Shown: positions 1 through 64,000 of the stretch, piece by piece
Layout of the letters: every line of letters begins with the position of its first letter
How positions within the stretch are numbered: the first letter of the stretch is position 1
From: a virus
Taxonomy: Duplodnaviria > Caudoviricetes
Virus record (IMG/VR): IMGVR_UViG_3300049926_000039
Location: 5,804 to 69,803 of that record
Reading direction: 5' to 3' (one strand)
DNA length: 64,000 bases
The notes under the pieces: generated by a model
What the model saw: only the letters and a program-made list of their open reading frames with translations
The model's database searches: none
Told to the model about the DNA's origin: nothing
Program-made: the position numbers and the translations under genes

Positions 1-98
1 CGGCACCGCGTTCTGTACCACTGGACGCCGGGTCAAGACCGTTGCGCGTGGCGCCGGATCGGTGAAGGCTACTGGACTCGTTCGGCGGGGGCCGACCG

Positions 99-533
99 GT
101 GATCGAGCACGCGTACATCAACGACGACGTCCTGCTCGCGTGCGTGGACCTCGTCGGCCGGGCCGGAGCCAGCGGTTTCGAGATCGGCTATCTGCACGAG
201 GATGTACCGGTCGAGGACGCCGGCTGGTACGCGTACGCCACGTATCACGGCGCCCGGATCACCGTCGAGGATCACCGTTCGCCGACCGGCGCCGCCCTGG
301 CCTTGGCCGAGCGGCTGCTGCGCGGTGCGATGTGCCGCTGCCGGCGGCCCGTGGCGCTGTCGGACCGTGCCGACGGCTGTCGTTGGCGGCTGCTCGGCAA
401 GCGCTGGGAGCCCGGCTGCGACGCGGAGCCGCTGCACATCAAGGGCGAACGTGGCGACCACGCAGCCATTCAGCGGGCGCTCGCCCAGCCTGCCAACCGC
501 GCCGAGCGACGCGCCCGGCGGAAGGGGGCGTAG
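99..533 (+). CDS. hypothetical protein
   Basis: 144 aa ORF with GC3-biased codons and CRC/C motifs, first gene of a tightly overlapping operon. Confidence 0.6.
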   Translation: MIEHAYINDDVLLACVDLVGRAGASGFEIGYLHEDVPVEDAGWYAYATYHGARITVEDHRSPTGAALALAERLLRGAMCRCRRPVALSDRADGCRWRLLGKRWEPGCDAEPLHIKGERGDHAAIQRALAQPANRAERRARRKGA

Positions 534-536
534 ACG

Positions 537-707
537 GTGATCGAGCACGCGCACATCGGGACCGTGCCGTTCTGCGCTCAGGAGTGGATCGAACGTCCCG
601 GCCCGACCCACGGCGCGGCCGAGGTCCGGTGCCCGCACCAGCCCGAGACGCTGCGGTACATCAAAGTCAGAGACCCGCACCGCCCTTCCCCGGAGTCGTC
701 GCCGTGA
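537..707 (+). CDS. small hypothetical protein (56 aa)
   Basis: GTG start, MIEHAHI N-terminus nearly identical to the previous gene's, GTGA overlap with next gene; below ORF-track cutoff. Confidence 0.5.
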   Translation: MIEHAHIGTVPFCAQEWIERPGPTHGAAEVRCPHQPETLRYIKVRDPHRPSPESSP

Positions 708-1159
708 CCCGCGGGACCCGGTGCGCCGCGCACCGGCACGAGTATCCGACCGCCGAGGAGTACCACCACCTGCAACCCCTGTCGCGGGGCGGGAAAACCG
801 AGCAGGCCAACATGGTGTGGCTGTGCGCTAATGCCCACAGCGACGTGCACTACTTCCTCGACACGATCGAGCGCCGCGCGAGGAAGGGCGAGCGTCATCC
901 CGCGTCCGTTCCCGGCGTGACCGCGGTGCATTACGGCCCGGCGATTCGACGCCTGGCCCGGTTGGGGTGGGCGAGGTATGCCGATGATTTCCTGGCCGGA
1001 CGGCTCGACGCGCACGTGATGTTGTGGTCGTCGTCTGGTGCGCCGCGCCTGGAAATCTCCACCGACCTGACGCCGTACTCGCTCGCCGTTCGCCGTTCCG
1101 AGGCCGCTCACTGGCTGAGCGTGGCCCGGATCAAGCTCGCCCTCGAGGAGAAACCGTGA
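704..1159 (+). CDS. HNH endonuclease (possibly HK97 gp74-like packaging accessory)
   Basis: EYHHLQPLSRGGKTEQANMVWLCANAHSDVH HNH motif; start reassigned to GTG 704. Confidence 0.75.
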   Translation: MTRGTRCAAHRHEYPTAEEYHHLQPLSRGGKTEQANMVWLCANAHSDVHYFLDTIERRARKGERHPASVPGVTAVHYGPAIRRLARLGWARYADDFLAGRLDAHVMLWSSSGAPRLEISTDLTPYSLAVRRSEAAHWLSVARIKLALEEKP

Positions 1160-1338
1160 CGTACCTGCCCGCCGATCGCATGCTTACCCCCGCCGAGGTT
1201 GCCGAGATGTTCCGGGTGGATCCGAAGACCGTGACCCGATGGGCGAAGGCCGGCCGGATCAGCAGTATCCGCACCCCGGGCGGGCACCGCCGGTTCCGAG
1301 AGTCCGAGATCCGCGCGCTGTTCGACGGTGAGGCATGA
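1156..1338 (+). CDS. bldC: BldC-family MerR-like HTH developmental regulator
   Basis: LTPAEVAEMFRVDPKTVTRWAKAGRISSIRTPGGHRRFRESEIRAL closely matches Streptomyces BldC as recalled. Confidence 0.85.
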   Translation: MTYLPADRMLTPAEVAEMFRVDPKTVTRWAKAGRISSIRTPGGHRRFRESEIRALFDGEA

Positions 1339-1342
1339 CCAG

Positions 1343-1462
1343 GTGAGCGCCCCCAAGGAGCCTCCGTGGTTGTTCCGGCTGATGGGCCTCGCCATGCTGG
1401 CCGGGATTCTGATCATCGTTCCGATCATGATCTGGCTGCTGTTCTTCCGGCCGTACCCGTGA
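1343..1462 (+). CDS. small membrane protein (39 aa)
   Basis: MSAPKEPPWLFRLMGLAMLAGILIIVPIMIWLLFFRPYP, single TM helix, GTGA overlap with next gene. Confidence 0.5.
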   Translation: MSAPKEPPWLFRLMGLAMLAGILIIVPIMIWLLFFRPYP

Positions 1463-1659
1463 TCAGCCGTGCCGTCGTCGCGATGTGGTCGGCCGTGCTG
1501 GCTCTCGTCGCGCTCATGGGAGTGCAGTGGTTCGTGACCACGCCCGGGATGGTTACCGATCGGGAGTTGCACACGATGATGCTGGCGGCGATCCCCGCCA
1601 TGACCGTGGTCCTCTCGGCCTTCTGGGTCGATGCGGGACGTCGGGAGAATCGACGGTAA
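1459..1659 (+). CDS. small membrane protein
   Basis: two hydrophobic segments, GTGA coupling. Confidence 0.55.
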   Translation: MISRAVVAMWSAVLALVALMGVQWFVTTPGMVTDRELHTMMLAAIPAMTVVLSAFWVDAGRRENRR

Positions 1660-1698
1660 GTGCCGTAAGGTCAGGGGGGACCGAGCCGAGGAGTGGCC

Positions 1699-2115
1699 AT
1701 GCGAAGGATCGTCGCCACACTGAGCGCCACCGTGCTGGCCGTCGTCGCCGGACTGTCCGCCGCGACTCCCGCTCACGCCGACTTCTCTTGGTGTCCTGCG
1801 GGCAAGTTCTGCATGGCGACCAGCGAGAACGGTAACGGGACCAAGTGGTCGTACTGGGTGTCCGCCCAGAACGGCGGAGTCGAGATGGCGACCGGTCAGC
1901 GTTCGCAGGTGTCGTCGGTGTGGAACCGTACCGGTGGTAACCAGTGGATGTACCAGAACCCGACGTGCACCGGACCGGGGTCGATCTTGTTCAACCCCGG
2001 ACAGGCGTTCAATCTTGTCGGTACCTCGTGGGACAATGCCACCCGCTCGTTCTGGAATCAGGACTCCGGGGCTTCCCCACTGAACGGTGTCGACTGCTTC
2101 CACAAGAACGGATGA
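1699..2115 (+). CDS. secreted peptidase inhibitor I36 / beta-gamma-crystallin-like protein
   Basis: signal peptide (AHA-D), CPAGKFC...SSVWNRT...C...WDN pattern, RBS GAGGAG. Confidence 0.75.
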   Translation: MRRIVATLSATVLAVVAGLSAATPAHADFSWCPAGKFCMATSENGNGTKWSYWVSAQNGGVEMATGQRSQVSSVWNRTGGNQWMYQNPTCTGPGSILFNPGQAFNLVGTSWDNATRSFWNQDSGASPLNGVDCFHKNG

Positions 2116-2555
2116 CGACCATGAAGATTCGCCGCATCGTGTCCCTGCTCGCCGTATCGCTGCTCGCGTCCGTCGGCCTGGCGGTCACGGCAAGTCCCGC
2201 GCAGGCCGACTTCTCCTGGTGCCCGGCCGGTAAGTGGTGCATCGCCACGGACGTCAACGGCAACGGCAACAAGTGGAGCTACTGGGTGAGCGCGCAGGAC
2301 GGCGGCGTCGAGATGGCGTCGAGTCAGCGCTCGCAGATCAGCTCGGTGTGGAACCGCACCGCCACGACGGAGACGCTGACCGACAACCTGACGTGCACCG
2401 GCAACAAGGTGGGCATTCCGGCGGGTATCGCTACGAACCTGTCCGATGTCGGGACGGCCGCTCACACGTCGTGGGACAACATCGCCCGGTCGTTCTATAG
2501 CTCGGGTACGACCCAGCCACCGCCGGGCGGGCCCTGCAACCACCAGAACGGGTGA
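2112..2555 (+). CDS. secreted peptidase inhibitor I36-like protein (tandem paralogue)
   Basis: signal peptide AQA-D; mature N-terminus DFSWCPAGKWC nearly identical to the upstream gene. Confidence 0.75.
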   Translation: MTTMKIRRIVSLLAVSLLASVGLAVTASPAQADFSWCPAGKWCIATDVNGNGNKWSYWVSAQDGGVEMASSQRSQISSVWNRTATTETLTDNLTCTGNKVGIPAGIATNLSDVGTAAHTSWDNIARSFYSSGTTQPPPGGPCNHQNG

Positions 2556-2559
2556 CCGA

Positions 2560-3120
2560 ACGTCACAATCTCGGCCGTGGAGGTCATTCTAAGTCTCACG
2601 CGCTGTAAATAACGCCTCTGAGTGACATCCTGCAAGATCGGCCCCTGACGGGACATCGACCGTTCTGCATGGGTCGGACGGCAGGACAGAGGAACAAGGC
2701 CCTGACCAGGCATTATGCAGGCCAAAGTGGGGGATTACGCAGCGTGAGAGCCGAAAATTGCTCAGAGAAAAAGATCTTTGCGGCGCGGCGCGTTTCATGA
2801 TCGCTCGGACCTAAAAATCGGCCGTTACTCAGCGACGTTTCCGCAGGTCAGAGCCTTGATCACATTACATCTCACGCTCTGTGCATACGCTACTGTGCGT
2901 AGTGGGCCACTGTGGGCGTCGTTGTGCCCGATCGTTGACTACTAAGCGTTGAACTTCACGCGTGTAACTACATGCACGTAACTACACGCGTGTATGGCTC
3001 AACCTCAGTGCAACACGCACACCATCACGCATCATCACCTATGCACACGCACTACCCCATGCCGCGCACCCATGCATGTAGGTAGATCTGCTTAGCTCAT
3101 ACCGTAAGTGTCACAAGTAC
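2560..3120. other. AT-richer non-coding region, candidate packaging/terminus (cos-like) region
   Basis: no credible ORF, strong CA/TG strand skew (3000-3070), palindromes (TACACGCGTGTA), CCGCAGGTCAG motif, A/T runs. Confidence 0.35.
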
Positions 3121-3136
3121 TGCTAGCATCCCGACC

Positions 3137-3577
3137 ATGACCACCTTCCGCTCGGTACCCCTGACCCTCACCACTACCGCCCTCGCCCTGGCCCTGTCCG
3201 CATGCGGCACCTCACCTACCACCCCTGACCCCACCCCTGTGGGTACCCCTGCCACCTCCGCCCCTGCCGCCCCTGCGGGTACCGGTGCCAAGGCCCCCAC
3301 TCAGGGAACCCCCCGTACCAAGCCCCCCGTCAAGGCGGCCCCTGCACCCACCATCACCGAGGGCACGTGGCACGTGGGTGAGGATGTCCCCGCCGGCACG
3401 TACCGCACGGTGGATGTGGTCAGTTCGGAGGGCACCTGCTACTGGATGAAGGCCAAGGACTCGGAGGGTTCGGACATCATTGCCAACGGGGTGCCCACGG
3501 GTGGACATCCGCAGGTCACCTTGGTCAAGGGCCAGTGGTTCACCACCGAGTCATGCGGTACGTGGGTCAAGCGGTAG
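3137..3577 (+). CDS. lipoprotein
   Basis: lipobox LSA-C, Pro/Thr/Ala linker, GTWHVGEDVPAGTYRT...CYW domain; TGCTAGCAT-N7-ATG leaderless promoter. Confidence 0.8.
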   Translation: MTTFRSVPLTLTTTALALALSACGTSPTTPDPTPVGTPATSAPAAPAGTGAKAPTQGTPRTKPPVKAAPAPTITEGTWHVGEDVPAGTYRTVDVVSSEGTCYWMKAKDSEGSDIIANGVPTGGHPQVTLVKGQWFTTESCGTWVKR

Positions 3578-3869
3578 CCCGCCGTGGCGGTGGGGCGGTA
3601 TCCTGATCGGGTAGTTGCCCAGCACGCGCGACCATATCGCGCACCGTAGGACTTGTGTGCCCCTACGCACGCCCCCGCATGTCGGGGCCGTTTGCGTGTC
3701 CGACTCCGGGTCTAGCCTGAGCGCATGGCCTGCGAAGCCGAGCACCACGAGCGGTACCGGAACCCCGGATGGGCATGCCGCGGGCGTGGACTGACGACGT
3801 TGCTCCGCATAGACCGGCCCGCCCTCGTGCCACGTGGCTTCACGCATGAATCGCGATTCGCGATTCGCG

Positions 3870-4175
3870 TCAGTCCCCGCCCATAGGGTTCTCCTCCATC
3901 GGGTCGCTGAGCACCTCGGCCCACATGATTGCCCCCGCAGCAAACAGACGGCGCCGCGACGCGAGTACCTCGATGACCATGCCCCGCTCGACCCGGGCCA
4001 CGAGGTCATCCCAGTTGCTCACGTCGCGGATGGCCAGCAGCCCGACTATCGCGGAGTCCCCGCCGTACAGGTGCAGTTTGACCAGCGTGCCCAGCCCGAA
4101 GCGGTGCGCGGCGGAGTCGGTCAGCGGATCGGGGATGTAGTCGTCGGGGTAGTGGTGCCCGTAGATCCCACTCAC
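3870..4175 (-). CDS. hypothetical protein
   Basis: 101 aa ORF coupled to upstream minus-strand gene. Confidence 0.6.
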   Translation of the reverse strand: MSGIYGHHYPDDYIPDPLTDSAAHRFGLGTLVKLHLYGGDSAIVGLLAIRDVSNWDDLVARVERGMVIEVLASRRRLFAAGAIMWAEVLSDPMEENPMGGD

Positions 4176-4492
4176 GGTTCATCGCCGAAGGGGTCCCCGG
4201 TCGGGGGGCGGTACACGGGCTTGTCGTGGAAGCGCAGGGTCGACCCGATCGGGGGGTCGATGGCATCCGCGATGTCGTCGGTCAGATGCTGCCAGAACGT
4301 CCGCACGTCGGATGCGTGGAACGGCACGAGGTCCGACTTCGTCTCGAACCGAGCGGGCGTCTCGTCGATCAGGCGCTGCCCGGCCGCCTTCGCTTCCCGC
4401 TGTGCGTCGGCCTGAGTGCCGATGCGGTCGGTCCATCCGGCGAGGATCTGCTCGGCGGCTCGAACCAACGCGCTCGTGGTGAATCGAATCAT
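4172..4492 (-). CDS. hypothetical protein
   Basis: ATG 4492 (MIRFTT), overlap with next gene. Confidence 0.55.
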   Translation of the reverse strand: MIRFTTSALVRAAEQILAGWTDRIGTQADAQREAKAAGQRLIDETPARFETKSDLVPFHASDVRTFWQHLTDDIADAIDPPIGSTLRFHDKPVYRPPTGDPFGDEP

Positions 4493-4550
4493 GGCCCTGA
4501 TCGTCGCATGCCGTACGGCGGACCGCGCTGCCCATCGATACGATGCCCTC

Positions 4551-4976
4551 ATGAGTACCTCCGCTCGCCGGCGACGTACCGTCGCCCTCCTCATGTCCCC
4601 GGTCATGGCGCTGGCAGGCGCCCTGGCGATCGCCACCCCGGCATCGGCAAACCCGTACTCGAACACCGACGGCTACTGCGAGCAGGGCCGCATCTGCTTC
4701 TGGGAGAACAGCTACGAGACGGGCCGCCGGTTCACGTACCGCCCGTCGTACGGGACGGGGTTCAATCTGCAGTCGATGGCCAACAAGGTGTCTTCGATCA
4801 TGAACCACTCGGGTGACGACTGGACGGTGTTCGACTGGGGCAACTGCGACCCCGGCCACTGGCATCGGTACGTGTACGACGGCGCCACGATCGACAACAT
4901 GTACGGCTCGGACTGGCAGGACCGGATCAGTTCCACCAGCGTGATCAGCCGGACTTATGCGGGTCCGCCGTGCTGA
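4551..4976 (+). CDS. secreted peptidase inhibitor I36-like protein
   Basis: signal peptide ASA-N, CEQGRICFWENSYETG...VSSIMN...WQDRISS; TACGAT-N6-ATG promoter. Confidence 0.75.
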   Translation: MSTSARRRRTVALLMSPVMALAGALAIATPASANPYSNTDGYCEQGRICFWENSYETGRRFTYRPSYGTGFNLQSMANKVSSIMNHSGDDWTVFDWGNCDPGHWHRYVYDGATIDNMYGSDWQDRISSTSVISRTYAGPPC

Positions 4977-5323
4977 CCCGCAGGGTGGGTACGGCCACGG
5001 CGGCGATGCTGCTCGGGGCTGCCGCGATCCTCGGGCTGGGCACTCCCGCGCAGGCGTCGGACGGCTGCGGATACCCGCACGTCTGCATCTACCAGGGCAC
5101 CGGCCAGTCTCGCCCCACGGGCCGCTTCCAGGACGTCACCTCGGGCTGGCAGTGGCTGAGCCGCTCGTTCGGTGCGAAGTCGTTCCGCAACACTCGCCAT
5201 GACGACGTCGCCTACATCCTGACGACCACCGGTCGGGTGATCTGCGTCCGGCCGGGGGCGACCGGCGGCCTGATGAACGGTGGGGCCACGGCCATCCGCA
5301 TCTCGTACCGCTCGCACTGCTGA
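4970..5323 (+). CDS. secreted I36-like protein
   Basis: signal peptide AQA-S, CGYPHVCIY...SFRNTRHDD...C pattern. Confidence 0.65.
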   Translation: MLTRRVGTATAAMLLGAAAILGLGTPAQASDGCGYPHVCIYQGTGQSRPTGRFQDVTSGWQWLSRSFGAKSFRNTRHDDVAYILTTTGRVICVRPGATGGLMNGGATAIRISYRSHC

Positions 5324-5482
5324 GATGATGACCCGATGACCGCCGCCTACTGCTGACCTAGGGGTCGACAGCCGGTAATGAGACTTCCGCTGAGGGCTTT
5401 TATGCGGGAGCTAACCCCGCAGTAGCGCACTTCATGTGACACGAGCGACGCCCGGACTCGGCACGGTCCGGGCGTCCGTGCG

Positions 5483-5758
5483 TCACGGGGTCTGGTAGTG
5501 CCATCCGTTCGGGGTGCGGGTCCACGAGTGCAGGATCTGCCACGCCCCGCCGGGTAGCTTCGCGTCGAGGATGATCCGGCCGATGTCGGTACGTGCGACG
5601 CCCTCCTCCACCCCGAGATCGGCCGAGGTCCGGTCGGCGTACACGGTGCGCAGGGCCACCTCACCGGCGACCGCGGGCGGCAGTACGTCGTCGGCATGGA
5701 GCAGCGTGCACCGGTAGATCTCAGGCTCGCCACTCTCGGTCACGGTCTGATCAGGCAT
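5483..5758 (-). CDS. hypothetical protein
   Basis: 91 aa ORF with normal composition in an otherwise empty interval. Confidence 0.5.
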   Translation of the reverse strand: MPDQTVTESGEPEIYRCTLLHADDVLPPAVAGEVALRTVYADRTSADLGVEEGVARTDIGRIILDAKLPGGAWQILHSWTRTPNGWHYQTP

Positions 5759-5815
5759 GATGATCCCTATCGGTGGGCGATTCGCTCGGTCCCATCATGG
5801 CAGGAAGGCGTGCGT

Positions 5816-6682
5816 ATGTATCGGGTCCGCTACCTGCAGCAGATGGACACCAGGCTCGGTCGGCACGTCCACCACGATCCACGCAGTCGGGCATACCCCG
5901 TACGGCCGCGCGTCAGTGCACTGGCGTCGATCCGCCACGTCCGTCACGTCCCGGTGTTCAACCAGGGCCATATCGGCAGTTGCACCGGTCACGCCGCGGT
6001 CGGCTGCATGGGTACGGGCCTGTTCTACGGCTCGTTGGAGAACGCGTGGGTGCCGCAGTTCTTCCCGTACTCGGAGGCGGGCGCGGTGGCCTGCTACAGC
6101 CGCGCGACCGTGCTTGACTCGTATGCGGGCGACTACCCGCCGGACGACACGGGTAGCGACGGGTTGAGCGTGGCCAAGGCGCTGCAGGAGAAGGGCGAGA
6201 TCTCCGGCTACGAGCACGCGTTCGGCTTGGATCACGGCCTGCTGGGGCTCATGGAACGTCCGGCGATCGTGGGCGTGGCCTGGATGAACGACATGTTCGA
6301 CCCGGACCGGGAGGGCATCGTGCACCCGACGGGCGCACTGGCCGGCGGCCACGAGTTCGTGTGGGACGAGTACGACGCGGCCCGTGGCCTGGTCGGCTTC
6401 ACCAACTCATGGGGACTGTCGTGGGGCAAGGCGGGCCGATTCTTCATGCCCGCCGAGGAGTTCGGCGCCCTGCTCGCCCAAGACGGCGACGTGACGTCGT
6501 TCGTGCCGATCGACGACCCGGCGCCGCTGCCGATCCCAATCCCGCCGTTGCCGGGCAGGGACGATCCAGGCGACATGCTGTGGAAGCTGACGGACGCCTG
6601 GTCGGCGGGGCATCACACGGGCGGTAACAGGCACGCGGCCCACGCGGTCCGCGATTGGGCTAAGGCGACAGGGAGGCTCTGA
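5816..6682 (+). CDS. papain-like (C1) cysteine protease with small C-terminal domain
   Basis: NQGHIGSCTG (Gln oxyanion, Cys), GGHEF (His), TNSWG (Asn). Confidence 0.85.
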   Translation: MYRVRYLQQMDTRLGRHVHHDPRSRAYPVRPRVSALASIRHVRHVPVFNQGHIGSCTGHAAVGCMGTGLFYGSLENAWVPQFFPYSEAGAVACYSRATVLDSYAGDYPPDDTGSDGLSVAKALQEKGEISGYEHAFGLDHGLLGLMERPAIVGVAWMNDMFDPDREGIVHPTGALAGGHEFVWDEYDAARGLVGFTNSWGLSWGKAGRFFMPAEEFGALLAQDGDVTSFVPIDDPAPLPIPIPPLPGRDDPGDMLWKLTDAWSAGHHTGGNRHAAHAVRDWAKATGRL

Positions 6683-6683
6683 T

Positions 6684-6884
6684 ATGCCGTTCCTCGCGGA
6701 GGAGGGCGACAGTGCGCTGTACGTCCAGTGCGACCGGGGGGCCGAGTGCCCCGATCATGTCGAGGGCTACGAGCACGCGCACTTCACTCCGGAACCCGGC
6801 CGGACCACCGGTTCGGGTCCGACCGGGGCCGATGTGACCCCGCCGTTGCGCAACACACGCCGCACCCCGCCGGACGTCCGATGA
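6684..6884 (+). CDS. hypothetical protein
   Basis: 66 aa, coupled operon. Confidence 0.5.
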   Translation: MPFLAEEGDSALYVQCDRGAECPDHVEGYEHAHFTPEPGRTTGSGPTGADVTPPLRNTRRTPPDVR

Positions 6885-7057
6885 CCGTGGATGTCGAGTG
6901 GGTCGACGGCGAACATCGCACCTACACCGACGTAGAGGACACGTCGGTAGGCACCGAGGTTCTACGCCTGTACGGGTACGTGATCGGCGGCCGTCGAGAA
7001 GTGATCGCCAACCTGCCGCTCTTCCACGTCCGCGAGTGGAAGGTATCCGGCCGATGA
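6881..7057 (+). CDS. hypothetical protein
   Basis: 58 aa, ATGA overlaps. Confidence 0.55.
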   Translation: MTVDVEWVDGEHRTYTDVEDTSVGTEVLRLYGYVIGGRREVIANLPLFHVREWKVSGR

Positions 7058-7335
7058 CCGACCCCGAGGCGCCCGGGGTGATGCTCTCGGCGGTCAACCG
7101 GGACCTCGAATCCATCAAGGTGAGCGAGGTCCCAGGCGGTTTCACGTATGCGGCCATCGCCGTCTATCTGGCCGGCGTGATCGACAAACGTGGGGCCGAT
7201 GATGGACCCTCTGTAACAGCACGCTTGGCCGATCAGCTAGGTAAGGCCATGGCAGCGCTCACCAGGAAGGGCGGCGACAGTGGCGACTCGTTCGACGCCT
7301 TCACCGAATCCATCTCCGAACCGATCCGTGAGTGA
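7054..7335 (+). CDS. probable terminase small subunit
   Basis: 93 aa helical protein just upstream of terL; synteny only. Confidence 0.5.
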   Translation: MTDPEAPGVMLSAVNRDLESIKVSEVPGGFTYAAIAVYLAGVIDKRGADDGPSVTARLADQLGKAMAALTRKGGDSGDSFDAFTESISEPIRE

Positions 7336-7501
7336 CGGCGTGCACGTGCTCACGGCGACGTACGCCGATGGCCGCACCGAGCGGATCCCGTGCCCCTGCG
7401 CATGGTGCGACCTGTGGCGGGCGTACCTACCGCAGATCAATGCGTTCCTGACCGAGGTCGAGCCGACCGTGCCATGGACGTACGGCCAGAGTGCCTCGTG
7501 A
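7328..7501 (+). CDS. hypothetical protein
   Basis: 57 aa, CPCAWC motif, overlaps terL start. Confidence 0.5.
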   Translation: MSDGVHVLTATYADGRTERIPCPCAWCDLWRAYLPQINAFLTEVEPTVPWTYGQSAS

Positions 7502-9135
7502 CGGTCGCCATGGAATTGACCTGCCCTCCACTGTTCGGTACGAAGCGGTCACCCGAACGGCCGACCCTCGGCCCGCAGGTGGCCCGCATCGCTGAGCAGT
7601 TGGGGCAGCCACTGCTACCACATCAGCGCTACATCTGCGATGTCGCGTTCGAGATCGACACCCAGACCGGGTACCTCGCGTATGACGAGGTGGTGGTGAT
7701 CGGCCCTAGACAATTGACCGGCAAGACCTTCCTCATCCACCCCGTCATGACCCACCGATGCGTCGGGTTCGGGGACGCACTGGTCGCATGGGTCAAACGC
7801 GAGCTCGGGCACACCGTCGTCGCGCCGGGTGCGCAACGGGTGCTCCATACCGCGCAGACGTTCGACAAGGCTAAGGAGAACTGGCGGGACACGTACATCT
7901 ACGGCGAGCATGGGCTGAAGAGATCGCCCTTCCGGTCGGTGATCGATGTACGGCTGAAGACGAACATGGAGGCCATCGCCTGGCCGAACGGCTCATCGTG
8001 GTCACCTGCGGCGACTACCGCGAAGACCGGTGGTACCGGTGCCACGCTGGATCTGGGCGTGATCGACGAGTCGTGGTCGCATCAGGATTTCCGTACCGAA
8101 CTGGCCATGCGGCCCGCCATGCTGACTCGGCCATGGGCTCAACTCTGGTCGCTGTCGATGATCCCCGGGCTGTCTCGCTCACAACCCGGTTCGTGGTCGT
8201 ACCTGCGCACGAAGCGGCAGAACGGTCGAGCACGAGTACAGGCGGACATCCGGCACGGCATGGCGTTCTTCGATTGGGCAGCCGCGCCGGGGCTCGACCC
8301 CGGCATGGAATCGACGTGGTGGACTTGCCTGCCCACGCTCGGGTTCCATCCCGGCGCTGTCCGTTCGGTCCGTTCCAGCTATGAGGCTGCGGTGGGGAAC
8401 GGCCAATTGGTCGACTTCTGCGCGGAGATCCTCGGATGGGAGCCTGCCCCGGGGCAACTGAGGTGGGGTGTGGTCAGCGAGGCGACGTGGCGTGCACTGA
8501 TCATCCCGGCCCACCGCGGCGCCTATCAGGACCCGGTCGCGTTCGGGGTGGACGCCCAACCGGATCAGTCGACGGCGAGCATCGGCATGGCCGCACGGAC
8601 GGTCATGGGTGACACGTTCGTGGAACTGATCGAGCGCAAGCCGGGCCTGAACTGGACGATCCCCGCCCTGGTGAAACTGGCCGCCGAGCATGGTCCATGC
8701 GCCATCGGCATCGCCGCGCACGGGCCGGCGGCGAGCATCATCGAACCGCTGCGGCGGGCACTGCTGGAAGCGGACGTCGACTGCCCCCCCTCGGTGGACA
8801 AGAGCATCGTCAAGGCTTTCCAAGGTCCGGACGTGTCGAAAGCGTGCCGTCAGTTCTTCCTCGAAACGGGCGAGGTCGGGGAGTATGACCAGGATGATCC
8901 GGCGCATGACGTGAACCGGCGTCTCGTGCACATCGACCAGCCCGAGCTCAACGCGTCGTTGGCGGGCGCGGTGAAGTACACATTCTCCGACGAGTGGCGC
9001 TGGCAGCGGTCGAGCGACGGAGGCGACGCCTCACCGCTGTACTCCGTGACGCTGGCGCGGGCCGCCGGCGAGTCGGTCGAATGGCTGGGCGGCTCGTACG
9101 ACATCCGCGACAGCTTGGGAGGGGCGAGGCAGTGA
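7498..9135 (+). CDS. terL: terminase large subunit
   Basis: Q motif LLPHQ, Walker A GPRQLTGKT, Walker B GVIDE, nuclease FGVD. Confidence 0.9.
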   Translation: MTVAMELTCPPLFGTKRSPERPTLGPQVARIAEQLGQPLLPHQRYICDVAFEIDTQTGYLAYDEVVVIGPRQLTGKTFLIHPVMTHRCVGFGDALVAWVKRELGHTVVAPGAQRVLHTAQTFDKAKENWRDTYIYGEHGLKRSPFRSVIDVRLKTNMEAIAWPNGSSWSPAATTAKTGGTGATLDLGVIDESWSHQDFRTELAMRPAMLTRPWAQLWSLSMIPGLSRSQPGSWSYLRTKRQNGRARVQADIRHGMAFFDWAAAPGLDPGMESTWWTCLPTLGFHPGAVRSVRSSYEAAVGNGQLVDFCAEILGWEPAPGQLRWGVVSEATWRALIIPAHRGAYQDPVAFGVDAQPDQSTASIGMAARTVMGDTFVELIERKPGLNWTIPALVKLAAEHGPCAIGIAAHGPAASIIEPLRRALLEADVDCPPSVDKSIVKAFQGPDVSKACRQFFLETGEVGEYDQDDPAHDVNRRLVHIDQPELNASLAGAVKYTFSDEWRWQRSSDGGDASPLYSVTLARAAGESVEWLGGSYDIRDSLGGARQ

Positions 9136-9434
9136 TTCGAGATGACCTGCCCCCGACCGAATGGTTCGACCAGTTCCCGGACGCGCCCGGCTGGGAGCAC
9201 GACCAATGGTGCGCCCGACATTGGGCACCCTGCCCGATCCTCGGCGCGAACGGCATTGGTGCCTCCGTCGAACTGATGCAGGTCTTCGTCAACGAGGTGG
9301 CCACCGGTCGCACCCCTGAGGCGCTGAACGCGCAGATGCAGGCAGCGGGTCGGATCTGCTGCACGCTCGGTGATGAACGCATGTACCAGCTGTGGGGGCA
9401 CTGGCCGCCAGCGAGCGACACGGTGACGTCATGA
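9132..9434 (+). CDS. hypothetical protein
   Basis: 100 aa, GTGA coupling, C-rich. Confidence 0.55.
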   Translation: MIRDDLPPTEWFDQFPDAPGWEHDQWCARHWAPCPILGANGIGASVELMQVFVNEVATGRTPEALNAQMQAAGRICCTLGDERMYQLWGHWPPASDTVTS

Positions 9435-9745
9435 CCGATCCTGACCAGCCGCAGCCGCGTACCGACCCGATCGTGGACCGGGTGAACGAGCTTGGCACCA
9501 CCTTCCTCGACATTCTCGGCGCCCTGCTGCTCTCCGCGGGCGCGGCGTACGGGGCGTGGCAGGCGTGGGGTGTTGCCCTGGGGCTGGCAGTCGGCGGGTT
9601 CGCCGTAACCCTGCTCTCGGGCCTCGCCCAGGCCAGAGCACGTCCGCGGGCAGCGCGCGTGCCGCCCGGCGCGCATCCGCACCGCGAGTTTCTTCCCGGG
9701 CCGGAAGACCCGGGCAACCTTCATGTAGCAGGGCGGGGTCGGTGA
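9431..9745 (+). CDS. small membrane protein upstream of portal
   Basis: two TM helices, typical pre-portal position. Confidence 0.6.
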   Translation: MTDPDQPQPRTDPIVDRVNELGTTFLDILGALLLSAGAAYGAWQAWGVALGLAVGGFAVTLLSGLAQARARPRAARVPPGAHPHREFLPGPEDPGNLHVAGRGR

Positions 9746-9748
9746 CGT

Positions 9749-11050
9749 ATGGGACTCTTCGGCCCTAGGACGCAGCGGGCATTCTTCGGCATCACGGGCG
9801 CCGAGGATCTGATCCCGACCCAGACCCGGTTCGGTGGGGGTGTACGCGCGGTCGGCAATCAGGTGGTCACCGACGATCGGGCGATGCGGCACAGCGTGGT
9901 GTGGGCGTGTCTGCGCCTTCAGGCGGGGCTGATCTCGACATTCCCGGTCGACCAGTACCGCGACGTCCTCGGCATCCAGACCGAGTACAGCCCGATGCCG
10001 CCGATCCTCACCGATCCGGGCGGGACGCGGGTGGGCATGGTCGACTGGCTGGCGATGACCCAATTGGATCTCGGCCGGGCCGGGAACACGGTCGGATTGA
10101 TCGTGGAACGCAACGCCATGCGGACCCCGTACTACCCGGACGGCCTGCCGTCGCGGATCGAGCTGCAACCCGCTGCGATGTGCTCGTACGTCAAGCGCAG
10201 GGACAAGCCTGCCCAGTGGCGGATCGACGGCAAGTTCTACGACCCCCGGGACGTCTACCACGAGCGCGCCAACGTGGTCGCTGGGATGGACATCGGCCTG
10301 CCGACGGTGCTGTACGCCGCGCTGGCCATCGGCGAAGGTCTGTCGATGCAGAAGCACGGGCTCGACTGGTTCTCGACGGGCGGTATCCCGAAGGCCCGGA
10401 TGCGGAATCTCGCGAAGCGGCTCAACGCGAACGAGATCGCGACGGCGAAGCAGTGGTACTCGGACACGATCAACAACGGCGACGTGCTGGTAACCGGTAA
10501 CGACTGGGAGTACGACTTCATTCAGGCGCAGCAGGCGGGGATGGAGTTCATCGAGGGCCGCAAGTTGGCCGGCGCCGACGTGTGCCGCTACTTCGATACC
10601 CCTGCCGACCTGGTGGACGTGCAGGCCAGTAGCGGCGGCAGTATCACGTACGCGAACATCACTCAGCGGAACCTGCAGTACCTGCTCTACCACCTCGGCC
10701 CGATGGTGGCCCGCCGCGAGGTGGCCCTGAGCAGGCTGTTGCCCCGCCCCCGGTACGTGAAGCTGAACACCGACGCCCTGTTGCGGATGGACCCGCAGAC
10801 CAGGCAAGAGGTCATGCGCTCGAAGATCGAATCTTGGTTCCTGACGAACAGCGAAGCGCGCGAGCTCGACAACCTGCCGCCGCTGACCGCAGCACAGCGG
10901 GCCGAACTGACCGACATCTACGGACGGCCGTTGGCGGCCGCACGGACGTTGACCCCGACGCAGGGTCCGCCGACCACCACTGATACCGGCACCGAGCAGA
11001 GCGGCACCAACACGGATACGGCCCCGGCACCTGCCCCGGCCGGAGCATGA
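9749..11050 (+). CDS. HK97-family portal protein
   Basis: AMRHSVVWACLRL, FSTGGIP, DVCRYFDTP, SITYANITQ, TNSEARELDNLPP motifs. Confidence 0.92.
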   Translation: MGLFGPRTQRAFFGITGAEDLIPTQTRFGGGVRAVGNQVVTDDRAMRHSVVWACLRLQAGLISTFPVDQYRDVLGIQTEYSPMPPILTDPGGTRVGMVDWLAMTQLDLGRAGNTVGLIVERNAMRTPYYPDGLPSRIELQPAAMCSYVKRRDKPAQWRIDGKFYDPRDVYHERANVVAGMDIGLPTVLYAALAIGEGLSMQKHGLDWFSTGGIPKARMRNLAKRLNANEIATAKQWYSDTINNGDVLVTGNDWEYDFIQAQQAGMEFIEGRKLAGADVCRYFDTPADLVDVQASSGGSITYANITQRNLQYLLYHLGPMVARREVALSRLLPRPRYVKLNTDALLRMDPQTRQEVMRSKIESWFLTNSEARELDNLPPLTAAQRAELTDIYGRPLAAARTLTPTQGPPTTTDTGTEQSGTNTDTAPAPAPAGA

Positions 11051-11063
11051 GGGGAAGGCCATC

Positions 11064-12746
11064 ATGACGGTCACGGCAGCGGCGGAACGGCGCGCAGCGG
11101 CGGATCGACGTCTTTACGCCGCGAACGCCGAGCGCTACAACCACGGCGACATCGCCTACAAGCGGTACCGATCGTTGGCCCCGGGTATCGGCGTGGCCCG
11201 TCGAGTGCCGACGAAGACGCAGATCCGGGCGGTTCCCGAGACGCGCAATGACAAGGAGCTCGTGCACACGTCGGGTTTCTTCACCGTCTACGACCGGGCG
11301 TACCCGATGTGGGACACGTTCGGCCAGTACGAGGAAGTGGTGGTACGCGGGGCGGGCGCGAAGACGATCGCCGCGAAGCCGGATGTCGCCTTCCTGACCA
11401 ACCACACCGGCATGACGATGGCCCGGACGGTGAACGGGACGTTGGTCCTTCAGGAGCGGTCCGAGGGCGGGTGGCATGACGCGTGGTTGAACCCTCAGCG
11501 CAGCGACGTGCATGACCTGGTCGTGGCCATCGATGACAAGAACGTCGATCAGATGTCGTTCGCGTTCACCATCCCGGAGGATGGCGGATGGTGGTCGGAT
11601 GACTTCACCCGGTACGACATCCGCTCGTACGATCTGGACCGTGGCGACGTGAGCGCAGTCAACTACGGGGCGAGCCCGTACACGGACATCTCCGCCCGTG
11701 CGGCCGAGGTGCTGGACGACATCGAGCGTCTGCCGCTGGGTGCGCTGCACGAGGCCGCGGCCCGTCTCACCGCGCGGGCTCGCGAGGGTTCCGGGCGGGA
11801 TGGGCGGATCGAGGTACGCCACGCACCCCGCACGGTCGATCCGGGCGCTTCCCGCGCCGTCCGCACGCTGCAAGGCCGTTTCGCCCGCACCGCGGCCCGG
11901 TACGTGGATCTGTCCGAGCGCGGGAATCTGGGCGTGGCCGATCTGGTGACAGCGCGTCTGCCCTGGTACGAGATCCGGGCGAGTGAGGCCCCCACCGGTG
12001 AGAGCGACGCCCCGGAGTCGACGGACGTGTTCATCTACGACGAGATCGGCGGGTCCATGGGGGTGGACGCGAAAACTTTTGCCGAAGATTTGAACGCCAT
12101 TTCCACGCCACAGATCAACGTTCGTATCAATTCCCCCGGCGGTTCCGTGTTCGACGGGCTCGCCATCCACTCGTCGCTGATGCACCACCCTTCGCACGTC
12201 ACCACGTACGTGGACGGCATCGCGGCGTCGGCGGCGAGCGTGATCGCGCTGGGCGGGGACGAGATCGTGACCATGCCGGGCGGGCAGTGGATGATGCACA
12301 ACGCGTCCATGAGCATCGACGGGCAGGCCGTCGACCTGCGCAAGGGTGCGACGTTCCTCGATCGGCAGTCGGGCAACCTGGCCGAGATGTACGCCAAGCG
12401 GATGAACGTCCCGGTCGAGGATGCGCAGAGGTTGATGGACGAGGAGACGTGGGCGTTCGCCGAGGAGTCGGTGGAGTTGGGCCTGTCCGATCGGGTGGGC
12501 GAACGCAACCCCGCGAAGGTGCCGCAGGACATGTCCGAGCGAATGACCCGGAAGCATGATCTGACCAGGTTCGGCTACCGATACCTAGGCCGCTTCGCCG
12601 CCCCCGCCCCCCGTCAGACGCGCGTACCGGACGTCGCCAACGACCTCGTTCGGCGGGCTACATCGGAGCGCACTACCCCCGAACAGCCGAAAGGCCGTAG
12701 CATCGCCTTGATCGAGGCGCAATTGGGTCTTGACGAACGTAGTTAG
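11064..12746 (+). CDS. fusion: HK97 prohead protease + ClpP-like (S14) protease
   Basis: N-half FLTNH...MSFAF...DVSAVNYGASPYT; C-half INSPGGSVFDG, GIAASAASVI, MMHNA, EETW. Confidence 0.88.
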   Translation: MTVTAAAERRAAADRRLYAANAERYNHGDIAYKRYRSLAPGIGVARRVPTKTQIRAVPETRNDKELVHTSGFFTVYDRAYPMWDTFGQYEEVVVRGAGAKTIAAKPDVAFLTNHTGMTMARTVNGTLVLQERSEGGWHDAWLNPQRSDVHDLVVAIDDKNVDQMSFAFTIPEDGGWWSDDFTRYDIRSYDLDRGDVSAVNYGASPYTDISARAAEVLDDIERLPLGALHEAAARLTARAREGSGRDGRIEVRHAPRTVDPGASRAVRTLQGRFARTAARYVDLSERGNLGVADLVTARLPWYEIRASEAPTGESDAPESTDVFIYDEIGGSMGVDAKTFAEDLNAISTPQINVRINSPGGSVFDGLAIHSSLMHHPSHVTTYVDGIAASAASVIALGGDEIVTMPGGQWMMHNASMSIDGQAVDLRKGATFLDRQSGNLAEMYAKRMNVPVEDAQRLMDEETWAFAEESVELGLSDRVGERNPAKVPQDMSERMTRKHDLTRFGYRYLGRFAAPAPRQTRVPDVANDLVRRATSERTTPEQPKGRSIALIEAQLGLDERS

Positions 12747-12760
12747 ACGTGGACTAGGTC

Positions 12761-12902
12761 CGCTGGCAGTCACACCAGCGATCTTCGGCAGTCACACCGA
12801 CATGCCCACGACGACCAGTCCCTATAGCAACGCCACGCGGGCCCCCATCCGGCAGTCACACCGGCGGCGGTAGACGAACGCTGATCGGCAAGTCACACCC
12901 GG
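12761..12902 (+). repeat. four hairpins presenting loop CAGTCACA in the capsid-gene leader
   Basis: GGCAGTCACACC at three positions plus GGCAAGTCACACC, each closed by a different complementary stem. Confidence 0.8.
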
Positions 12903-12958
12903 ACGCGCCCGTACCTGCGGGGCAGGCTAACCACCTGCAACCCGAAGGAGACGTCGCT

Positions 12959-14428
12959 ATGGCGACGATCGAGGACATCATCATCAGCCTTGAGGCTGAG
13001 CGTGACCAGGAGCAGCGTGACCGGGAGCGGTCGCTGCAGGAGGTCAAGGGAATCTTGGCGTCGGCTCGCGGCGAGGGCCGTAGCAACGTCACCCCCGAAG
13101 AGGACGAGGCGGTCGAGCGCGCCGAGAAGCGCGCCGAAGACTGCAAGGCCCGGCTCAAGGGCGTCGAACACCGGCTCGACATCGCGAAGCGGACGAAGCT
13201 GCGCGAGCTCGAGAACGACGACGAACTACGCCAGCGGGCGGCCGAGCCCGAATCTCTCCCCCGTCGCGGATCGAGTGCCCCGGTCACGGCCGGCGGTAAG
13301 CCCGCGTACGACCGGGTGGCCCGCATCGGGCAGGAAGAGCGCACCTACCACAAGGGCAACACCGGTGACGGCGGCGTGTTCCTGCGCGACATCGCGATGC
13401 AGTACATGTTCCGCGACATCGAGGCAGAGCAGCGGCTCTCCCGCCACATGCAGGAGGAGCGGGTCGAACGCGGTCAGTACATGACCCGCGCGGTGGGCAC
13501 CGGCGCGTTCGCCGGCCTGACGGTCCCGCAGTATCTGACCGAGATGTACGCACCCGCTACGGCGAACCTGTCCCCGTTCGCGGACGTCTGCAATCACCAC
13601 GACCTGCCCGAGTCGGGCATGACGGTCAACATCTCCCGCATCACCACGCCGACGAGTGTGGCGCTGCAGGCGACGGAGAACCTGGCCGTGAGCAACACCG
13701 ACATCGATGACACTCTGCTCACGATCGCGGTACAGACCGCGGCCGGGCAGCAGATCCTCTCGCGTCAGGCGATCGAGCGTGGCACGGGCGTCGAGGGCAT
13801 CGTCATGGATGACCTGTTCCGCCGGTATGCGACGACGAAGGACAGCACGCTGATCAACCAGGCTGTAACCGGGCTGTCCGCGGTGGGCACGTCGGTGCCG
13901 TACGTGGACGCGACCCCGACGGCGGCCGAACTGTGGCCGAAGCTGCTGGGTGCGGCGTCGGGTGTCGAGCAGGCCCTGATCGGCATGGGCAACGCCGACA
14001 TCGCAGTCATGCACTCGCGTCGGTGGTACTGGTTCCAGTCGCAGCTCACGAACTCGTGGCCGCTGGTGTCCCAGCCTGGCCTCGGGTCGACGGGCGAGCC
14101 GGGTGCGGCGCTGGCCGCGAACAACGGCACGGCGTACGCGAAGGGTGCGCGCGGCGTCCTGCCGAGCGGCATGGTCGTGATCACGGACAACAACATCCCG
14201 ACCGTGAAGGGTGGCGGCACCGAGGACGAGATCTACGTGACGTCCAGCCAGGAATGTCACCTGTGGGAGGACCCGAACGCGCCGGTCTTCATCCGGGCGG
14301 AGCAGCCAGCGGCGGCCAGCCTAGGTGTCCTGCTTGTCCTTTATGGATACTTTGCCTACTCATTTGGGCGTTTCGCCAACTCTGTCAGTCTAATTGGGGG
14401 CACCGGCCTCATAGCGCCGGTCTTCTAG
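12959..14428 (+). CDS. major capsid protein (HK97 fold, N-terminal scaffold/delta domain)
   Basis: coiled-coil N-terminus, GTGAFAGLTVPQYL, position after protease, RBS AAGGAG. Confidence 0.9.
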   Translation: MATIEDIIISLEAERDQEQRDRERSLQEVKGILASARGEGRSNVTPEEDEAVERAEKRAEDCKARLKGVEHRLDIAKRTKLRELENDDELRQRAAEPESLPRRGSSAPVTAGGKPAYDRVARIGQEERTYHKGNTGDGGVFLRDIAMQYMFRDIEAEQRLSRHMQEERVERGQYMTRAVGTGAFAGLTVPQYLTEMYAPATANLSPFADVCNHHDLPESGMTVNISRITTPTSVALQATENLAVSNTDIDDTLLTIAVQTAAGQQILSRQAIERGTGVEGIVMDDLFRRYATTKDSTLINQAVTGLSAVGTSVPYVDATPTAAELWPKLLGAASGVEQALIGMGNADIAVMHSRRWYWFQSQLTNSWPLVSQPGLGSTGEPGAALAANNGTAYAKGARGVLPSGMVVITDNNIPTVKGGGTEDEIYVTSSQECHLWEDPNAPVFIRAEQPAAASLGVLLVLYGYFAYSFGRFANSVSLIGGTGLIAPVF

Positions 14429-14449
14429 GCGATCATTGCCCCGCTAATT

Positions 14450-14464
14450 TGATACAATGGACGG
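14450..14464 (+). promoter_or_regulatory. extended -10 leaderless promoter for HNH gene
   Basis: TGATACAAT-N6-ATG(14465). Confidence 0.6.
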
Positions 14465-15124
14465 ATGGAGCAGCAGAGGTGCGGACGGTGCAAGTCCAGT
14501 CTTCCGATCGACAAGTTCTCCCCGAGTTACCGGGGCAGAATCGGGACGTGGTGCAAGTCGTGCATGGCGGATTACGTCCGTGCGCGATCGAAAGGGACGG
14601 CTCCGACGCAGGAGCCCGTGCCCCACGAGACTCGGACGTGCGCGAAATGCGGAGGGACGTTCGTCCCGAAGAGGCTGGACGGTCGGTCGGCGTATTGCGG
14701 GTTCGCCTGCAAGGACAGGGCAAAGAAGGACCGGCAGATAGCCGAGCGGGAGACGGCCAAGCCTATCCGGCACTGCGTCTGGTGCTCAGTGGAGATGCCA
14801 CGGCGGATGCGCTCCGACGCTCGGTTCTGCTCAGAGGAGTGCAACTCCCGCGCGCACGCTATGACGCGGAAGTTCTGGAAGCGGTTCGGCGAGAGCCGGA
14901 CCGACTCGGCCCTGATTCTGAGGACCGAGTTGGCCGAGCGCGACGGGCTCGACTGCTATCTCTGCGGCGCCGCATTGACGTTGTCGAGCAAGCATCCGGA
15001 CCCGCTGTACGCGTCAGTGGATCATGTGCATCCGCTGGCGAAGGGCGGCACGAACGATCGATCGAATCTCAGGCTGGCGCACCTCGTGTGCAACTTGCGG
15101 AAGCGGGCCGAACTGGTCGCCTGA
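14465..15124 (+). CDS. free-standing HNH homing endonuclease with CxxC repeats
   Basis: multiple CxxC, RDGLDCYLCG...SVDHVHPLAKGGTNDRSNLRLAHLVCN. Confidence 0.88.
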   Translation: MEQQRCGRCKSSLPIDKFSPSYRGRIGTWCKSCMADYVRARSKGTAPTQEPVPHETRTCAKCGGTFVPKRLDGRSAYCGFACKDRAKKDRQIAERETAKPIRHCVWCSVEMPRRMRSDARFCSEECNSRAHAMTRKFWKRFGESRTDSALILRTELAERDGLDCYLCGAALTLSSKHPDPLYASVDHVHPLAKGGTNDRSNLRLAHLVCNLRKRAELVA

Positions 15125-15200
15125 GCACCATTAACCCTCAGCGCGTCCTCACCCTGTCCGGGTGTGGGCGCGCTTTCATGCGCCCGGAAGGGCGGTAGGC

Positions 15201-15560
15201 ATGGCATTCGGCATGCAGAACGCGTCAGGCGATACCGCCCTGACGCTCACGGCACAGGGCGCGGCCACGGTCGTGTCCGGTGCGATAGCGGCGGCGGGAG
15301 CGGCGGCGTACGTGCTGTTGCTCGTGCACGTCTCGGCGGTCACGGGGACCCCCACGCTGAACGTCTCGCTCGAACAGTCAGCGAGCGGCACGGGCAGCTG
15401 GTCGGCGGTCCCCGGTTCGGCCATCGCGCAGTTGTCGGCGGCGGGCAACGCGGTGGCGTTCGCCTATCCGACCGCCAACTACGTCCGGGTGACCGCCACG
15501 GTTGCCGGGACCACACCAGCGGTCACGGCGACAGTCGCCGTGATCACGTTCGCAGAGTAG
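15201..15560 (+). CDS. putative virion structural (decoration-like) protein
   Basis: beta-rich Ala/Thr/Val 119 aa protein after MCP. Confidence 0.55.
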   Translation: MAFGMQNASGDTALTLTAQGAATVVSGAIAAAGAAAYVLLLVHVSAVTGTPTLNVSLEQSASGTGSWSAVPGSAIAQLSAAGNAVAFAYPTANYVRVTATVAGTTPAVTATVAVITFAE

Positions 15561-15569
15561 GAGCAGGCC

Positions 15570-15953
15570 ATGGCAAAGGACGACGCTGCGGACGTTCAGC
15601 GGCGCAACACGGACCCGACGATCCCGTTCGACGGCGCGCTGCCGGAGAACATGGCAGGCCCGTACAGCAACGCCGAGCTCGAGGTGGGCGACCGGAAGCG
15701 GTCGGCGTCGCTGACCGAGGCCACCGATGAGGCCACCCGCCTGCGTCCCGAATTCGGCAGGCAGGCGGTTCAGAGCGGCGACGCGATCACCGATTCTGAC
15801 GTCAACGCCAACCCGTCGGCGGGGCTGAACGTGGCTGAGGACTCGGGGCAGAAGGCCCGCCAGGAGCGTGACGAGGCTCAGGGCGTCGCCGGTCTCACGT
15901 CGACTCCGCCGGCGGGACGCAAGTCCCCCTCGGCTGCCAAGGAGAAGGCGTAA
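15570..15953 (+). CDS. hypothetical protein
   Basis: 127 aa, RBS GGAG. Confidence 0.6.
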   Translation: MAKDDAADVQRRNTDPTIPFDGALPENMAGPYSNAELEVGDRKRSASLTEATDEATRLRPEFGRQAVQSGDAITDSDVNANPSAGLNVAEDSGQKARQERDEAQGVAGLTSTPPAGRKSPSAAKEKA

Positions 15954-15956
15954 CTG

Positions 15957-16544
15957 GTGGAGGCGGAGTTGTGTCGCGCGGTCGCCCATGAGGCCGCACG
16001 TCGGGGCGCCCGGGTGAACGTCCACGAACTGTGGGCGGCGCTCGAGGCGGTCAACGACGTGCGGCCGAGGCTGATCGTCGACATCGATTCCGGTCCGGCC
16101 GTGCTGTGGGCGTGGTGGTCGATGGCCACGGCGGTCATCGGAGTGTCGTCGCGGGATGTCCCGCCGGCGGCGTTCAGCGGGGAGAGGCTCCCCGAATCGG
16201 TGACCGCCCTGGTCGGCGACCCCGGGGATGCCTCCACCGTGCTGAGGGTGGCCGATCAAGTCGCCGGCCGCCCCGTGGACGTGCTGGTGCTCGGTGACCC
16301 GTCGGGCAGCGTGGACGGGGCACGGCGGGTGTTCAACGCCTACATCCCGATGGTGCGCGAGAAGGGTCTGGCGCTGGTGCACGGCATCGCGGACCGGCAC
16401 GCGCCGGGCATCCGGCAGTTCTGGCGGGGGGTCGCCTCGGCCGAGAGCCGGGAGTTGATCGGTTCGGTCGAGCCGGTCATCGGATACGGGGTCGTGAAGG
16501 TTCACGGGAAGGTCCACGGGAAGGACAGCGCCGATCATGGCTGA
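15957..16544 (+). CDS. degenerate class I SAM-methyltransferase-like protein
   Basis: Methyltransf_24-like layout (RPRLIVDID, GDPGD, GRPVDVLVL, YIPMVREKGLALVH, FW) but motif residues altered. Confidence 0.45.
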   Translation: MEAELCRAVAHEAARRGARVNVHELWAALEAVNDVRPRLIVDIDSGPAVLWAWWSMATAVIGVSSRDVPPAAFSGERLPESVTALVGDPGDASTVLRVADQVAGRPVDVLVLGDPSGSVDGARRVFNAYIPMVREKGLALVHGIADRHAPGIRQFWRGVASAESRELIGSVEPVIGYGVVKVHGKVHGKDSADHG

Positions 16545-16716
16545 CACGTCCGACCGCCCGTCCGAGGCTGTACGCAGGGCGGGTAAGGCACGCAAGGCGC
16601 GTGCGACGCGAGAACGCCGCGCGTCCGGGTCCGACAGCGAGTCCGTCGACCCGACGTCCGAGTCGCGGTCGAAGCCGCCCGAGGGTCGTTCGACCAAGCC
16701 CGTGACGAGGGCGTGA
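16537..16716 (+). CDS. small basic hypothetical protein
   Basis: 59 aa ORF between coupled genes. Confidence 0.4.
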   Translation: MADTSDRPSEAVRRAGKARKARATRERRASGSDSESVDPTSESRSKPPEGRSTKPVTRA

Positions 16717-16719
16717 CCG

Positions 16720-17592
16720 ATGTCGATCCGGGTCCTTCGTACGGCTAAGGCCACGCTGCAAAGGTCGTTCTACCTCGACGAGGTGGCGACCGCCGCGACG
16801 GGTGCCGTTACCGTGTCTGTGACTCGGCTAGACGGCACGGTGGTGGAGTCCGGTTCGGCGACAGGACCCGGGGTCGGCAACGTGTACTCCTACCTCTTTG
16901 GCGGGCGGGATGTGGTCGATGAACTGGTGATCACATGGAGCGGTACGTTCGGTGGCGATTTGATCACGTACGACCAGGACCGCATCGAGGTGGTCGGCGG
17001 GTTCCTCTTCTCCCTTGCTGAGGGCCGCGCGGTTGACCCCGCACTGGCCTCGTCGGTGAAGTTCCCGACCGCCGACCTGGCCGACTACCGCACCGCGACC
17101 GAGGCAGAGGCGGAGCGGATCTGCGGGCAGGCATTCGTGCCACGCTTCCGCCGGGTCACGGTGAACGGCACCGGTCGGCCGAGCCTGATGATGCCCGACC
17201 CGCTGATCCGGGCGATCCGTTCGGTGAAGGTCAACGGCGTGACGTTCGATGTGGGCAGCACGGCCCTGGTCGGGTTCTCCGACGCGGGCATGATCTATCT
17301 GTCGTCGGGCTGGATTCAGGGTGTGCCCACAGGCCTGCGGAACATCACCATCGAGTACGAGCACGGGTGGGACGCCCCGCCCACGGACATCGTGCGGGCG
17401 TCGAAACTGCGGTTCAAGTCGATGGCTCTGCGCGCGAAGTCGGCGCTGCCGGACACCGCTGAGCGGGTCATCACCGTGGATCAGCAGGGCGGCACGGTCG
17501 TCTACGGTTCGCCGAGCATCGAGAAGGTCGGCATCCCCGAGGTGGACGCCGCGTACGGCCGGTTCCCGTCGCCGCGTCCCGGGTTCGGGTGA
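16720..17592 (+). CDS. head-tail connector/adaptor protein
   Basis: TEAEAERICGQAFVPR...ITIEYEHGWDAPPTDIV adaptor-like motifs, synteny. Confidence 0.7.
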   Translation: MSIRVLRTAKATLQRSFYLDEVATAATGAVTVSVTRLDGTVVESGSATGPGVGNVYSYLFGGRDVVDELVITWSGTFGGDLITYDQDRIEVVGGFLFSLAEGRAVDPALASSVKFPTADLADYRTATEAEAERICGQAFVPRFRRVTVNGTGRPSLMMPDPLIRAIRSVKVNGVTFDVGSTALVGFSDAGMIYLSSGWIQGVPTGLRNITIEYEHGWDAPPTDIVRASKLRFKSMALRAKSALPDTAERVITVDQQGGTVVYGSPSIEKVGIPEVDAAYGRFPSPRPGFG

Positions 17593-17596
17593 TGAC

Positions 17597-18067
17597 GTGA
17601 CGACGTTGATCGCGTGGGCGGCGAAGCGGGCCATCATCGCCCGGATCACGAATTGGGCAGACCCGGCCATCGCGCTGCCCGCCGACCCGCTGTACGGGGT
17701 GCAGGTCGGGTACACCCTGCCTCCGCAACCGGACCGGATCTGCGTGTACGGCGGCCGCGTCCGGTCGGTGCGGGCTCAGGCCACGGGCGAGCATGCCTCG
17801 CTGTTTCAGGAGGACGTGACCGTAGAGGTTCGGGTACGGGTGTTCGAGCCGGGCGGGGACGTCGAGGACACGGAGCGGGTGGCCGAGGGTATCGCTCAGC
17901 GCATCGCTGCGGCGGTGTCGGCGGAGCCGCGACTGACCTCGACGGGGGCGGTCGCGGTGACGTCGACCGACGCGGACCCGACCATCCTGTCCCCCGACCC
18001 CGAGCCGTCGGTGACTGCGAACGTGGTCCTCACCGTGTCCCTGTCGATGTTCACCCAGGGGGCGTGA
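17597..18067 (+). CDS. head-tail joining / tail terminator-like protein
   Basis: synteny, 156 aa. Confidence 0.5.
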   Translation: MTTLIAWAAKRAIIARITNWADPAIALPADPLYGVQVGYTLPPQPDRICVYGGRVRSVRAQATGEHASLFQEDVTVEVRVRVFEPGGDVEDTERVAEGIAQRIAAAVSAEPRLTSTGAVAVTSTDADPTILSPDPEPSVTANVVLTVSLSMFTQGA

Positions 18068-18068
18068 C

Positions 18069-18386
18069 ATGCCGCAGCAGACGACGGTCACGGTCTCCTA
18101 CCGGGAGGCGGGCGAACGCGAACTGATGACCTCCGGTTACGTGCGCGAGGTCATGCAGGGCATCGGTGACCGGATCGCGGCAGACGCCAGCGAGCATGCC
18201 CCCCATCGGTCCGGGGCGGGGGCAAGGTCCATCCACGCGGTCACAGAGCTCGGCCCGAACGGGTGGGAAGTGCGCATCGGATGGTCCCGGCCTAGCTACT
18301 ACCTCGGTTTTCACGAGACCGGAACGGTCTACATGCCGGCCCGTCCGTTCCTCGTGCCCGCGCTCGATCGAGCCCGCGGAATCTAG
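18069..18386 (+). CDS. HK97 gp10-like tail component
   Basis: APHRSG...RSI...YLGFHETGT..MPARPFLVPALD motif. Confidence 0.8.
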   Translation: MPQQTTVTVSYREAGERELMTSGYVREVMQGIGDRIAADASEHAPHRSGAGARSIHAVTELGPNGWEVRIGWSRPSYYLGFHETGTVYMPARPFLVPALDRARGI

Positions 18387-18404
18387 TCAGGAAGGGGTGC
18401 CGTC

Positions 18405-18809
18405 GTGGCATCGACCAGTAAGAGCAAGGCGAACGATCAGGAGCTGGTCGAGCTGCAGCGCGCACTCGTCACCAGCCCGACGGTGGGGATTCCCGTCGCC
18501 GACGAGGAGACAGTGAAGACCTTCCACTCCCGGCGTGCGGAGCAGCGCGAGGCGTACGGCCAGTTCGTGGCCAACTCCGACATCTACCCGCCGGACGGGA
18601 CGGTGCTGGTGTTCACGAAGGGCACTCCGGTCCCGGTGGAGCACGTCGAGAAGTGGGACCTGGAGACGGCCGGCGTGGTGGACCGGGTCGCCACGCCCGA
18701 GGAGGCACGTCGGGCGGGCCCGACCGCGAACGGACCCGCGACGGCGCTGCTCACCGACGAGAACGTCGGCGGAACCAGCCCGCAGGCCAGCAGCACCGAG
18801 AAGAAGTAA
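18405..18809 (+). CDS. hypothetical protein
   Basis: 134 aa, RBS GGAAGG. Confidence 0.6.
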   Translation: MASTSKSKANDQELVELQRALVTSPTVGIPVADEETVKTFHSRRAEQREAYGQFVANSDIYPPDGTVLVFTKGTPVPVEHVEKWDLETAGVVDRVATPEEARRAGPTANGPATALLTDENVGGTSPQASSTEKK

Positions 18810-18821
18810 GGGAGCGCCGTC

Positions 18822-19406
18822 GTGCCGACCGTTGCAACACCCAACATCATGACCGACCCGGGGTTCCTGTACCTGGCGCCGGCCGCTACCGCGTTCCCTG
18901 CGGGCGTCGTCTCGGGCTCGAAGTTCACGGACTCGCCGTCGGCGACGTTCGTGGAGGTCGGCGCGACCGAGGACGGCTCCAAGTTCAAGTACGCCCCGTC
19001 GATCGAGGCGATCAGCGTTGCCGAGTTCCTCGACCCGATCAAGTGGCGCACCGTGTCCCGCGAGGGCTCGATGTCGTTCAACCTGGCCGACTACACGATG
19101 ATGAACCTGAAGCGGGCCATGAACGGTGGCACGCTGTCGACGGTATCGGGGGCGGGCGCAACGCTGCTGACGAAGTTCGTCCCGCCGGTGCTGAACGCAG
19201 AGACCCGGCAGGCGCTCATGTGGGAGTCGGGTGACTCCACCATGCGGATCTTCTTCTATCAGACGATCAACGTGGCGGACGTCGAGTCGGCGTTCGCGAA
19301 GGCCCCGGCGTTCGCGGTGTACCCGTGCGAGTTCCGCATGGAGGTCGACGCGTCCGGCAACACGTTCGAGGTCTACTCGGCCGGTACCGCACGGCTCGGT
19401 CTGTGA
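18822..19406 (+). CDS. major tail protein
   Basis: EVGATEDGSKFKY...VAEFLDPI tail-tube-like motifs, synteny. Confidence 0.8.
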   Translation: MPTVATPNIMTDPGFLYLAPAATAFPAGVVSGSKFTDSPSATFVEVGATEDGSKFKYAPSIEAISVAEFLDPIKWRTVSREGSMSFNLADYTMMNLKRAMNGGTLSTVSGAGATLLTKFVPPVLNAETRQALMWESGDSTMRIFFYQTINVADVESAFAKAPAFAVYPCEFRMEVDASGNTFEVYSAGTARLGL

Positions 19407-20110
19407 TGTCGGGCCGCAGCAGAGGCTCCCGGGGGCGGGGTGGTCAGCAGCCCCCGGACCGGGAGCGGATGCGGCAGGCGTACGTGCGCGACCCCCGGAC
19501 GGTGGAAGGCGAGATCGTGCGGGGGTCGGCCATGGACCTCGGCGATCTCGGCGGGGCGGCGGTCGATCCGGTCATCGCCACGTTCACGTACTTCGGACGG
19601 CAGTTCCGGGTGAATCCGGACCTGACCGAGACGACGATCATCGACCTGTTCGAGGAGGCGGCGAAGGTGCAGATGCCTGCCGACCCCAAGGACATGAAGC
19701 CCGAACAGGCGCTCGCCAACATGGAGCAGTCGAAGGGCTATGTGCGCGAGCACATCCACCCGGACGATTTCGACGACCTGTGGTCGACGGCCCGCGCCAA
19801 CCGGCAGGGCATGCAGGCGCTCATGGAGTTGTGCTGGAAGATCCTTGAGCTGATCTCGGAGCGCCCTACCTCGCCGCCCTCCGACTCCTCGGCTGGGCGG
19901 CCGGACATCAGGCAGAACTCGCCGGCTGGTGCATCCAGTCCGGACGTCGCCGATCCGACCGGGGCCGAGTGGTGGCCGGACGGCGTGCCGTTCAGCCCGG
20001 TCGCGGCGAAGGTAGTCGACCGGTTCCAGCAGCGGGGGCGGCCGGACCTGGCGAATCAGATCATGATCGCGCAGGAGGCTCGCGCGGCGTCGGCCGGGCG
20101 TACGGGCTGA
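19406..20110 (+). CDS. tail assembly chaperone
   Basis: between tail tube and TMP; RPTSPPSDSS signature. Confidence 0.7.
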   Translation: MSGRSRGSRGRGGQQPPDRERMRQAYVRDPRTVEGEIVRGSAMDLGDLGGAAVDPVIATFTYFGRQFRVNPDLTETTIIDLFEEAAKVQMPADPKDMKPEQALANMEQSKGYVREHIHPDDFDDLWSTARANRQGMQALMELCWKILELISERPTSPPSDSSAGRPDIRQNSPAGASSPDVADPTGAEWWPDGVPFSPVAAKVVDRFQQRGRPDLANQIMIAQEARAASAGRTG

Positions 20111-20358
20111 CGTTCGCCGAGATCTGCGACGTGTCGTACCTGTTGCAGGTGCGGGCAATCGAGCGGGAGGCGCTGGCCATCCAGGCTCAGGCCCCGTTCG
20201 TGGACGAGGGGGTGCAATTGCCCACGGTGGCTGAAGCGTTGGCCGAATTCGACGCGTGGCTGATCTCGCCTCCGCCGGACGACCGGTCGGTGGCACCGGA
20301 GGACATCGAACGGGCCGAGCAGTACGAGGCGATGGGCGTGCGGAGGAGGCGAGACTAG
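20107..20358 (+). CDS. second tail-chaperone segment (frameshift product or non-canonical start)
   Basis: LTFAEICDVSYLL... open frame at -1 relative to upstream gene, ends adjacent to TMP ATG; no ATG/GTG start near it. Confidence 0.5.
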   Translation: MTFAEICDVSYLLQVRAIEREALAIQAQAPFVDEGVQLPTVAEALAEFDAWLISPPPDDRSVAPEDIERAEQYEAMGVRRRRD

Positions 20359-23300
20359 ATGGCGACCACGCTGGCGACAGCCTCCCTGCTCGTCTACGCC
20401 GACATGAGCAAGGTCCGGGGGCAGATCACCTCGGGTACGAAGAGCGCAGCGGAACGGGCTGGCACATCGTCGGGTGCGGCGTTCGGGGACAAGTTCACCG
20501 GCAGTGTCCGCAGCTTCTCGGGCCGGGCGGCGTCCACCGTCGGCGCCCTGACCTCGGCCGTGACGGGAGTCGGACTGGCAGGGCTGGTCACGTTCGGACT
20601 GAAGTCCGCGGCCAGCCTGGAACAGGCTCAGATCGGGTTCGAGACGCTGCTCGGGTCGGGCAAGAAGGCGTCGGTGTTCCTAGCCGGTCTGCAGAAGTTC
20701 GCCGCACAGACCCCCTTCGAGCTGCCCGGCCTGATCGACGCGTCGAGGACCCTGCTCGGAGTGGGGCTGAGCGCGAACAAGGTCATGCCGCTGCTCAGGG
20801 CGTTCGGTGACACCGCCGGTGCGGTAGGCATCGGGCAGGAAGCATTCCAGCGCATCATGATCGCCACATCGCAGTCGATCAGCGCGGGCCGGTTTTCGCT
20901 GCAAGACCTGAATCAGATCATGACCAACGGCATCCCGATCTACACGATCCTGTCCAAGGCGCTCGGCAAGCCGGTCCCCGAGATCCGCAAGATGGCCACC
21001 GCCGGGAAACTGCTCGCCAGCGACGTGCTCCCGCTACTGCAGCGGGAGATGGAGAAGGACTACGGCGGGGCGATGGCCCGTCAGTCGCAGACCCTCGCGG
21101 GCGTCTGGTCGACGCTGAAAGACACGGTGGCGATCGGGCTGGCCAGTGCGCTGAAGCCGCTCGTCCCACTGCTCTCGGACTTCATCCCCAAGGCTGCGGC
21201 GGCGGCAGGGTCGGCGCTGACTACGGCGAGCGCGGCCATGGTATCGATACTCGCCGCATTCAGGACAGGGCAGGTGACCTCTAGCGGATTCCTCGGAGGT
21301 ATCCAGTCTCTGACGGTCGCCTTCCACGCGGCGCTGCCGACCATCCGCGAAGTCGGCGGAGCCATCCTGTCCGGGCTCGGCACGGCGCTGAGTTTCGTCG
21401 TTCCCCTCGTGGCGGACATCGTCGGATGGATGACCAGGCACCGCACCGCGACCGCGGCTCTGGCGATCACGTTGCTATCACTGGTCGCCACATACAAAGC
21501 GATCTCGATCGGGCTGGCGATTCAAAAGGCCGGCTTGGTCGCGTATCTCGGGCTGACGAATGCGGTCAAGGTCGCAACGGTGGCGTGGACGGCCGTCCAA
21601 TGGTTGGCCAATGGGGCGCTGGGTGCCACGAAGGCCGTATTAGCGTTCAACTTCGCGGCGTGGGTGAGTTCGACTGCGGCCGTCGTCGCGAACACCGCCG
21701 CCCTAGTCGCTCAGCGGATCGCATCCTTCGCGGTCGCTGCCGCAACGAAGGTGTGGGCGGCGGGGCAGTGGCTGCTCAACGTGGCGCTGACCGCCAACCC
21801 GATCGGCATCGTCATCGTCGCCATCGCTGCCCTGGTCGCGGCGGTCATCATCGCGTGGCGTAACTCGGAGACGTTCCGCCGGGTCGTCACTGCGGCGTGG
21901 GTCGGCATCCAGACCGTAGTCCGCGCCGTTGTCGGATGGTTCACCTCGAGCGTGCTGCCCGTGCTGCGTGCCGTGTGGGACGGGATCGCGGCCGCGGCAA
22001 ACCGAATGTGGGTAGTCACCATCCGTCCGGTGTTGAACGCCCTGGTCGCGTTCGCCCGCGGTGTGGTCGCCCCCGTCGCCCTATGGCTGTGGCACAACGT
22101 CTTCCAGCCTGCGTTCACCGCCATCGGATGGGTGGTCAAGGCGGGCATCGCCGTCGCGCAACTGGCCATCGCCGTCTACGTCGCGTACCTGCGCAACGTG
22201 GTCGCACCGGTCGCGAAGTGGCTGTGGCACAACGTCATCTCGCCGGTGTTCAACGGGATCGCCTCCGTCATCCGTACCCACATCGCCGCCGCACGGGCCA
22301 TCCTGTCCGGGCTGATCGCGTTCTTCCGAGGCCCGGTCGCCACGGTGGTCACTTGGCTCTACCGCAATGTCTTCCTGCCGAATTTCAACGCCATCCGGTC
22401 GGTCATCTCCGGGGCGTGGAACTTCATCCGGCCGATCCTGACCTCCCTCGGCAACTTCGTGAAGGGTGTGCTCGTCGCGAACTTCCGGACCGGAGTCGAG
22501 GCGATCAAGGCCATCTGGAAGGGCATCCAAGCCGCCGCGAGGGCACCCGTCGTGTTCGTCGTGCGGCAGGTCATCAACCCGTTGATCGGCGGGTTCAACC
22601 GGGTGGCGAAGGTGTTTGGCACCTCCCAGATCTCTCCGATCGGCGGGTTCGCCGAGGGTGGGCGGATCCCGGGGGCGCCGAGCTCCCGTGACAACCGGCT
22701 CGGCAGCCTCGTCGGCAGGGGCGGGAAGCTCCTCGGCCCGATCAAGGTCGCTACCGGTGAGTTCATCGTCAACGCCCGGGACACCGCCAAAGCCTTACCG
22801 GTGCTGCGCTGGATCAACGACGGCATGCGCGGTGGGCCGATGGAGGTCGCCCGCCGAATCGGCCGCCCGCTCATGGACACTCCTGGCGACGGGTCGGAGG
22901 GCTGGGGGTTCGCGAAAGGCGGGCTGGTCGGCTTCCTGTCCGACGTGTGGGGGGCGGTCACGAACCCCGGCAAACTGATCAAGGCGCCGCTGGAGGCGAT
23001 GGTCAAGAAGATCCCGGGCGCGGGGCTCCTGCGGGACGTGCTCGTCGGCATGGGCCGCAAGCTGATCTCGGGGCTGACCGGCTTCCTCACCGGCGGGGGC
23101 GGGGCGGGAGCGGCCGGCAACGTCGGCGGGACGATGGCGTTCCTCCGGGCGCAGGCGGGCAAGCCGTACATATGGGCCAGCGCGGGACCAACCGGGTACG
23201 ACTGCTCTGGCATCGTCAGCGCGGCATATAATATGCTTCACGGCAAACGTCCGTATTCGCACACGTTCTCCACCGAGGGGCTCCCGGGGAGGTGGTTCCG

Positions 23301-23778
23301 CGAAGGCAACATGTCTGGCCCGCTGATCGCCGGATGGTCGCACCCGGGCCAGTCGCCGGCGTCGTCGGGCACCGGGCATATGGCCGGGAACCTCGCCGGG
23401 ATGGCGTTCGAGTCCCGGGGGTCCCGGGGCGTGGTGGTCGGTCCGCAGGCCCGGTCGATCGGGGTGTTCGCGCACCGTGGCAGCGCGATGGCCGACGGCG
23501 GGCTGGTGCGGGTGTCCAAGGCCGCGATGGCGGACGGTGGACGGGTCACCCTGGATCGCGGATGGAACCTGGTCGGGAACGGCACCGGACGATCCGAGCA
23601 CCTGTCGACCGGCGGGGGTTCGGATCAGGTCGTCGCCGTGCTGGGCGCGATCCTCGACGCGGTCCGCCGCAACCCTGCGGCCATCGCCGACGGGGTCGGG
23701 CGCCACGTCGCTGCGTCCGCCGGGCGGGCGGACATCTCGCTGGGCGTCCGGGCCGGGCTGTACGGGAGGACCGCCTGA
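20359..23778 (+). CDS. tape measure protein with C-terminal NlpC/P60-like domain
   Basis: 1139 aa, LEQAQIGFETLLG/FAAQTPFE tape domain, Trp repeats, GKPYIWASAGPTGYDCSG...GHMA. Confidence 0.92.
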   Translation: MATTLATASLLVYADMSKVRGQITSGTKSAAERAGTSSGAAFGDKFTGSVRSFSGRAASTVGALTSAVTGVGLAGLVTFGLKSAASLEQAQIGFETLLGSGKKASVFLAGLQKFAAQTPFELPGLIDASRTLLGVGLSANKVMPLLRAFGDTAGAVGIGQEAFQRIMIATSQSISAGRFSLQDLNQIMTNGIPIYTILSKALGKPVPEIRKMATAGKLLASDVLPLLQREMEKDYGGAMARQSQTLAGVWSTLKDTVAIGLASALKPLVPLLSDFIPKAAAAAGSALTTASAAMVSILAAFRTGQVTSSGFLGGIQSLTVAFHAALPTIREVGGAILSGLGTALSFVVPLVADIVGWMTRHRTATAALAITLLSLVATYKAISIGLAIQKAGLVAYLGLTNAVKVATVAWTAVQWLANGALGATKAVLAFNFAAWVSSTAAVVANTAALVAQRIASFAVAAATKVWAAGQWLLNVALTANPIGIVIVAIAALVAAVIIAWRNSETFRRVVTAAWVGIQTVVRAVVGWFTSSVLPVLRAVWDGIAAAANRMWVVTIRPVLNALVAFARGVVAPVALWLWHNVFQPAFTAIGWVVKAGIAVAQLAIAVYVAYLRNVVAPVAKWLWHNVISPVFNGIASVIRTHIAAARAILSGLIAFFRGPVATVVTWLYRNVFLPNFNAIRSVISGAWNFIRPILTSLGNFVKGVLVANFRTGVEAIKAIWKGIQAAARAPVVFVVRQVINPLIGGFNRVAKVFGTSQISPIGGFAEGGRIPGAPSSRDNRLGSLVGRGGKLLGPIKVATGEFIVNARDTAKALPVLRWINDGMRGGPMEVARRIGRPLMDTPGDGSEGWGFAKGGLVGFLSDVWGAVTNPGKLIKAPLEAMVKKIPGAGLLRDVLVGMGRKLISGLTGFLTGGGGAGAAGNVGGTMAFLRAQAGKPYIWASAGPTGYDCSGIVSAAYNMLHGKRPYSHTFSTEGLPGRWFREGNMSGPLIAGWSHPGQSPASSGTGHMAGNLAGMAFESRGSRGVVVGPQARSIGVFAHRGSAMADGGLVRVSKAAMADGGRVTLDRGWNLVGNGTGRSEHLSTGGGSDQVVAVLGAILDAVRRNPAAIADGVGRHVAASAGRADISLGVRAGLYGRTA

Positions 23779-25208
23779 TGTACACGTGGCAGTTCGTCGA
23801 CTCCATCGCCTCATCCCCGACGGTCCGGCTCGACCTCAACACGTTGACCGCGGGCATCTTCGTCACCGAGCAGCCGGAACTGTCCCCGCCGGAACTGCGA
23901 CGTGTGGTGTCGGCGTCGATGCTGGCTGACGGGGAGAAGATCCCCGCGGCGGCGTTCGCCAACCGCACGATCAAGCTTCCGCTCTACGTGTCCCGGTCGA
24001 CGGCCGACCTGCAGGCGACCGTGTTGCAGAACCTCGCCCGGGAGTTGGCCCGGCAGCCCGGCAACATCCTGCGGGTCCAACTCGGCACGACCAACCCGAT
24101 ATTCTTCCGCACCTTCCCCGCGCCGGACGCCACCTACCAGATCTCGATGGCTCTACTGCCTCAGGAGGGCCGGGTCACGCTAGAGATCCCGTGCGAACCG
24201 TTCGGGTACGGGCTCGAAGAGGTACTGACCCCCGTCACGGTGGCTAACAACCCGGCGTCGGCGAACGGTCTGTTCCTCGACATCACCAGCCCGAAGGGCG
24301 ACGTGGAGACCCCGCTGTACTTGACCGTCGCCAACGGGGTCGTCGGCACCGGACGCCGCCGGTCCGCCCTCGCCGTCCGCCGGCGGGGCACCGTATCGGC
24401 GGTCCCACTGTTCCTGCAGGCCGAAGCGATGACCCTCGCCTCGAACGTGACCCTGCCCGGCGCGGACGCGCTGATGTCCGGGGGTGGCAGCAGCTACGCC
24501 CGGATCGCGTACACCGGCACCACCAACGTGGTGGGACGGCTGACCATCGCCAAACACCCGAGCTCGGCCAGCACCGACGCCCGGGGCACGTACCGGGTGT
24601 ACGCCCGGGTCCGGCAGTCCGTCGGCACGGACGTGCACCAGATGCGGATCGTCTGGGGCGGTACCGACGTGCAGGTCACCAACGACACCGTGACCCTCCC
24701 GACTGACGTGGGAGCAGGCGCCCCCACTATCAAGATGATCGACCTGGGGCTGATCCAGATCCCGGTCGGGTTCGACCCGCTCGAACGCGGCATGTCGGGG
24801 GTGGAGGTCGCCACCGAGGGCGTGTTCCTGTCGCTGCAGTCGGGCCGGACATCCGGCACGGGAACCCTCGACGTCGACTATCTGATGTTCCTGCCCGCCG
24901 ACGACAAGGTGGAACTCATCATGTGGCCCGCTACGGCGACCGTCACCGACTTCATCGTGGCGGGCGGCCCGTCGCCGAGCGTGTACGCCCGCAACGCCAG
25001 CGCGCAGATCACCTCGACACAGGCCGTGGAGATCGCCGGTACCGGTCTGATGATTACACCGAACCGCACGAACCGGGTGTTCTTCCATCGCGACGTCGGC
25101 ACGGGGACCGCACTCACCGGATCGGGGGACACCCTGTCCGCGACCACCTCGTTGACGCCGAGCTACTTCCCGCGCTACCTCTTCCCGCTCAAGCCGGTGA
25201 GCACGTGA
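23778..25208 (+). CDS. minor tail (distal tail-like) protein
   Basis: follows TMP, 476 aa, beta-rich. Confidence 0.7.
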   Translation: MYTWQFVDSIASSPTVRLDLNTLTAGIFVTEQPELSPPELRRVVSASMLADGEKIPAAAFANRTIKLPLYVSRSTADLQATVLQNLARELARQPGNILRVQLGTTNPIFFRTFPAPDATYQISMALLPQEGRVTLEIPCEPFGYGLEEVLTPVTVANNPASANGLFLDITSPKGDVETPLYLTVANGVVGTGRRRSALAVRRRGTVSAVPLFLQAEAMTLASNVTLPGADALMSGGGSSYARIAYTGTTNVVGRLTIAKHPSSASTDARGTYRVYARVRQSVGTDVHQMRIVWGGTDVQVTNDTVTLPTDVGAGAPTIKMIDLGLIQIPVGFDPLERGMSGVEVATEGVFLSLQSGRTSGTGTLDVDYLMFLPADDKVELIMWPATATVTDFIVAGGPSPSVYARNASAQITSTQAVEIAGTGLMITPNRTNRVFFHRDVGTGTALTGSGDTLSATTSLTPSYFPRYLFPLKPVST

Positions 25209-25302
25209 GGGCGACCCGGCGCCCACGCGCCCATCTCTCGCGGGAACGGCAACCACTGTGCTCAGGCGGTTTCGCCGGGTCGCACGATCAGGGTAGCGGT
25301 CG

Positions 25303-26940
25303 ATGACCATCCCCGTGCCCCTGTCGGTGCGGCTCCGCACCGACCTGCAGGACATCCACATCACCGACGACATCGCGGACCTGTCGTTCGGCAACGCCTC
25401 CCCGGGCGGGTACACCGAATGCACGACGTCACTGTTCCGGCCGATCTCGTTCACGCCGGGGGAGGTGGCGCAGTTCGGGCGGATGTACGTGTACGACGGC
25501 ACCAACGGGAACGTCGTGTGGGAAGGGATCATGCAGGACCCCGGGCGTAGTTCGGGGCAGGGCGGGGACACGTTCGAACTGGCCGCGGTCGGCGGGTCCA
25601 CCTGCCTGCAAGACGACACCCGGCAGCTCTACTACGTCGACACCGACTTCAACCACTTCATAAAGATCGACAACACGACGGCGGCCAGCCAGATCGACCA
25701 GATCTCCGACGTGAACCTGGCTGGGGACTCGGTCATGCAGTTGCGGATCCCGCAGGGCACCGCCGTGGACGGCGCGATCCCGTCGTTGTGCGTGTCCGGG
25801 CACGTCGGGATCGCTGAGGCGGGGCAGAAATTGGCCCGGGTGTCGTTCGACTGGGACACGGGACTGACCGCCGCAACCCTGACCTCGGCCCTGTACGCGG
25901 CGACCACAGGTGTGGGCGCCGCTGACGTGGCATGGTCCGCCACGTTCAACTCGGCCGGTGGAACCATCTCCCGGGTAGTCGGCACCGACTGGACGAACGG
26001 CCGGAACCGGCCCATCATCCGGTTCCACTACACCGGCGCGGCGGGCAACGTCAGCGCCGACACGTGGTGGCTGCAAATCTCCAACCTCGTCGTCCGGACC
26101 ATGCTGTACCTGCGCGACGGCACCGAACGGACCTCCCCGTACTCCACCGACACCCTGCTCGCCTCGGAGGTCGTCGCGGACCTGCTCGGCCGTATCCTAG
26201 GCGCGCAGATCGACGGCGCCAACGCCACCATCGCAGTGACGACCTACCTGATCGAACACCTCGTCTACCCGGACGGGGTCAACCCCGCGCAGGTGCTCGA
26301 CGACATGATCGCGTTCGAGCGGGCGTACACCTATCACGTGTGGGACTCCAACCCGAACAACGACCTGTTCCGGTTCGAGTGGGTCCCGTGGCCCTCGGTG
26401 ATCCGGTATGAGGCGGACGTCCTCGACGGGTTCTCCGCCCCCGCATCGGGGAACACCATCTACGACCGGGTCATGGTGCGCTGGCACAACCGGGGCGTCA
26501 CGCACGTGTCGCTGCGTACGCAGGTCGTGCCCGCCCTGGTCGCGGCGGGCTACTCCCGGACCGCGTACATCGACCTCGGCGACGAGGCGTCCACAGCGAC
26601 CAACGCGCACCAGGTCGGAGATCAGTTCCTGGCCGAGCATCAGTACCCGGTCAACGCCGGACGGCTGACGATCACCGGCCCGATCGTCGACTACCTGTAC
26701 GGCCGGATGGTCAACCCGTGGGAGATCCGGGCGGGGTCGTTGATCCGGGTGCGGGGAGTCGCGGCGTACACCGACAGTCTGAACAGCAACGGCCGGGACG
26801 GGCTGACCGTGTTCAAGGTCGCAGCCGTGTCGTACTCGGCCAGCGAATCGGCGGCGACGCTGGATCTCGACTCGTACGCCCCGTCCCTGGCCCGCGCCGT
26901 CGCTAAGATCGCTTCGCGCCCGTTCGTCCGGCGCCGATAG
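25303..26940 (+). CDS. minor tail (hub/Tal-like) protein
   Basis: 545 aa, LSFGNASPGGY...VVWEG pattern. Confidence 0.7.
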   Translation: MTIPVPLSVRLRTDLQDIHITDDIADLSFGNASPGGYTECTTSLFRPISFTPGEVAQFGRMYVYDGTNGNVVWEGIMQDPGRSSGQGGDTFELAAVGGSTCLQDDTRQLYYVDTDFNHFIKIDNTTAASQIDQISDVNLAGDSVMQLRIPQGTAVDGAIPSLCVSGHVGIAEAGQKLARVSFDWDTGLTAATLTSALYAATTGVGAADVAWSATFNSAGGTISRVVGTDWTNGRNRPIIRFHYTGAAGNVSADTWWLQISNLVVRTMLYLRDGTERTSPYSTDTLLASEVVADLLGRILGAQIDGANATIAVTTYLIEHLVYPDGVNPAQVLDDMIAFERAYTYHVWDSNPNNDLFRFEWVPWPSVIRYEADVLDGFSAPASGNTIYDRVMVRWHNRGVTHVSLRTQVVPALVAAGYSRTAYIDLGDEASTATNAHQVGDQFLAEHQYPVNAGRLTITGPIVDYLYGRMVNPWEIRAGSLIRVRGVAAYTDSLNSNGRDGLTVFKVAAVSYSASESAATLDLDSYAPSLARAVAKIASRPFVRRR

Positions 26941-26948
26941 GAGGCGTC

Positions 26949-27377
26949 ATGCCACTGGATCTCGGCACCCCTACCACCCTGTATTTCGTCGCGGACGAGA
27001 ACACCCCTCAGACGCTGCTCGCGTTCCGGGGGCACACCGTGGGGTTGACGGCGGCGCAGTTCGCGGCGCTGCCACCGGGCCCGGCCATCGACACGGTCAC
27101 CTACCAGGGCACTGTCCTGCCCGGGTTCCAGCGTCCCGCCGCCGGCGGGGTCGGCGTCGAATGGGTGATCACCGCGCCGACCGACCCCGACGACGCGATG
27201 CTCGCGGCGCTGCCCGGAGGGCTGGGGTGGGCGGTTCCAGCATCCCGGGATACCTGGACGGCGGCGGACCGGGCGCTGAGGAAGGCCGGGCTGCCGCCCA
27301 ACGCGATCCGGACCCGGTTCCCACTGCTGTACGACGCCGCCGTGGACAACTACAAGGCGCAGCACGGTATCCCGTGA
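26949..27377 (+). CDS. hypothetical tail-associated protein
   Basis: 142 aa, RBS GGAGG. Confidence 0.55.
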   Translation: MPLDLGTPTTLYFVADENTPQTLLAFRGHTVGLTAAQFAALPPGPAIDTVTYQGTVLPGFQRPAAGGVGVEWVITAPTDPDDAMLAALPGGLGWAVPASRDTWTAADRALRKAGLPPNAIRTRFPLLYDAAVDNYKAQHGIP

Positions 27378-27394
27378 CGGAGGAGAATCGACCC

Positions 27395-27970
27395 ATGACG
27401 ATCGATCCACAACCAGGGGACGTCGGGTTCGCCACCATCGCGGGGATGGGCGGCGAGGTCCCGTACTGGGGTCAGACCCTGCTACGCGACGCCTGTCGGT
27501 TCGATCACGTGTTCTGGGTGGTCAACGCGCTGGACGATCCGCTGTTTCCGGACGGCCGGATCGTGCAGGCCATGCCGCGCGGTGCCGAGTTCCGGCCGCT
27601 GCGTCCCCGGGTCGCCCCCGGGTTCGCATACGCGTCGGTCCCACTGCTCGACGCTCAGCGGGAGATGGTTCCGGCCATCGCTACGGGGTTCGTGGTAGCA
27701 CGGGGCGGGCGCGGAATCGGGTACTCGTTCCTGTCGTACCCGGCGCTCGCCGCGATCCAGTGGCACATCCCGATCCCGCACCTGAAGGCGTACATCGCCA
27801 ACCGCGGCCGCCTCATGTGCAGCCAGCTTTGCGACGAAGGGCTCCGCAGGGTCGGGTATCACTGCTTTGACGACGGTCGCTGGAACCTCGACGTCACTCC
27901 CGGGGACCTTTACTACCAGCTCGATCCGCGAGTCATTCAGCCCGCGCCGCCCAGCGTGGACGGCGCGTAG
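27395..27970 (+). CDS. permuted papain-like NlpC/P60 (YiiX/YebB-like) hydrolase, candidate lysin
   Basis: PGDVGF, FDHVF (His) before MCSQLCD (Cys), VTPGDL; adjacent to holin. Confidence 0.7.
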   Translation: MTIDPQPGDVGFATIAGMGGEVPYWGQTLLRDACRFDHVFWVVNALDDPLFPDGRIVQAMPRGAEFRPLRPRVAPGFAYASVPLLDAQREMVPAIATGFVVARGGRGIGYSFLSYPALAAIQWHIPIPHLKAYIANRGRLMCSQLCDEGLRRVGYHCFDDGRWNLDVTPGDLYYQLDPRVIQPAPPSVDGA

Positions 27971-27987
27971 AGATCGGAGATCTCATC

Positions 27988-28335
27988 ATGCGAATCCAAC
28001 GTGAACCCGCCGTACTCCTGACCCTGGTCGCCACCGGCGTCCGGTTCCTGTCCGCGTTCGTCTTCCACCTCAGCGACACGCAGCAGGGATGGATCAACGC
28101 GGCCGCCGCAGCGGCCGCCGGCCTGGTCGTAGCGGTATGGGTCCGCCGCGAGGGCCAGCTACCCGCAATCCTCGGCTTCGTGTCGGCCCTGCTCGCGCTG
28201 GGCGTGGCGTTCGGGCTGCACCTCGATGCCGAGCACCAGGCGGTCATCATGTCGTTCGTCGGTGGCGTAGTGGCCCTGTTCATCCGTACGCAGGTGGTGG
28301 CGCCGGTCCCGCCGAACGGCCCGGTCGTGGCCTGA
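27988..28335 (+). CDS. holin
   Basis: MRIQREPAV, four TM helices, IRTQVVAP C-terminus typical of actinophage holins. Confidence 0.75.
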   Translation: MRIQREPAVLLTLVATGVRFLSAFVFHLSDTQQGWINAAAAAAAGLVVAVWVRREGQLPAILGFVSALLALGVAFGLHLDAEHQAVIMSFVGGVVALFIRTQVVAPVPPNGPVVA

Positions 28336-28340
28336 GCGCA

Positions 28341-28385
28341 GACAAGAGCGGCCGCCCTTGATCGGGGGCGGTCGCTCTTTCTGTC
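28341..28385. terminator. bidirectional intrinsic terminator
   Basis: GACAAGAGCGGCCGCCCT-loop-GGGGGCGGTCGCTCTTTCTGTC imperfect inverted repeat between convergent operons. Confidence 0.75.
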
Positions 28386-28396
28386 GTACCGGCAGG

Positions 28397-28723
28397 CTAG
28401 GGTTCGCGCTCGGGCTGCCACGTGGCCGTCTTGCCGTTGCGGGCACGCTGCCATTCATAGGCGTGGTCGGGGCCGCAGAACAGAGGGTCCGCGCTGGCGT
28501 CGGCAAGCTCGACGGCGCACCACACGCACAGGTGCTCGGCCAGCCGCCTGTCCAGTTCGAGGCCAGTTGCCCGCTCGTAGATCACAGTCCCCCCCTCCGT
28601 GTCGCCCCACGGGTCGTCGCAGAGCATGTCCGGGAAGGGTGCCCGCAGGGGCGGAAGGACCATGTCGGCGGGTATCCCGAAGATGCGGGCGATCTGGGCC
28701 GACGTGAATCCACGCGAAGTCAC
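28397..28723 (-). CDS. hypothetical protein (CxxC...C)
   Basis: 108 aa, GTGA coupling. Confidence 0.55.
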   Translation of the reverse strand: MTSRGFTSAQIARIFGIPADMVLPPLRAPFPDMLCDDPWGDTEGGTVIYERATGLELDRRLAEHLCVWCAVELADASADPLFCGPDHAYEWQRARNGKTATWQPEREP

Positions 28724-28920
28724 GACTCCGCCCTCCGGCTCGCCTTGTACGCGGCGATGTCCTGGGGATCCCAGACCGGGCGGACGTGCGACCCGTCGAT
28801 CACCTTCGCCACCGGTCCGGGCGCCTGACCCCGGGACACGTACGCGCGCCACGTCGCCGGGGTCACGCCGAGGTTGGCAGCGATGTCCTCGGTGAACGGG
28901 CGGCCCTTATCGTCAGGCAT
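28720..28920 (-). CDS. AlpA/excisionase-like HTH protein
   Basis: EDIAANLGVTPATWRAYVSRGQAPGP...PVWD. Confidence 0.75.
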   Translation of the reverse strand: MPDDKGRPFTEDIAANLGVTPATWRAYVSRGQAPGPVAKVIDGSHVRPVWDPQDIAAYKASRRAES

Positions 28921-29137
28921 GACCCCTCCGTTCGCGTCTCTCCCGAATGACCGCTTCGAGAACCGCGACGTTCTGCTGGATCTCTTCGTTGCGGCGCACG
29001 GACGGCCGGAACCGCTCGTACGTTCGGCCGATGGCCAGCGTCATCACCAGCAACCGCAGCGGTAGGCGCTCGAACGCATCGCGCAGTCCAGCGAGGTGCT
29101 CGATGTGATCGTCAGTGGTCCACTCGTCGTCAGGCAC
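28913..29137 (-). CDS. hypothetical protein
   Basis: 74 aa coupled ORF. Confidence 0.5.
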   Translation of the reverse strand: MPDDEWTTDDHIEHLAGLRDAFERLPLRLLVMTLAIGRTYERFRPSVRRNEEIQQNVAVLEAVIRERRERRGHA

Positions 29138-29513
29138 GGGTACGGCCCTCGCACCACTCGGCCGCACGGCGGAGCGCACCCTCCACCATCTCGCCGTCGG
29201 CTGCCTCGTGGTCGTTCCAGTACACGATGGCGTCGATCGGCTCGGGGTCGGACGGCCAGCCGCGGAAGTAGTTCGGCTGAGGGTCGGCGGTGAGGTAGGC
29301 GAGCAGGCCTTCCGTCGCCGCGCGGGCGCGTAGGTCCTGCACGTCGATCCGGTACAACAGCCCAGGGTCGATCGCTGCGATGATCGCACCCCACGCGCAC
29401 ATGCACCCAGTGCTGCGATCGATCAGCTTCCCGCGGGCCCACCCGTTGACGTGCAGCAGGTGGGCAGCATCGCGTAGCGTCTCGGCCGCTGCGGCGTAGT
29501 CGGTCTCAGGCAT
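29130..29513 (-). CDS. DUF6197-like protein
   Basis: LRDAAHLLHVNGWARG...CAWGAI...WND...ALRRAA. Confidence 0.65.
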   Translation of the reverse strand: MPETDYAAAAETLRDAAHLLHVNGWARGKLIDRSTGCMCAWGAIIAAIDPGLLYRIDVQDLRARAATEGLLAYLTADPQPNYFRGWPSDPEPIDAIVYWNDHEAADGEMVEGALRRAAEWCEGRTRA

Positions 29514-29754
29514 GGGGATCGGTTCCCGTCTCGTCGTCCGTCCCGATGGGGGGCGTCTCATCGAGTAGCACGCGTGCAAGTACGCGCGCATGACGCGCCA
29601 TGAGTTCTTGGCGCGGGTTGCCCTTCGACCAGTACGGCATGTAACTGGGCCATGCCCCGCTCCCTCGCGAGGAGAGCTTGACCAGCCACAACCTCCCGAC
29701 GATCCGCCGCGTGGAGAGTTTGAAGACGAGGGGTGGGGTCGTCGGCTCAGCCAT
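29506..29754 (-). CDS. hypothetical protein, paralogue of 29747-29965
   Basis: STRRIVGRLWLVKL...YMPYWSKGNP. Confidence 0.6.
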   Translation of the reverse strand: MAEPTTPPLVFKLSTRRIVGRLWLVKLSSRGSGAWPSYMPYWSKGNPRQELMARHARVLARVLLDETPPIGTDDETGTDPHA

Positions 29755-29965
29755 GGGTACGGCCCTCGTCTCGTTGCGCAGCGCGCCACTCCAATACCCG
29801 AGCGAGCCGGTCAACGACGACCCGCCACGGGTCGCCCTTCGACCACCATGGCATGTACTTGGTTCCGCCGTGGCCCTGCTCTGCGAGCTTCACCAGCCAC
29901 AGGGACCCGACGAGCCGCCGCGTGGAGACTGTGATGATCCGGGACTCGGACGCAGGCTCAGGCAT
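29747..29965 (-). CDS. hypothetical protein, paralogue of 29506-29754
   Basis: STRRLVGSLWLVKL...YMPWWSKGDP. Confidence 0.6.
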   Translation of the reverse strand: MPEPASESRIITVSTRRLVGSLWLVKLAEQGHGGTKYMPWWSKGDPWRVVVDRLARVLEWRAAQRDEGRTHG

Positions 29966-30362
29966 GGCCCTGCTCCTCGCACCACGCGGCGGCCTTCTCC
30001 ATGGCCTGCACGACGATGCCCTCGGTCATGTCGTCCTGGTCGTTCCACTCCTCGATGCCGGATCCGTCGCCCACGATCGTGCCGTGGAACGGCTCCGGGT
30101 CATGAGCCAGGAATCGGCACAGCGTCGTCACCGCCGACCCGAAGACCGTGTCGTGATCGATCGCACGTATGGCGGTGACGTCAGTGATGATGAAACCGAT
30201 CTCAGAGTTCCGAGCGACGATCATCGCGCCAACGGCACAGACCGTGCCCGAATGCCGTATCAGGTTCCCCTGGGCCCACCCTCGGGTGCGGATGACGTCG
30301 GCGCTGGCGCGGAGGGTGTCGGCTGTCTCGGCAGCGGTGGCGGGTTCGAGATGGATGTTCAT
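29958..30362 (-). CDS. DUF6197-like protein
   Basis: LRASADVIRTRGWAQG...CAVGAM...WND...AMEKAA. Confidence 0.65.
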   Translation of the reverse strand: MNIHLEPATAAETADTLRASADVIRTRGWAQGNLIRHSGTVCAVGAMIVARNSEIGFIITDVTAIRAIDHDTVFGSAVTTLCRFLAHDPEPFHGTIVGDGSGIEEWNDQDDMTEGIVVQAMEKAAAWCEEQGHA

Positions 30363-30377
30363 GGGCGAGCCTTTCGG

Positions 30378-30614
30378 TCAGCCGAGGACACTCGGCATGG
30401 GCTTGTGCAGGACACGTTCGCGGGGGTCGCAGACGAGATGCCCGTCGGCGTCGCTGAAGATGGGCTCCATCCACCCCCGCACCGCGGGATGATCCACGCC
30501 GGTAAGGCGGATCGCAGAGTCGCAGTGCTGGCAGCGAAGCGGGAACTCAGGCACGGTGTCGGGCGTACCCGGACCGTGGACGAAGAACCGAACGACGGCA
30601 CGGAGCGGGTTCAC
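30378..30614 (-). CDS. hypothetical protein (CxxC)
   Basis: GTGA-coupled ORF. Confidence 0.5.
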   Translation of the reverse strand: MNPLRAVVRFFVHGPGTPDTVPEFPLRCQHCDSAIRLTGVDHPAVRGWMEPIFSDADGHLVCDPRERVLHKPMPSVLG

Positions 30615-30874
30615 GCTGGCCACCGCCTGCATTTCGAGCAGGGGACGGACGACACGAGTTGGTAGTCGTCCGTACTGATCACCGCGACCGTGGTGCCCTC
30701 CTGGATGACCACCTGCGCCTCGCCGATCTGCACCGTGGCCGTACCGGGCAGGAACACCGTGCGCACGTACATCGACGGGTCGGCCGGGAGGTGAGCGTGG
30801 GCAATAGCGGGATCGATGATCCGCAGCTCACAACAGTGTGAGGCCTTCAGGTCGATGGGTGCGGCATCCGTCAT
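30611..30874 (-). CDS. hypothetical protein
   Basis: 87 aa, own promoter upstream. Confidence 0.55.
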   Translation of the reverse strand: MTDAAPIDLKASHCCELRIIDPAIAHAHLPADPSMYVRTVFLPGTATVQIGEAQVVIQEGTTVAVISTDDYQLVSSVPCSKCRRWPA

Positions 30875-30911
30875 GCCCGGTACCGTACAACGCGCGTTGT
30901 ACTAATCGCAA
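30875..30911 (-). promoter_or_regulatory. leaderless promoter with 18-bp palindromic operator
   Basis: TTGCGA-N18-TACGGT-N7-ATG; perfect palindrome GTACAACGCGCGTTGTAC at 30885-30902. Confidence 0.65.
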
Positions 30912-31012
30912 GGGGGCCTTTACCGAGACGACGATGGCCTCACCCGTTGGACCGGGGAGGCCATCAACTACCTGTCGTCTGTCCCGATAAAGACCGGCCG
31001 TCAGGCGCCTAC

Positions 31013-31654
31013 CTACCGCCGAGGATACCGGGCCGCGCGGAACCCCGAACGCTGAGCGGTGTACAACATCCCGACCATGGCGTAGTCGTACGCCTCCGAC
31101 CACGCGTCGTCGTACTCGGGCCGCCACTCCTTGCCGGCGGCGTCGTGCAGCGTCTCGAACAGGATGCGCTTGACGGCCAGGTACTCGCCCACCGTCGCCC
31201 CCCGGATCGACCCGTCCGGGCGGTGGAACGCGGCGTGCGAACGGCCGAACGTCGCGAGGTGGGTATCGAGGATCGCCATCGACTCGGCGTCAGCTGGGTC
31301 GTACGTCTGAGACAGGGCGACCAGGGCGGCCAGCAGTTTGTCCCGCTGGCGCTTGCCCGGACTGTCGGTCTCCACCTCGGTAGCCGCGACCAGATCGGCG
31401 GGGAACAGCGCGGCAAGGCTGGGCGCGAAGTCGAGCAGGCGACGATAGAACTCGCGGACGGTGTCGTCGCCGTTGTCGCCGAGCAGGGCGATCGAACGGC
31501 GGAGCAGGTCGTTGGTCGTCAAGACGTTCCCCGTTCCCATGCAGTGCGGGCAAGGTTCCCTGGCGGCGGGCGTGTCAAGGGCGTGGACCCCCGAATCGGT
31601 CAGCGGGTCGGGGGACGGTAGCGGAGCGTCGGCGGTGCCAGTCGGCTCGGACAT
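31013..31654 (-). CDS. single-domain globin with N-terminal CxxCxGxG motif
   Basis: EFYRRL (B10 Tyr), ALFP (CD1 Phe), QRDKLLAAL (E7 Gln), FGRSH (F8 His), W...DAW..AYD; CPHCMGTG; RBS AAAGGAA. Confidence 0.8.
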   Translation of the reverse strand: MSEPTGTADAPLPSPDPLTDSGVHALDTPAAREPCPHCMGTGNVLTTNDLLRRSIALLGDNGDDTVREFYRRLLDFAPSLAALFPADLVAATEVETDSPGKRQRDKLLAALVALSQTYDPADAESMAILDTHLATFGRSHAAFHRPDGSIRGATVGEYLAVKRILFETLHDAAGKEWRPEYDDAWSEAYDYAMVGMLYTAQRSGFRAARYPRR

Positions 31655-31706
31655 GTTCGGTTCCTTTCGTCGGAAGGGCCACACGGTCGACTCCTCACAG
31701 GTCGGG

Positions 31707-31937
31707 TCAGAAGTACGGATTGGGCGGGACGTCGGTGATGCGACGGCGGAACTTGGGCTCGATCGGCTTCAGTTTCGGCCGATCCTCGTACCACTCCAGC
31801 CATTCGGCCTCGCCCCACTCGTCGGAGTCATTCGGCTCGTTCGGGTCCGGGCCGTCGGCGGGGTCCCACAGTTCCTCCGGGATCCACAGACGGCCGCGGT
31901 CGGGGTACCCGACGACCTTCCATCCGTCGTCGGTCAT
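31707..31937 (-). CDS. acidic hypothetical protein
   Basis: 76 aa MTDDGWKVVG... Confidence 0.55.
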   Translation of the reverse strand: MTDDGWKVVGYPDRGRLWIPEELWDPADGPDPNEPNDSDEWGEAEWLEWYEDRPKLKPIEPKFRRRITDVPPNPYF

Positions 31938-32360
31938 GGCATGATCCTTCGGATGGGACGGCATGTGGCACGCGAGCACAGACACCGCCGTACGGTCGCG
32001 GTGAACGCCCGGCGCGCGGTGATGACGGCCGGGGCGGTGGTCGTGGTGACGACGGCGGGGGCGATCGTGCCGCTGCACCTCGCGCCCATACCGACGCAGG
32101 CAACCCCGATATTCGTTACGCCCATACGCGTCTCGCCTGCCCCGTCGCCCACCCGTGCCGAACCCCGCGCCACGAAGCCGACCACCCCCGCCCGGACGGA
32201 TAGGGACACGGGGGCGACGCCGCACAGGGCCGTACAGCGGGCTAACACCAGCGCCCCCCGGGACGGCGGAAAGACATCCGGGCGTATGGCCGGCGGCGGT
32301 GCACTAGCAGCCACGGGCGACGGGCGGGACGGTACCCACGCCATCTCGGGCTCCCACCCT

Positions 32361-32765
32361 TCACAACAGCACGCTCCCCAGAAACCCGCAGAACAACAGC
32401 AGGGTCAGCGCGGTCAGCGAGCCGAGCACGTACGCCAGAGTCGCCGACTCCCAGGTGTACCGGTCGGGCGGGGGGCGGTCCGGGATCTCGGCGGTCAGCA
32501 CGCGGTCCATCTCGGCGAGCTCCTGCGCCCGCACCCACGTCCTGATCAGCAGCCGGGTGTCCCCCGGATCCATCCTGCGCAGGTCGGCCAGCGGGATGCC
32601 CGACCGGATGGAGAACAGTTCGAGCTCGGCGCCGGGCCGCAGCATCCGCTCGGTGTCCGTCAGCGTGCGAGGGTCGGCGCGGATCAGCCGCACAAGATCC
32701 CGCTCTCGCCACTCGGCGAGGGGCGACCGTCGGGGCGGCCGACTAGATCTGACATGTTCCTGCAC
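32361..32765 (-). CDS. hypothetical protein with C-terminal TM helix
   Basis: RBS GAGGAGG, 134 aa. Confidence 0.55.
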   Translation of the reverse strand: MQEHVRSSRPPRRSPLAEWRERDLVRLIRADPRTLTDTERMLRPGAELELFSIRSGIPLADLRRMDPGDTRLLIRTWVRAQELAEMDRVLTAEIPDRPPPDRYTWESATLAYVLGSLTALTLLLFCGFLGSVLL

Positions 32766-33183
32766 GGGTACGCCTCCTCGGGTTGTGGTGATCGTTGGCG
32801 AGATCTTCACCCGCAAGCGCGCCATCCCGAATGGCCGCACGCTCCGCAGCTCGAGCAGCGGAGCGATCGGGCAGCCAACGGATCGGCACCATCACGCCGG
32901 TGGACTGCCGCATCCACCACTCATCGTCGGGATCGGTGAGGTGCCGCGACCCGCGCACCTCGGGCTCGTTCGAGATGCCGTAGTAGATCGGCCGCAGCGT
33001 CGTCGCCCACAGGTAGCAGTACAACAGGTGGGGCACATCGGCGCGGACCGGACGGCGGACGGGCAGCGCCCGGGGGGGCGGTAGTTGCTGCACCGCATCC
33101 TGCGCACGCCACCTGGCGATCTGCACGATCAGGGCCAGCACCAGCCACGCGGTGAGGGTGAGCAGAACGAGTCCGAGCGTCAT
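32743..33183 (-). CDS. N-terminally membrane-anchored GIY-YIG nuclease
   Basis: TM helix then LLYCY...IYYGIS...RGSRH...AERAAI...LAN. Confidence 0.65.
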   Translation of the reverse strand: MTLGLVLLTLTAWLVLALIVQIARWRAQDAVQQLPPPRALPVRRPVRADVPHLLYCYLWATTLRPIYYGISNEPEVRGSRHLTDPDDEWWMRQSTGVMVPIRWLPDRSAARAAERAAIRDGALAGEDLANDHHNPRRRTRAGTCQI

Positions 33184-33419
33184 CGGGCCCACATCGCAGC
33201 CACCGCGGCTGCCATGCCACCGGCCATGCCCATCAGTCCGGACACGATCAGCAGCACGTCCACCGACAGCGAGTCCGCACCCTGCCGGTGCATCCACGCC
33301 CACATGCACCCGACCAGCACCATGAAGCCGAGGGCGGTCAGGGCTACGGCGGCACCCATCCACCGGACGACCCGGCGCTGCACGACGAACTCCGTCTGAC
33401 CCCGGGTGCTGTGACTCAT
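33180..33419 (-). CDS. small two-TM membrane protein
   Basis: 79 aa, ATGA coupling. Confidence 0.6.
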   Translation of the reverse strand: MSHSTRGQTEFVVQRRVVRWMGAAVALTALGFMVLVGCMWAWMHRQGADSLSVDVLLIVSGLMGMAGGMAAAVAAMWAR

Positions 33420-33805
33420 GACGGCCGCCACTCCTCGCGGTATCCGGGCTTATCGGCGTACGGCAACGCGCGTATCTTGACGGCGGTCAACAGGCCGTAC
33501 GCCTCGCCCGCAGGCGCCTCGCGGTGCAGGTCGTAGTAGGTCCGGGCTTGTTCGTACTCGTCCAATAGCCGTCGGTCGGCGGCCACCTCGGCCAGCACGC
33601 GGGCCGGGTCCCAGCGGGCGATGTGCACGGGATTCACCTTCGACCACGGCCCGCCACTGAAGCCTTCCGAGACGGTGAGGCCCTGGTCGTAGGAGTGCAC
33701 GTCCTCGCCGGACCTGCTCACCGTCCACGGGCCCGGCGTCGCTCCCCGTGCCACCCGCTCGTCCTCATCGAGCTGGGCGCGCAGCCAGGTCACCAGGCCG
33801 TTCAT
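33416..33805 (-). CDS. DUF6221-like protein
   Basis: WLRAQLDEDERVA...HIARWDPARVLAEVAADRRLL...ALPYADKPGYREEWRP. Confidence 0.75.
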   Translation of the reverse strand: MNGLVTWLRAQLDEDERVARGATPGPWTVSRSGEDVHSYDQGLTVSEGFSGGPWSKVNPVHIARWDPARVLAEVAADRRLLDEYEQARTYYDLHREAPAGEAYGLLTAVKIRALPYADKPGYREEWRPS

Positions 33806-34191
33806 CGCGGCATCGCCACATACGCGAGGGCCAGCAGGGCGACGCCGGCGACCAGCACCCCGTGCCACCACATCGGGCGCGGGGGGCGGCCGGTCGCGAG
33901 GGCCATCTGCCGGGCCTGCACCCCGGTCACGGCGTAGGTCGACGCCACATAGGCGAGCAGGGCGAAGAACCCGAGGGATGCCGCCGCGAACGCGATGGTG
34001 CGGTGGTCGACGTGGAACCACATCCACGCGCACCCGATCGCGACCAGGACGAATCCGACAGCCCACGGAATCCAGCCGCCGAACAGAATCAGGTAGGCGT
34101 GATCGTGCCCGACTTTCCGGTTCGCGGCGAGACGGCGGATCTCGCGGTCGTGGGTCCGCCGCTCGGCGGAGCTGACATATCGGCGGGCCAT
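33802..34191 (-). CDS. membrane protein (possible Spd-like spread protein)
   Basis: three TM helices, downstream of tra genes. Confidence 0.55.
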   Translation of the reverse strand: MARRYVSSAERRTHDREIRRLAANRKVGHDHAYLILFGGWIPWAVGFVLVAIGCAWMWFHVDHRTIAFAAASLGFFALLAYVASTYAVTGVQARQMALATGRPPRPMWWHGVLVAGVALLALAYVAMPR

Positions 34192-34206
34192 CGGTTCGTC
34201 CTGTCT

Positions 34207-34545
34207 CTAGATCTTCAGTCTGACGCCGGAGACTCTGCGCTTGGCGTCAGCCGTCTCTACCGCCTGCGCGGCGAGGCTGGCCTGATTGCGGAGCCGGTCG
34301 ATCCGACCCTCGATCATGCCGAGGTACTCCTCGATCTTCGCGATGTCCTGCTCGACTACGCGACCGTGGTAGGAGCTGAGGGCTTGCGCGTCCGGGCCGC
34401 CGGCGTACTCGTAAGCCGCGCGGATGAGGTCGCCCACTCCGATCTGTACGGGGTTGAGTTCGCGGCGGGCGGTCCGGACATCGCGCTTGTGCGCCAACAG
34501 GCGGGCAAGCAATTGGGCGAGTCCGTCGGGTGTGCGGATGGTCAT
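34207..34545 (-). CDS. hypothetical protein in transfer operon
   Basis: 112 aa helical/coiled-coil. Confidence 0.6.
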   Translation of the reverse strand: MTIRTPDGLAQLLARLLAHKRDVRTARRELNPVQIGVGDLIRAAYEYAGGPDAQALSSYHGRVVEQDIAKIEEYLGMIEGRIDRLRNQASLAAQAVETADAKRRVSGVRLKI

Positions 34546-34585
34546 TACGGGCGTTCCTTTCGGCGAGCGTTGCGGATGGGGCGGG

Positions 34586-34954
34586 TCAGACCTTGAGGGT
34601 GGAACCCTTCTTCTCCCGCTCGGCGCGGGCGACGGCGACGGGCACCACGACGAGGCGGACGAAGTCGATGTTGGCGGCTTTCATGTAGAACGCGGCCGAG
34701 GTCATGTGCTCGGCGGAGCGCTGCATCTGCCGGATGACCCGGTTGGCCGACTTGTTGGCGTCCGACCCGATCCCGAGCCGGTTGGTCCCGTCGAGCCCCC
34801 ACTGACGCAGGGTGGCGACGATGCGGGGATGCAGCGCGGCGGCGGTGTTGAGGGACTGGTCGGCGCCCTGCATGAGCCCGGCGCGGAAGGCGTCGGTCAT
34901 TTGCTTCATGTCCTCGGCGGTGTAGATGTCGATCCTCGGGGGGAACGTCGGCAT
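34586..34954 (-). CDS. TraA-like plasmid transfer accessory protein
   Basis: size, helical pattern (PRIDIYTAEDMKQ...ANRVIRQMQRSAE) and position next to traB resemble Streptomyces plasmid TraA; weak recall. Confidence 0.45.
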   Translation of the reverse strand: MPTFPPRIDIYTAEDMKQMTDAFRAGLMQGADQSLNTAAALHPRIVATLRQWGLDGTNRLGIGSDANKSANRVIRQMQRSAEHMTSAAFYMKAANIDFVRLVVVPVAVARAEREKKGSTLKV

Positions 34955-34959
34955 GGCGA

Positions 34960-35155
34960 GCCTCTTTCTGCTGACTTTCTGGCTACGGTCTGTGACTTGA
35001 CGGACTTTCCGTGATCACTTAATCTATGACAAACGCTGTCTTTCCGCTGAGTTTCCAACGACTTGAATCCTCTCTTTCCGGGCGGAAAGTCGGCCGATCT
35101 CCTTAGGTCGCGTCCCTCCCTCTGCCCGACTTTCCACTCCCGCGACTTTCCGGGC
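34960..35155. repeat. clt-like locus: 8-bp GACTTTCC repeats directly downstream of traB
   Basis: exact GACTTTCC at 35003, 35128, 35144, inverted at 35084; variants at 34973, 35038, 35049, 35072. Confidence 0.7.
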
Positions 35156-35164
35156 CTGCGGACG

Positions 35165-37345
35165 TCACGCACCGTGCGTGCGCGGGCCCGCGATGTACGT
35201 GAGCAGGTAGTGCCCGCGCACGCCGTCCCGCTCGATCGTGAGCCCCGGAGGCGAGACGAACTTGCCCTCATCGCACAGTCCCGTGAACCGCTTCGAGATC
35301 CACGACTCGGACGGCTGGACGACCATCTCGGCCACCACGTCCGCGTTCGTGAACCGCATGACCTTGCGCTCGGCCATCCTGACCAGCGCGGCGTCGAACT
35401 CGGCCACCGCGTGCTCGGGCGACGACGGGCGGGGCTTCAGTCCCGGGCCGTCCAACTCGATGTTCTGGCCGTCACCGAGCGGCTCGACCGGCTCGCGCGG
35501 GTCGCCGTACTCGGCGCGTTCCTCCGCTGTGGGCGCGGCCGGAGCATCCGGGTCCAAGTCTTCGCCCAGGTCGTCGCCGTCGAGCTCCATCGTTTGCTGC
35601 ATGTCGGTCCCTTCGCTTGCGTTTGCGCTGGTCACGGTCGTGACAGCGGGCTCTGCGTCGTCCTCGCCCTTCGCGCCGAACATGACCGCGGACGGGCGGC
35701 ACAGGTTCCACACGGGGCCGAGCACGCTGATCTCCTCATCGGTGAAGGTCGCCGGCGTGAACGTGGTCCGCGCCTTGAGCACCGCCTCGCGAAGGTCGCC
35801 GTAGTCCTCGCGGGTCTCGTAGGTGCGGCAGTCGATCGGGTACCGGGTCGGGTCCACCCCCGGCGCCTTGTCGAGGTAGTGGGCGCCCGGGACGCTGGCC
35901 GCGAACTGTTCGGCGTTGGCGCCCGCCTCGCGGGTCTCGTCCGAGATGACGAACGCCGAGTCATAGTCCTGCGTGATCCCGAACTGCTTCCACGCGCCGA
36001 CCGCCGCGCGGACGTCGGTGGACAGCGCCGTACCGACCGCGCGGGGCAGGGTGATCGACAGGCGGAAGCCGAGCGAACGGCCCTTGGTGGCCAGCCACTC
36101 GAAGTTCGCGCCCTCCTTCACGATGTCGAACTCGTCCGCGAAGATGTAGATGAACGGCATGCCCGTCGTGTACGCGGCGGCGGCGTTGAAATTGCGGTAT
36201 CCGCTCAGCGCGTCCGCCCGGTATTTGCCAAGCCTGCGCAACGCAGCGAAGAGCGCGAGCGACTGCGCACGCGAAGCCGAGGCGAGCGTGCACATGTCCA
36301 GGCACCATCCTGCGTTCTGCATGATCTTCGCTTGGTCGATGTAGATGGCGACGACATCGGTTCGCGAAAGAACCTCCGCGATCTCGATCGCCGCGTCGCC
36401 CGACTTCCCCGAACCGGTCATGCCCTGTCGACCGAGGAACACGTCGTTCGGGGAGCGAAACTTCGGTGCGACCCGGGAGCGAAGTTCGTCTGGGGTTCGC
36501 GCGAAGGAGAACCACTGCGGCGCCCCGTCGGAGTAGTACGCGGTGCGAATCGGCGCAGCGAAGCTTTCGCCCGGGTGAGACAACCCCGGCCACGGGCGCC
36601 ACGTCTTGTGCGGGTCGGTGTGCACGAGGCGAATCTGCGAGGTCCCGCCGCGTTCGGCGGGCACGATCGAACTTCGCCCGCGAATGATTCCGGGGTTCTC
36701 CTCCAGCGCGGGCAACGCACTTCGCAGTTGCGAGATCGGTACGCCCGTATGGTCGATGGTCGCGGTCACCGCGAACTCGTCGCCGTCGATAGTGTTCGCG
36801 CGGATGCGTGCGCCCTTCGGCCACTTCAGCAGGTCCGCCAGGCCGCCGCCCTCTTCGCCCGAGCTGGTCGCCGCGCGGAACGCGTCGATGCGGTAGAGCA
36901 GCCACGTCCCCGCGAAGAAGATCGAGCACAGCAGGTAGATCACCGCAGCGGACGCGGGGACCGTGAACACGTCCGCGATCCGGTTCCACCAGTGCGGCCC
37001 AGTCCGGTGCCAGCCGAGGATTACGCCGATCGAGACGGCCACCGCGAACGCCTCGATGGTGAGCGCGACGTGCCAGATCACGAACGGGATCCGCTTGGTC
37101 ACCTTGTGGCCGATGCCCAGCGCCACCCCGGGGCCGACCGTGCCGAACAGGAACAGCGACAGCCAGACCATCATCCACTTCAGTTCGGGGCTGAAGAACA
37201 GGAAGAACCGCAGCACGATGACCAGGGCGGGGACGCCGAACAGGGCCGTGAGCAGCACCGATAGGAACGGCTGTGCCCGGTCGTCGGGCTCCCGCTTGCG
37301 GGGGTTCCGCTCGCTGGTGACGTTGACGTTCGATGTCCGGCTCAC
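35165..37345 (-). CDS. traB: TraB-family FtsK/SpoIIIE conjugative DNA translocase
   Basis: N-terminal TM helices, Walker A GMTGSGKS, Walker B IFADE, C-terminal winged helix (SESWISKRFTGLCDEG...GHYLL). Confidence 0.85.
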   Translation of the reverse strand: MSRTSNVNVTSERNPRKREPDDRAQPFLSVLLTALFGVPALVIVLRFFLFFSPELKWMMVWLSLFLFGTVGPGVALGIGHKVTKRIPFVIWHVALTIEAFAVAVSIGVILGWHRTGPHWWNRIADVFTVPASAAVIYLLCSIFFAGTWLLYRIDAFRAATSSGEEGGGLADLLKWPKGARIRANTIDGDEFAVTATIDHTGVPISQLRSALPALEENPGIIRGRSSIVPAERGGTSQIRLVHTDPHKTWRPWPGLSHPGESFAAPIRTAYYSDGAPQWFSFARTPDELRSRVAPKFRSPNDVFLGRQGMTGSGKSGDAAIEIAEVLSRTDVVAIYIDQAKIMQNAGWCLDMCTLASASRAQSLALFAALRRLGKYRADALSGYRNFNAAAAYTTGMPFIYIFADEFDIVKEGANFEWLATKGRSLGFRLSITLPRAVGTALSTDVRAAVGAWKQFGITQDYDSAFVISDETREAGANAEQFAASVPGAHYLDKAPGVDPTRYPIDCRTYETREDYGDLREAVLKARTTFTPATFTDEEISVLGPVWNLCRPSAVMFGAKGEDDAEPAVTTVTSANASEGTDMQQTMELDGDDLGEDLDPDAPAAPTAEERAEYGDPREPVEPLGDGQNIELDGPGLKPRPSSPEHAVAEFDAALVRMAERKVMRFTNADVVAEMVVQPSESWISKRFTGLCDEGKFVSPPGLTIERDGVRGHYLLTYIAGPRTHGA

Positions 37346-38439
37346 GTGCTCACCCCTACCTCTGGCGCAGCGCCGTTGACGTGCTGGTCGGGGGCGGCCG
37401 GCGGGGTGAATTCGCCCAGCGTCAGCCCGTGCCGCCTGCGGTAGTCCTTAACCCATAGCTCAATGGAGCGCTTCGACTTGCCTACCTCCTTGGCGAGGTC
37501 GGCGGCACGCTCACCACCCTCGACCACCCTGCGGGCGAAGACGTCACGGCGGTCCCGATCTCCGTCCTTACTGCCCCGTTCCGGGAAGTTTGGGCGGGAA
37601 TCTCGCGGCGGTGGGGCCGACGCCACGTCTACAGACGGCGGGCGGATCTCCGCCTTAACGCCGCGGGGCATGGGGGCACGCCGTTGCGGCTTCAGCCCGC
37701 CGATTAGCCGACGGTTGTAAATCGGATGCTCAGCGTCGACCAGCACGCGCTCAGCGATCAGGGCATCATCGAGAGTCGGGTACGGCTCGAAAGTCCAGCG
37801 CACGACCAGGGGGAACCACTCTGTTGACTGCGCTTTGTGGGACCGCACGCGCGCGGGAAAGTCGGCAGTCGAACCGATGTACAGCGGCGGGATGGGGTCC
37901 TCCCCGAGCGCGCGGTAGACGCCAGGCTGCCTCGCGCCGAGATCCAGATCGACCGGGACCCCTGCCGCAACGCTCGCCTCCGCCACGACCTCCACCGGGT
38001 CCGGCTGGATCGACCGCCGTCGCCGCTTCAGCTCGAAGAGGCACATCGACGTGACAACAATCAGGCCGTCCACCGACAGCGGGAGGAGGTGCGAATACTC
38101 TTCGCCGTACCGCGAAGCGACGGCCGTCATATGCCAGTACGAAACCCAGGCAGCGACCGCCCCGACGACGCCCGCAGCAACGTAGCGAATCGCCGAGGCG
38201 AGCGAACGGCCGGCGGGCATGTACGACAGGAACTCGACCACAGCGAAGAACGCAAGCGGTGCCCAGGCGGCAATGACCCTGCCCACGAGCGAAGGTTGGG
38301 CGTGCATCGCGTTCGCGAAGACGGACGCCGCGACGCCCGCCGCCAGGCCGAAGCGAACCGCCCAGACGAGGGCGCCACGGGGGGACGCGGCCCCGCCGAT
38401 CTTCGCATCTACAAGCTTCGCTTCGCTCCTGGTCTTCAT
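37342..38439 (-). CDS. DUF2637 (SpdA-like) membrane domain + GIY-YIG + HTH fusion
   Basis: VAASVFANAMHA...AWVSYWHM...LPLSVDGLIVV; GVY...LYIGST...RVRSH...IAE...PIYN; C-terminal AADLAKEVGKSKRSIELW. Confidence 0.75.
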   Translation of the reverse strand: MKTRSEAKLVDAKIGGAASPRGALVWAVRFGLAAGVAASVFANAMHAQPSLVGRVIAAWAPLAFFAVVEFLSYMPAGRSLASAIRYVAAGVVGAVAAWVSYWHMTAVASRYGEEYSHLLPLSVDGLIVVTSMCLFELKRRRRSIQPDPVEVVAEASVAAGVPVDLDLGARQPGVYRALGEDPIPPLYIGSTADFPARVRSHKAQSTEWFPLVVRWTFEPYPTLDDALIAERVLVDAEHPIYNRRLIGGLKPQRRAPMPRGVKAEIRPPSVDVASAPPPRDSRPNFPERGSKDGDRDRRDVFARRVVEGGERAADLAKEVGKSKRSIELWVKDYRRRHGLTLGEFTPPAAPDQHVNGAAPEVGVST

Positions 38440-38508
38440 GGTTTCGCAGAGTACAGGAGGCACGCGACTTGCGCGACTAACGACACTTGGTATGGCAAGA
38501 TGGTTCGC

Positions 38509-38778
38509 ATGAGCAGCGAAGCGAAGGACGCGGCCCCCGAACCCCGCGAAACGATGACGACCGAGCAGGCAGCGAAGATCCTCGACACGTCGCGTGCGAC
38601 GGTGATCCGTCTCTGCGAAGCGGGGGCCATCGAGCACCGGTGGACTTCGCCCGGGACCGGCCGCGAAGATCGCAACGGGCATCCGCTTCGCGGTCACCGC
38701 CGTCTGTACGCGGATTCGGTGCGCGCGTACGCGGGTCAGCGGGACGCTCCGACGACCCCCGAAGATTCGTCCGCCTGA
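38509..38778 (+). CDS. excisionase/BldC-like HTH regulator, divergent from transfer operon
   Basis: MTTEQAAKILDTSRATVIRLCEAG...GHRRLYADSV. Confidence 0.75.
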   Translation: MSSEAKDAAPEPRETMTTEQAAKILDTSRATVIRLCEAGAIEHRWTSPGTGREDRNGHPLRGHRRLYADSVRAYAGQRDAPTTPEDSSA

Positions 38779-38811
38779 CACCCTTGACACTTAACCGATT
38801 TCGGTTAACGT
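38776..38811 (+). promoter_or_regulatory. repeated early promoter with palindromic operator (copy 1)
   Basis: TTGACA-N16-TAACGT overlapping TTAACCGATTTCGGTTAA. Confidence 0.8.
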
Positions 38812-38849
38812 TAGGGGTGTCAGTTACCGACGCACCCCCGGGAGTCACG

Positions 38850-39752
38850 ATGACCCACCCGATCACCTTCCCGAAGACCTCCGCCGACACGTGGACCAAC
38901 CACGAGACCGGCGTAGAGATCGTTGTGTACGGCAAGGGCTACCGCGCATTCCGTCCCGCCGACACGTCGACCGGGTCCATCGGCCTCTGCCGGGAGGTTC
39001 GGACGCTGGCCGAGGCCCGCCACCACGCCGCCCGATTCATCGCCGATGTCGCCCGTCCGGCCATCGCCGAGGCGTGGGACGAGGCGCATCGGTCTGAGAT
39101 GTCGGAACGGCGCGCTGCGGCCATGGAGCGCATGGAGCGCGAGAACGCCGAGGCGATGGAGCGCGCGAGCGACCGTCAGGTCGACGCGTGGCAGGTACGG
39201 CACGAGGACACCCCGCGCGTGAGCGCCTACTGGATGATCGACGCTCGCGAGGCCGACCACGCCGAGGCGCTGGTCGAGAACACCGAGCGGCTCGCCCGTG
39301 AGGTCTCGCTGAACGGGATCAAGAACGCCCGCCCCACCGCCGCCGCACGGGTCCACTCCTGCGGCAACCCGATGACCCCGAGCGTCTTCGGCCCGCACGA
39401 CCCCACCTTCCAGTACCGCTCTCAGCCGATCTGGCTGTGCACACGATGCGACAAGTGGGAGCCCCGGGACGGATGGGACGGCCCACTGCCCGAGGCGCCG
39501 AACGAGGACGCCCACCCGTACGCCGCCGAACGTCAGCGCTCGGTCGACGGGTTCCGGGGAGCCGCTCGCAAACTGTGGCGCAACCGGGCCGAAGGTCACG
39601 AGTACCCCGACGTGTCGCGATCCCTGCGGAACACCATGCGCACCTACGCCCGCGTCGTACGCACGTGGGACGACCTCGCCGTCGTTGCCGCACAGGCCGC
39701 ACGGTCCGACGCGTACTTCGCCACCACCGACGCCTACACCTGCACGTACTGA
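38850..39752 (+). CDS. hypothetical protein
   Basis: 300 aa, RBS GGGAG. Confidence 0.65.
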   Translation: MTHPITFPKTSADTWTNHETGVEIVVYGKGYRAFRPADTSTGSIGLCREVRTLAEARHHAARFIADVARPAIAEAWDEAHRSEMSERRAAAMERMERENAEAMERASDRQVDAWQVRHEDTPRVSAYWMIDAREADHAEALVENTERLAREVSLNGIKNARPTAAARVHSCGNPMTPSVFGPHDPTFQYRSQPIWLCTRCDKWEPRDGWDGPLPEAPNEDAHPYAAERQRSVDGFRGAARKLWRNRAEGHEYPDVSRSLRNTMRTYARVVRTWDDLAVVAAQAARSDAYFATTDAYTCTY

Positions 39753-39774
39753 TCGCCCGGGGAAGGGGACCACC

Positions 39775-39996
39775 ATGGCTCGCGCAGAGATAGATCTAAA
39801 CACGCTCAAGATCGGTGACTGCGTGGTCATCAGTGGCGGCGGCACCACCCAAGGATTCGGGTGGAAGACGCGGATCAAGCGCATCACCCCCACGCTGATC
39901 GTCTGCGAGAACGGCCACCGGTTCAACCGGACTACGGGATACCCGAGCCCGCACGGCGACAACTACGCCACGATCGTCCGCGTCATCACCGACTGA
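39775..39996 (+). CDS. hypothetical protein
   Basis: 73 aa SH3-like beta pattern. Confidence 0.6.
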   Translation: MARAEIDLNTLKIGDCVVISGGGTTQGFGWKTRIKRITPTLIVCENGHRFNRTTGYPSPHGDNYATIVRVITD

Positions 39997-40025
39997 AACC
40001 CACCCTCGCCCGAAAGGATCAACCC

Positions 40026-40592
40026 GTGAAACTCTCCGACGTCAAGCCGGGCGTGGCCTACTACCACGACCCCGCCAAGGACTGGCGCGACTACGCCAGC
40101 TACCGAGCGTTCAAGATGGTCTTCGACGACGTCACCACCCGGTACGCCAAGATCGGCAGATTCCGCACTACCTACTCCCCGTCGCCGAGGGGCCAGTACC
40201 TGAAGGGAATCGCGAAGGGCGACCCCGGCGAGGAGGTGTCGGTCTACAAGCGGCAGGACCGCGAGACGTACGTGCGGTTCGCGGACCTGCACGGGCCCTG
40301 GGATGAGGCCGTCGCCGAGCGGGCAGCGGCGAGGGTCGTCCGCGACGCCGCGCGCGCTGAGGCGGACGCACGCTCGGACGCGGCGATCGCCCGGGCGGAG
40401 CGGCTGCAGGCCCGCGCCGCAGCTCTGGGGATGACCGTGACCGTCCGCGCCCGGGGCCGGGGCAGTGAGGTGGCCGTAACCATGACCGGCGATGACCTGG
40501 CAGCGTTCCTGGATCGCCTGGACGGGTCCGGCGAGGACGGCATATTCATCGTCCCGGCCGCCGAAATGCTTCAGAAGGCATCCACCGACTGA
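40026..40592 (+). CDS. hypothetical protein
   Basis: 188 aa, RBS AAAGGA. Confidence 0.6.
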   Translation: MKLSDVKPGVAYYHDPAKDWRDYASYRAFKMVFDDVTTRYAKIGRFRTTYSPSPRGQYLKGIAKGDPGEEVSVYKRQDRETYVRFADLHGPWDEAVAERAAARVVRDAARAEADARSDAAIARAERLQARAAALGMTVTVRARGRGSEVAVTMTGDDLAAFLDRLDGSGEDGIFIVPAAEMLQKASTD

Positions 40593-40645
40593 CCCACCCA
40601 CGCCCCGTCCGCGCGAGGCATCCCACCACATCAGGAAGGCTCGCC

Positions 40646-40858
40646 ATGCCTCTGACCCTGCGCACCGTCAACACCCGCAACGTCGTCACCGCGATCTCCA
40701 TCGGCGCCATCACCCTGCCGATGCTGGCCCGGGTGTTCGGCGTCGGCCAGCACGACGGCCGACTGCTCACCGCCGTAGGCACGCTGGCCGCCGCCGGCAA
40801 GCTCGAGATCGAGAAGAACGACCTGCACACCCTGCACCTGACCGGAGGTCCCCGCTGA
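40646..40858 (+). CDS. hypothetical protein
   Basis: 70 aa, RBS GGAAGG. Confidence 0.6.
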   Translation: MPLTLRTVNTRNVVTAISIGAITLPMLARVFGVGQHDGRLLTAVGTLAAAGKLEIEKNDLHTLHLTGGPR

Positions 40859-41118
40859 TGCCGATCGTCACCGGACAGTTCGACGTCATCGCCGAATTTG
40901 GCGATGCGAAGGAGCGTCGCGTCGTTGCCAGCGTCTGGCCCGCCGGCCCGTACGAGGTCTACGCCGTGTCGTGCAACGGCGACGCGCAAGGGCATGAGTG
41001 CTCCAGCCGGCAAGACATTCTGATCGAGGACGGCGACACGTGGGCAAGCCTCGACGCCGCGATCGAGTTCGCGGTGGAGCACGTCGCCGAACACGAGGAG
41101 CGCACGCCATCCCGCTGA
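40858..41118 (+). CDS. hypothetical protein
   Basis: 86 aa, TGATG coupling. Confidence 0.6.
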   Translation: MPIVTGQFDVIAEFGDAKERRVVASVWPAGPYEVYAVSCNGDAQGHECSSRQDILIEDGDTWASLDAAIEFAVEHVAEHEERTPSR

Positions 41119-41155
41119 CACCCTTGACACTCAACCGGATTCGGCAGCCCGACCG

Positions 41156-41758
41156 GTGATCCGAGTCGCTGAGATCTCTTACGAGTTGACCAAAGAGGTA
41201 CTCGCCGCAGCACACTACATTGGCAGGCCCGGTTCGACTTCCGTCCGACTTGGCCTATGGATCGACAACGCGCTCGCCGGCGTCATCACATACGGCACCA
41301 TCCCGCGCCCTAATGCGCGTGCCATCTGCGGCCCCGAGTACGCGCCTAACGTGCTAGAACTCACCCGGCTCGCGTTGTACGACTGGGCGCCCCGAAACAG
41401 CGAGTCGAGATTCATCGCCGAATCGTTCCGCCACTTGCGCATGGAACGCCCGGACATTTTTATTTTGATCTCGTACGCAGACGGGCGCCACGGCCACGTC
41501 GGCACGATCTACCAGGCGACGAACTGGATCTACACGGGGTCAAGCACGGGTGATGTGATCTACCGCTGCGAAGACGGCCGCACGCTACATCCGCGGACTG
41601 TCGGCTGGACGGACCTTCCTCCAGGAAGGTGGATACCGGCGGGCGACAAGCACCGTTACGTGCAGTTTCTGGGCACGCCGCATCGCAAGCGCGCCTTGAG
41701 ACGTGCCCTCCGCTGGCCGGATCTGCCATATCCGAAACTTGACACCCTTGACACTTAA
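41156..41758 (+). CDS. Mom-family (GNAT-fold) adenine modification enzyme
   Basis: AHY...GVITYG...LELTRL...PRNSESRFI...ISYADGRHGHVGTIYQATNWIYTG. Confidence 0.75.
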   Translation: MIRVAEISYELTKEVLAAAHYIGRPGSTSVRLGLWIDNALAGVITYGTIPRPNARAICGPEYAPNVLELTRLALYDWAPRNSESRFIAESFRHLRMERPDIFILISYADGRHGHVGTIYQATNWIYTGSSTGDVIYRCEDGRTLHPRTVGWTDLPPGRWIPAGDKHRYVQFLGTPHRKRALRRALRWPDLPYPKLDTLDT

Positions 41759-41775
41759 CCGGATTCGGTTAAGCT
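41740..41775 (+). promoter_or_regulatory. repeated early promoter with operator (copy 3; copy 2 is truncated at 41116-41144)
   Basis: TTGACA-N16-TAAGCT overlapping TTAACCGGATTCGGTTAA. Confidence 0.8.
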
Positions 41776-41967
41776 AGAGATGTAAGGCAAGCGGGACGGG
41801 AAGCGGGATCTAGGTAGACCGGGTAAGCGAGGTACCGGGCACCGAAAAGGGTGGTTCTCCACCTCTGCCGAAGCTGATCGAAATGCAGACATGAGGGCGC
41901 GTTTCCCGCGAGCCAAGCTGACAGCCCGGAAAGACGGGCACCCAAATTCTGTCAGGGAGGGCCGCCA

Positions 41968-42150
41968 ATGTTCGAGGTCGAGTACACCGAATCCCGGGAC
42001 GGGGAGATGCAGACGTTCGTTCGCCGGCACTCGTCGAAGGCCGCCGCAAACGACTTCTACGACGCGATGCGCCGCACGGGCACCCCCTCGCATCGCATTC
42101 GGAAGAACTACGACGAGCCCTGCATCTCCGAGCGGATCCCGAAGACCTGA
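41968..42150 (+). CDS. hypothetical protein
   Basis: 60 aa, RBS GGAGG. Confidence 0.6.
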   Translation: MFEVEYTESRDGEMQTFVRRHSSKAAANDFYDAMRRTGTPSHRIRKNYDEPCISERIPKT

Positions 42151-42187
42151 CCTGATCCACTACAACTCAACAGCCAAGGAGGCGGAA

Positions 42188-42415
42188 ATGCTCAACACCG
42201 ATCTTCAGCCCGGCAACTACATCACCGTCACACCCAAGGGCGAGCGCGTCTTCGAGGTGGCCGCAATTGACGACCTCAGCTCGGACATGGTGTTCGTCTG
42301 GCCGATCGACGGGCGCACCTCCGGGCAGTGGGTCTTCACCACCTTCGCCCGGATCGTCTCGGACGAGCCGGACATGGACTGCCACTGCGGGCACCCGGAA
42401 TGCGGTGCCTGCTGA
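42188..42415 (+). CDS. hypothetical protein
   Basis: 75 aa, RBS AAGGAGG. Confidence 0.6.
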   Translation: MLNTDLQPGNYITVTPKGERVFEVAAIDDLSSDMVFVWPIDGRTSGQWVFTTFARIVSDEPDMDCHCGHPECGAC

Positions 42416-42423
42416 CCTACCCG

Positions 42424-42640
42424 CCGGGGGCTTCGGCCCCCGGCCCACGGCTCCGCGGGTAATGCCTCAAACGAGGCGCGCGATGGAGAGGGTTCGACTC
42501 CCTCTCGGGCCACGGGAGCAATGCACGGTGAGCGGACCGCCCGAACGTGGGCTACCTGGTCAAAAATCCGTGGGACCTCGGGATGGAAGGAACGGCAGGC
42601 CGCAAGGCTCCGCGCGGGTTCGACTCCCGCCCCGCAGGAC
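42424..42640 (+). ncRNA. structured RNA with two tRNA-like T-arm modules lacking anticodon loops
   Basis: C(UUCG)G hairpin 42424-42443; GAGGG-TTCGACT-CCCTC 42488-42504; GCGGG-TTCGACT-CCCGC 42614-42630. Confidence 0.55.
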
Positions 42641-42790
42641 GTGATGGAAAAGCTGAGGCGGCACGGACGCGTACGGATCGTCTCAGCCGGTAGAGACCCC
42701 GGACAGACACGGGGACCTAGATACCGAGTGACGGCAGGCCGGCGTTACCCCATCGCGCACGTAACCACCGAACAGAAGGAGGTGACGCAC

Positions 42791-43069
42791 GTGCCACAAG
42801 CCAACCCGGAAGCTGCTCGACTCGCCGAAGCCCTGCGTGCCGCAATGAAGGATCAAGCCCTAAGCGGTGCTGCGCTGGCTGACGCGATCGAGCGGCTCAC
42901 GGGCGACCGGCCGCACCCCATGTGGGTGTCGCGCCGATTGTCCGGTGAGCGTCCGCTGATCAGCGTCTCGCCCGACCTGGTGACCATCGCCCGCGCGTTG
43001 GGGCTGAGCCCGCTCGTGCTCGCGATGAACGCGATCACCCCCGAACTGGTCGATAAGGTCGAGCACTGA
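42791..43069 (+). CDS. XRE/Cro-like HTH regulator
   Basis: LSGAALADAI...WVSRRLSGERP...IARALGL; RBS AAGGAGG. Confidence 0.75.
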   Translation: MPQANPEAARLAEALRAAMKDQALSGAALADAIERLTGDRPHPMWVSRRLSGERPLISVSPDLVTIARALGLSPLVLAMNAITPELVDKVEH

Positions 43070-43257
43070 TGACGTTCGGCGACGACCTGGTCATGGAACC
43101 CCTATGGATCGAGGAGGGCGACGGGCACGCCGCACCCGACAGGCCACGATCATGCTCGACGTCGCCAACCTCGCACTCGGGCACTGGCTGACCGTCGTCT
43201 CACTCACCCTGACCGCTGCGTCCGTTGCCTACTTCGCCTTCCGGAAAGGACCGACCA

Positions 43258-43533
43258 ATGCCCGAATGGCACACCGATCCACGACTGCTCGCCGCAGGCA
43301 ACGCCCGAGGACTGCCCGGAGGTGACCCCGCCGCGACGCCCGGGCCCGACGACCTTCAGAACGTCGCGGGATGGGCCAGCGTCAACCGCGACGACCTGAC
43401 CGGAGACCTCGACACCGCCGCCGCTCGCCTCGGCGTCAACGTGGCCGACTTGGTCAAGATGCGCCGCTCGCTCGGCATCGCCACCACGCACCGTCGCCCG
43501 TCCCGACTCGCCCGACTCTTCCGGAGAGGCTGA
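43258..43533 (+). CDS. hypothetical protein
   Basis: 91 aa, RBS AAAGGA. Confidence 0.55.
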   Translation: MPEWHTDPRLLAAGNARGLPGGDPAATPGPDDLQNVAGWASVNRDDLTGDLDTAAARLGVNVADLVKMRRSLGIATTHRRPSRLARLFRRG

Positions 43534-43538
43534 CCGAC

Positions 43539-43730
43539 ATGCCGCACGCAGATACCGATCCCGTGATCCTCACCTACTCGTCGGACCGCAACATCAGTTT
43601 CCACGGCACGATCGAAACCGGATACACGTGGGGCGAGTGGCGGGACATGATCGCCACACACCGGGACGAGGCGATCGATGACGCCGTTTACAACTTGATC
43701 GACATCACCGTCGTGGACGACGAGGACTGA
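43539..43730 (+). CDS. hypothetical protein
   Basis: 63 aa acidic. Confidence 0.55.
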   Translation: MPHADTDPVILTYSSDRNISFHGTIETGYTWGEWRDMIATHRDEAIDDAVYNLIDITVVDDED

Positions 43731-43732
43731 CC

Positions 43733-44059
43733 GTGGCCACCCTCAGAAAGACCGACGAGAAGCGGACCGTCAGCTTTCAGATCACCGGCGCGCTGCCGCT
43801 GAAGGAACTTCCCGGGCAACTCCACTCGCCGTGGTTCCGGCCAACCGAGGTCGCGCTGACGATCGCCGGCGGGCAGGTCATCGAACTGGAACTGTCCGGA
43901 CCCCGACGACTGCCCGCCGGATACGGCAGACCGGCCCGCGACGCCCGCGAGGCCGGTAGCCGCCGGTTCGGTCTCGTCGAACTCTCCGGGCCGAAGCTGC
44001 CTGAGATCGTCCGCCAGGCCGTGGCCGCCGTCGAGCACGCGAACGGGCGCGCGTCATGA
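43733..44059 (+). CDS. hypothetical protein
   Basis: 108 aa coupled ORF. Confidence 0.6.
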   Translation: MATLRKTDEKRTVSFQITGALPLKELPGQLHSPWFRPTEVALTIAGGQVIELELSGPRRLPAGYGRPARDAREAGSRRFGLVELSGPKLPEIVRQAVAAVEHANGRAS

Positions 44060-44481
44060 CCGCCGCGAAACGCTGGCCGCAGGTCGGGGACGCCGCCGTG
44101 GAACTGACCGCCAGCCATGGACCCGACGACCGGGACCAGGTCGGGCGAACCCTCAGGATCATGAACGTCGTCGGACCGTGGATCGTCACCGACGACGGGG
44201 GGAAGTACGACTGGGAGGGGCGCTTCCCGATGTCCGAGGGGCGCTACTCGGCCCGGCGGCTCATGGCCACCACCGACCCGCGCGTCCTTCGCGTCTACGG
44301 ACGCTCCCACCTGTCGGCGCTCGCGTCGATCACCGCCAACATCGCCAACCTCGAGCACAAGACGCCCGAGGACACGGTGGCCGCGCTCGCCCGCATCATC
44401 GCCCTCGCCGACGACTCGCGCCGCGCGATGATCGCGCTCATGGCCGAGGCGTCACGCACAGAACAGGAGAGCAGCCGGTGA
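44056..44481 (+). CDS. hypothetical protein
   Basis: 141 aa, ATGA coupling. Confidence 0.6.
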   Translation: MTAAKRWPQVGDAAVELTASHGPDDRDQVGRTLRIMNVVGPWIVTDDGGKYDWEGRFPMSEGRYSARRLMATTDPRVLRVYGRSHLSALASITANIANLEHKTPEDTVAALARIIALADDSRRAMIALMAEASRTEQESSR

Positions 44482-44690
44482 CCTACCTGCCTGAGATCTG
44501 CGTCGTATGCGGGGCCACTGCCGAGGCCATCCGTTTCCGCGTGCATACCACCACCTTCCGCGAATGGGCGATCGGCCTGTTCACCGGCCGCCATTCGTGG
44601 GTCTGGGTGTGCAGCATCGATCACGCCGAACTCGCGTTGCAGCCCTACGCCAACCAGCGCATCACACTCCGATCGGAGAGCAGCCGGTGA
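44478..44690 (+). CDS. hypothetical protein (CxxC...C..H)
   Basis: 70 aa, flanked by a 16-bp duplication. Confidence 0.55.
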   Translation: MTYLPEICVVCGATAEAIRFRVHTTTFREWAIGLFTGRHSWVWVCSIDHAELALQPYANQRITLRSESSR

Positions 44691-44914
44691 GCGGCGACAG
44701 GCGGGCGGCGAAGATCGCGGCATACGACCAGGCCGAGGCGCGGGCGGTGGACATCCTGATGTCGCACGTCGCCGAACTCGACGGGCAGGACTCGGCCGTG
44801 GCGGGCGTCGCCCTGTCGAGGTGGCTCGACCGTCAGGCGTTGAGCCGGTACGCCCTGGCCTCGCTGCTCGCCGCGGTGGCGCTGCGGCTGTACCGATCGG
44901 AGGGCGGCCGGTGA
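44687..44914 (+). CDS. hypothetical protein
   Basis: 75 aa, GTGA coupling. Confidence 0.55.
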   Translation: MSGDRRAAKIAAYDQAEARAVDILMSHVAELDGQDSAVAGVALSRWLDRQALSRYALASLLAAVALRLYRSEGGR

Positions 44915-45753
44915 GAGTCGTACGCAAGGACGGGTCTAAGAACCATTGGTACATCGACCTCGACGCCGACGGTGCGCGGGTACCCGGCGTGACCTCCATC
45001 ATCGATGCCGGGACGCCAAAGAAGGGCCTCATCAACTGGGCAGGCAACGAGACCGCCGCATACACGCTCGATCACTGGGACGAGCTCGCCAAGCTCAGCC
45101 CTGCCGCGCGACTGAAGAAGATGCAGGGCGGACGGTACGAGAACCTGGACAAGGCATCCAACCAGGGCACGGCCGTACACAAGATGGGCGAACGGATCAT
45201 TCGCGGGGAGCGAGTCACCGTCCCCGATCTACTCCTGCCCTTCGTCAAGTCGTACGTGCGATTCATCGACGAATTCCAGCTACGAGCCCGTTACGTCGAG
45301 GCGCTGGTGTACTCGGAGACGCACCAGTACTGCGGACAGCTCGACATCTTTGGCGACATCCTGCTACCCGACATGCCCGAATACGATCATCTGCCGCGCG
45401 ATGACGACGGGTTCGTCTGCGACTGCCTGATCGACGCGAAGACCGGACGAACCGGGGTCTACGGCGAGACCGCGCTGCAACTCTCGGGGTACCGGTTCGC
45501 GGAGTACATGCAGACCGACCCGCGCGATCCGGACACCGCGTTCCCGATGCCCGAGGTGACATGGACAGGCGCCGTATGGATCCGGCCGGACGGGTACTCG
45601 CTCCTGCCTGTCGTCACCGGAGAAGAGCAGTACCGGACGTTTCGCTACGTCCGCGAGGTCGGAGAGTTCGACAAGGATTCCCGCGACCTGATCGGTACGC
45701 CGATCGAGCCGCCCACCGCGTCCACCTACACGCTCGCCAAGGTTGAGGACTGA
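44911..45753 (+). CDS. PD-(D/E)XK exonuclease (RecE/Cas4-like)
   Basis: GTAVH...YCGQLD...LIDAKTG...LQLSGY. Confidence 0.8.
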   Translation: MRVVRKDGSKNHWYIDLDADGARVPGVTSIIDAGTPKKGLINWAGNETAAYTLDHWDELAKLSPAARLKKMQGGRYENLDKASNQGTAVHKMGERIIRGERVTVPDLLLPFVKSYVRFIDEFQLRARYVEALVYSETHQYCGQLDIFGDILLPDMPEYDHLPRDDDGFVCDCLIDAKTGRTGVYGETALQLSGYRFAEYMQTDPRDPDTAFPMPEVTWTGAVWIRPDGYSLLPVVTGEEQYRTFRYVREVGEFDKDSRDLIGTPIEPPTASTYTLAKVED

Positions 45754-45756
45754 CCC

Positions 45757-46740
45757 ATGACCGAACCGCTGACCAGGGAACAGGCTGAGAAGGCCGACCA
45801 CATCCTCCGCAATCGCACCCCGAACCTGAACAAGGCGCTCGCCGCGTTCCAGGCCGAAATGCCCGCGCTCGAACGGGACCGACACGTTGACGTAGAGACG
45901 AAAGATCCAAGCAAGGCGTATGGGTACAGCTACGCCACCCTCGCCAACGTGACCGCCGTCGCCATGCCGCTGCTCGGCAAGCACGGGCTCAGCTTCACCG
46001 CGTTCCCAGGTGCCGGGTCCGACGGCAAGGGCATGTCGCTGAAGTACTCACTGCTCCACGAGTCTGGGGAAGAGCGGACGGGGGAGTGGCCATTCTCCGC
46101 CGAGGGCGGGATACAGATCCTCGGCGGGCGTCTTACCTACCTACGTCGCTATTGCCTGCTCGCCGTAACCGGGCTCGCCGCGGCCGAAGACGACGACGCG
46201 GCCGCCGCTCAGGCCGAGGACGAGGCCAACGCCGGGACGGTGCAGCGCCGGCAGCGGCCGCCCGTAAAGGCCACGGCCCGCCCCGCTACCGCCACCACCC
46301 GGGCGCCCGCCCTGGGCGCTGCGGAGGGCGAGACCGTACAGCGTCAGCGCCCGGCCAGTCCGCCGCTCCCGGGCGAAGAGGCCGACACTCCCACCGTGCC
46401 GATGCAGCGCAAGCTCGCTATTCAGTTCGGCCAGCTCGAAGTGACCGATCGGGACGAACGGCTGGCCCTGATGACCGACATGATCGGACGACCGATCACC
46501 TCGATCAAGGATCTGACCAAGAGCGAGGCGCACGCCGCGATCGACGCCATCGACAAGGCGCTGAAGACCGACAACCCGCTCACGTCGATGCTGGAGATCT
46601 ACCAGCGCACCTCGGCCGAACCTGCCGCAGCCGAGGGCCGTCCCGCCGGCCAGCGGTCGCGCAACGCCCGCGAGGCGGTCACCAACGGCGGAGACGAGGG
46701 CGCGGAAGAGGCGCCGTGGGAAGGACAGATGCCGGTATGA
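45757..46740 (+). CDS. ERF-family single-strand annealing protein
   Basis: YSYATLANV...LLGKHGLSF...TYLRRYCLLAVTGLAAAEDDDA. Confidence 0.85.
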   Translation: MTEPLTREQAEKADHILRNRTPNLNKALAAFQAEMPALERDRHVDVETKDPSKAYGYSYATLANVTAVAMPLLGKHGLSFTAFPGAGSDGKGMSLKYSLLHESGEERTGEWPFSAEGGIQILGGRLTYLRRYCLLAVTGLAAAEDDDAAAAQAEDEANAGTVQRRQRPPVKATARPATATTRAPALGAAEGETVQRQRPASPPLPGEEADTPTVPMQRKLAIQFGQLEVTDRDERLALMTDMIGRPITSIKDLTKSEAHAAIDAIDKALKTDNPLTSMLEIYQRTSAEPAAAEGRPAGQRSRNAREAVTNGGDEGAEEAPWEGQMPV

Positions 46741-47102
46741 ACGACTTCCGCGTCCTAGTAACGGGCGCGCGTGTCGTCTCGCCGCGGGTCGTGGTCGTCG
46801 TTCAAGGAGAATGCCCGTACGGCGGCGTTGACCTCGTGGCGAAGAAGTGGGCCGAAGGTTCGCCGGGGGTGGCATCGGAAGGTCACCCAGCCGAATGGGA
46901 TCGACTGGGCAGGAGGGCCGGTCCGGTCCGTAACGCGCACATGGTCAGCCTCGGCGCCGATGTGTGCCTAGCCTTCCCGGCCAAGGGCTCGCGCGGCACG
47001 TGGGACTGCCTTCAGCGGGCCGTGGACGCCGGGATTCCGTCGCACCTGTATCCGCTGCACATCCGAGAGGACGACGAGCGGGAAGGGGAGATGCCGATAT
47101 GA
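46737..47102 (+). CDS. SLOG-family (DUF2493-like) protein
   Basis: RVLVTG...VQGECPYGGVD...AEWDRLGRRAGPVRNAHM...CLAFP...SRGT. Confidence 0.8.
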   Translation: MNDFRVLVTGARVVSPRVVVVVQGECPYGGVDLVAKKWAEGSPGVASEGHPAEWDRLGRRAGPVRNAHMVSLGADVCLAFPAKGSRGTWDCLQRAVDAGIPSHLYPLHIREDDEREGEMPI

Positions 47103-47284
47103 CCGCGACCTCCATCATCGCGGGAGTAGCCATCCTGCTCGCCGTGTTCGCCGTCGTGTTCATCGGCATGGCCCGAACGGCGGGCATCAAGGAAGCCCTC
47201 GTTTCTTGGGCGTACGCGCTGGGGTTCACGGGCGCCATTCTCGCGGGAGCCTTTCTGATCTCCGCAGGGATGGGGAAGCTATGA
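47099..47284 (+). CDS. small membrane protein
   Basis: two TM helices. Confidence 0.55.
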   Translation: MTATSIIAGVAILLAVFAVVFIGMARTAGIKEALVSWAYALGFTGAILAGAFLISAGMGKL

Positions 47285-47634
47285 CCACCACGCCCGAGGG
47301 CTTCACCGTCGAGCGCTGCCGGACCGAGACGTGCAAGGCGCCGATCATCTGGGCGCGCACCACAAACGCCAAGACCGGAAAGTCCGGGACCATGCCGGTC
47401 GACGCCGAACCGGTCGCCGGCGGCAACGTCCGCCTATACAGCCGTCAGGGCATCGTGTGGGCCGAAGTGGTGCCCAGCCAGGTGACCCCGGCGGACTTGT
47501 TCGTATCCAGCGGCAGCGACGCCTACCCGCCGTTTCCCATGCCGGAGGAGACACTTCCGGCGCCGACCGAACCCCTGCGCACGTCGCACTTTGTTACGTG
47601 CCAGCGAGCGGCCGATTGGCGGAAGCCGAGGTGA
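47281..47634 (+). CDS. hypothetical zinc-binding protein
   Basis: CRTETCKAPIIW...MPVD...SHFVTC. Confidence 0.7.
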   Translation: MTTTPEGFTVERCRTETCKAPIIWARTTNAKTGKSGTMPVDAEPVAGGNVRLYSRQGIVWAEVVPSQVTPADLFVSSGSDAYPPFPMPEETLPAPTEPLRTSHFVTCQRAADWRKPR

Positions 47635-47725
47635 CCAGCGCGGCATGGGAATGGATCTCAGTGGGGGTATCTGGTCTCGCTGGCATCGCCATCGGGATGT
47701 TCATCGCTTGCACGGGCCGACGGCG

Positions 47726-48376
47726 ATGAACGTCATCGGGCTCGACCTCTCGCTGACCGCCCCCGGGCTGTCCGTCCCCGACCGGACCGAGACGCTGTAC
47801 ACCGACGCCAAGCGCGGGGACAAGCGGCTCTGCGACATCCGAGACTGGCTTACCCACTACGCCCACACCCGCGCGCCCGTCCTGGCGATGATCGAGGCCG
47901 TGCCGCCGTACCAGTCAGGGTCGGCGATTCTCGATCTCGTGCACGGCGTAACCCGGGAAGTATTGGCCCGGTACGACATCCCGTTCGCCTACGTCAGCCC
48001 TTCCTCTCTTAAGCAATTCGCCACGGGTGACGGATGGGCCGACAAGACGGCAGTGATGGACGCCGTGGAGGAGATGTCCGGCACGCGGCCGGCGGACGAC
48101 AACGCCGCAGACGCGTGGGTCCTGCGCCGGATGGGCGAGTGCCTGTGGGCTGACCCGTTCTTCCATCGCGGGCATCACCTGCAATCGCTCAGCTCGATCG
48201 CATGGCCGCTGAAGCCCGGCGACCCGAAATGGCCGCAGCCCTACGGAAAGCTCACGCGCAAGCCCGTGACTAAGAAGTGTCGACACGGGGTCGTCTGCCT
48301 ACGCAACGGCTACGAGTGGCTCCACCCGTTCGACGTCGCGCCCTGCGACAAGCCGCCCAAAGGGAAGGCATCGTGA
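47726..48376 (+). CDS. ruvC: RuvC-like Holliday junction resolvase
   Basis: VIGLDLSLTAPG, IEA, PSSLKQFATGDGWADK, DDNAADA. Confidence 0.85.
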   Translation: MNVIGLDLSLTAPGLSVPDRTETLYTDAKRGDKRLCDIRDWLTHYAHTRAPVLAMIEAVPPYQSGSAILDLVHGVTREVLARYDIPFAYVSPSSLKQFATGDGWADKTAVMDAVEEMSGTRPADDNAADAWVLRRMGECLWADPFFHRGHHLQSLSSIAWPLKPGDPKWPQPYGKLTRKPVTKKCRHGVVCLRNGYEWLHPFDVAPCDKPPKGKAS

Positions 48377-48570
48377 TTCTTTGCCACAGCCAAACGAACG
48401 GCGATGGGTCGCCGAAAGCGTCCTACCGGGATAAGGCAAGTGCGGGACGGGCTGCATCCCGGCTAATCCGATACGGCCACGCTGCACTTGCCAGGACGTA
48501 CGAATGTCCGCCAGGTGGGTGTGGAGGATGGCACGTCACGACCCGCCCACCGAAGGAGGACCCCCGATGA
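48373..48570 (+). CDS. small zinc-binding hypothetical protein
   Basis: C...YECPPGGCGGWHVT. Confidence 0.55.
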   Translation: MILCHSQTNGDGSPKASYRDKASAGRAASRLIRYGHAALARTYECPPGGCGGWHVTTRPPKEDPR

Positions 48571-49004
48571 CCGGGGAGTACCAGGAGCTCACCGCCGCCG
48601 ACTTGGCGTACCGATGGCGCGAACGGACCGTGCTCGAATCCCTCGATGAATCGCTCGCCGAGGCGCGGGCCACCAGCGAGGAGTACGCAACACCCGACTC
48701 GGCCCTGCGTTGGCTACTGAGGCTCGCATGGAGCGACCTGCAGATGGCACGCCACGACGCCCGCAACGGGAAATGGTCGATCGCCTGTGATCACCAGGTC
48801 AGCCGAATCGCCGGGCTGACCCGACTGGTTGGCCCCGTGTCGTGGGAGGTCGTCCCGGTCGACCTGATCCTCGACGGCATCTACGAACGCATCCACGAAG
48901 CCATCGGGACGCCGACGCCACTGTCCGACGACGATCGGCAGCAAGCCCGCGAAGTGATGGAGGCACGGTATGTACATCACACGCCAGGACAGGAGAAGAA
49001 ATGA
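48567..49004 (+). CDS. hypothetical protein
   Basis: 145 aa, RBS AAGGAGG. Confidence 0.6.
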   Translation: MTGEYQELTAADLAYRWRERTVLESLDESLAEARATSEEYATPDSALRWLLRLAWSDLQMARHDARNGKWSIACDHQVSRIAGLTRLVGPVSWEVVPVDLILDGIYERIHEAIGTPTPLSDDDRQQAREVMEARYVHHTPGQEKK

Positions 49005-49246
49005 ACAACAACCAGGCGCTCAGCATTGAGTACACACCCACTTCCCATCCCGTAGAACCCGGCCCAGAGACCTCTGTGCAGGTCACGATCACCGTCAGCA
49101 TCGCCGGCGAGACCAAGGAATTCGACGCCGATGCCGTCATCACCAGTGACGCGTTTTTCGTCGCGGGTGGACTGCTGTCGGGACTGACAGATGATGCCTG
49201 GCGGTGGATGGTCCGCGAGGGCCGCGCGCGCCGCGAACCCCAATAG
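49001..49246 (+). CDS. hypothetical protein
   Basis: 81 aa, ATGA coupling. Confidence 0.55.
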   Translation: MNNNQALSIEYTPTSHPVEPGPETSVQVTITVSIAGETKEFDADAVITSDAFFVAGGLLSGLTDDAWRWMVREGRARREPQ

Positions 49247-49333
49247 TCCCCCGGCCGGGCTACGCGCCTCACTGGACCGTGGCCCGACCGGGCCGTTCCG
49301 CATCCGCGTTCGAGAACGGAGAGAACAGACCCG

Positions 49334-49923
49334 ATGACCAAGATCCCACTACCGACCAGCAGTGAACGTGCCCTCGCCCAGGCCGAAGCCGCCGCAGACC
49401 GACGAGTAGCCGTCCCGCAGGAGTACTACACGGCCGAGCAGATCGGCGAGGGCGTCTGGGTGGCGCTGGCCGCCTGCCGCGACGAGGACCCCGAACTCTT
49501 CCACCCCATCGACGGCTCGCCCGTCGCCGTGGCCCTCGCCCAGACCATCTGCGCCGGATGCCCCCGTCACCCGAGCCTGCCGCGCCTACCGCTACGCCCA
49601 TCGGCGCGTCCGGGGTGTGGGGCGGCGTCTACTACGCGACCCACTCCGCCGGCGTCCGCAACGCCCGCATGAAGTGCGCCCTCATGAAGTGCCTGAACGG
49701 GGTACGCCGCACCAACCCGTATTGCTCGTTCGCCTGCGAGCACAAAGCCAAGGCCGGAACCGACGCCGGGTACCGGATGCACCTGGACGAGATCAGCCGC
49801 CTGCGCAAGGCGGGACAGGACGTACCCGACGCTGTGAAGATCTGTCCGCCGTGCGCCGCGGCGAAGGAAGCCCGCTCCCGGCAACGCATGCCCAACCGGC
49901 CAGACCTGCGGGTCGACGCCTAA
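49334..49923 (+). pseudogene. whiB: WhiB-family regulator interrupted by two apparent 1-bp C insertions
   Basis: AACRDEDPELFHP...ICAGC in one frame, GVWGG in another; removing one C near 49561-49565 and one near 49589-49590 restores CAGCPVTRACRAYATPIGASGVWGG. Confidence 0.75.
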
Positions 49924-49940
49924 ACCCTGGAAGGATCCAC

Positions 49941-50753
49941 ATGGAGTACAAGGTCCGGCTCACCGCAGCGCTGCCGAAAGGCCCCGCCAACGGATGGGAC
50001 GACGTCCAGATTGCCGAGGCGCTCGCCCGCGCCCGGGTCGAACAGCGCACCGAACTGCCCCGCGTCGCCATCATCGTGTACGGCGTCCGCAACGCCGAGA
50101 TCAGTAAGGATCACGTCACCACCGCCGTGCTCGAGATCCTGCGCGTGCAGCCCGTGATCTCGGAGCAGGGACGCCGGGCAGTAGAGGTCATGCTGGCCGA
50201 CGAGTACGCCGAACAGACCGGCGAGATGATGCTGCCGTTCGATCTGGCGAGCCTGTCCAAGTCCGCCTTCGCAGACCTCCCCCGCACGGCCTCCGAGATC
50301 GACCAGACGGAGGAGGACGAACGGGACGGCATGTCGCCCACCGACGAACTACGGCGCCACCTCGAGCGGGTGCACGGACGCGACGACGCGGCGAGCCTGA
50401 CCGCACTGGAGGCGGAGCACCGACACGAGGCCGACCACGACGGGGACCTCCCGGACGTACTCGCCCACGACCGGGAGTGGATGGGGTGGACCCGCGCCGA
50501 CATCGAGGCGGCCACGGCGGAGACGGATGGGGAAGAGCCGGACGACGACGCCGGACACGGTGACCTGCCGATGAACACCGAGGGCCGGATCGTGGCCGCG
50601 TTGGAGTCCGACGACGACGGCACGCCGACCAATGACGAGATCGAGGGCCCAGACCCCGACTACGGCAAAGATCTGGACGACGAGGACGCGTGGCAGACGG
50701 CGAATCCCTCGCTAGGTTCCGGGCCGTCGCTGTTCTCGGGTACCGACCAGTGA
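49941..50753 (+). CDS. hypothetical protein, acidic C-terminus
   Basis: 270 aa, RBS GGAAGGA. Confidence 0.65.
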   Translation: MEYKVRLTAALPKGPANGWDDVQIAEALARARVEQRTELPRVAIIVYGVRNAEISKDHVTTAVLEILRVQPVISEQGRRAVEVMLADEYAEQTGEMMLPFDLASLSKSAFADLPRTASEIDQTEEDERDGMSPTDELRRHLERVHGRDDAASLTALEAEHRHEADHDGDLPDVLAHDREWMGWTRADIEAATAETDGEEPDDDAGHGDLPMNTEGRIVAALESDDDGTPTNDEIEGPDPDYGKDLDDEDAWQTANPSLGSGPSLFSGTDQ

Positions 50754-51226
50754 GGTACTACTTCGCCGGCCGGTATTCGCGGCACGCCGAGCTCGCCGGA
50801 TACCGCGACCAGCTCGAACTGATCCCGGGAGCCGAGGTCACCTCACGGTGGATCGACTGCCACGACGGCGAGCTCGAAGCCAGCTACACGCCCGAGGTGC
50901 TGAACGCCGACCCCGAGGCGTGCTGGCGGCACGGGCAAGCCGACATGGAAGACCTGGATGCCGCCGACGCCATCGTCTCGTTCACGGGGGACGGCGGAGG
51001 CGGCAAGGGTGGACGGCACATCGAGCACGGATGGGCCATCGGTCAATGGATGGCGATGGAGCACTCCGCATTCCGGCTGATCATCGTCGGACCTCGGGAG
51101 AACATCTTTCACTGCCACCCGGCCACCGAGGTCTACCCGGACTTTCAAGCGTTCCTCGCGCACGAACTGATGACGCTCGGGGAGCGAATGGCACGGGAGC
51201 TGCACCCCGGGATTCTGGACGGGTGA
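50750..51226 (+). CDS. nucleoside 2-deoxyribosyltransferase-like protein
   Basis: YFAGRYS...DMEDLDAADAIV...GGRHIEHGWA. Confidence 0.7.
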   Translation: MRYYFAGRYSRHAELAGYRDQLELIPGAEVTSRWIDCHDGELEASYTPEVLNADPEACWRHGQADMEDLDAADAIVSFTGDGGGGKGGRHIEHGWAIGQWMAMEHSAFRLIIVGPRENIFHCHPATEVYPDFQAFLAHELMTLGERMARELHPGILDG

Positions 51227-51233
51227 CCATGCT

Positions 51234-51275
51234 TGACACCCTTGACACTTAACCGAATCCGGTTAGTGTTGAGGC
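51234..51275 (+). promoter_or_regulatory. repeated early promoter with operator (copy 4), leaderless
   Basis: TTGACA-N16-TAGTGT-N6-ATG, operator TTAACCGAATCCGGTTAG. Confidence 0.8.
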
Positions 51276-51482
51276 ATGACACAGACGAACTCCGAGACGC
51301 TGGTCGGACGCACCACTCGCTCCGTGCTCTTCCGCGACAACACCAGCGGCGAGAGCCGGCGCTACCCGACCGGGACGACGGTCTACGTCGCCGAGCGGCG
51401 CGACGGGTGCGGGTTCAACATCCGCATCCCTCGCACGCTGCTTACCCAGCACGTCTACCCGAGCGACGTCGAACCGTACTGA
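51276..51482 (+). CDS. hypothetical protein
   Basis: 68 aa, leaderless start. Confidence 0.6.
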   Translation: MTQTNSETLVGRTTRSVLFRDNTSGESRRYPTGTTVYVAERRDGCGFNIRIPRTLLTQHVYPSDVEPY

Positions 51483-51643
51483 TCCCGAAGGGGGCACGCG
51501 ATGTTAGAGGCAATCTGCCGTAAATGCGGCCAGACGTTCAACCCCGCCGACGATGACGACACGATCCACCTCGTAAGGGTCGGCGACGACACGCACGGGG
51601 ACGAGGAGTGTGGCGGCGAAGGCGAGGTCACGGGGGAGTGGTG

Positions 51644-51913
51644 GTGAACGCGTTCGAGATCACGACCGAACTGCTGGCCGAGCGCAAGCGGCAGGACGGG
51701 AAGTGGAACCGCCCGCACGAGTGGGGCCACGGCGACTGTTCCAGCCCCGACGTGGCCATGCTGGTCAAGGCTGCCGTACTGGCCGAGGAGGCGGGCGAGG
51801 TAGTCAAGGCCGTGCTCGACGCCGGACCCGACGAGGCCGCCACTGACCCCGACGTACGGCGCGAGGTCATCCAGACCCTCGCCGTCGCCTACGCCATCCT
51901 GGAGGGCATGTGA
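51644..51913 (+). CDS. MazG-like nucleotide pyrophosphohydrolase
   Basis: LAEEAGEVVKA...RREVIQTLAV. Confidence 0.75.
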   Translation: MNAFEITTELLAERKRQDGKWNRPHEWGHGDCSSPDVAMLVKAAVLAEEAGEVVKAVLDAGPDEAATDPDVRREVIQTLAVAYAILEGM

Positions 51914-53211
51914 GCTACGCCGACTTCCTCGCCACGAAGCATCGGCGCCACGGCGAGCACGGGCGGGCATGCGAGGCGTCCGACGTCAACCCATCGCTGC
52001 ATCCATGGCAGCGGGAGGGTGTCGCGTGGGCCGTCCGCAAGGGGCGCGCCGCGCTTTGGTGGTCGACTGGACTCGGCAAGTCGCGGGCGCAGATCGAATG
52101 GTGCCGACTGTCCGGCGAGCGATCGCTGATCGTCGCACCGCTCGCGGTGTGTCAGCAGACGGTACGGGAGGGGGCGGCCATCGGAGTTCCGGTCACCTAC
52201 GTCCGCGACGACGCCGCCGCCGCAGGTCCGGGAATCTGGATCACGAATTACGAGATGGTCGAGCGGTTCGATCCGACACTGCTGGATGCGGTGGTAGTCG
52301 ATGAATCTTCCATCCTCAAACAGAGCACCGGCAAGACCCGGACCATGCTCATCCGGCACTTCGCGGCGACCCCCCTCCGGCTGTCGTGTACGGCCACGCC
52401 GGCGCCCAACGATCCCGAGGAACTGACCAACCAGGCCGCGTTTCTGGGCATGATGTCGCGCGCTGAGATGTTGTCGGCGTACTACATCAATGATCAGAAG
52501 ACGAACGGCTATCGACTGAAGGGCCACGCCCGACTCCCGCTCTACCGGTGGCTGGCTACCTGGGCCATGGCAATCAGGGTGCCGTCAGATATCGGCGGAG
52601 ACGACACCGGATACATCCTGCCCGCGCTGCACATCATCCCGGAAATCGTCCATGTCGACATGGCCGCACCGGACGGCCAGCTCTTCCGCGCGGACATCGG
52701 CGGTGTCAGCGGCCGAGCGGAGGTGCGGCGCGAGACGCTGGAGGCGCGAGCAACCCGCGCGGTCGAGATAGTCAAGGCCGAGCCGGACGAGCCGTGGATC
52801 CTATGGACCCAGCTAAACGACGAGGCCGCAGCGTTGGCCAAGGCGCTACCGGGAGCGGTCAATGTGATGGGCGCATGGACTCCCGAAGAGAAGGCTGCGG
52901 CGTACCTCGGATTTGCTGACGGTTCAATCCGATACCTGATCACTAAGGGTTCTATGTCGGCCCTCGGTCTCAATTGGCAGCACTGTGCACGGCAGGCGTT
53001 CGTCGGGATGAACGACTCGTGGGAGCTCTGGTTCCAGGCGATCCGGCGCTCGTGGCGGTTCGGCCAGACGCGCGAGGTGCACGTGCACGCCGTACTATCT
53101 CAGCTCGAATCGCAGATCGCGGCGAACGTAGAGCGCAAAGGCCGGCAGGCCGACCGGCTGATCGACGGACTAGTGCTGGCCATGCGCGAGCAGTGGGTCA
53201 GTGAACGATGA
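51910..53211 (+). CDS. SF2 (SNF2-like) helicase
   Basis: LHPWQ, TGLGKS, VVDESS, SCTATP, GLNWQ, QAIRRSWRFGQ. Confidence 0.88.
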   Translation: MSYADFLATKHRRHGEHGRACEASDVNPSLHPWQREGVAWAVRKGRAALWWSTGLGKSRAQIEWCRLSGERSLIVAPLAVCQQTVREGAAIGVPVTYVRDDAAAAGPGIWITNYEMVERFDPTLLDAVVVDESSILKQSTGKTRTMLIRHFAATPLRLSCTATPAPNDPEELTNQAAFLGMMSRAEMLSAYYINDQKTNGYRLKGHARLPLYRWLATWAMAIRVPSDIGGDDTGYILPALHIIPEIVHVDMAAPDGQLFRADIGGVSGRAEVRRETLEARATRAVEIVKAEPDEPWILWTQLNDEAAALAKALPGAVNVMGAWTPEEKAAAYLGFADGSIRYLITKGSMSALGLNWQHCARQAFVGMNDSWELWFQAIRRSWRFGQTREVHVHAVLSQLESQIAANVERKGRQADRLIDGLVLAMREQWVSER

Positions 53212-53915
53212 TCCAGGTAGGGCCTAGCCTGGCCGAGTGGCAGACCGAAAACGGGGACGACCCTAGCCATTACATCTACGGTCTGCACGATCCTCGCACT
53301 CTCGCCCTGCGCTACATCGGCAAGTCGGACAATCCCGCGCAGCGACTCGCGCGGCAGATGAATGAGCGCGCCGAGACTCACCGCTGTCACTGGATCGGCG
53401 AACTCCGCTCGCTGGGGTTACGCCCGATTCAGGTCATCATCGACTCGACGCCGCCCGGGTCCGACTGGCAGTCCGTGGAGCAGGCGTACATCGCCGCTGC
53501 TCGCGCTGCGGGTGACCCGCTGACCAACGGGACGGATGGGGGGGGCGGAGTAGTCGGGCTGAGCGCCGAGTCTCGGGAGCGCATGCGGCGCGCGTGGACC
53601 GGGCGCAAACACACCCCCGAAGAGCTTGCCAAGATGTCCGCAGCAAGCTTGGGCCGGAAGCACACCGAGTCCTGGCGCCTGATGATGAGCAGGCGCATGA
53701 GTGGACGCGAGTTCAGCGCTGAACATCGGGCGCGACTCCGCCGTGGCGTCCAGAAGCTAGCAGGTGACCAGGTCCGCGAAATCCGGGCCCTGCTCGCCCG
53801 GAACGTCTCGCAGTGCACGATCGCGGCGCAGTACGGCGTTCACCAGGGGACCATCAGCAACATCGCGCGAGGGATCACCTACCGCGACATCGGCACGGAG
53901 GGAGTCAATCGATGA
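53208..53915 (+). CDS. GIY-YIG homing endonuclease with NUMOD3-like repeats and HTH
   Basis: YIYGL...YIGKS...R...E...LTN; GRKHTPEELAKMS/GRKHTESW repeats; C-terminal IAAQYGVHQGTISNI. Confidence 0.85.
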   Translation: MIQVGPSLAEWQTENGDDPSHYIYGLHDPRTLALRYIGKSDNPAQRLARQMNERAETHRCHWIGELRSLGLRPIQVIIDSTPPGSDWQSVEQAYIAAARAAGDPLTNGTDGGGGVVGLSAESRERMRRAWTGRKHTPEELAKMSAASLGRKHTESWRLMMSRRMSGREFSAEHRARLRRGVQKLAGDQVREIRALLARNVSQCTIAAQYGVHQGTISNIARGITYRDIGTEGVNR

Positions 53916-54823
53916 ACATCGACGACGAGTTCTACGACACCGACGAGGCCGCCGGCTCGGCGTTCCGCATGATCCTCGGCGATAGCTGCGAGGAACTGCC
54001 CAAGCTCGAATCGGACAGCGTAGACCTTTCGGTCCATTCCCCGCCGTTCGACTCACTCTACACATACAGCCCGACCATCCGCGACATGGGGAACTCTCCC
54101 GACCGGGAGACCTTCCACAAGCACTACGGATTCGTCGTGCGCGAACTCCTGCGACTGACCAGGCCGGGCAGGATGGCGTGCGTGCATGTGATGGACCTGC
54201 CGACCACCAAGGCGACGCACGGCGTCGTCGGGCTGACGGACTTCTCCGCCGAGGTCGTCCGCGACTACCAGGATGCGGGGTGGATATTCGTCAACCGCAT
54301 CACGATCCGCAAGAACCCGCAGGCCGCCGCGACCCGCACCAAGTCCCACGGGCTCGCGTTTGCTCAGCTTCGCCGCGACCGTTCACAAACCAGGCCCGTC
54401 TACCCCGACTACCTACTGCTGTTCCGCAAGCCGGGGCAGAATACAGTGCCGATCATCTCGCCGCTCAGCGACTCCGGCGACCAGCGGATCGACAATGATC
54501 TCTGGATCAAGTGGGCCGAGGCGATCTGGGACGACATCCGCGAGACCAACACGCTGAACGTCGCGGTAGCTCGAGATGACGCGGACGAGCGGCACCTGTG
54601 CCCTCTGTCCCTCGACCTGATCGAGCGGTGCGTGCGGTTGTGGAGCAACCCCGGCGAACACGTGCTGTCGCCGTGCGCCGGCATTGGCAGCGAGGGGCAC
54701 TCGTCACTCAAGCTCGGTCGCCGGTTCACCGGCGTCGAACTGAAGCGCTCGTACTGGCAGACCGCCGTCAACAACCTGCGTCAGGTCGAAGCCGAGGCCA
54801 ACGCGCTGACACTGTTCGCCTGA
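53912..54823 (+). CDS. DNA methyltransferase (N4-C/N6-A, beta class)
   Basis: SVDLSVHSPPF motif IV precedes VLSPCAGIGSEG motif I. Confidence 0.88.
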   Translation: MNIDDEFYDTDEAAGSAFRMILGDSCEELPKLESDSVDLSVHSPPFDSLYTYSPTIRDMGNSPDRETFHKHYGFVVRELLRLTRPGRMACVHVMDLPTTKATHGVVGLTDFSAEVVRDYQDAGWIFVNRITIRKNPQAAATRTKSHGLAFAQLRRDRSQTRPVYPDYLLLFRKPGQNTVPIISPLSDSGDQRIDNDLWIKWAEAIWDDIRETNTLNVAVARDDADERHLCPLSLDLIERCVRLWSNPGEHVLSPCAGIGSEGHSSLKLGRRFTGVELKRSYWQTAVNNLRQVEAEANALTLFA

Positions 54824-54839
54824 GAGAGGACCGCTCGCC

Positions 54840-56000
54840 ATGCCGTTCACCTCACCACCCGGCGCGCTCGCCCGCGCCGTCAAGTACGCCGCACGATGGA
54901 TCGACCCCAAGCCCATCGACGCCGCCCACGGAGGGCTCCTGTTCCAGGTCGCCGGGGGCAAACTCCATGTCACCGGATTCAACGAGAACGCCACCGGCCG
55001 CGCGACCATCGACGTCGAGACCGACGGCGACATGAGCTTCCTGATCTCCGGACGGCTGATCGCCCAACTCGTCGACACGTTCCCCGACAAGCCCGCCACC
55101 TTCACCGACGAGGGAGCGGCCATCGGGCTGAAAGCCGGACGGTGGGAGGGCACCCTACCCGCCATGTCCGTAAGTGATTACCCGCGACTGCCGAGTGAGG
55201 CCACCATCGCGGGGCACGTCAACGGTGACGCGCTGGCCGACGCCGTGGCCCGGGTCGCCGTGGCCGCCGGCAAAGACATCGTGTCCCGGGTCGCCCTCGC
55301 GGGCGTACACGTCGCGTTCGGGGACGGCACCCTGACCCTGACCGCCACCGACTCGTACCGAGCCGTACGGCAGTCGGTGGAGTGGACGCCATACAACGGG
55401 GGACCGGTCGGTGACGCCGCTATCGTGTTCGCTTCGGTCCTGGTCGACGCCGCCGAGGCGTTCACCGGGAAGGTCGACGCCGTGGCCGTCGGGTGGAAGG
55501 CCGGATCATTCAGCCTCACCACCCCCGAACGTTCGCTGGTCACGCGCACCATCGGCGACCCGACCAAGCCGGACGACGAATTCCCCACCTTCGGTCTTGC
55601 CGGGCTGTTCGCCACGACCAGCACCGCCACGGCCATCGTCAGCGCGCGGGACATGGCCATGCCGATCAAGCGGGCCGACCTGATCCGCGACCGCAAGTCC
55701 GAGACGGTCAGCCTCACATTCCGCGAGAACACGGTGTCCGTATCCGCGAGCTCGGAGGCCAGCAGCGGAGGTGAGGACATCGACGCGAAGTACGACGGCG
55801 CGGACTGCACCGTCATGGTCCGGTCCGGGCTACTGCACGCCGCGCTCGCCACCGCACCGGGAGACGAGGTGGTCATGGGGCTCGTGCCCGAGTCGATGGC
55901 CCGCGGCGTGCGACCGAAACCGATCGTTCTCACCTCGGCCGCCGACCCGACGTGGCGCCACATCGTCATGCCCGTACAGGCCCAGGGAAGCCTCAGATGA
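54840..56000 (+). CDS. dnaN: DNA polymerase III beta sliding clamp
   Basis: three-domain pattern, LAGVH...LTATDSYRA, DYPRLP, C-terminal HIVMPV. Confidence 0.85.
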   Translation: MPFTSPPGALARAVKYAARWIDPKPIDAAHGGLLFQVAGGKLHVTGFNENATGRATIDVETDGDMSFLISGRLIAQLVDTFPDKPATFTDEGAAIGLKAGRWEGTLPAMSVSDYPRLPSEATIAGHVNGDALADAVARVAVAAGKDIVSRVALAGVHVAFGDGTLTLTATDSYRAVRQSVEWTPYNGGPVGDAAIVFASVLVDAAEAFTGKVDAVAVGWKAGSFSLTTPERSLVTRTIGDPTKPDDEFPTFGLAGLFATTSTATAIVSARDMAMPIKRADLIRDRKSETVSLTFRENTVSVSASSEASSGGEDIDAKYDGADCTVMVRSGLLHAALATAPGDEVVMGLVPESMARGVRPKPIVLTSAADPTWRHIVMPVQAQGSLR

Positions 56001-56320
56001 CCGACCCGCTCGCTACCGAACGATTCCGCACGATCGCTGCTGACGCCTTCCGATCAGAGTTTGACCGGGTGTACGGCGACGGAAGACAGATGGACGAGGG
56101 CGTCATTTCCGGGGTCCTGGTCGACCACTTCCCGTCCGCTCACTTCGAGTACCGCACGAACCAGCACGGCGTCCACATACGGCGCGTCGTGGCCGAGGGT
56201 GTGTGGGAGGTCGACCCAGACAACGTGCCACCCGGAGACAGCCTCGGCGAGCAGCCGCACGACGGCGTGCACTGCCACAACGACGGACGGCCGCACCTCG
56301 GGCCCTGCGTCGACACGTGA
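55997..56320 (+). CDS. hypothetical protein
   Basis: 107 aa, ATGA coupling. Confidence 0.55.
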   Translation: MTDPLATERFRTIAADAFRSEFDRVYGDGRQMDEGVISGVLVDHFPSAHFEYRTNQHGVHIRRVVAEGVWEVDPDNVPPGDSLGEQPHDGVHCHNDGRPHLGPCVDT

Positions 56321-56442
56321 CCTGACCGATTCTGATCACGCCGCACCGGGCGTTGAGGGTGTCCGGTGCGGCGCCTTGACCATGGGTCCATGGGGATAGA
56401 GAATGGTTAGACACGGAAAAGACGCGGGACATATGGAGAGAT

Positions 56443-56697
56443 ATGGACGTGCAGATAGAGGCCGAGACGCCCGACCCTATGGGCGCTTATCCGCCGTACA
56501 TGTCGCCGGCCCAGGTCGCCGAATGTATCGGCGTAGACGAGAAGCAACTGAGCCAGTGGCGATATCTGAAGATCGGGCCACCGTACGTCAAACTCGTCCC
56601 CGGGCGAAGCGGTACGGTCCGGTACTCACGGGAGGACGTCCGGTCATTCATGGCGGCACGAGTCGTCGACTGTGACCCTCGGGCGGTGACCGGATGA
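56443..56697 (+). CDS. AlpA/excisionase-like HTH protein
   Basis: MSPAQVAECIGVDEKQLSQWRYLKIGPPYVK...VRYSREDV. Confidence 0.8.
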   Translation: MDVQIEAETPDPMGAYPPYMSPAQVAECIGVDEKQLSQWRYLKIGPPYVKLVPGRSGTVRYSREDVRSFMAARVVDCDPRAVTG

Positions 56698-57473
56698 CCT
56701 GGTTCAAGGTCGACGACGGGTGGCACAAGCACCGCAAGCGCATCCGTGCGGGGCTCGATATGGAGGGCATGGCGGCTCAAGGACTGTGGGCGGCAGCGGG
56801 CTCGTGGGCGTCCGACGAACACACCGACGGATGGGTGCCGGCCGAGGTTGTCGACTATCTTTCCCCCAAGATCGGCCGAAAACTTGCCGCGCGTTTGGTA
56901 AAAGCTGCGCTGTGGTCCGCAGAAAATCGCAACGGTGAAGAAGGTTGGCAGTTCCATGCATGGGTGGACCGCAACCCCACCAGCGAAGAAGAAGCTGCCC
57001 GGTCGGCGAAGAAGTCCAGCGGTGGCGCATTGGGCAATCACCGCAGGTGGCACGTGGGGCGAAGGGTTGACCCGAGGTGCCTCTACTGCTCGGATACCGT
57101 ATCGGTATACCGATCGGATACCCGATCGGAAGACCAATCAGAGAACCGATTGGAAGTCCAATCGGCCGACCGAAACGGGGGGCGAACCGTTACGCATCCC
57201 CCGACCCGTCCCGACCCGTCCCGTCCCGAACCCTTAAGTTCAAAGTCAAAATCAAGTACTAAAACCGGGGGGGTTGATCTAGGTTCTCCACTTACTAAGA
57301 ATAATCCACCCAATGTCGACGAATCGGACTTACCGTACGCTCAGCGGCACCGCAAACGGTGGTGCGACGAACACGGCTCACCGGACGACAGGCACTGCGT
57401 GGCCTGCCTGCAAGAGCACGGCGACATCGGCTATTGGTCGAAGCGTTCACTGTCGTCCAGGGGTGAGAAGTGA
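56694..57473 (+). CDS. phage replication initiator (lambda O-like)
   Basis: MTWFKVDD...GLW...SW...TDGWVP N-terminus; PTRPDPSRP linker; precedes DnaB. Confidence 0.8.
   Translation: MTWFKVDDGWHKHRKRIRAGLDMEGMAAQGLWAAAGSWASDEHTDGWVPAEVVDYLSPKIGRKLAARLVKAALWSAENRNGEEGWQFHAWVDRNPTSEEEAARSAKKSSGGALGNHRRWHVGRRVDPRCLYCSDTVSVYRSDTRSEDQSENRLEVQSADRNGGRTVTHPPTRPDPSRPEPLSSKSKSSTKTGGVDLGSPLTKNNPPNVDESDLPYAQRHRKRWCDEHGSPDDRHCVACLQEHGDIGYWSKRSLSSRGEK
57093..57265. repeat. candidate replication origin: 12-bp iteron-like repeats, CCCGT repeats, AT-rich tract
   Basis: 12-nt periodic CC(G/A)AT(C/T)(G/A) units 57105-57164; AT-rich 57233-57263. Confidence 0.6.
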
Positions 57474-58849
57474 CCACGGCCGAGGTGGAGTCTGACCAGG
57501 ATTGGTCCGCGCCGGCCCACGACAACCTCGCGGAGTGTTGCGCCCTCGGCGCGATGATGATGTCCCCCGCCATCGCGGACACGGTCGGGGAGATCCTGAC
57601 TGCGGCGGACTTCTACAAGCCGATGCACGGGGCGATCTTCGCTGCCATCGGGCGCCTAGCTGCCACCGGTAGGCCGATCGACGGAGCCACGGTCGCCGCA
57701 GAGCTGGCCGACTCCGGAGACCTCGTGCGGATCGGCGGGGTGCCGTACCTGCACACGCTGATCGAGTCCGTGCCTACGCCCGCCAACGGTCCGTACTACG
57801 CGCTGAAGGTCGCGGACGCATCCCGGCGCCGCAGGATCGTCGAGGCAGGGCTACGGATCGTGCAGCTAGGCCGCAGTGAGAGTGCGGTGGGCGAAGTCGC
57901 CGAACAGGCTCAGGAGGCGATCCACGCGGCGACCACGGACCCGCGGGACCGGACGGTCATCACGAGCATCGGCGACCTCGCCGAACCGACGCTGAGGCAC
58001 ATCGAGGACGTCGCCGACGGGAAGATCCCGCCCGGTATCCCGACCGGGTTCAAGGATTACGACAGGCTCACCGGCGGGCACCGTCCCGGCCAGCTCATCA
58101 TTCCGGCGGGCCGTACGTCGATGGGCAAATCGGTGTGGACTCAGAACGTGGTGGCCCACTGCGCGCAGCACGTCGTCCGCCCGGTCATCCTGTTCTCGAA
58201 TGAGATGCCCGAGTTAGACATGATGATGCGGTTCTACAGCGAGGTGGCCCGCGTCCCGCTACACAAGATCCTGCACGGGACGATCGACGGAGAGGACCGG
58301 GCGAAACTGCGGGACGCGCGGGACCTAGTGCTGACGTGGCCGCTGTACGTGGTCGATACTTGCCGGACGATCCCGTCGATCCGGGCCTACCTGCGGCGGT
58401 TCACTCAGAAACACGGCGATCTGGCCCTGTTCGCCGTGGACTACCTCCAGATGATCTCACCGGTGGCCACCGGTGGCCGGCGGCCGGACCGGCACGTCGA
58501 GGTGGGGTCTTTCGCCCGGGACCTGAAGGTCATGGCGGTGGACCTGCAAGCGGTGTGCGTTGCTCCGTGCCAGCTCAACCGGGGCACGGAGACACGCGGC
58601 GGCAAGAACGCAAACGTCCCGCGACTGTCCGATCTGCGAGAGTCCGGCGACCTCGAGCAGACCGCCGACAATGTGATCCTGCTGTATCGCCCGTCGTACT
58701 ACGACAAGCAATCGCCGCGCACCGGTGAGGCGGATTTCATCATCGCAAAGCACCGGCACGGGGCCACGGACACGGTCACCGTCGCCGAGCAGCTGCACCT
58801 GATGCGCTTCGTGGACATGGCGATTGTGGAGCCCCGATCATGGGAGTGA
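57470..58849 (+). CDS. dnaB: DnaB replicative helicase
   Basis: DFYKPMHGAIF, AGRTSMGKS, VDYLQM, CQLNR, PRLSDLRESGDLEQTAD, IAKHRHG. Confidence 0.93.
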   Translation: MTTAEVESDQDWSAPAHDNLAECCALGAMMMSPAIADTVGEILTAADFYKPMHGAIFAAIGRLAATGRPIDGATVAAELADSGDLVRIGGVPYLHTLIESVPTPANGPYYALKVADASRRRRIVEAGLRIVQLGRSESAVGEVAEQAQEAIHAATTDPRDRTVITSIGDLAEPTLRHIEDVADGKIPPGIPTGFKDYDRLTGGHRPGQLIIPAGRTSMGKSVWTQNVVAHCAQHVVRPVILFSNEMPELDMMMRFYSEVARVPLHKILHGTIDGEDRAKLRDARDLVLTWPLYVVDTCRTIPSIRAYLRRFTQKHGDLALFAVDYLQMISPVATGGRRPDRHVEVGSFARDLKVMAVDLQAVCVAPCQLNRGTETRGGKNANVPRLSDLRESGDLEQTADNVILLYRPSYYDKQSPRTGEADFIIAKHRHGATDTVTVAEQLHLMRFVDMAIVEPRSWE

Positions 58850-58955
58850 CTTGCGCTCTTGCCCCCACCCGTTAGGATCTTCGCCGGAAGATCGGATGTG
58901 CGACACGCGATGATCCAAGTCGCGCAAGTCGCGCAAGTGACGCTAGGATGCCCCC

Positions 58956-59375
58956 ATGACGTCGAGCTCGCTGATTCCTCCCTCTGATCCCCCCGTGACC
59001 CCCACGGCGGAGGGCGGTCCTCCGTTCGGCGGGCTCGACGCCCCCAAACCGGCGTGGCATCTGGCCAACTGCTACCGCGACGAGATGGGCCAGCCGTTCC
59101 TTGACCCGGACGAGCGCGACGCGTGGGCAGTAGCTCACGCCGAGGCCACGGGCCATGTCGTACACCTGACCGTCGAGTCTCCGACCGGGGACATGGGCGT
59201 GGTGGCGGATCTGCATCTGGCCGTGGCGATCCGCTGTTTCCCGGGATCGGTATGGCGCTGGTGCTGCCCGGCGGAGTCGTGCCGAGGAAGGGATGGCGCC
59301 CCGAAGTGGAACGGGCCGTTCCCGACCGGCCAGGTCGCGCTGGCGTCGTGGCGTGGTCACGGGGCCCGCTGGTGA
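58956..59375 (+). CDS. hypothetical protein
   Basis: 139 aa; TAGGAT-N6-ATG leaderless promoter. Confidence 0.6.
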   Translation: MTSSSLIPPSDPPVTPTAEGGPPFGGLDAPKPAWHLANCYRDEMGQPFLDPDERDAWAVAHAEATGHVVHLTVESPTGDMGVVADLHLAVAIRCFPGSVWRWCCPAESCRGRDGAPKWNGPFPTGQVALASWRGHGARW

Positions 59376-59659
59376 CCTCCCCGTTGCCCGTCCACCCGCC
59401 GTCGCCGGACCTTCAGGCAGGCGTGGCGATCGACCTGTCGGACCCGTCCAACCCCCTCGTGGTGTTCCGGCTGATCTGTGGCCCGGTGGAGTCGACGTTC
59501 CGCATCCTGGCCGCCAACGCGGTCGACTTCGGCCCGAAGGTAGGCGAGGCCCTGCGGAGCGCGGGCATGCAGGCGCTCGCCCAGTCCGGTTCCGCGCTGC
59601 TGAAGCCGGTCCCCGGTCTGATCGTCCCCGGCCACCTGAACGGCCAGCGGCCCCAGTGA
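59372..59659 (+). CDS. hypothetical protein
   Basis: 95 aa, GTGA coupling. Confidence 0.55.
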   Translation: MTSPLPVHPPSPDLQAGVAIDLSDPSNPLVVFRLICGPVESTFRILAANAVDFGPKVGEALRSAGMQALAQSGSALLKPVPGLIVPGHLNGQRPQ

Positions 59660-59826
59660 CCGTCCGCGTAGCGCTGGCCGCCCTCGTGGTCATGGGAGCG
59701 GCAGCACTGGCCGCATTGGGCGCCATGGGGGTTTGGGTCGCCCTCGACCACGCGTCGCATCCTTGCTAGCCAGCGCTATCCGTGCTGTGATCTCTGCGAG
59801 GTAGCGCAACCGACGAAGGGCACGCC

Positions 59827-60201
59827 ATGGCTCTGTACACACCCGCCGGCCTGACGGTTGCTCGACTTTCATACGGTGCCCTGACGATCGGCGATGTCGA
59901 GACCCCCGTGATCACCCCGGCGGGTGGTGGCGATTTCGTCCAGATGCTCGGCGATTACCTGATGATCGTGTTCGCCACCACGGGTACCGCGTCAACGATC
60001 ACGTACGACTCGGTTCAGCCCTCCGACCAGGGGCAGGACACCAACGTCACGACAGTGATGGCCGCGACCGAGCGGCGCCGGGTGACGTTCAAGTGCGATA
60101 ACCGGTTCAAGCAGACCGTGACCAACGTCGGGTACCTCGGCTTGACGTACACGTCGGTGGCCGCGCTGACGTTCACGGTGTTCTACCTGGTCGCGAACTG
60201 A
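59827..60201 (+). CDS. putative virion structural protein
   Basis: 124 aa Thr/Val-rich beta protein. Confidence 0.55.
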   Translation: MALYTPAGLTVARLSYGALTIGDVETPVITPAGGGDFVQMLGDYLMIVFATTGTASTITYDSVQPSDQGQDTNVTTVMAATERRRVTFKCDNRFKQTVTNVGYLGLTYTSVAALTFTVFYLVAN

Positions 60202-60240
60202 CGTCCGGCGGCCGACGTCTCTCGGCTGGCTGAACGGATT

Positions 60241-60272
60241 CGACCCGCGCGCACCCCTTGCCGCGCGGGTCG
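60241..60272 (+). terminator. 11-bp GC hairpin, terminator-like
   Basis: CGACCCGCGCG...CGCGCGGGTCG. Confidence 0.45.
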
Positions 60273-60323
60273 TTCGCTGCCTGCCGTAGCGCTTCCCGTG
60301 CTCACCGTGCGACGATTCCGCGT

Positions 60324-60626
60324 GTGATCACCGATCCGCTCTGTTGGGAGTGCCCGCGCTGCCAGACGGCCGGGCAGACCTCACCAGCGGATGCGCGGAC
60401 GCCGATGCACAACTGTCCGGGCCTGGCGTTGATGTCGATCCCGATGATTCCGGCGGGTTCCCGTGCCGATGTGCGGCTGGTCGAGCGTGACGATTACGTC
60501 GCCGGCGAGGACGTGCGTACCGACGCCGAAGGGCGCCCGTGGATGCGCGCCGAGGTGGAGCGCGAGAGCGGGCAGGTCGATGTATGGGTGTACGCCCCCA
60601 CGGCGCACACGGGCTACCGGGCGTAG
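60324..60626 (+). CDS. hypothetical protein (CPRC...HNC)
   Basis: 100 aa. Confidence 0.6.
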   Translation: MITDPLCWECPRCQTAGQTSPADARTPMHNCPGLALMSIPMIPAGSRADVRLVERDDYVAGEDVRTDAEGRPWMRAEVERESGQVDVWVYAPTAHTGYRA

Positions 60627-60637
60627 TCCCAGAGGGG

Positions 60638-60865
60638 ATGGGTGGCATGGCGACATCCGGACACGGATACGAGGCGTACGACGCGGGGGTTGATACGGCC
60701 CGTTCGGATTCTCAACAGGCGTACCTGGACGCGATCGCCGAGCAGACGGCCGCCGCAGTGAAGAAGATCCGGGGTCAGATCAAGGGGCTCGAGCGGTCCC
60801 TGAAGACGGCCGAGGCCGAGGCCGAGCAGGCGCGTAAGGCCGCGCGCAAGGGTGGGGATTCCTGA
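60638..60865 (+). CDS. small coiled-coil protein
   Basis: 75 aa, TGATG coupling. Confidence 0.55.
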   Translation: MGGMATSGHGYEAYDAGVDTARSDSQQAYLDAIAEQTAAAVKKIRGQIKGLERSLKTAEAEAEQARKAARKGGDS

Positions 60866-61359
60866 TGGCGTGGACTACGAACAGCCCGAACAGCCGGGTC
60901 TTCGTGGCGTGGATCGATCAGGTCATGCAGGTGTCGGGGACGGGTTACACCGGGATCGACTCGGACACGATCAACGGGGCCCTGTTCAACAACACGACGA
61001 CCCCGGACGCCACGGTGGCGGTGGCGTCGACCGGGTTCAACACCGGAGTCTGGGTCACCGCGAATGAGGTCACGGACGTCACGAACTGGGTCTCGGGCGG
61101 CCGGGCGCTGGCGTCGAAGACGTTCACCTTCCCGGGTGCCGCTGCGATCTGGATGTTCGACGCGGCGGACCTCGCCGGCGGCGGCAACGTGACGATCACG
61201 AGCGCGTGGGGCATCCTGCACTACGACAACACGATCACTGCGGGCACGGTAGCAAAACAGGGTATCTGTTACAATTACTTCGGCGGGGCGCAGAGCGTAA
61301 CAGCCGGAACTTTCACGGTGATCTACAACGTGGCGGGCATCATGCGAGGGACGGTCTGA
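60865..61359 (+). CDS. putative tail-fibre-associated structural protein
   Basis: DTINGALF...NEVT...SGGRAL...FDAAD...GTFTV pattern. Confidence 0.65.
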   Translation: MAWTTNSPNSRVFVAWIDQVMQVSGTGYTGIDSDTINGALFNNTTTPDATVAVASTGFNTGVWVTANEVTDVTNWVSGGRALASKTFTFPGAAAIWMFDAADLAGGGNVTITSAWGILHYDNTITAGTVAKQGICYNYFGGAQSVTAGTFTVIYNVAGIMRGTV

Positions 61360-61401
61360 TCAGGGGAAACGCCAACAACAACGGTGTGCTACAGTGCGTA
61401 T

Positions 61402-62181
61402 ATGACGCCTGAATGCCGCATCGACGGCTGCTCTGGACTGCCGATAGCCCGAGGTCTGTGCAGTAACGATTACCAGCGAGCAAAGCACGCCGGGACGCTG
61501 GATGAGGTTGCCCCCAAGGTTCACGGCCCGTGTCAGCGCTGCGGTGGAGTCATCCCTACCGAGCGCAGGTTTGGTGCAAAGTACTGCTCAGTTGCCTGCA
61601 AGGACGCAGACATGGATGCTCGGAAACACGAGGTCGTCATGGCGCGGCAGGCGACCAGGCGGATTTCGTGCGCCTGGTGTGATGCGGAGATCGTCCAGGT
61701 ACGCAGTGACCAGAGGTTTTGTTCTGCGAAGTGCGCCGATACGTGGCACAACGAGAGGACCCGCGTGCGGACGCTACGGGCGAAAAAGGCTGTCCCGCGA
61801 TTCTGCGAGGAGTGCGGCGGGCAGATCTCGGCGAACCGATCGATGCAGGCGATCTACTGTTCGCCGGAGTGCACGACCCTTGCGCAGGCGACGACGACGC
61901 CGAAGAAGTCCCGCGTTACCGGCGACTACAACCGTGAGTACCTGTACGGGTTGACCCCTGAGCAGTACGCGGTGATGCTTGCAGACCAAGAGGACCGGTG
62001 CGCGATCTGCCGCGTCGACCTCCCTGGCGGAAAGGGCGGTTGGCACGTGGACCACGATCACGGGACCGGCCGCATTCGCGGTCTGCTCTGCCACCGGTGC
62101 AATCTCGGCCTCGGCAACTTCCAAGATGACGCGAACCGACTTCAGGCCGCGTACGACTACCTCATGCGCGGGACGGTCTGA
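61402..62181 (+). CDS. endonuclease VII-family (HNH) homing endonuclease
   Basis: QEDRCAIC...HVDHDHGTGRIRGLLCHRCNLGLG; TGCTACAGT-N6-ATG leaderless promoter at 61387. Confidence 0.88.
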   Translation: MTPECRIDGCSGLPIARGLCSNDYQRAKHAGTLDEVAPKVHGPCQRCGGVIPTERRFGAKYCSVACKDADMDARKHEVVMARQATRRISCAWCDAEIVQVRSDQRFCSAKCADTWHNERTRVRTLRAKKAVPRFCEECGGQISANRSMQAIYCSPECTTLAQATTTPKKSRVTGDYNREYLYGLTPEQYAVMLADQEDRCAICRVDLPGGKGGWHVDHDHGTGRIRGLLCHRCNLGLGNFQDDANRLQAAYDYLMRGTV

Positions 62182-62183
62182 TC

Positions 62184-63116
62184 ATGATCCGTAAACTGCT
62201 CGCCACCGCTGTTGCGTCGGTGCTGCTCGGTACCGTCGCCCTCGCCTCGCCCGCCGCTGCGTCGAACCCGTCCGGGCTTCCGTGGCGCTCCGGTGCCTAC
62301 ACCTACGACTTCACGGCGTTCGGGACGTGGCGCGGCCATACCGTGGACACGAACCTGCAGTACTCGGATCGCGGATCATGGGGTGGCATCGAATACCCGT
62401 GGATGCTGGATTTCCCGCCAGCTCCGGGAGAGCTGGTCATCGCTCAGCCGTTCTGGCCGCAGAGGTCCGGCGGGACCCTGTCCAAGTGCGCGTCGGGTAG
62501 TTACGACACGCATTGGCGCCGGTACGGCACGAATCTGGTCGCGGCGGGGTTGCCGTCGATGTTGACCGAGCTGGCGTGGGAGATGAACGGCAATTGGTGG
62601 GAGTGGTCGGCAACCAACACGACCAGCTACATCAACTGCTGGCGCAAGGTCGTCAACGCGGTCCACGTGACGGCCCCGAACGCCCGGTTCCTGTGGACCA
62701 TCAACGCGCACACGCCTGGGGTCGGCGGGAACCCGATGAACGCCTACCCGGGCGACGCGTACGTGACGGAACTGGGTATCGACGCCTACGACCACTACCC
62801 GAAGTCGACCACGGACGCGCAGTTCACGGCGCAGGCCACCGCCGTCGCGGGGATCACCTGGCTGAAGGATCAGGCGGTCGCGCACGGCAAGAAGTGGTCG
62901 GTTCCGGAGTGGGGTGTCTCCAACCCGGTAAGCCCCGACTACGGTGGCGATAACGCGTTCTTCGTGTCGAAGATGCAGGACACGTTCCGGGCGAACCTGG
63001 CGACGATCGACTTCGAGTCGTACTTCGACGCTGAGGACTCGGAGATCTTCGATACGTCCTCGGGCTGGTCGAACCCGAATGCGGCATCGGCGTACATCGC
63101 CGGTCTGCACCCTTGA
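62184..63116 (+). CDS. secreted glycoside hydrolase family 26
   Basis: signal peptide AAA-S; LAWEMNGNWW (acid/base Glu), YPGDAYV..LGID.YD, VPEWG (nucleophile Glu). Confidence 0.85.
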   Translation: MIRKLLATAVASVLLGTVALASPAAASNPSGLPWRSGAYTYDFTAFGTWRGHTVDTNLQYSDRGSWGGIEYPWMLDFPPAPGELVIAQPFWPQRSGGTLSKCASGSYDTHWRRYGTNLVAAGLPSMLTELAWEMNGNWWEWSATNTTSYINCWRKVVNAVHVTAPNARFLWTINAHTPGVGGNPMNAYPGDAYVTELGIDAYDHYPKSTTDAQFTAQATAVAGITWLKDQAVAHGKKWSVPEWGVSNPVSPDYGGDNAFFVSKMQDTFRANLATIDFESYFDAEDSEIFDTSSGWSNPNAASAYIAGLHP

Positions 63117-63125
63117 GGCCGGGCC

Positions 63126-63425
63126 GTGTCGGACCCGGTCGCTGACACCCCGTTCTACTTCGCCAGGGGTCTGTGCCTCGACGGGGTGACGCAGTGGCGG
63201 GCCGGGTTCATCGTGCTGGCGGACAAGACCATCAATCAGATCCTGGTCGACAACCCGTGCGGGCGGGTGTTCCTGAACCTGCACTTCCAGGCGAACGGGG
63301 TCACCCGTCACATAGGCGTCCCGAAGAACAGCCGGATCGTGTTCGACCGGGCGCAGATCGAGCAGGCGTTCGGCGGGCCGGTCCACTGGGACGACCCGGG
63401 GGTCCGCTACGGGGTGACGTCGTAG
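63126..63425 (+). CDS. hypothetical protein
   Basis: 99 aa. Confidence 0.55.
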   Translation: MSDPVADTPFYFARGLCLDGVTQWRAGFIVLADKTINQILVDNPCGRVFLNLHFQANGVTRHIGVPKNSRIVFDRAQIEQAFGGPVHWDDPGVRYGVTS

Positions 63426-64000
63426 ATGCCGCTGGGCGCGTCCAACATCATCCAGGTGGTGCACGGGACCACCGGTTCGGCGAATCCGCCGTCAGCGACG
63501 GTGACGGTGACGGCGGCGGCGACCGGGGCGGGGAACTCGCTCGTTCTCTGTTTCACCACTGCGGCGGCGCTGCCGTCACCGCCGACCGGATTCACGGAGT
63601 TGCGTTCTCAGGAGAACCGCAACGCGCATGTGATCTGGACGAAACCCAACGTGTCGGCGGGGGAGACGTCGTGGAATGTGGTCCTGGACGTCGCCAACGC
63701 GTCGGCGTGGGTGCTGTACGAGATCAGCGGCCTGGACGCCATGCCGTACGACTCGGCCGCCTCCAACGGATCCAACACCGGGGCTTCGACGTGGTCGACG
63801 GGCACGACAGGGGGCAGCGCGGCCAGCGACTCCATCGTCATCGCATCCCACGCGGGGCTGCTGTTCGACGGTGTCGGCGCGATCGGCGCCTGGTCCGCGC
63901 AGACCAACTCGTTCGCCGAGGACGGCGAAGACAAGACCACCATCGTCACCGGCGGGAACAACGTCAACATCGCGGCGGCGCACCTGTTCCCGGGCACGAC
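63426..64000 (+). CDS. minor tail / tail-fibre-like protein (3' truncated by window)
   Basis: manual translation MPLGASNIIQVVHGTTGSANPPSATVTV... stays open to window end; Thr/Ala/Gly/Ser-rich. Confidence 0.65.
   Translation, partial: MPLGASNIIQVVHGTTGSANPPSATVTVTAAATGAGNSLVLCFTTAAALPSPPTGFTELRSQENRNAHVIWTKPNVSAGETSWNVVLDVANASAWVLYEISGLDAMPYDSAASNGSNTGASTWSTGTTGGSAASDSIVIASHAGLLFDGVGAIGAWSAQTNSFAEDGEDKTTIVTGGNNVNIAAAHLFPGT

Follow-up and report, generated by a model that had tools for sequence, protein, structure and literature searches.

The tailed phage analysed here, which infects filamentous actinomycetes, carries a small gene whose 60-aa product belongs, judging by profile scores and a predicted fold, to the BldC family, named after the small host protein that sets the timing of sporulation. 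The gene is a member of this family and not the host orthologue: it is flanked by HNH, lysis and terminase genes and lies outside the conserved chromosomal bldC neighbourhood. We tentatively favour, as the best of the readings weighed below, an accessory (moron-like) gene whose product is a host-directed mimic or competitor of BldC. This reading and one in which the protein acts on the phage's own DNA are not mutually exclusive.

The window, i.e., the whole 64,000-nt stretch analysed, comprises bases 5804-69803 of a 69.8-kb IMG/VR record rated 100% complete by CheckV. The gene and its surroundings are arranged as follows.

707..1159, + strand: HNH endonuclease gene, start approximate (Pfam PF01844 and PHROG HNH families)
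1146..1149, + strand: Shine-Dalgarno sequence GGAG, 6 nt before the GTG start of the BldC-like gene (read from the sequence)
1156..1338, + strand: BldC-family gene (P0001), 60 aa, a single winged helix-turn-helix (translation, third-position GC, family matches)
1370..1462 (start uncertain, 1328 or 1370), + strand: ORF for a small hydrophobic peptide directly 3' of the BldC-like gene (ORF list, frame plot)
1459..1659, + strand: 66-aa ORF with two hydrophobic stretches judged by eye, coupled to the preceding ORF by a GTGA overlap
1693..2555 (1693-2115 and about 2112-2555), + strand: two tandem secreted I36-inhibitor-like paralogues (Pfam PF03995)
2556..3136, no strand: 570-bp non-coding gap with the lowest GC near the BldC-like gene (frame plot, sequence, repeats)
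3137..3577, + strand: lipoprotein-like ORF closing the variable island (ORF list; weak PHROG "moron/membrane protein" match)

The translation of 1156-1338 (+) contains, letter for letter, the core that the first-pass annotation had quoted for its 60-aa protein. Third-position GC in this frame peaks across 1140-1260, and the GTG start shares the sequence GTGA with the stop codon of the HNH ORF before it, which represents translational coupling. An internal ATG is used as the start in one public gene call (52-aa form, P0002), and no ribosome-binding site precedes that codon. The hydrophobic ORF at 1370..1462 has no family match and the 66-aa ORF no PHROG match, no close relatives of the HNH gene were found in IMG/VR, and a scan of positions 1-3300 detected no promoters or terminators.

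Against the NCBIfam model of the BldC family (NF033787, curated cut-off 77 bits), the phage protein scores 105.9 bits, like the cellular controls (105.8 bits for a second paralogue, termed here type A, and 108.9 bits for canonical type B). The proteins of cultured phages score 51.7 bits (Obliviate Xis, Gordonia), 44 bits (AGM16 Xis, Brevibacterium) and 64 bits (Biscayne MerR-like protein, Microbacterium), and the phage's own second HTH_17 protein (56443-56697) does not match the model. Grouping with ordinary phage excisionase-like HTHs would have refuted the first-pass annotation, and the protein does not group with them, either in the scores (105.9 versus 44-64 bits) or in a phylogeny of the kind proposed there, where all BldC-family rows split from the cultured-phage Xis and MerR-like controls with SH-aLRT 92. 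Pfam assigns the protein to HTH_17 and MerR, and its generic matches include the TIGR01764 "excise" domain (39 bits) and phrog_66, "excisionase and transcriptional regulator".

The structural comparison leads to the same family. In a phmmer search of PDB sequences, BldC (6AMA/6AMK) is matched at E 2e-23 and the next entry at 1e-8. The AlphaFold model, based on 81 sequences, has a mean pLDDT of 93 and predicts a strand followed by two helices, a wing of two strands and one more helix; the PDB entries closest to it are the BldC chains 6AMA/6AMK (TM 0.90-0.93 by target, rmsd 0.5-1.3 Å, 71-76% identity), followed by RacA, SoxR and Pukovnik Xis (TM 0.6-0.7). The phage protein is a MerR-like winged HTH alone, with neither a coiled coil nor an effector domain, and in this respect, as well as in size, it resembles the single-domain BldC of Streptomyces coelicolor and S. 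venezuelae (SCO4091; 6AMA, 6AMK).

The likeness extends to the residues that touch DNA. Schumacher et al. listed A15, D24, K26, T27, T29, R30, W31, K33, H46, R47 and R48 as DNA-contact residues of BldC (PMC5859096), and in the phmmer alignment to 6AMA all 11 are identical in the phage protein (BldC residue number = phage residue number + 2), as is the whole recognition helix. Across 80 homologues from viral contigs, the equivalents of K26, R30, W31 and R48 are invariant, and that of H46 is kept in more than 90%. In the head-to-tail interface set (F21, R22, V23, W31, L11, E16, I40, T42, L43 and G44), eight of ten residues are identical; the two changes are L11M and L43P. Proline at position 43 is the normal residue of the cellular type A paralogue, and the L43M variant of BldC was shown to bind DNA normally (PMC5859096). 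On these residue identities, the phage protein can probably bind the same DNA sites as host BldC.

The term "near-copy", which the first-pass annotation had applied to the protein, is nevertheless too strong, since the protein is ~78-84% identical to cellular proteins and is a mosaic of two paralogue types. The Streptomyces BldC core given there does agree with the PDB sequence, and 38 of the 46 quoted residues recur in the phage protein. Overall identity to Streptomyces BldC is ~78-83%, about one core position in five being different, whereas the Streptomyces protein itself is the same in 91% of 929 complete Streptomyces genomes (PMC13118837). The two proteins share the recognition helix, the DNA contacts, most residues of the head-to-tail interface, the level of the model score and the fold (TM about 0.9), while the phage protein differs in being phage-borne, in its core identity of about 78%, in L43P and L11M, and in its shorter N- and C-terminal tails.

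Cellular homologues fall into two types, the canonical BldC (type B) and the second paralogue (type A). Type A has a different, Pro-containing wing and a different C-terminal helix, Ala replacing Lys33, and often a long Gly/Pro-rich C-terminal tail. It occurs in Micromonosporaceae, Streptosporangiales, Frankiales and others, and Dactylosporangium, Sphaerimonospora and Micromonospora have one gene of each type per genome. Many actinomycetes other than Streptomyces carry two BldC-family genes (cellular loci L083-L162 and L177-L179), and each type has its own chromosomal neighbourhood conserved across genera. No report of a function for type A was found.

The phage protein combines the HTH of type B with a type A wing. 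Its identity over 49 core columns amounts to 84% with the type A reference row and to 78% with the type B row; over all cellular rows, the ranges are 80-84% for type A, the highest cellular core identity, and 78-82% for type B. Its wing and C-terminal helix are near-identical to those of type A, which differs from it by Ala in place of the phosphate-contacting Lys33 shared by the phage protein and canonical BldC, by long C-terminal tails and by conserved chromosomal synteny. In a maximum-likelihood tree built on the same 49 columns, which is poorly resolved, the phage protein takes a basal position in the type B clade (92). This tree intermixes viral and cellular rows, with at least 13 label changes, which suggests repeated exchange and not a single capture.

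To judge how widespread such genes are, two collections of viral sequences can be compared. Among 50,697 deposited phage records (INPHARED), the highest identity is 61%, to a protein of an unverified faecal scaffold, and all matches from cultured phages are below 50% identity. Relatives with 57-82% identity are encoded on 127 IMG/VR contigs, and 79 of 80 relatives taken from these contigs match NF033787 at the E-value equivalent to the 77-bit cut-off. With the cellular loci serving as the positive control, no flanking gene of a cellular bldC-family locus recurs beside any of the 80 viral genes; these are independent mobile copies. The neighbours of the viral genes are diverse (YqaJ/RecT, RNase T-type exonuclease, TROVE and others), and the window shows no synteny with other BldC-carrying viral contigs. 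Proteins scoring as BldC-family members are frequent on viral contigs from soil (at least 79 contigs, with unrelated surroundings), and no feature sets the window gene apart from the other phage copies.

Some of the viral proteins are fused to additional parts. Those of L012 and L014 (about 6001-6429) have an extra C-terminal region of about 80 aa, that of L056 (5992-6468) has a second wHTH in tandem, and those of L027 and L036 are extended at the C-terminus by a Cys-rich part. We found no published work on phage BldC homologues, functional studies included. In the literature, Bush et al. reported that some BldC-family members are annotated as integrase-associated (PMC6428758), and according to Sharma et al. 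small MerR/HTH_17 (MerR-type) regulators occur in more than 10% of actinophages (PMC8612146).

The record represents an uncultured, integrase-less siphovirus of about 70 kb. It encodes the large terminase, portal, a fused S78/ClpP prohead protease, the major capsid protein, the tape measure protein and a GH25 lysin, together with replication and recombination proteins (ERF, DnaB, beta clamp, methylase and endonuclease VII). No match to tyrosine or serine integrases (PF00589, PF00239) was found in the 69.8 kb. Many metagenomic contigs of 62-72 kb encode relatives of the capsid protein, consistent with a free phage lineage. The first-pass description of the gene as phage-encoded is thereby upheld: the record is a real tailed phage, and the gene lies inside it, coupled to a phage HNH gene. 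Contamination by a host flank is ruled out by this coupling, by the lysis genes upstream and the terminase downstream, and by the lack of synteny with cellular loci.

The C-terminal, wall-binding part of the lysin has named cellular matches only from Micromonosporaceae of the Actinoplanes group, and these matches suggest that this group is the probable host range. Streptomyces, the genus from which the first-pass comparison was drawn, is not supported as the host by the same matches.

The BldC-like gene sits between the lysis/HNH genes and the terminase. The order runs from the lysin and a putative membrane protein through small ORFs, the HNH gene, the BldC-like gene and the two small hydrophobic ORFs to the two I36-like paralogues, the 570-bp gap, the lipoprotein, further I36-like genes, a peptidase, a 93-aa ORF and the large terminase. 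Searches of IMG/VR and metagenomes with the terminase yielded short fragments of related phages. These fragments, with terminase identities of 66-78%, keep the backbone from the ORF at 3870-4175 to the terminase, including the 93-aa ORF. None of the HNH, BldC-like, I36 and lipoprotein genes was found in the 1.7-2.8 kb available upstream in these fragments, three of which reach that far. As the gene is not seen in this available upstream sequence, we place it in a variable accessory island. At the island position, one relative (L164, 271-1901) has genes for a PadR regulator, for a protein with DUF397 and for a PIG-L-type deacetylase; DUF397 is the domain of BldB paralogues (PMC10294661).

A WhiB-like ORF at 49334-49672 matches the Pfam Whib model over its first 35 positions only (28.4 bits, 49457-49564), and a GVWGG motif typical of WhiB C-termini is found in the overlapping frame 49558-49923; a frameshift or sequencing error may lie in the region 49334-49923, or the gene may be split. 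The second, ordinary HTH_17 protein mentioned above (56443-56697, 84 aa) is encoded in the early region between the beta-clamp and DnaB genes and is 31% identical to the BldC-like protein. A further HTH_17 match at 38554-38664 (+) lies inside an ORF with DUF2637 at 37342-38790 (-), and the third-position GC filter called neither strand there. At 35165-37345 (-), a 726-aa TraB/FtsK-like membrane ATPase is encoded, which has hydrophobic segments near its N-terminus as well as Walker A and B motifs; it has no Pfam match at E 0.001, and its PHROG match is only to a family of unknown function.

The main competitor of the host-directed reading, and a quite possible one to which we give the second place, is that the protein regulates or shapes the phage's own DNA: cooperative binding to repeats would time phage transcription, as D29 Gp36 and proteins of the Xis/Apl type do, and the host would be affected only incidentally. 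It gains from the frequency of small MerR/HTH_17 proteins in actinophages (PMC8612146) and from D29 Gp36, which has a BldC-like fold and controls phage genes via direct repeats (PMC12266134). Like the window protein, D29/L5 Gp36, Pukovnik Xis and Obliviate gp39 are small phage winged HTHs; these three bind direct repeats cooperatively, and Pukovnik Xis shares the fold at a TM of about 0.7 (PMC12266134). The abundance of IMG/VR homologues passing the BldC cut-off (at least 79 of 80), several of them at early recombination modules, also agrees with a phage regulator. However, phage wHTH regulators and RDFs of the HTH_17/MerR-like kind differ from the window protein in their identity (23-50%), in scores below the BldC cut-off (44-64 bits) and in their location, which is usually beside an integrase or repressor or in early operons.

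If the phage's own DNA were the target, the 570-bp gap or other promoters could be the site of action; in the gap, a repeat-rich, relatively AT-rich non-coding region lies 1.2 kb downstream of the gene. The gap (2556-3136) may have a regulatory function or be an origin or cos site, and it is a candidate target of the BldC-like protein. It contains three tandem 14-bp units at 2952-2994 (AACTNCACGCGTGTA-like, partly palindromic), boxes of the form TCTCACGC(G/T)CTGT at 2594 and 2870, and an inverted copy at 2735-2749. The 14-bp period of the gap repeats nevertheless does not correspond to the 9-11 bp of BldC filaments.

No BldC-type phased sites were found anywhere in the record. There are no paired WATTN4C sites at 9-12 bp spacing and no chains of three or more WTTN4C sites, the latter search having little power because shuffled controls also gave none; TGTCCGAWTT boxes number 5 versus 3.5 expected, i.e., without an excess, and only one 40-nt window has a GC content of 35% or less. 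BldC operator arrays in the phage DNA were rejected on these grounds. BldC reads DNA largely through its shape, so that unrecognised sites may exist in the phage, for example in the 570-bp gap, a point that counts against the host-directed reading. Action on the phage's own DNA is further weakened by a recognition helix unchanged from host BldC, at variance with the phage-specific regulators that score 44-64 bits, and by the gene not being found upstream, as far as sequence is available, in close relatives that share the backbone. In addition, the early region encodes a separate HTH_17 protein (56443-56697), and this is a likelier candidate than the BldC-like protein for the phage's own early wHTH regulator.

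A role in packaging together with the HNH protein and the terminase, where the wHTH would recognise cos or pac as does the MerR-like N-terminal domain of lambda Nu1, appears very unlikely. It would account for the translational coupling to the HNH gene, for weak matches to small terminases (phrog_57, E 4e-6; PDB 7LWR, E 0.03) and for the lack of a recognised small terminase in the record. A parallel exists in the 17.5-kb Microbacterium phage Biscayne (L182, genes 24-25), where a MerR-like wHTH gene also stands beside an HNH gene, at the genome end and in the reversed gene order. Yet the ORF directly upstream of the large terminase is the 93-aa one (7054-7335), conserved there in six relatives, and it is the conservation of this ORF and not of the BldC-like gene that makes a packaging role unlikely. 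The fragments of these six relatives contain no BldC-like or HNH homologue, three of them reaching 1.7-2.8 kb beyond the island boundary; the BldC-like gene is 6 kb upstream of the large terminase, and 60 aa leave no room for an oligomerisation domain. As a small terminase the protein was rejected, the terminase-adjacent slot being taken by the 93-aa ORF; since this ORF has no PHROG match, the reading keeps a low probability.

An excisionase or recombination directionality factor is the least probable of the named functions and is disfavoured despite the matches to TIGR01764 "excise" (39 bits) and phrog_66 and despite the closest cultured-phage relatives being annotated as Xis next to an integrase and a repressor, since the record, rated complete, has no tyrosine or serine recombinase and the gene lies outside any immunity or integration cassette. 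The probability left over belongs to a gene with no selected function or to something unforeseen.

We return to the reading that we tentatively prefer, a host-directed mimic or competitor of BldC. It is supported by the family score, the sequence and fold matches to BldC, the identical DNA-contact residues and mostly kept interface residues, the lack of an integrase, the dispensability suggested by the island placement, the lack of arrays in the phage's own DNA, the WhiB-like ORF and the separate early HTH_17 protein. Like BldC, the phage protein would assemble head-to-tail on AT-rich/YpG direct repeats, and its main targets would be host promoters of the BldC regulon, as suggested by the lack of arrays in the phage DNA combined with a recognition helix identical to that of host BldC. 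With this helix unchanged and the wing matching a host paralogue, the expressed protein should occupy the types of sites used by the host BldC family. At the regulon promoters, it would add to or compete with the host's two BldC-family proteins, and the expression of developmental or physiological genes would be shifted during infection or carriage. A precedent is provided by the WhiB protein of phage TM4, which acts on host whiB2 (PMC8612146); the WhiB and Lsr2 copies of actinophages represent the same concept of a carried host regulator while belonging to different protein families (PMC8612146).

Further points count against action on the host. The divergence of ~20% from near-invariant host proteins suggests altered constraints. 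The coupling to the HNH gene beside lysis and packaging genes hints at late expression, a phase in which the development of the host is of minor importance, and co-transcription with this late-looking gene does not favour an early developmental role. Finally, other viral contigs place BldC-family genes by YqaJ/RecT or exonuclease early modules, a location typical of phage regulators, and D29 Gp36 is a precedent for a role directed at the phage itself (PMC12266134).

Whether a developmental effect would be a brake or an activation cannot be predicted. In S. venezuelae, BldC delays development (PMC6428758), while in A. missouriensis it is described in PMC11960193, citing Tezuka 2022, as a global activator needed for mature sporangia and not as a brake on sporulation. 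A more specific version, in which the phage protein, with its DNA-reading part and most of its interface kept, joins or caps host BldC-family filaments at developmental promoters and re-times the formation of sporangia or spores, keeping hyphae permissive for phage replication or for virion-independent spread by the TraB-like pump, seems to us doubtful. The proposal of the first-pass annotation that the host is held in vegetative growth to favour TraB-mediated spread is pure conjecture, as nothing links the TraB-like and BldC-like genes.

Should the joining or capping of host filaments prove true, a virus would have taken control of a developmental checkpoint of its bacterial host through molecular mimicry. 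If a phage BldC acted on host development, it would be the third borrowed regulator in actinophages, after WhiB and Lsr2. Since the DNA-binding mechanism of BldC is known at atomic detail, this idea is directly testable.

Follow-up and report, generated by a model that had tools for sequence, protein, structure and literature searches.

The stretch of DNA analysed here (the window, 64,000 nt) makes up most of a tailed-phage genome that is 69.8 kb long (IMGVR_UViG_3300049926_000039, a single virus record rated complete; G000 in the comparisons below), whose likely hosts are mycelial soil actinomycetes, either Micromonosporaceae or Streptomyces-like organisms. An initial annotation had considered positions 1156-49923 together; this span is no discrete feature but simply the phage genome from the first to the last gene listed. 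The window carries the following genes and features:

1156-1338, plus strand: BldC-family MerR-like HTH protein of 60 aa (NF033787)
1693-2115, plus strand: secreted I36-family protein, copy 1 (PF03995, E 5.5e-8), with a signal peptide in the translation
2112-2555, plus strand: secreted I36-family protein, copy 2, duplicated in tandem from copy 1 or the reverse (PF03995, E 4.7e-5, which passes the Pfam threshold)
3137-3577, plus strand: predicted lipoprotein, whose signal peptide ends in an LSAC lipobox
4551-4976, plus strand: secreted I36-family protein, copy 3 (PF03995, E 7e-10), with RRRR in the signal peptide
4970-5323, plus strand: small secreted Cys-containing protein, I36 membership unsupported
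7474-28335, plus strand: virion block, comprising terminase, portal, S78+ClpP prohead protease, major capsid protein, tail genes, tape measure and a 4-TM holin-like protein
31013-31654, minus strand: single-domain globin of the 3-on-3 type (PF00042) with CxxCxGxG as an N-terminal motif
32743-33183, minus strand: membrane-anchored GIY-YIG-like protein with one N-terminal TM segment (PF01541, E 0.0011, below the cut-off)
33180-33419, minus strand: 2-3-TM protein, candidate Spd-like partner
33416-33805, minus strand: DUF6221 protein, candidate Spd-like partner
33802-34191, minus strand: 3-TM protein, candidate Spd-like partner
34586-34954, minus strand: conserved 122-aa gene directly after traB and the clt-like array
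34960-35155, no strand assigned: clt-like array built of the 8-mers GACTTTCC/GGAAAGTC, in the gap from the traB stop to the following gene
35165-37345, minus strand: TraB-type FtsK-like dsDNA translocase of 726 aa with Walker A/B motifs and four N-terminal TM segments
37342-38439, minus strand: protein with a 4-TM DUF2637 domain, a GIY-YIG-like region and an HTH at the C-terminus; the stop of its gene overlaps the start of traB
49334-49923, plus strand: WhiB-like gene interrupted by two single-C insertions
62184-63116, plus strand, outside the span 1156-49923: GH26-like glycosidase with a signal peptide (PF02156)

The TraB protein named in the initial annotation is real. It matches NF041214 (E 5e-60, positions 192-621 of the 639 in the model) with 203.6 bits, far below the 800 bits set for an equivalog, its GxxGxTGxGKSG and DExD motifs are invariant across three homologues, and its four hydrophobic segments lie inside residues 27-144, as an N-terminal membrane anchor. 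Pfam FtsK_SpoIIIE (PF01580) gave no match, the FtsK match in a PDB search was marginal, and the best plasmid match is the TraB of pCQ3, at 35% identity. A clt-like repeat array is also present. In the window the clt-like 8-mer has seven exact copies where 1.2 would be expected, four of the seven falling at 35003-35151, and the four copies of GACTTTCC in this array were reached in 1/1000 shuffles. At the equivalent position the closest relative, G017, carries five copies of CGGAAAG; these two genomes, which have the GGAAAG core in common, are the only ones with a significant array after traB, the repeats being not significant in G001, G002, G018 and G019. A clt role for the array is predicted from its sequence and position. 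The protein encoded at 37342-38439 matches PF10935 (E 6e-9) and a PHROG endonuclease profile (E 3e-7), with Pfam GIY-YIG at E 0.07 only; DUF2637 (PF10935) is above its cut-off in G000 alone and below it in the relatives. Homologues of the gene at 32743-33183 are found in the TraB relatives G001, G002, G017, L181, L184 and L187, and the 122-aa gene, for which Pfam, PHROG and NCBIfam returned no family, follows traB in G002, G017, G018, G019, L181, L184 and L187. Of the Spd module with membrane nucleases proposed at first, the membrane-protein operon and the DUF2637 domain stand, together with a weaker GIY-YIG signal, while the Spd-like partners are candidates. The arrangement recalls pSVH1/pIJ101-type conjugation, which employs TraB, direct 8-bp clt repeats that the C-terminus of TraB recognises, and Spd proteins (PMC4447253), and in which TraB drives conjugative transfer with the formation of pocks: a membrane-anchored FtsK-like TraB adjoins an array of 8-bp repeats, and traB lies in an operon of small membrane proteins whose start and stop codons overlap. 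Unlike these plasmids, G000 is a phage and has no GntR-type TraR/Kor repressor partner of the kil-kor pair (PF00392 is absent in G000, G001, G002, G018 and G019), and its Spd candidates, two of which have GIY-YIG-like nuclease domains, have no demonstrable homology with SpdB2, SpdB3 or Spd79. That Spd homologues possibly spread phage DNA through the mycelium has already been suggested (PMC4447253).

The globin and the BldC copy have equally withstood scrutiny. The former scores 30.7 bits against PF00042 (cut-off 22), and its haem-pocket residues (Tyr, Phe-Pro, Gln-Arg, His) are invariant in 10 homologues, the proximal His and distal Tyr and Gln being those of a 3-on-3 flavohaemoglobin-like protein. 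The AF2 model (pLDDT 81, core >90) adopts the globin fold, Foldseek matches it to flavohaemoglobin, neuroglobin and phytoglobins (TM 0.7-0.85 to globins), and the PDB profile match is 3wfw. The phage BldC reaches 105.9 bits against NF033787 (cut-off 77), a family whose members multimerise on direct repeats and delay development. It shares 82-89% identity with cellular BldC and, over 53 aa, 75% with the protein of the solved BldC structure PDB 6AMA. It is a small stand-alone HTH without an effector domain and, at 60 aa, is devoid of the terminal tails of cellular BldC (68-76 aa; PDB 6AMA/6AMK). In contrast to cellular and plasmid BldC it is encoded by a phage, adjoins an HNH gene (704-1159), whose stop its start overlaps, and lies far from traB, at a distance of 34 kb in G000. 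Identity to HTH genes of named cultured actinophages is ~50% at most, and the best phage match overall, at 61%, is an unannotated faecal 'Bacteriophage sp.' record; in the searches made, BldC itself was not found above 61% identity in any cultured phage. In a second lineage (G059, G060 and G062), which has Phage_capsid_4 and not the G000-type capsid, a BldC-family gene sits directly upstream of traB, overlapping it and translationally coupled to it, and BldC-family genes also come first in the tra operons on two plasmids from actinomycetes, Actinomadura graeca pAGRA3207_1 and Nonomuraea gerenzanensis p1. The overlap with traB suggests a role in the transfer operon, which rivals the idea that the gene steers development, and judging from this gene order BldC may serve transfer instead of host development.

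The co-occurrence check proposed with the initial annotation was run on 29 related viral records, that is 23 other viral genomes and six further contigs. Intact TraB homologues are encoded by G001, G002, G017, G018 and G019, by L181, L184 and L187, and by G059, G060 and G062, and all TraB reading frames seen in full are intact. A globin was found in every TraB-bearing record examined. Conversely, TraB is present in 8/9 complete globin-bearing genomes, which span two unrelated capsid lineages, and in 0/6 complete capsid relatives without globin (one-sided Fisher p ~0.0014, shared descent ignored); the complete, globin-bearing genome that has no TraB is G064. These counts are small, and part of the records had been gathered with TraB or globin as bait. 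TraB, globin and a BldC-family HTH are thus a recurrent combination among uncultured phages, in both capsid lineages, and the I36 family recurs within the G000 lineage, which bears out the expected association for these families; for WhiB there is no association with TraB, and GH26 and the lipoprotein occur in G000 only among the genomes compared. Among 50,697 cultured phage records there was no homologue of the globin, nor of TraB of either type.

The union of a virion module and a tra locus on one replicon has precedents. pZL12 (Zhong et al. 2010), as cited in PMC3583192 and PMC4487206, is a Streptomyces plasmid-phage with a tailed-phage virion module and a tra locus, and pCQ3 (NC_013449.1) and pFP3 (NC_023067.1), by annotation, likewise combine a virion module with Streptomyces-type tra (FtsK/TraB). 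The same union is seen in G000 and in at least eight complete related genomes. pCQ3 and pFP3 are the closest plasmid relatives of the G000 TraB and capsid; the capsid, portal, terminase and DnaB of pFP3 are 32-55% identical to their G000 counterparts, both plasmids carry WhiB, and pFP3 carries DUF2637. These plasmids have no homologue of the G000 globin. Moreover, they possess partition genes (ParA or ParAB) as well as tyrosine integrases and regulators of the GntR type (see also PMC4487206), whereas no integrase, resolvase, ParA or GntR gene was found in G000 or the related TraB phages: tyrosine integrase is present in 0/8 complete TraB-bearing genomes tested, serine recombinase, ParA and GntR in 0/5 complete TraB-bearing genomes of the G000 capsid lineage, and there is no AAA_31 match to a ParA of the kind that the ParAB of pZL12-type phage-plasmids includes. 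Phage-plus-TraB elements are therefore already known; what is new is the link to a globin and the integrase-less group.

Based on these observations, we propose, with moderate confidence, that the phage is a non-integrating, TraB-carrying element with an episomal state and virion-independent spread, in which a globin and a BldC-family gene accompany TraB. After infection, the genome would persist or replicate as an episome. TraB hexamers would bind repeats of the GGAAAGTC type and drive the phage DNA, in double-stranded form, through septa or into adjacent hyphae, and this pumping would allow spread and inheritance without virions, as for the plasmid-phage pZL12. The BldC copy might regulate or assist the transfer operon, or alternatively mimic host BldC and so hold the host in vegetative growth, while the globin might provide an O2- or NO-linked input, or protection. 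Since no repressor or plasmid-maintenance gene was identified, the episomal state is conjecture. A bolder version of this proposal, which we regard as unlikely, would make TraB, the CxxCxGxG-globin and the BldC-family HTH a single functional module of non-integrating actinomycete phages living as conjugative episomes, in which the transfer operon would be under the control of the BldC paralogue or aided by it, this paralogue would also cross-talk with the targets of host BldC, and haem-based sensing of O2 or NO would pick between silent hyphal spread and virion production.

A function of TraB in segregation, not in transfer, has to be weighed against this proposal. An FtsK-like pump acting on repeats could move episomal genomes into hyphal compartments or pre-spores and substitute for a partition system without any conjugation from hypha to hypha. 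In its favour, no tyrosine integrase was found in the complete TraB-bearing genomes and no ParA in those of the G000 lineage, TraB does resemble FtsK/SpoIIIE, and the same protein is used for plasmid spreading within the mycelium (PMC4447253). However, the TraB sequence groups with plasmid TraB, there are plasmids such as pCQ3 that possess ParAB as well as a TraB-type protein, and the two roles can coexist. We therefore consider segregation alone improbable.

The full programme put forward in the initial annotation assembles every conspicuous gene into one co-adapted set: BldC would prolong vegetative growth, globin and WhiB would read NO or redox cues that gate development, TraB and Spd would move the genome, and the I36 proteins, the lipoprotein and GH26 would condition the surroundings. 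That the phage BldC is a near-copy of host BldC and that TraB, globin and the BldC-family gene recur together speak in its favour, as does the precedent of actinophages with host developmental regulators (WhiB, SsgA and Lsr2; PMC7650747), which G000 resembles in carrying a regulator of host type. The G000 WhiB, however, is interrupted and not an intact gene as assembled: two extra C's spread the domain over three frames within ~70 nt, so that CxxC, the Cys after it and GVWGG each fall in a different one, and the first ORF covers positions 1-35 of 65 of PF02467 only, so that no single polypeptide unites the four Cys with GVWGG. Read from the assembled sequence, WhiB is inactive in G000. Intact WhiB genes occupy the syntenic place in G018 and G019, yet the gene is absent in the TraB-bearing G001, G002, G059, G060 and G062 and present in the TraB-less G003 and G005. 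The secreted cargo fares unevenly. Three of the four I36 proteins originally listed pass PF03995 (33.1, 23.7 and 39.1 bits; cut-off 21.1), copies 1 and 2 being 53% identical, and their inhibitor activity is predicted; the supposed fourth, at 4970-5323, has no Pfam, PHROG or NCBIfam match and no significant similarity to the other three (BLASTP E 0.6-1.2 against copy 3). I36 genes are found in 3/5 complete genomes of the G000 lineage against 0/14 TraB-less relatives, which favours the programme, but they are absent in the second lineage. The lipoprotein, with its lipobox as described, has no Pfam match; over its C-terminal part it shares 36% identity with a pCQ3 ORF adjoining the pCQ3 tra region. 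The GH26 assignment holds over part of the model (PF02156, E 1.8e-7, above the cut-off, model positions 154-253 of 311 only); the gene is absent in G001, G002, G018 and G019. Gene content from the HNH gene to the terminase varies, and I36 is a recurrent secreted cargo at this locus, whereas the lipoprotein and GH26 are one-off cargo. No observation ties the globin to NO or development. That phage genes steer development or sense NO is speculative, and we rate the complete programme as doubtful as segregation alone.

Least probable of all is an ordinary siphophage, lytic or temperate, whose 'moron' genes were acquired from hosts and plasmids and have nothing to do with each other, the associations reflecting common descent of a few genomes: ~ten further genes specific to the same clade, the variable cargo locus and the small sample fit this picture, but TraB and globin also occur together in the lineage whose capsid is unrelated, separated there by 28-36 kb of genome, the TraB frames seen in full are intact, and three genomes show translational coupling of a BldC-family gene to traB.

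What are the implications of a TraB-carrying phage for the biology of its hosts? Filamentous actinomycetes are multicellular, so that a phage pumping its DNA between compartments would have a second route of spread besides virions. pZL12, as portrayed in the papers that cite it, is one cultured example that such compartment-to-compartment spread of phage DNA is possible. The genomes compared here raise the questions of whether phage DNA is mobilised by TraB, what role a haem protein has in such an element and whether BldC-family proteins act in transfer machinery besides development. They suggest a wider uncultured group of phages with two capsid types and without integrase or partition genes, in which TraB is repeatedly paired with a globin and a BldC-family regulator.

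TraB, the globin and a BldC-family gene form an association that, on comparison of genomes and contigs, recurs in uncultured, integrase-less actinomycete phages. The initial annotation had joined these genes with several others into one mycelium-adapted element at positions 1156-49923, an integrated account that finds support in part. Its listed parts were largely borne out, the exceptions being WhiB and a fourth I36 protein; genes beyond TraB, the globin, BldC and the I36 family are incidental. The span itself merely runs from the first to the last listed gene and, since the blocks between them are phage genome, is most of that genome and not a discrete element. Bases 5804-69803 of one 69,803-bp virus record make up the window; the record is graded complete by CheckV and has no terminal repeat. 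The window has ~67% G+C, 103 genes called by codon-position G+C and no tRNAs. Its main features are:

1156-1338: BldC, 105.9 bits on NF033787 (BldC family) against a cut-off of 77
Rightward block: virion proteins, comprising terminase, portal (PF04860), prohead protease, major capsid, tape measure and a holin-like protein with four transmembrane segments
11064-12746: S78 and ClpP prohead protease, 560 aa, both domains in one protein
28.4-38.4 kb, leftward block: globin and TraB operon
31013-31654, minus strand: globin, passing the Pfam threshold
35165-37345, minus strand: TraB, matching NCBIfam plasmid_TraB with E 5e-60, its score lying far under the equivalog cut-off
Second rightward block: ERF, RuvC-like protein, DNA methylase, DnaN, DnaB and endonuclease VII

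In the prohead protease the Caudovirus S78 domain occupies residues 65-214 and the ClpP-type domain residues 347-481. Identity is 32% between the terminase and that of pFP3, and 31% between the major capsid protein and the capsids of cluster-J-type mycobacteriophages. A 24-kb nucleotide query found no match in cultured phages, and TraB of both types discussed below, the globin and two I36 proteins had none by tblastn in 50,697 phage records. A chimeric assembly is rejected because the phage-plus-TraB layout is seen again in independent contigs.

The identification of TraB held: beside the profile match, Walker A and B motifs are preserved and four hydrophobic segments lie at the N-terminus. 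No Pfam FtsK domain was matched, the TraB profile gave at best a marginal FtsK match in PDB sequences, and the TraB alignment had no match in GTDB genomes. A proposed array resembling clt, the TraB recognition repeats of Streptomyces conjugative plasmids, was likewise upheld. The motif GACTTTCC has seven occurrences in the window, where 1.2 would be expected; four of them fall in the gap that separates the traB stop from the following gene, a number equalled by only 1 of 1000 shuffles in the exact-match test; the test allowing one mismatch is weak, its observed count being reached in 6 of 200 shuffles. G017, the closest TraB relative, shares a CGGAAAG core five times at the equivalent position. 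In a second relative (G002 59200-59430, in locus L082) the intergenic region downstream of traB is richer in A+T and repeats CTGCAA/CGCAAA motifs instead of GGAAAGTC; this repeat is below significance in the exact-match test. The product of the gene that overlaps the traB start combines a DUF2637 domain and an HTH with a GIY-YIG-like region and four transmembrane segments. After this gene and traB come another GIY-YIG-like protein anchored in the membrane and three more small membrane proteins. The module most likely serves transfer through hyphae, a reading that we hold with somewhat more belief than doubt.

The globin call was also sound. The Tyr, Phe-Pro, Gln-Arg, proximal His and N-terminal CxxCxGxG are invariant in 10 homologues, and the AlphaFold model (pLDDT 81, core >90) matches the fold of flavohaemoglobin, neuroglobin and phytoglobin. 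A protein search returned 57 homologues, nearly all from metagenomes, with many of them on contigs of 56-70 kb. Gas or redox sensing by the globin is a plausible hypothesis. A distant globin-domain gene, 28% identical, adjoins an annotated nitric oxide synthase oxygenase gene on a Micromonospora zamorensis plasmid (NZ_CP107937.1 107517-107936, hit H74).

How regularly does the globin accompany TraB? IMG/VR contains 228 relatives in the capsid family, and prophages or plasmids of Micromonospora, Streptomyces, Amycolatopsis, Nonomuraea and Actinoplanes carry others at no more than 63% identity. In a set of 16 capsid relatives TraB is confined to the nearest two, the 63-kb records G001 and G002 with terminal repeats, and the TraB alignment added three records (G017, G018, G019). 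These five records and the genome under study all carry the globin, which none of the 14 TraB-less relatives has. The order DUF2637-like gene, TraB, globin is identical on three further independent contigs; on two others from the JGI and Logan sets (L185, L186) no TraB was found within the 12-21 kb stretches covered, which reach at most 10 kb either side of the globin. Scanning viral contigs with the single globin gave no match; only the tighter alignment A3 succeeded, adding eight IMG/VR globin contigs, four of them complete. In three of these complete genomes (G059, G060, G062; 67-71 kb) the globin lies 28-36 kb from a TraB of a more divergent kind, and a Phage_capsid_4 capsid takes the place of this genome's capsid. 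Complete genomes thus have TraB in 8 of 9 globin-bearing cases versus 0 of 6 globin-less capsid relatives (one-sided Fisher ~0.0014, a value that ignores kinship and comes from a sample partly gathered with TraB and globin as bait). The one exception to the pairing is G064 (locus L194; 43,111 bp, complete, with terminal repeats), which bears globin and WhiB and no TraB.

The BldC copy was correctly recognised: its identity with cellular BldC proteins (named sources Planosporangium and Dactylosporangium) is 82-89%, and with the solved BldC structure 6AMA 75% over 53 residues. Because of the identity with cellular BldC and the lack of an integrase, a small terminase or excisionase, at which weak PHROG and Pfam matches had hinted, is rejected. 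A related HTH occurs in 137 cultured-phage records, mostly at only ~45-50% identity and at best 61%. In G059 (88 bits), G062 (72) and G060 (38) the gene directly before traB, overlapping the traB start, belongs to the BldC family, and on two small plasmids an annotated BldC-family gene opens an operon that ends with the FtsK/TraB gene:

L196 (G059) 3305-5774, L197 (G062) 3172-5650 and L198 (G060) 3134-5753: BldC-family HTH gene and TraB homologue of 764-791 aa
L179, Actinomadura graeca pAGRA3207_1, 10188-17594: tra operon opened by a BldC-family gene
L180, Nonomuraea gerenzanensis p1, 8872-17849: tra operon opened by a BldC-family gene

Opposite the plasmid BldC-family gene stands a GntR-type gene (pAGRA3207_1) or a UTRA-domain gene (p1); the p1 operon also contains an SsgA-family gene. 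The link is recurrent but not universal, because this genome has its BldC gene at a variable cargo locus, beside an HNH gene and 34 kb away from traB, and because BldC-family genes are missing from its closest relatives, G001, G002, G018 and G019. Steering of host development by BldC, as initially supposed, is a plausible hypothesis. Actinophages have already been proposed to manipulate development via WhiB, SsgA and Lsr2 homologues (Hardy et al., PMC7650747). The link to TraB raises a rival: the protein may instead work with the transfer operon, as a DNA-binding partner or as its regulator, and perhaps stands in for the missing GntR TraR.

The remaining genes follow TraB less closely. Three of four claimed I36 proteins pass Pfam (PF03995), two of them a tandem pair 53% identical; the fourth is a small secreted protein whose membership is unsupported. 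I36 genes exceed the Pfam cut-off in G001, at the syntenic locus, and in G019, and none was found in the 14 TraB-less relatives, the TraB-bearing fragment G017 or the globin-bearing G059, G060, G062 and G064. The I36 proteins are read as lineage-specific cargo. The variable locus (1156-5323), flanked by the HNH gene and the terminase region, is lower in G+C (63% at 2-4 kb), and G001 has I36-family genes at the same place (46.7-47.9 kb). The lipoprotein has an LSAC lipobox, and GH26 matches ~1/3 of its Pfam model; no relative has a counterpart of either or of the fourth secreted protein. The C-terminal part of the lipoprotein (3374-3577) is 36% identical to a hypothetical ORF just after the traA-traB region of pCQ3. 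WhiB proved to be broken: only positions 1-35 of the 65 in the Pfam model fall within the first ORF, and the two other frames hold the next Cys and the GVWGG turn. Two single-C insertions, in a C5 and a C3 run ~45 nt apart (49540-49620), explain the breaks. Either a true pseudogene or an error of local assembly would produce this pattern. Because the long genes in the rest of the genome are unbroken, a genuine lesion is somewhat favoured over general sequencing error. WhiB has no association with TraB, being missing from G001, G002, G059, G060 and G062 yet present in G064 and the TraB-less G003 and G005; it is also carried, intact and in the syntenic place, by G018 and G019. The expected co-occurrence is thus seen for TraB, globin and the BldC-family gene, and not for WhiB, GH26 or the lipoprotein.

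What kind of element is this? The best TraB match is in pCQ3 and the best capsid, portal and DnaB matches are in pFP3, both of which, like this genome, combine virion genes with a tra locus. Unlike it, they carry an integrase and ParA(B), and WhiB as well. Neither tyrosine integrase, serine recombinase, ParA-type ATPase nor GntR was found in this genome, G001, G002, G018 or G019, nor a tyrosine integrase in G059, G060, G062 or G064. The characterised precedent, as cited in PMC3583192 and PMC4487206, is pZL12, a Streptomyces element that is both conjugative plasmid and phage. In many actinomycete assemblies a related capsid is found on separate contigs of 34-42 kb, which match the linear plasmid pFP3 in size (L144, L146, L158, L161, L163, L164, L172, L177); this suggests that pFP3-like plasmid-phages are widespread. 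A phage with a TraB system is thus an element of a kind already known; new here are the absence of integration and partition genes, the BldC-family genes within phage tra operons, and the link to the globin.

Follow-up and report, generated by a model that had tools for sequence, protein, structure and literature searches.

Tailed phages make hundreds of capsid subunits for each portal and for a few dozen protease molecules from one operon, and to our knowledge the control of the capsid/portal/protease ratio is mostly unexplained outside a few model phages. Several described RNA systems are close enough to serve as references for a hairpin element in a head-gene message. The boxB hairpin of the lambda nut site has a 5-bp stem capped by a GNRA-like loop of 5 nt, is present as a single copy per operon beside boxA and is bound by the arginine-rich N protein. 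The operators of the MS2/PP7 coat proteins, T4 gp43 and RegA are single and overlap the ribosome-binding site or the start codon. CsrB/RsmZ RNAs are separate small RNAs whose GGA loops bind CsrA, a protein that, as far as we know, is lacking in Actinobacteria. The T7 RNase III sites and the ompA, aprE and SP82 stabilisers consist of long duplexes or of a terminal hairpin only. The iron-responsive element, present five times in the transferrin receptor message, is defined by a loop of six nucleotides, CAGUGN, together with a C bulged out of the stem five pairs further down, and IRE-like sites have been reported for actinobacterial aconitases.

The locus described here shares features with each of these and coincides with none of them. 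It lies in a 64,000-nt window (the whole stretch of DNA that was analysed) from an IMG/VR record of 69.8 kb with a G+C content of about 67%, and it is a real, conserved and uncatalogued structured RNA leader of the cis-regulatory phage mRNA hairpin kind.

Genes around the capsid leader

The head genes of the window and the ribosome-binding site of its capsid gene are the following.

7390-9135, large terminase (TerL) gene (Pfam/PHROGs)
9749-11050, portal gene (Pfam/PHROGs)
11064-12746, + strand, prohead protease open reading frame of 560 aa with Peptidase_S78 and ClpP-like domains (Pfam, PHROGs and translation)
12944-12950, + strand, Shine-Dalgarno sequence GAAGGAG, 8 nt 5' of the capsid ATG
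12959-14428, + strand, major capsid protein gene, 489 aa (PHROGs phrog_2263, E=2.5e-45)

The gap between the protease and capsid genes measures 212 nt and is filled by four hairpins (hp1 to hp4), the first of which begins 15 nt 3' of the protease stop codon. An earlier note on this DNA had placed the hairpins in the capsid mRNA leader, 60-200 nt upstream of the ribosome-binding site; the flanking protease and capsid genes are as it claimed, while the distance needs correction, the four hairpins lying about 43-185 nt 5' of the Shine-Dalgarno sequence, with the nearest one ending 42 nt before it. About 15 kb of same-strand structural genes begin at the array, and the capsid protein that they start with has a coiled-coil, scaffold-like N-terminal domain. 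A small open reading frame in the gap (12730-12873, 47 aa, TTG start) offers an unlikely coding explanation, as compensatory changes in the hairpin stems argue against it.

Several neighbouring and distant genes of the window deserve mention in their own right. The protease reading frame joins two distinct protease domains, Peptidase_S78 (residues 65-214) and a ClpP-like domain (residues 347-481); in tblastn comparison with the complete related genomes, G002-G005 matched over only about 184-250 aa and G001 over 573 residues. Directly 3' of the capsid gene lies an HNH endonuclease gene (14465-15124, + strand), which has no match at the equivalent position in five complete relatives and may represent a free-standing homing endonuclease; in G004 a weak partial HNH match (33% over 78 residues) is found about 6 kb upstream of the capsid gene. 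A globin-domain phage protein is encoded at 31013-31684 on the - strand (Pfam Globin, E=5e-7) and occurs also in G001 and G002. A peptidase-inhibitor I36-like domain is present in two proteins (1944-2555 and 4416-4976, + strand) that are unmatched in the five complete relatives. A DNA polymerase III beta clamp and a DnaB-type helicase are encoded at 54840-56000 and 57470-58849 (+ strand), with an ERF recombinase (45757-46740) and a DNA methylase (53813-54823) close to them.

Four hairpins with a shared loop

The hairpins were scored with R1, a covariance model of the single hairpin.

12761-12780, + strand, hp1: 6-bp stem CGCUGG/CCAGCG, loop CAGUCACA, -10.4 kcal/mol, R1 score 22.1 bits
12785-12800, + strand, hp2: 4-bp stem UCGG/CCGA, loop CAGUCACA, -3.9 kcal/mol, R1 score 20.4 bits
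12849-12864, + strand, hp3: 4-bp stem CCGG/CCGG, loop CAGUCACA, -5.1 kcal/mol, R1 score 25.1 bits, the best in the window
12885-12902, + strand, hp4, a degenerate copy: UCGG/CCGG, 10-nt loop CAAGUCACAC, -1.4 kcal/mol

The hairpins follow each other at distances of 22, 64 and 37 nt. Across the entire 69.8-kb record there are three copies of the 12-mer GGCAGTCACACC, all of them within the array and on the + strand, and AGTCACAC occurs four times in the window, again only in the array. The initial observation of four hairpins with an invariant loop thus stands for the hairpins themselves and for three exact loops CAGUCACA, but not for the loop of hp4, which differs by one inserted A and an extra C; the stability of hp4 taken alone is no better than that of shuffled sequence, and the same position forms a hairpin in relatives. 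For the 3' half of the leader, comparative evidence was preferred over single-sequence folding, in which hp3 and hp4 were not recovered.

Conservation and covariation of the hairpins

Searches with the capsid protein revealed at least 228 relatives in IMG/VR, the loci of 80 of which were fetched, and 42 in bacterial genomes, the latter being prophages of Micromonospora, Amycolatopsis, Streptomyces, Nonomuraea and others. The gap before the capsid gene is unusually long (about 120-220 nt) in nearly all relatives, and in most of them it holds two to four hairpins with loops matching within each phage. Dozens of uncultured relatives carry the array ahead of their capsid gene, as do prophages of Micromonospora, Amycolatopsis and Streptomyces. 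With a strict, loop-agnostic definition of a hairpin, at least two hairpins with the same loop were found in 42 of 98 distinct capsid leaders and in 5 of 834 coding control windows taken from the same loci, so chance is excluded as the source of the pattern. One leader, that of the Streptomyces sp. WGS_02 scaffold (L093), stood outside this comparison; about 170 nt 5' of its capsid start are a masked run of N.

Covariation was assessed on 79 distinct hairpins chosen by the loop alone (at most one mismatch to CAGTCAGA). Their flanks paired in 73% of cells compared with 57% after shuffling, a level reached in 0 of 500 shuffles, and the covariation score was 0.395 against 0.146 for shuffled flanks and at most 0.13 for slid-partner controls. 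Double changes were present at all six pairs, the closing pair being GC in 54, CG in 9 and AU in 8 hairpins. Locus L021 illustrates the pattern, with identical loops on unrelated stems (GCAUCGC/GCGGUGU, GGGC/GUCC and GAG/CUC). The stem covariation means that structure is selected, and it bears out the earlier proposal of selection on a hairpin with a conserved loop; the refuting case named there, homologous leaders with a kept sequence but no covarying stems, was looked for, and the outcome favours structure. The array is part of a conserved folded RNA leader that stands ahead of the capsid gene in many actinomycete phages and prophages, and very probably it is a functional RNA structure of some kind.

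A larger folded leader with an exposed ribosome-binding site

Alignments of 10, 20 and 23 leader sequences, folded as a consensus with RNAalifold, showed a common plan over a conserved leader of about 200 nt: hp1, hp2, a short box, hp3, hp4, a UGCGGG segment, a further hairpin (P5) and then GAAGGAG 8 nt before the ATG. In the window the additional elements are placed as follows.

12833-12839, + strand, box CC-A-CGCG, proposed 5' strand of a long-range helix J; nearly invariant in 20-23 leaders, paired by RNAalifold with 12916-12919
12916-12921, + strand, UGCGGG, proposed 3' strand of helix J (RNAalifold, pair counts)
12922-12938, + strand, P5 hairpin, GCAGG / loop CUAACCA / CCUGC, just 5' of the ribosome-binding site (RNAalifold)

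Helix J, formed by the CGCG of the box with UGCG/CGCG, is predicted to enclose hp3 and hp4 in a junction. In the alignments 85% of its cells are paired, covariation is seen only in the outer pair (UA 9, CG 5) and one other pair alternates between G-C and G-U; the covariation support is limited because both strands are nearly invariant. P5 covaries (GC 14, AU 5 and GU 3 at one pair, and further changes at others). In the single-sequence fold of the window the segment 12916-12921 extends P5 instead, pairing with CCCG at 12941-12944. Both alternative partners of UGCGGG are conserved in relatives, and the prediction suggests that helix J and the extended P5 are two mutually exclusive conformations. 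The backbone of box, J and P5 is kept where the hairpin loops differ strongly, for example in L025, L079 and L022.

Masking of the ribosome-binding site by the leader was considered and rejected: in 30 leaders the Shine-Dalgarno sequence was unpaired with a probability of 0.48 in the native context and 0.45 behind shuffled upstream sequence. With the ribosome-binding site unmasked and the array hairpins at least 42 nt upstream, occlusion of the classical operator type is unlikely. No sigma-70-type promoter was found between 11000 and 15500; a TAnAGC-like stretch 5' of the box is not conserved and does not end in the T of a -10 element. A terminator search of the + strand over the same interval likewise returned no terminator-like site, and none of the hairpins is followed by a T run as in intrinsic terminators. 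Actinobacterial terminators without U tails usually have longer stems.

Restriction to the capsid leader and catalogue searches

In the window, and likewise in five complete genomes of relatives (61-64 kb), R1 gives no strong match outside the capsid leader. In three host genomes the top matches were the prophage leaders and the remainder was noise, and a host regulon was accordingly rejected, as these genomes held no other top-scoring matches. Dispersal of the REP/BIME or MITE type does not fit strong matches that lie only in capsid leaders throughout the window, the five relatives and the three hosts. Mimics of CRISPR repeats and type III toxin-antitoxin repeats do not fit stems that differ while the loop alone is shared, and the irregular spacing and the capsid gene downstream count against them as well.

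The exact 16-mer CCGGCAGTCAGACCGG was found in 55 IMG/VR loci, in 35 of which it lies on the same strand 60-200 nt upstream of this capsid family; the capsid gene was seen directly in 34 of these, and the remaining locus (L174) ends before the gene. Among the other 20 loci, 18 had only one loop-like copy within 250 nt, and the six that were read carried single copies in apparent coding DNA of unrelated, mostly low-G+C contigs. Matches away from capsid leaders are roughly as many as chance would give, by our own rough estimate, for which the size of the collection is not given.

That the earlier note did not recognise a described motif here agrees with Rfam 15, where a cmscan of positions 12500-13200 with E up to 10 returned three chance-level matches, none of them on the hairpins. 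No description of this hairpin element was found in the literature. A large catalogue of candidate viral structured RNAs contains five candidates upstream of a capsid family, given without detail (PMC10690425).

Loop switching and candidate readers

The loop sequence varies between lineages. Loop CAGUCACA is shared by the window phage and locus L008, CAGUCAGA is the commonest loop and is carried by most relatives and by Micromonospora prophages, CACUCAGA is found in an Amycolatopsis prophage and others, and GAGUCAUA in L037. Streptomyces prophages and their IMG/VR kin carry CAGAUGCC, CAGAUCGC, CAGACGC or CAGAUGAC, with CAGAYSNC as the consensus of the Streptomyces prophages. Loops match within a phage and differ between lineages; they thus change in concert. 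Stems within a phage are not homogenised, so that gene conversion among the copies is no explanation for their identical loops; a reader that recognises the loop sequence and varies from lineage to lineage would account for them.

The 65 candidate open reading frames of the window were compared with five complete array-bearing genomes. Only TerL, portal, protease (the ClpP-like part) and capsid were common to all six, and genes of replication, regulation and tail were not. Since head genes alone are common to the carriers, the array travels with the head-gene module, and a homologous reader encoded by the phages would consequently have to be the terminase, the portal, the protease or the capsid protein; otherwise it would be a host protein. 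No candidate RNA-binding protein was identified among the about 26 of about 74 window open reading frames that were scanned with Pfam or PHROGs.

The capsid protein is itself mosaic. Its N-terminal domain and body are 83% and 64% identical to those of L008, and 72% and 88% identical to those of L004. The leader and the portal (87%) of the window are closest to L008, and the capsid body is closest to L004 (88%). In comparison of the window with L004, L008 and L037 the mosaic breakpoints lie inside the capsid gene. Across 22 loci, more distant loops went with more divergent capsid N-terminal domains (Mantel r=0.32, p=0.005), and no such correlation was seen for the capsid body; in a second selection of loci (n=18) the protease C-terminus and the capsid N-terminus tracked the loop equally, with r of about 0.23. 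The identification of a reader by co-variation was therefore set aside, as its outcome was unstable between locus selections and could also reflect simple linkage. RNA complementary to the loop was sought as well. Two GUGAC words within the first 80 nt of the capsid gene seemed to complement it but were rejected, as relatives keep no matching word, and the flanks contain no 7-nt complement of the loop in a position that relatives share.

Proposed mechanism and rival explanations

The structure is conserved, restricted to the capsid leader and inherited together with the head module. We infer an action as sense-strand RNA, a reading of the loops by protein and an effect on the message. Assignment to RNA and to the sense strand is based on the position, the constant orientation and the linkage to the module, and not from wobble pairs: G-U and A-C pairs numbered 11 and 10 in the hairpin stems, and 16 and 11 in J and P5, and wobble asymmetry was dropped as a proof of sense-strand RNA because the balanced counts do not discriminate between RNA and DNA or between sense and antisense. 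The capsid message would carry the hairpins as RNA structures in its 5' leader, each of them short and weak, with a stem free to vary and an 8-nt loop on display, and together they would offer a sequence-specific RNA-binding protein several docking sites at once. The bound protein would set the fate of the capsid message through its stability, processing or read-through, and capsid output could thereby be uncoupled from the portal and protease genes upstream. We give this reading, a multivalent protein-docking array acting on capsid message stability, processing or read-through, a probability of about 0.5. The earlier note had proposed a multivalent protein-binding or RNase-processing element that sets the capsid-to-protease ratio, which may be correct in part; the larger leader, the concerted switching of the loops and the unmasked ribosome-binding site go beyond what it described. 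A narrower version, which we put forward only tentatively, is a previously unrecognised autogenous control of head assembly, in which a protein of the head module would read the loops of its own message and co-evolve with them; the most attractive candidate would be unassembled capsid protein acting through its scaffold-like N-terminal domain.

The main rival to a docking array is a processing and stabilising cassette in which host RNase E would cut the loops and so detach the capsid message from that of portal and protease, with J and P5 protecting the new 5' end. In mycobacteria this enzyme cleaves single-stranded RNA just before a C, at the motif RN/CNU and often in intergenic regions (PMC10641625). 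The loops do offer such a position, as their central C is invariant in 79 of 79 hairpins and is preceded by G-U, reading G-U/C-A, and the ribosome-binding site, which is exposed, immediately follows the stable P5 hairpin. The preference of the enzyme outside the +1 C is, however, weak (PMC10641625), and it cannot explain an 8-nt loop that is identical in four copies and switches from lineage to lineage; moreover, most loops have no U at the +3 position of the motif. We therefore consider processing by RNase E unlikely, though worth keeping in mind, and other roles less likely still. Of these, a decoy would act in trans: the four hairpins of the most abundant late transcript would titrate a host RNA-binding protein in the manner of CsrB/RsmZ-type RNAs. 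Several low-stability hairpins with identical loops are indeed the anatomy of a sponge RNA, and the loop type follows the host group, with Micromonospora and Amycolatopsis on one side, Streptomyces on the other and the Mycobacterium phages of cluster J different again. Phage lineage and host are nevertheless confounded in this pattern, the motif is not enriched outside prophages in the three host genomes, which leaves no visible set of host targets, and the array keeps a fixed place in the capsid leader, on a conserved backbone, as would suit a role in cis; a sponge is therefore improbable.

An elongation or antitermination signal in the nascent RNA, similar to lambda boxB/N or HK022 put and serving read-through of the capsid-to-tail operon, would account for lineage-specific loops with a lineage-specific factor, which is the boxB/N pattern, and for the place of the array, which is followed by about 15 kb of structural genes on the same strand. 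It is made doubtful, to much the same degree as the sponge, by the negative terminator search of the + strand over 11000-15500, by the lack of an N-like protein among the genes common to the six complete genomes, and by a loop size and a fourfold array unlike those of nut and put sites. Finally, the element might act at the DNA level, as an operator for a transcription factor or as a single-stranded DNA hairpin for replication, recombination or packaging. The wobble test does not favour RNA, and the stem consensus CCGG...CCGG is palindromic, as such a role would allow. Stems that differ between the copies of one phage yet stay complementary speak against it, given that a duplex operator needs no such pairing; the loop is asymmetric and always in the orientation of the genes, the carriers share head genes only and neither replication genes nor regulators, and the motif is missing from the rest of each genome. 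A DNA-level role thus appears very improbable.

Cluster J mycobacteriophages and significance

A search of a phage collection returned no DNA match among isolated phages. At the protein level the only matches among isolated phages were to cluster J mycobacteriophages, with a capsid identity of 31%. Their gap between protease and capsid measures 174 nt (Optimus, L084:2264-2437) and contains two hairpins with the common loop UGGCACU (L084, L201 and L202); one compensatory stem change is seen, from CCCCC/GGGGG in Optimus to CCCUC/GAGGG in Baka. This hairpin pair may be an analogue of the array in a culturable system. The paper on cluster J makes no mention of leader hairpins (PMC3706429).

The element described here is a well-defined and widely conserved RNA element at the protease-capsid junction. 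Its covariation is clear, and a loop particular to each lineage implies a specific reader. It is open to work at the bench, as its carriers include prophages of cultivable Micromonospora and Streptomyces, and cluster J phages, with their possibly analogous hairpin pair, grow on Mycobacterium smegmatis. It might also be considered a candidate for a compact, orthogonal RNA-protein pair in actinomycete engineering.

Comparison with known systems

Each of the reference systems shares some feature with the array and departs from it in others. The CsrB/RsmZ RNAs are similar in being low-stability hairpin arrays with the same loop throughout and multivalent binding; the array, however, is part of an mRNA leader, and its loop consensus CAGUCAGA contains no GGA. 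The T7 RNase III sites and the ompA, aprE and SP82 stabilisers are likewise structured intergenic elements that uncouple the level of the downstream message, and 5' stabilisers also place a stable hairpin just before the ribosome-binding site, but the array has a loop sequence conserved fourfold, which those sites do not have. Iron-responsive elements resemble it in presenting several loops that start with CAG(U) within one untranslated region; neither the 6-nt loop nor the bulged C is present here, where loops have 8 nt and stems of 3-7 bp show no conserved bulge.

The operators of the MS2/PP7 coat proteins, T4 gp43 and RegA, together with the scaffold autoregulation of P22, come closer, being hairpins in phage messages through which the output of a structural protein is controlled. 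Like the coat- and RegA-type operators, the array offers weak hairpins with a conserved loop, here possibly read by a head protein, and it differs from them in lying 43-185 nt upstream with the ribosome-binding site exposed, neither overlapping nor masking it. The boxB/N pair of lambda is equally close, as a small leader hairpin whose loop is read sequence-specifically and varies between related phages while the stem is free. The array differs from boxB in its 8-nt loops (10 nt in hp4) and its four copies. As to a cognate N-like protein, the genes common to the carriers all belong to the head module, and about 26 of about 74 candidate open reading frames of the window were scanned with Pfam or PHROGs. 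Overall, the array most resembles a boxB/N or a coat-protein/operator pair multiplied fourfold.

Follow-up and report, generated by a model that had tools for sequence, protein, structure and literature searches.

The stretch of 64,000 nucleotides analyzed here (hereafter the window) comes from an uncultured phage and carries, on its minus strand, a gene for a globin preceded by a single cysteine motif. What this protein is, whether it belongs to a wider family, and what it might do in an infected cell are the questions that the locus raises. The window comprises bases 5804-69803 of a 69.8-kb IMG/VR virus record, which CheckV rates as 100% complete and which has a GC content of 67%. Its plus strand contains a full virion module with genes for terminase, portal, protease, major capsid protein and tape measure, and the major capsid protein shares 31% identity with its counterparts in Mycobacterium phages, Optimus among them. 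This module is followed by a minus-strand block (~28.7-38.8 kb), which holds the globin gene, and then by a plus-strand replication module with genes for ERF, methylase, beta clamp and DnaB helicase.

From the list of open reading frames and their translations, the Pfam Globin match and 58 close homologues, the globin gene was placed at 31013..31684 on the minus strand, stop codon included. The ORF encodes 223 amino acids from a GTG codon (31684) or 213 amino acids from an alternative ATG (31654), which is the start taken in the original prediction. The hexamer GAGGAG, a putative Shine-Dalgarno element, is located 6 nt 5' of the GTG codon (31691..31696, minus strand), and AAGGAA is found upstream of the ATG. 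Reading the sequence, we prefer GTG as the likelier start, because the N-terminus that it yields, MWPFRR, matches MWPFRKR of the homologue P0036 and the [FWM]RR of many others. The GC content at third codon positions (GC3) was 0.79 over codons 1-48, compared with the overall GC of 0.67, and 0.88 over the whole ORF, which is of the coding type with its frame intact. The gene call in the source record (P0002) has 175 amino acids and begins at the methionine within CMGTG, splitting a conserved motif, and is almost certainly too short. Public gene calls that clip the N-terminus through this motif may be part of the reason why the family has been overlooked. The globin of the window is a small, soluble protein.

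The protein matched the Pfam Globin domain (PF00042) with 30.7 bits against a cut-off of 22, over residues 68-191 and model positions 2-112 of 117, and its homologues likewise exceeded the cut-off. A phmmer search against solved structures returned plant non-symbiotic haemoglobins and a flavohaemoglobin. The AlphaFold model, built with 21 homologues, contained seven helices and had a mean pLDDT of 86; for residues 51-210, the block means were 92-98. Using VIA-align, we superposed it on neuroglobin (Z 17.4, rmsd 2.0 A, 140 residues), on Hell's Gate globin I (3s1i; Z 17.3, 130 of its 131 residues aligned), on yeast flavohaemoglobin and Campylobacter Cgb (2wy4), both with Z 16.0, and on Aquifex thermoglobin (7dih; Z 15.7); a Foldseek search of the PDB agreed with the globin superposition. 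These comparisons, together with the conservation counts given below, define a 3-on-3 globin domain at residues 54-216 (31037..31525, minus strand). In the 223-residue numbering, the pocket is formed by Y80 (B10), F94 (CD1), Q113 (E7), L117 (E11), Y168 (G5) and V171 (G8), and the proximal histidine is H150 (F8) in the motif FGRSH, with its codon at 31235-31237. The original prediction had called the protein a globin of the flavohaemoglobin type, and with a Pfam score above the cut-off, a confident globin model and all the residues that it named in place, this assignment was confirmed.

The globin has many relatives. A word-indexed search found 58 homologues with 45-69% identity, all from metagenomes or metagenome-assembled genomes and many bearing the JGI name 'hemoglobin-like flavoprotein', and an exhaustive profile search found 129 clusters (at 50% identity) with E<=1e-30 and 237 with E<=1e-10. 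For the alignment, we retrieved 184 candidates and kept the 172 in which a CxxC precedes the proximal histidine by about 100 residues, so that the presence of C45 and C48 in 172 of 172 members is a product of the selection; at least 10 of the 12 candidates lacking the CxxC were short fragments. No relative was found by tblastn in 50,697 sequenced phage records (E<=1e-5 for the window protein and E<=1e-2 for the distant member P0173), and megablast of 20 kb of the window against sequenced phages gave no match. The viral structure library BFVD returned nothing at E<=1e-3, and PHROGs has no family for the globin. The tblastn and BFVD results bear out the view in the original prediction that globins are not standard phage genes. 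A pattern scan of 185,579 species genomes with one peptide pattern, which has limited sensitivity, revealed no relative of the globin, and the DnaB helicase of the phage gave no match in the genome scan either. On plasmids, just ordinary flavohaemoglobins and single-domain globins were found, with 24-28% identity. All 16 loci with visible context, the window included, were phage-like. Within the limited sensitivity of these searches, the family thus appears to be restricted to phages, and it is apparently a large and undescribed one. In the literature, we came across no account of a globin family in phages or other viruses, nor of a globin that bears a zinc motif or a CxxC. A soil-virome paper names 'hmp', a gene of the NO-dioxygenase type, as a viral auxiliary metabolic gene, as an annotation label without analysis (PMC12304974); that listing includes neither the family and its knuckle nor the missing reductase or the phage-only distribution.

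Across the 172 aligned members, the pocket was close to invariant: H150 was present in 172, Y80 and F94 in 171 each, Q113 in 169, Y168 in 167, and L117 and V171 in 164 each. This conservation bears on two readings in which the protein has no gas chemistry. According to the first, the protein has a globin fold without haem, as is established for the N-domain of RsbR, or its gene is a decaying passenger without function. We regard this as barely credible, since the F8 histidine is found in every aligned member, the pocket is maintained over at least 129 clusters at 50% identity, and the ORF is intact with a high GC3. According to the second, the globin would be a haem sink or carrier that sequesters or redistributes host haem, starving haem enzymes, avoiding toxicity or countering some haem-dependent function. 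A stand-alone fold that is predicted to bind haem and has no redox partner would suit such a role, but near-invariant B10, E7, E11 and G8 residues are unnecessary merely for holding haem, and we consider this reading very unlikely.

The original prediction had also stated that the globin has no reductase domain and carries one DnaJ-type CxxCxGxG motif upstream, and both points were borne out. The ORF stops 18 residues past helix H, and neither in it nor in the 87-aa ORF downstream of the globin was a Pfam FAD or NAD domain detected. The NCBIfam flavohaemoglobin model NF009805 scored 20.5 bits against a cut-off of 432. There was no Pfam match to Protoglobin (PF11563), which represents the sensor lineage, and no further domain at E<=1. 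The protein is a 3-on-3 globin of the flavohaemoglobin-like (M) lineage and not of the sensor (S) lineage.

The nearest cellular relative found was the globin domain of an actinomycete flavohaemoglobin (hhalign probability 98.3%, E 1e-14, 35% identity over 130 columns). It is encoded on a Micromonospora zamorensis plasmid (WP_328384182.1) directly after a gene for a nitric oxide synthase oxygenase, and a second plasmid example is WP_338704020.1 of Streptomyces sp. Q6. The phage family and the actinomycete flavohaemoglobins have in common the motifs FY..L, LFP, QRDKLL.AL, GRxH, Y..V and WS.AYD..M and the same pocket at B10, E7, E11, F8, G5 and G8. Lys-F7, a control position in flavohaemoglobins, is replaced, giving G-R-S-H as in the actinomycete proteins. 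The actinomycete flavohaemoglobins are ~385 aa long and contain FAD_binding_6 and NAD_binding_1 domains, whereas the phage protein lacks both. In the phage family, a knuckle is added at the N-terminus and a basic tail at the C-terminus, the CD-E segment is longer, and 8 residues are inserted between helices F and G. By structure, the closest neighbour in the ESM Atlas was an actinobacterial NO dioxygenase cluster (TM 0.75), in agreement with the profile comparison. The phage family thus appears either to derive from the globin domain of actinomycete flavohaemoglobins or to be its sister.

Other globins resemble the phage protein in part. Cgb (2wy4), Hell's Gate globin I (3s1i), thermoglobin (7dih) and Vitreoscilla haemoglobin are stand-alone 3-on-3 globins with Tyr-B10 and Gln-E7, which rely on the reductases of the cell; they are cellular proteins of ~130-145 aa with 15-25% identity to the phage globin, and they lack the knuckle, the disordered arm and the FG hairpin. 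The family profile matched 3s1i with E 4.5e-6. The best profile match among solved structures was the Chloroflexus globin-Roadblock/LC7 fusion (3wfw; E 2e-8), which covers part of the domain, mainly helices G-H; that protein has a fused C-terminal Roadblock/LC7 domain and no knuckle.

We compared the gene neighbourhoods of the 16 loci, ten of which are IMG/VR viral contigs, and found four unrelated types. In type A, represented by the window and two relatives, a TraB-like gene, small genes, the globin gene and a DUF6197 gene follow one another in this order. In type B, with eight contigs, the globin gene lies just upstream of genes for a T4-type terminase and a Mu-type portal (checked with Pfam on contig L006). 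Type C has ERF and AAA_25 genes, with a GH25 lysin or endonuclease VII gene close by, and type D has RusA and DNA methylase genes. No neighbour gene was conserved across the four types, and the globin would therefore have no dedicated phage partner and act alone. The host of the window phage is probably a filamentous, high-GC actinomycete, because the phage has a WhiB match, TraB-like and DUF2637 genes and a BldC-like ORF (read at ~1180-1338). A link between the globin and WhiB, which the original prediction had drawn from the NO reactivity of WhiB Fe-S proteins, was not supported: the WhiB-like gene lies 18 kb from the globin gene on the opposite strand, and its C-terminal motifs seem to need frame changes. 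A WhiB match was found in one of five complete globin phages, and a WhiB partnership as a general feature of the family was rejected on this count. The same prediction spoke of lysogens, but neither the window phage nor five further complete globin phages yielded a tyrosine or serine integrase, so that this part of it has no support; a plasmid-like, extrachromosomal prophage state may nevertheless exist for the window phage.

Among the functions considered, the one that we favour, with a probability of roughly 0.45, is that of a haem protein which binds O2, turns NO into nitrate and is re-reduced by host reductases, in the manner of Cgb-type globins. In E. coli flavohaemoglobin, E11, G8, E7 and B10 are among the positions that control NO dioxygenase function (PMC7948479). 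Since the distal pocket and the His-F8/Tyr-G5 pair of the phage globin are those of NO-dioxygenase globins, NO-dioxygenase chemistry would be the most likely activity. Inside an infected actinomycete, the phage would make a single-domain globin that binds haem b, holds O2 tightly and converts NO into nitrate. The ferric haem left behind would be re-reduced by host reductases, which we invoke because a reductase is encoded by neither the protein nor the phage; a search for NAD_binding_1 reductases gave no match in five complete globin phages. The outcome would be the removal of NO, or the buffering of O2, during infection, by which respiration and iron-sulfur proteins would be protected and/or NO signalling of the host would be dampened. 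NO governs both development and the production of antibiotics in Streptomyces. In S. coelicolor, NO is set by a nitrate-nitrite-NO cycle that is closed by a flavohaemoglobin, and it signals through DevS/DevR (PMC4766573, PMC10552308).

Two points tell against the NO sink: Lys-F7 is replaced, and the same pocket also suits the storage, delivery or sensing of O2. The globin may then be an O2 buffer or delivery protein like Vitreoscilla haemoglobin, sustaining respiration and ATP supply in O2-poor hyphae or soil while the phage replicates, or shielding O2-sensitive phage enzymes. That the Tyr-B10/Gln-E7 pocket confers high O2 affinity is established for Vgb and flavohaemoglobin-type globins, no reductase is encoded, and the N-terminal membrane helix found in 29 of 171 members (~17%), where it follows a conserved WLWHLFNDP-type motif, would set the globin at the cytoplasmic face beside the respiratory chain. 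However, the protein of the window has no membrane anchor, the closest relatives in the named collections searched are flavohaemoglobins of the NO-dioxygenase type, and whether bacterial globins deliver O2 is itself a matter of debate; we therefore consider an O2 buffer unlikely, and retain the NO-converting haem protein as the preferred reading.

Directly before helix A, the cysteine knuckle CPHCMGTG (residues 45-52; 31529..31552, minus strand) is predicted to form a β-hairpin, with strands at residues 44-45 and 52-53 and block pLDDT values of 85-93 in the AlphaFold model. Its residues C45, C48, G50 and G52 are invariant among the 21 close homologues. In the aligned set of 172, the knuckle reads CxxCxGxG in ~140 members and CxxCG in ~31 distant ones. 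There were weak matches to Anti-TRAP (E 0.1), to NCBIfam RtpA and to the phage family TIGR02642. The DnaJ zinc finger, with four motifs, and anti-TRAP, with two, build complete Cys4 sites within one chain, whereas the phage globin, like most members of the family, has one CxxC per chain: the CxxCxGxG spelling of DnaJ is present, but the paired motifs that give a complete site in one chain are not. Judged by its sequence, the knuckle is thus most likely half of a metal site, providing two of four ligands. Three knuckles occur in cis in P0036, P0104 and P0139, and two in P0162; the model of P0036 is not confident at its three knuckles, with block pLDDT values of 65-76, and so carries no weight for or against a zinc ribbon built by a single chain. 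A metal-binding role fits these members, which add knuckles within the same chain, and because of them our data also agree with the half site in need of a second partner that the original prediction had suggested. In the zinc hook of Rad50, each chain has one CxxC and two chains share one zinc ion, the hook being placed at the tip of a coiled coil. Rad50 is an unrelated protein; by analogy, its logic of one CxxC per chain may apply to the single knuckle of the phage globin. The knuckle would most likely complete a Cys4 site with a second copy of the globin, as a zinc-hook-like dimer, or with a partner, and both metal binding and dimerisation through it are putative. A haem-regulatory Cys-Pro motif was also considered for this segment and was rejected, as Pro46 is found in just 78 of 172 members.

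Apart from the knuckle, several parts of the protein are specific to the family. The N-terminal regions vary and form a disordered arm rich in Pro, Ala and Asp. In the window, this linker carries the motif DSGVH (residues 30-34; 31583..31597, minus strand; pLDDT <55), which is present in 49 of 171 members and lies 14-24 residues ahead of the knuckle in 41 of those 49; the membrane helix described above is absent from the window's globin. P0015 and P0060 have extra N-terminal C2H2-like fingers. Between helices F and G, an insertion with the pattern F-x-R-P-D-G-x-x-R-G-A-T (residues 153-164; 31193..31228, minus strand) is predicted to form a small β-hairpin, both in the model of the window protein and in that of P0036. 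The segment from F8 to G5 is 25 residues long in 116 of 172 members and is 8 residues shorter in the actinomycete flavohaemoglobin. The RPDGxxRG stretch of the insertion and Met206 are conserved in the family. The C-terminus is a basic tail, R-x-x-R (31016..31030, minus strand); of the 172 members, 165 have R219 and 162 have R222.

The membrane anchors and the extra zinc-finger-like modules could just as well mark a targeted sensor or regulator, which tells against the NO sink. In a haem-based gas or redox sensor, the binding of a ligand (NO, O2 or CO) or the oxidation of the cysteines would alter how the knuckle, the arm or the tail binds a partner from host or phage, and so tune the infection. 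The invariant knuckle, the FG hairpin and the RxxR tail are family-specific and have no role in simple NO dioxygenation, and the N-terminal modules vary from none to a membrane helix or C2H2-like fingers, with DSGVH in part of the family. Against this, an output domain could not be recognised, no neighbour gene is conserved, and by sequence the protein is a member of the enzyme-type M lineage, with no Protoglobin match, so that we hold a sensor to be improbable. The original prediction had left the choice between a sensor and a sink of NO; the sink is the likelier half, and the sensor half is weakened by the lack of an output domain and by a lineage that is flavohaemoglobin-like rather than that of the sensors.

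A further reading joins the origin of the family to its knuckle, and we consider it doubtful. In this proposal, a phage-restricted lineage arose from the globin half of an actinomycete flavohaemoglobin, and the knuckle took the place of the reductase by forming an inter-subunit Cys4 centre, which would be either a zinc hook or an iron site relaying electrons to the haem. Phages with such a globin would reset the NO/O2 signalling of filamentous actinomycetes while infecting them, and hence development and antibiotic production. Globins are among the best-studied proteins, yet we found no description of a virus-borne globin family, and here at least 129 clusters at 50% identity have kept an NO-dioxygenase-type pocket under strong selection. 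If the globins bind haem and act on NO or O2, soil phages would manipulate the gas chemistry or signalling of actinomycetes. Phage auxiliary functions would then gain a new class, and globins a new architecture in which a knuckle is joined to the globin, sometimes with a membrane anchor.

The surrounding DNA bears on how the gene is expressed. About 18 nt past the globin stop codon lies a long and stable RNA hairpin (30915..30995, minus strand), which may act like a terminator or stabilise the 3' end. A 151-nt fold of this region had an energy of -74.5 kcal/mol (z -4.68), which was equalled by 0 of 200 shuffles, and at the corresponding position of the syntenic relative L002 stands a 12-bp GC hairpin (z -2.3). 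A scan for promoter and terminator consensus sequences around the globin gene, which demands a T-run, gave nothing useful and did not report the hairpin. The stable hairpin after the stop codon, found also in L002, suggests that the globin gene is the last of its transcription unit. The original prediction had placed the globin in one transcript with the transfer genes. The globin gene shares its strand with the TraB-like gene, but 3.5 kb lie between the latter and the globin gene downstream, and the very stable hairpin comes after it; in most other phages of the family, the globin gene is found by terminase and portal, ERF or RusA and methylase genes with no TraB nearby. The distance, the hairpin and these TraB-less relatives therefore give no sign of a functional link with transfer. 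A perfect 18-bp palindrome, GTACAACGCGCGTTGTAC (30885..30902), lies between the hairpin and the gene that follows; it occurs once in the window, where 0.01 occurrences are expected by chance.

We found that the public gene call of the globin in this record (175 aa), like the corresponding ESM Atlas entry, starts at the Met49 codon (window 31540-31542), which lies inside the CMGTG of the knuckle. This start splits the invariant knuckle, and the defining feature of the globin family is thereby hidden. Comparison of the architectures of family members showed that four proteins (P0015, P0016, P0017, and P0060) carry additional N-terminal Cys/His-rich modules before the knuckle-globin, including a C2H2-like CPRC...H....H unit, and Pfam detected no known domain in these extra modules. 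Three other proteins recovered by the searches, P0131 (2461 aa), P0166, and P0187, are multi-globin cellular proteins without the CxxC and were placed outside the family; one has 14 globin domains and another has CheW plus three domains. They came up among the profile matches solely because the scores of many globin domains were summed.

The gap from the globin stop codon to the next gene contains a very stable long hairpin (z -4.7) followed by a perfect 18-bp palindrome, GTACAACGCGCGTTGTAC (window 30885-30995), and the palindrome occurs as a single copy in the whole window. The globin is flanked by genes for two DUF6197 paralogues (29130-29789 and 29958-30362), a DUF6221 protein (33416-34066), and a weak DUF6303 match (33180-33431), all on the minus strand. 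An ORF on the same strand (32743-33363) weakly matches GIY-YIG nucleases (E 0.0024, below the cut-off) and overlaps other candidate ORFs, and the gene calls are uncertain across 32.3-33.4 kb.

A flavohaemoglobin is encoded on the Micromonospora zamorensis plasmid NZ_CP107937.1 (locus positions 3766-6188) together with a nitric oxide synthase oxygenase, whose gene overlaps the flavohaemoglobin start by a single base at 5025. The pair adjoins genes for tryptophan 2,3-dioxygenase and an aminotransferase, and the locus looks like a biosynthetic cluster that both produces and consumes NO.

Sequence matches on the minus strand (window 35165-38790) revealed a 726-aa protein whose match to TraB, a transfer protein of Streptomyces plasmids, falls below the cut-off (NCBIfam NF041214, E 5e-60) and, upstream of its gene, a DUF2637 membrane protein (37342-38790) whose gene overlaps the TraB-like start by 4 nt. 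A complete tailed-phage genome thus harbours a conjugation-type module of actinomycete kind. A short plus-strand ORF (about 1180-1338), which reads ...LTPAEVAEMFRVDPKTVTRWAKAGRISSIRTPGGHRRFRESEIRAL... and which we take to be a close look-alike of BldC, a Streptomyces developmental regulator, supports a filamentous actinomycete host. A WhiB-like gene (49334-49700, plus strand) matches only positions 1-35 of the Pfam WhiB model, and the expected CPV...C and GVWGG motifs were found in the other two reading frames, so that two +1 frame changes are seemingly needed; these seem to be either assembly indels or signs of a decayed gene.

Glycosyl hydrolase family 26 genes are unusual in phages. A 310-aa ORF on the plus strand (62184-63116) matches this family (E 1.8e-7) and may encode a lysis or cell-wall enzyme.
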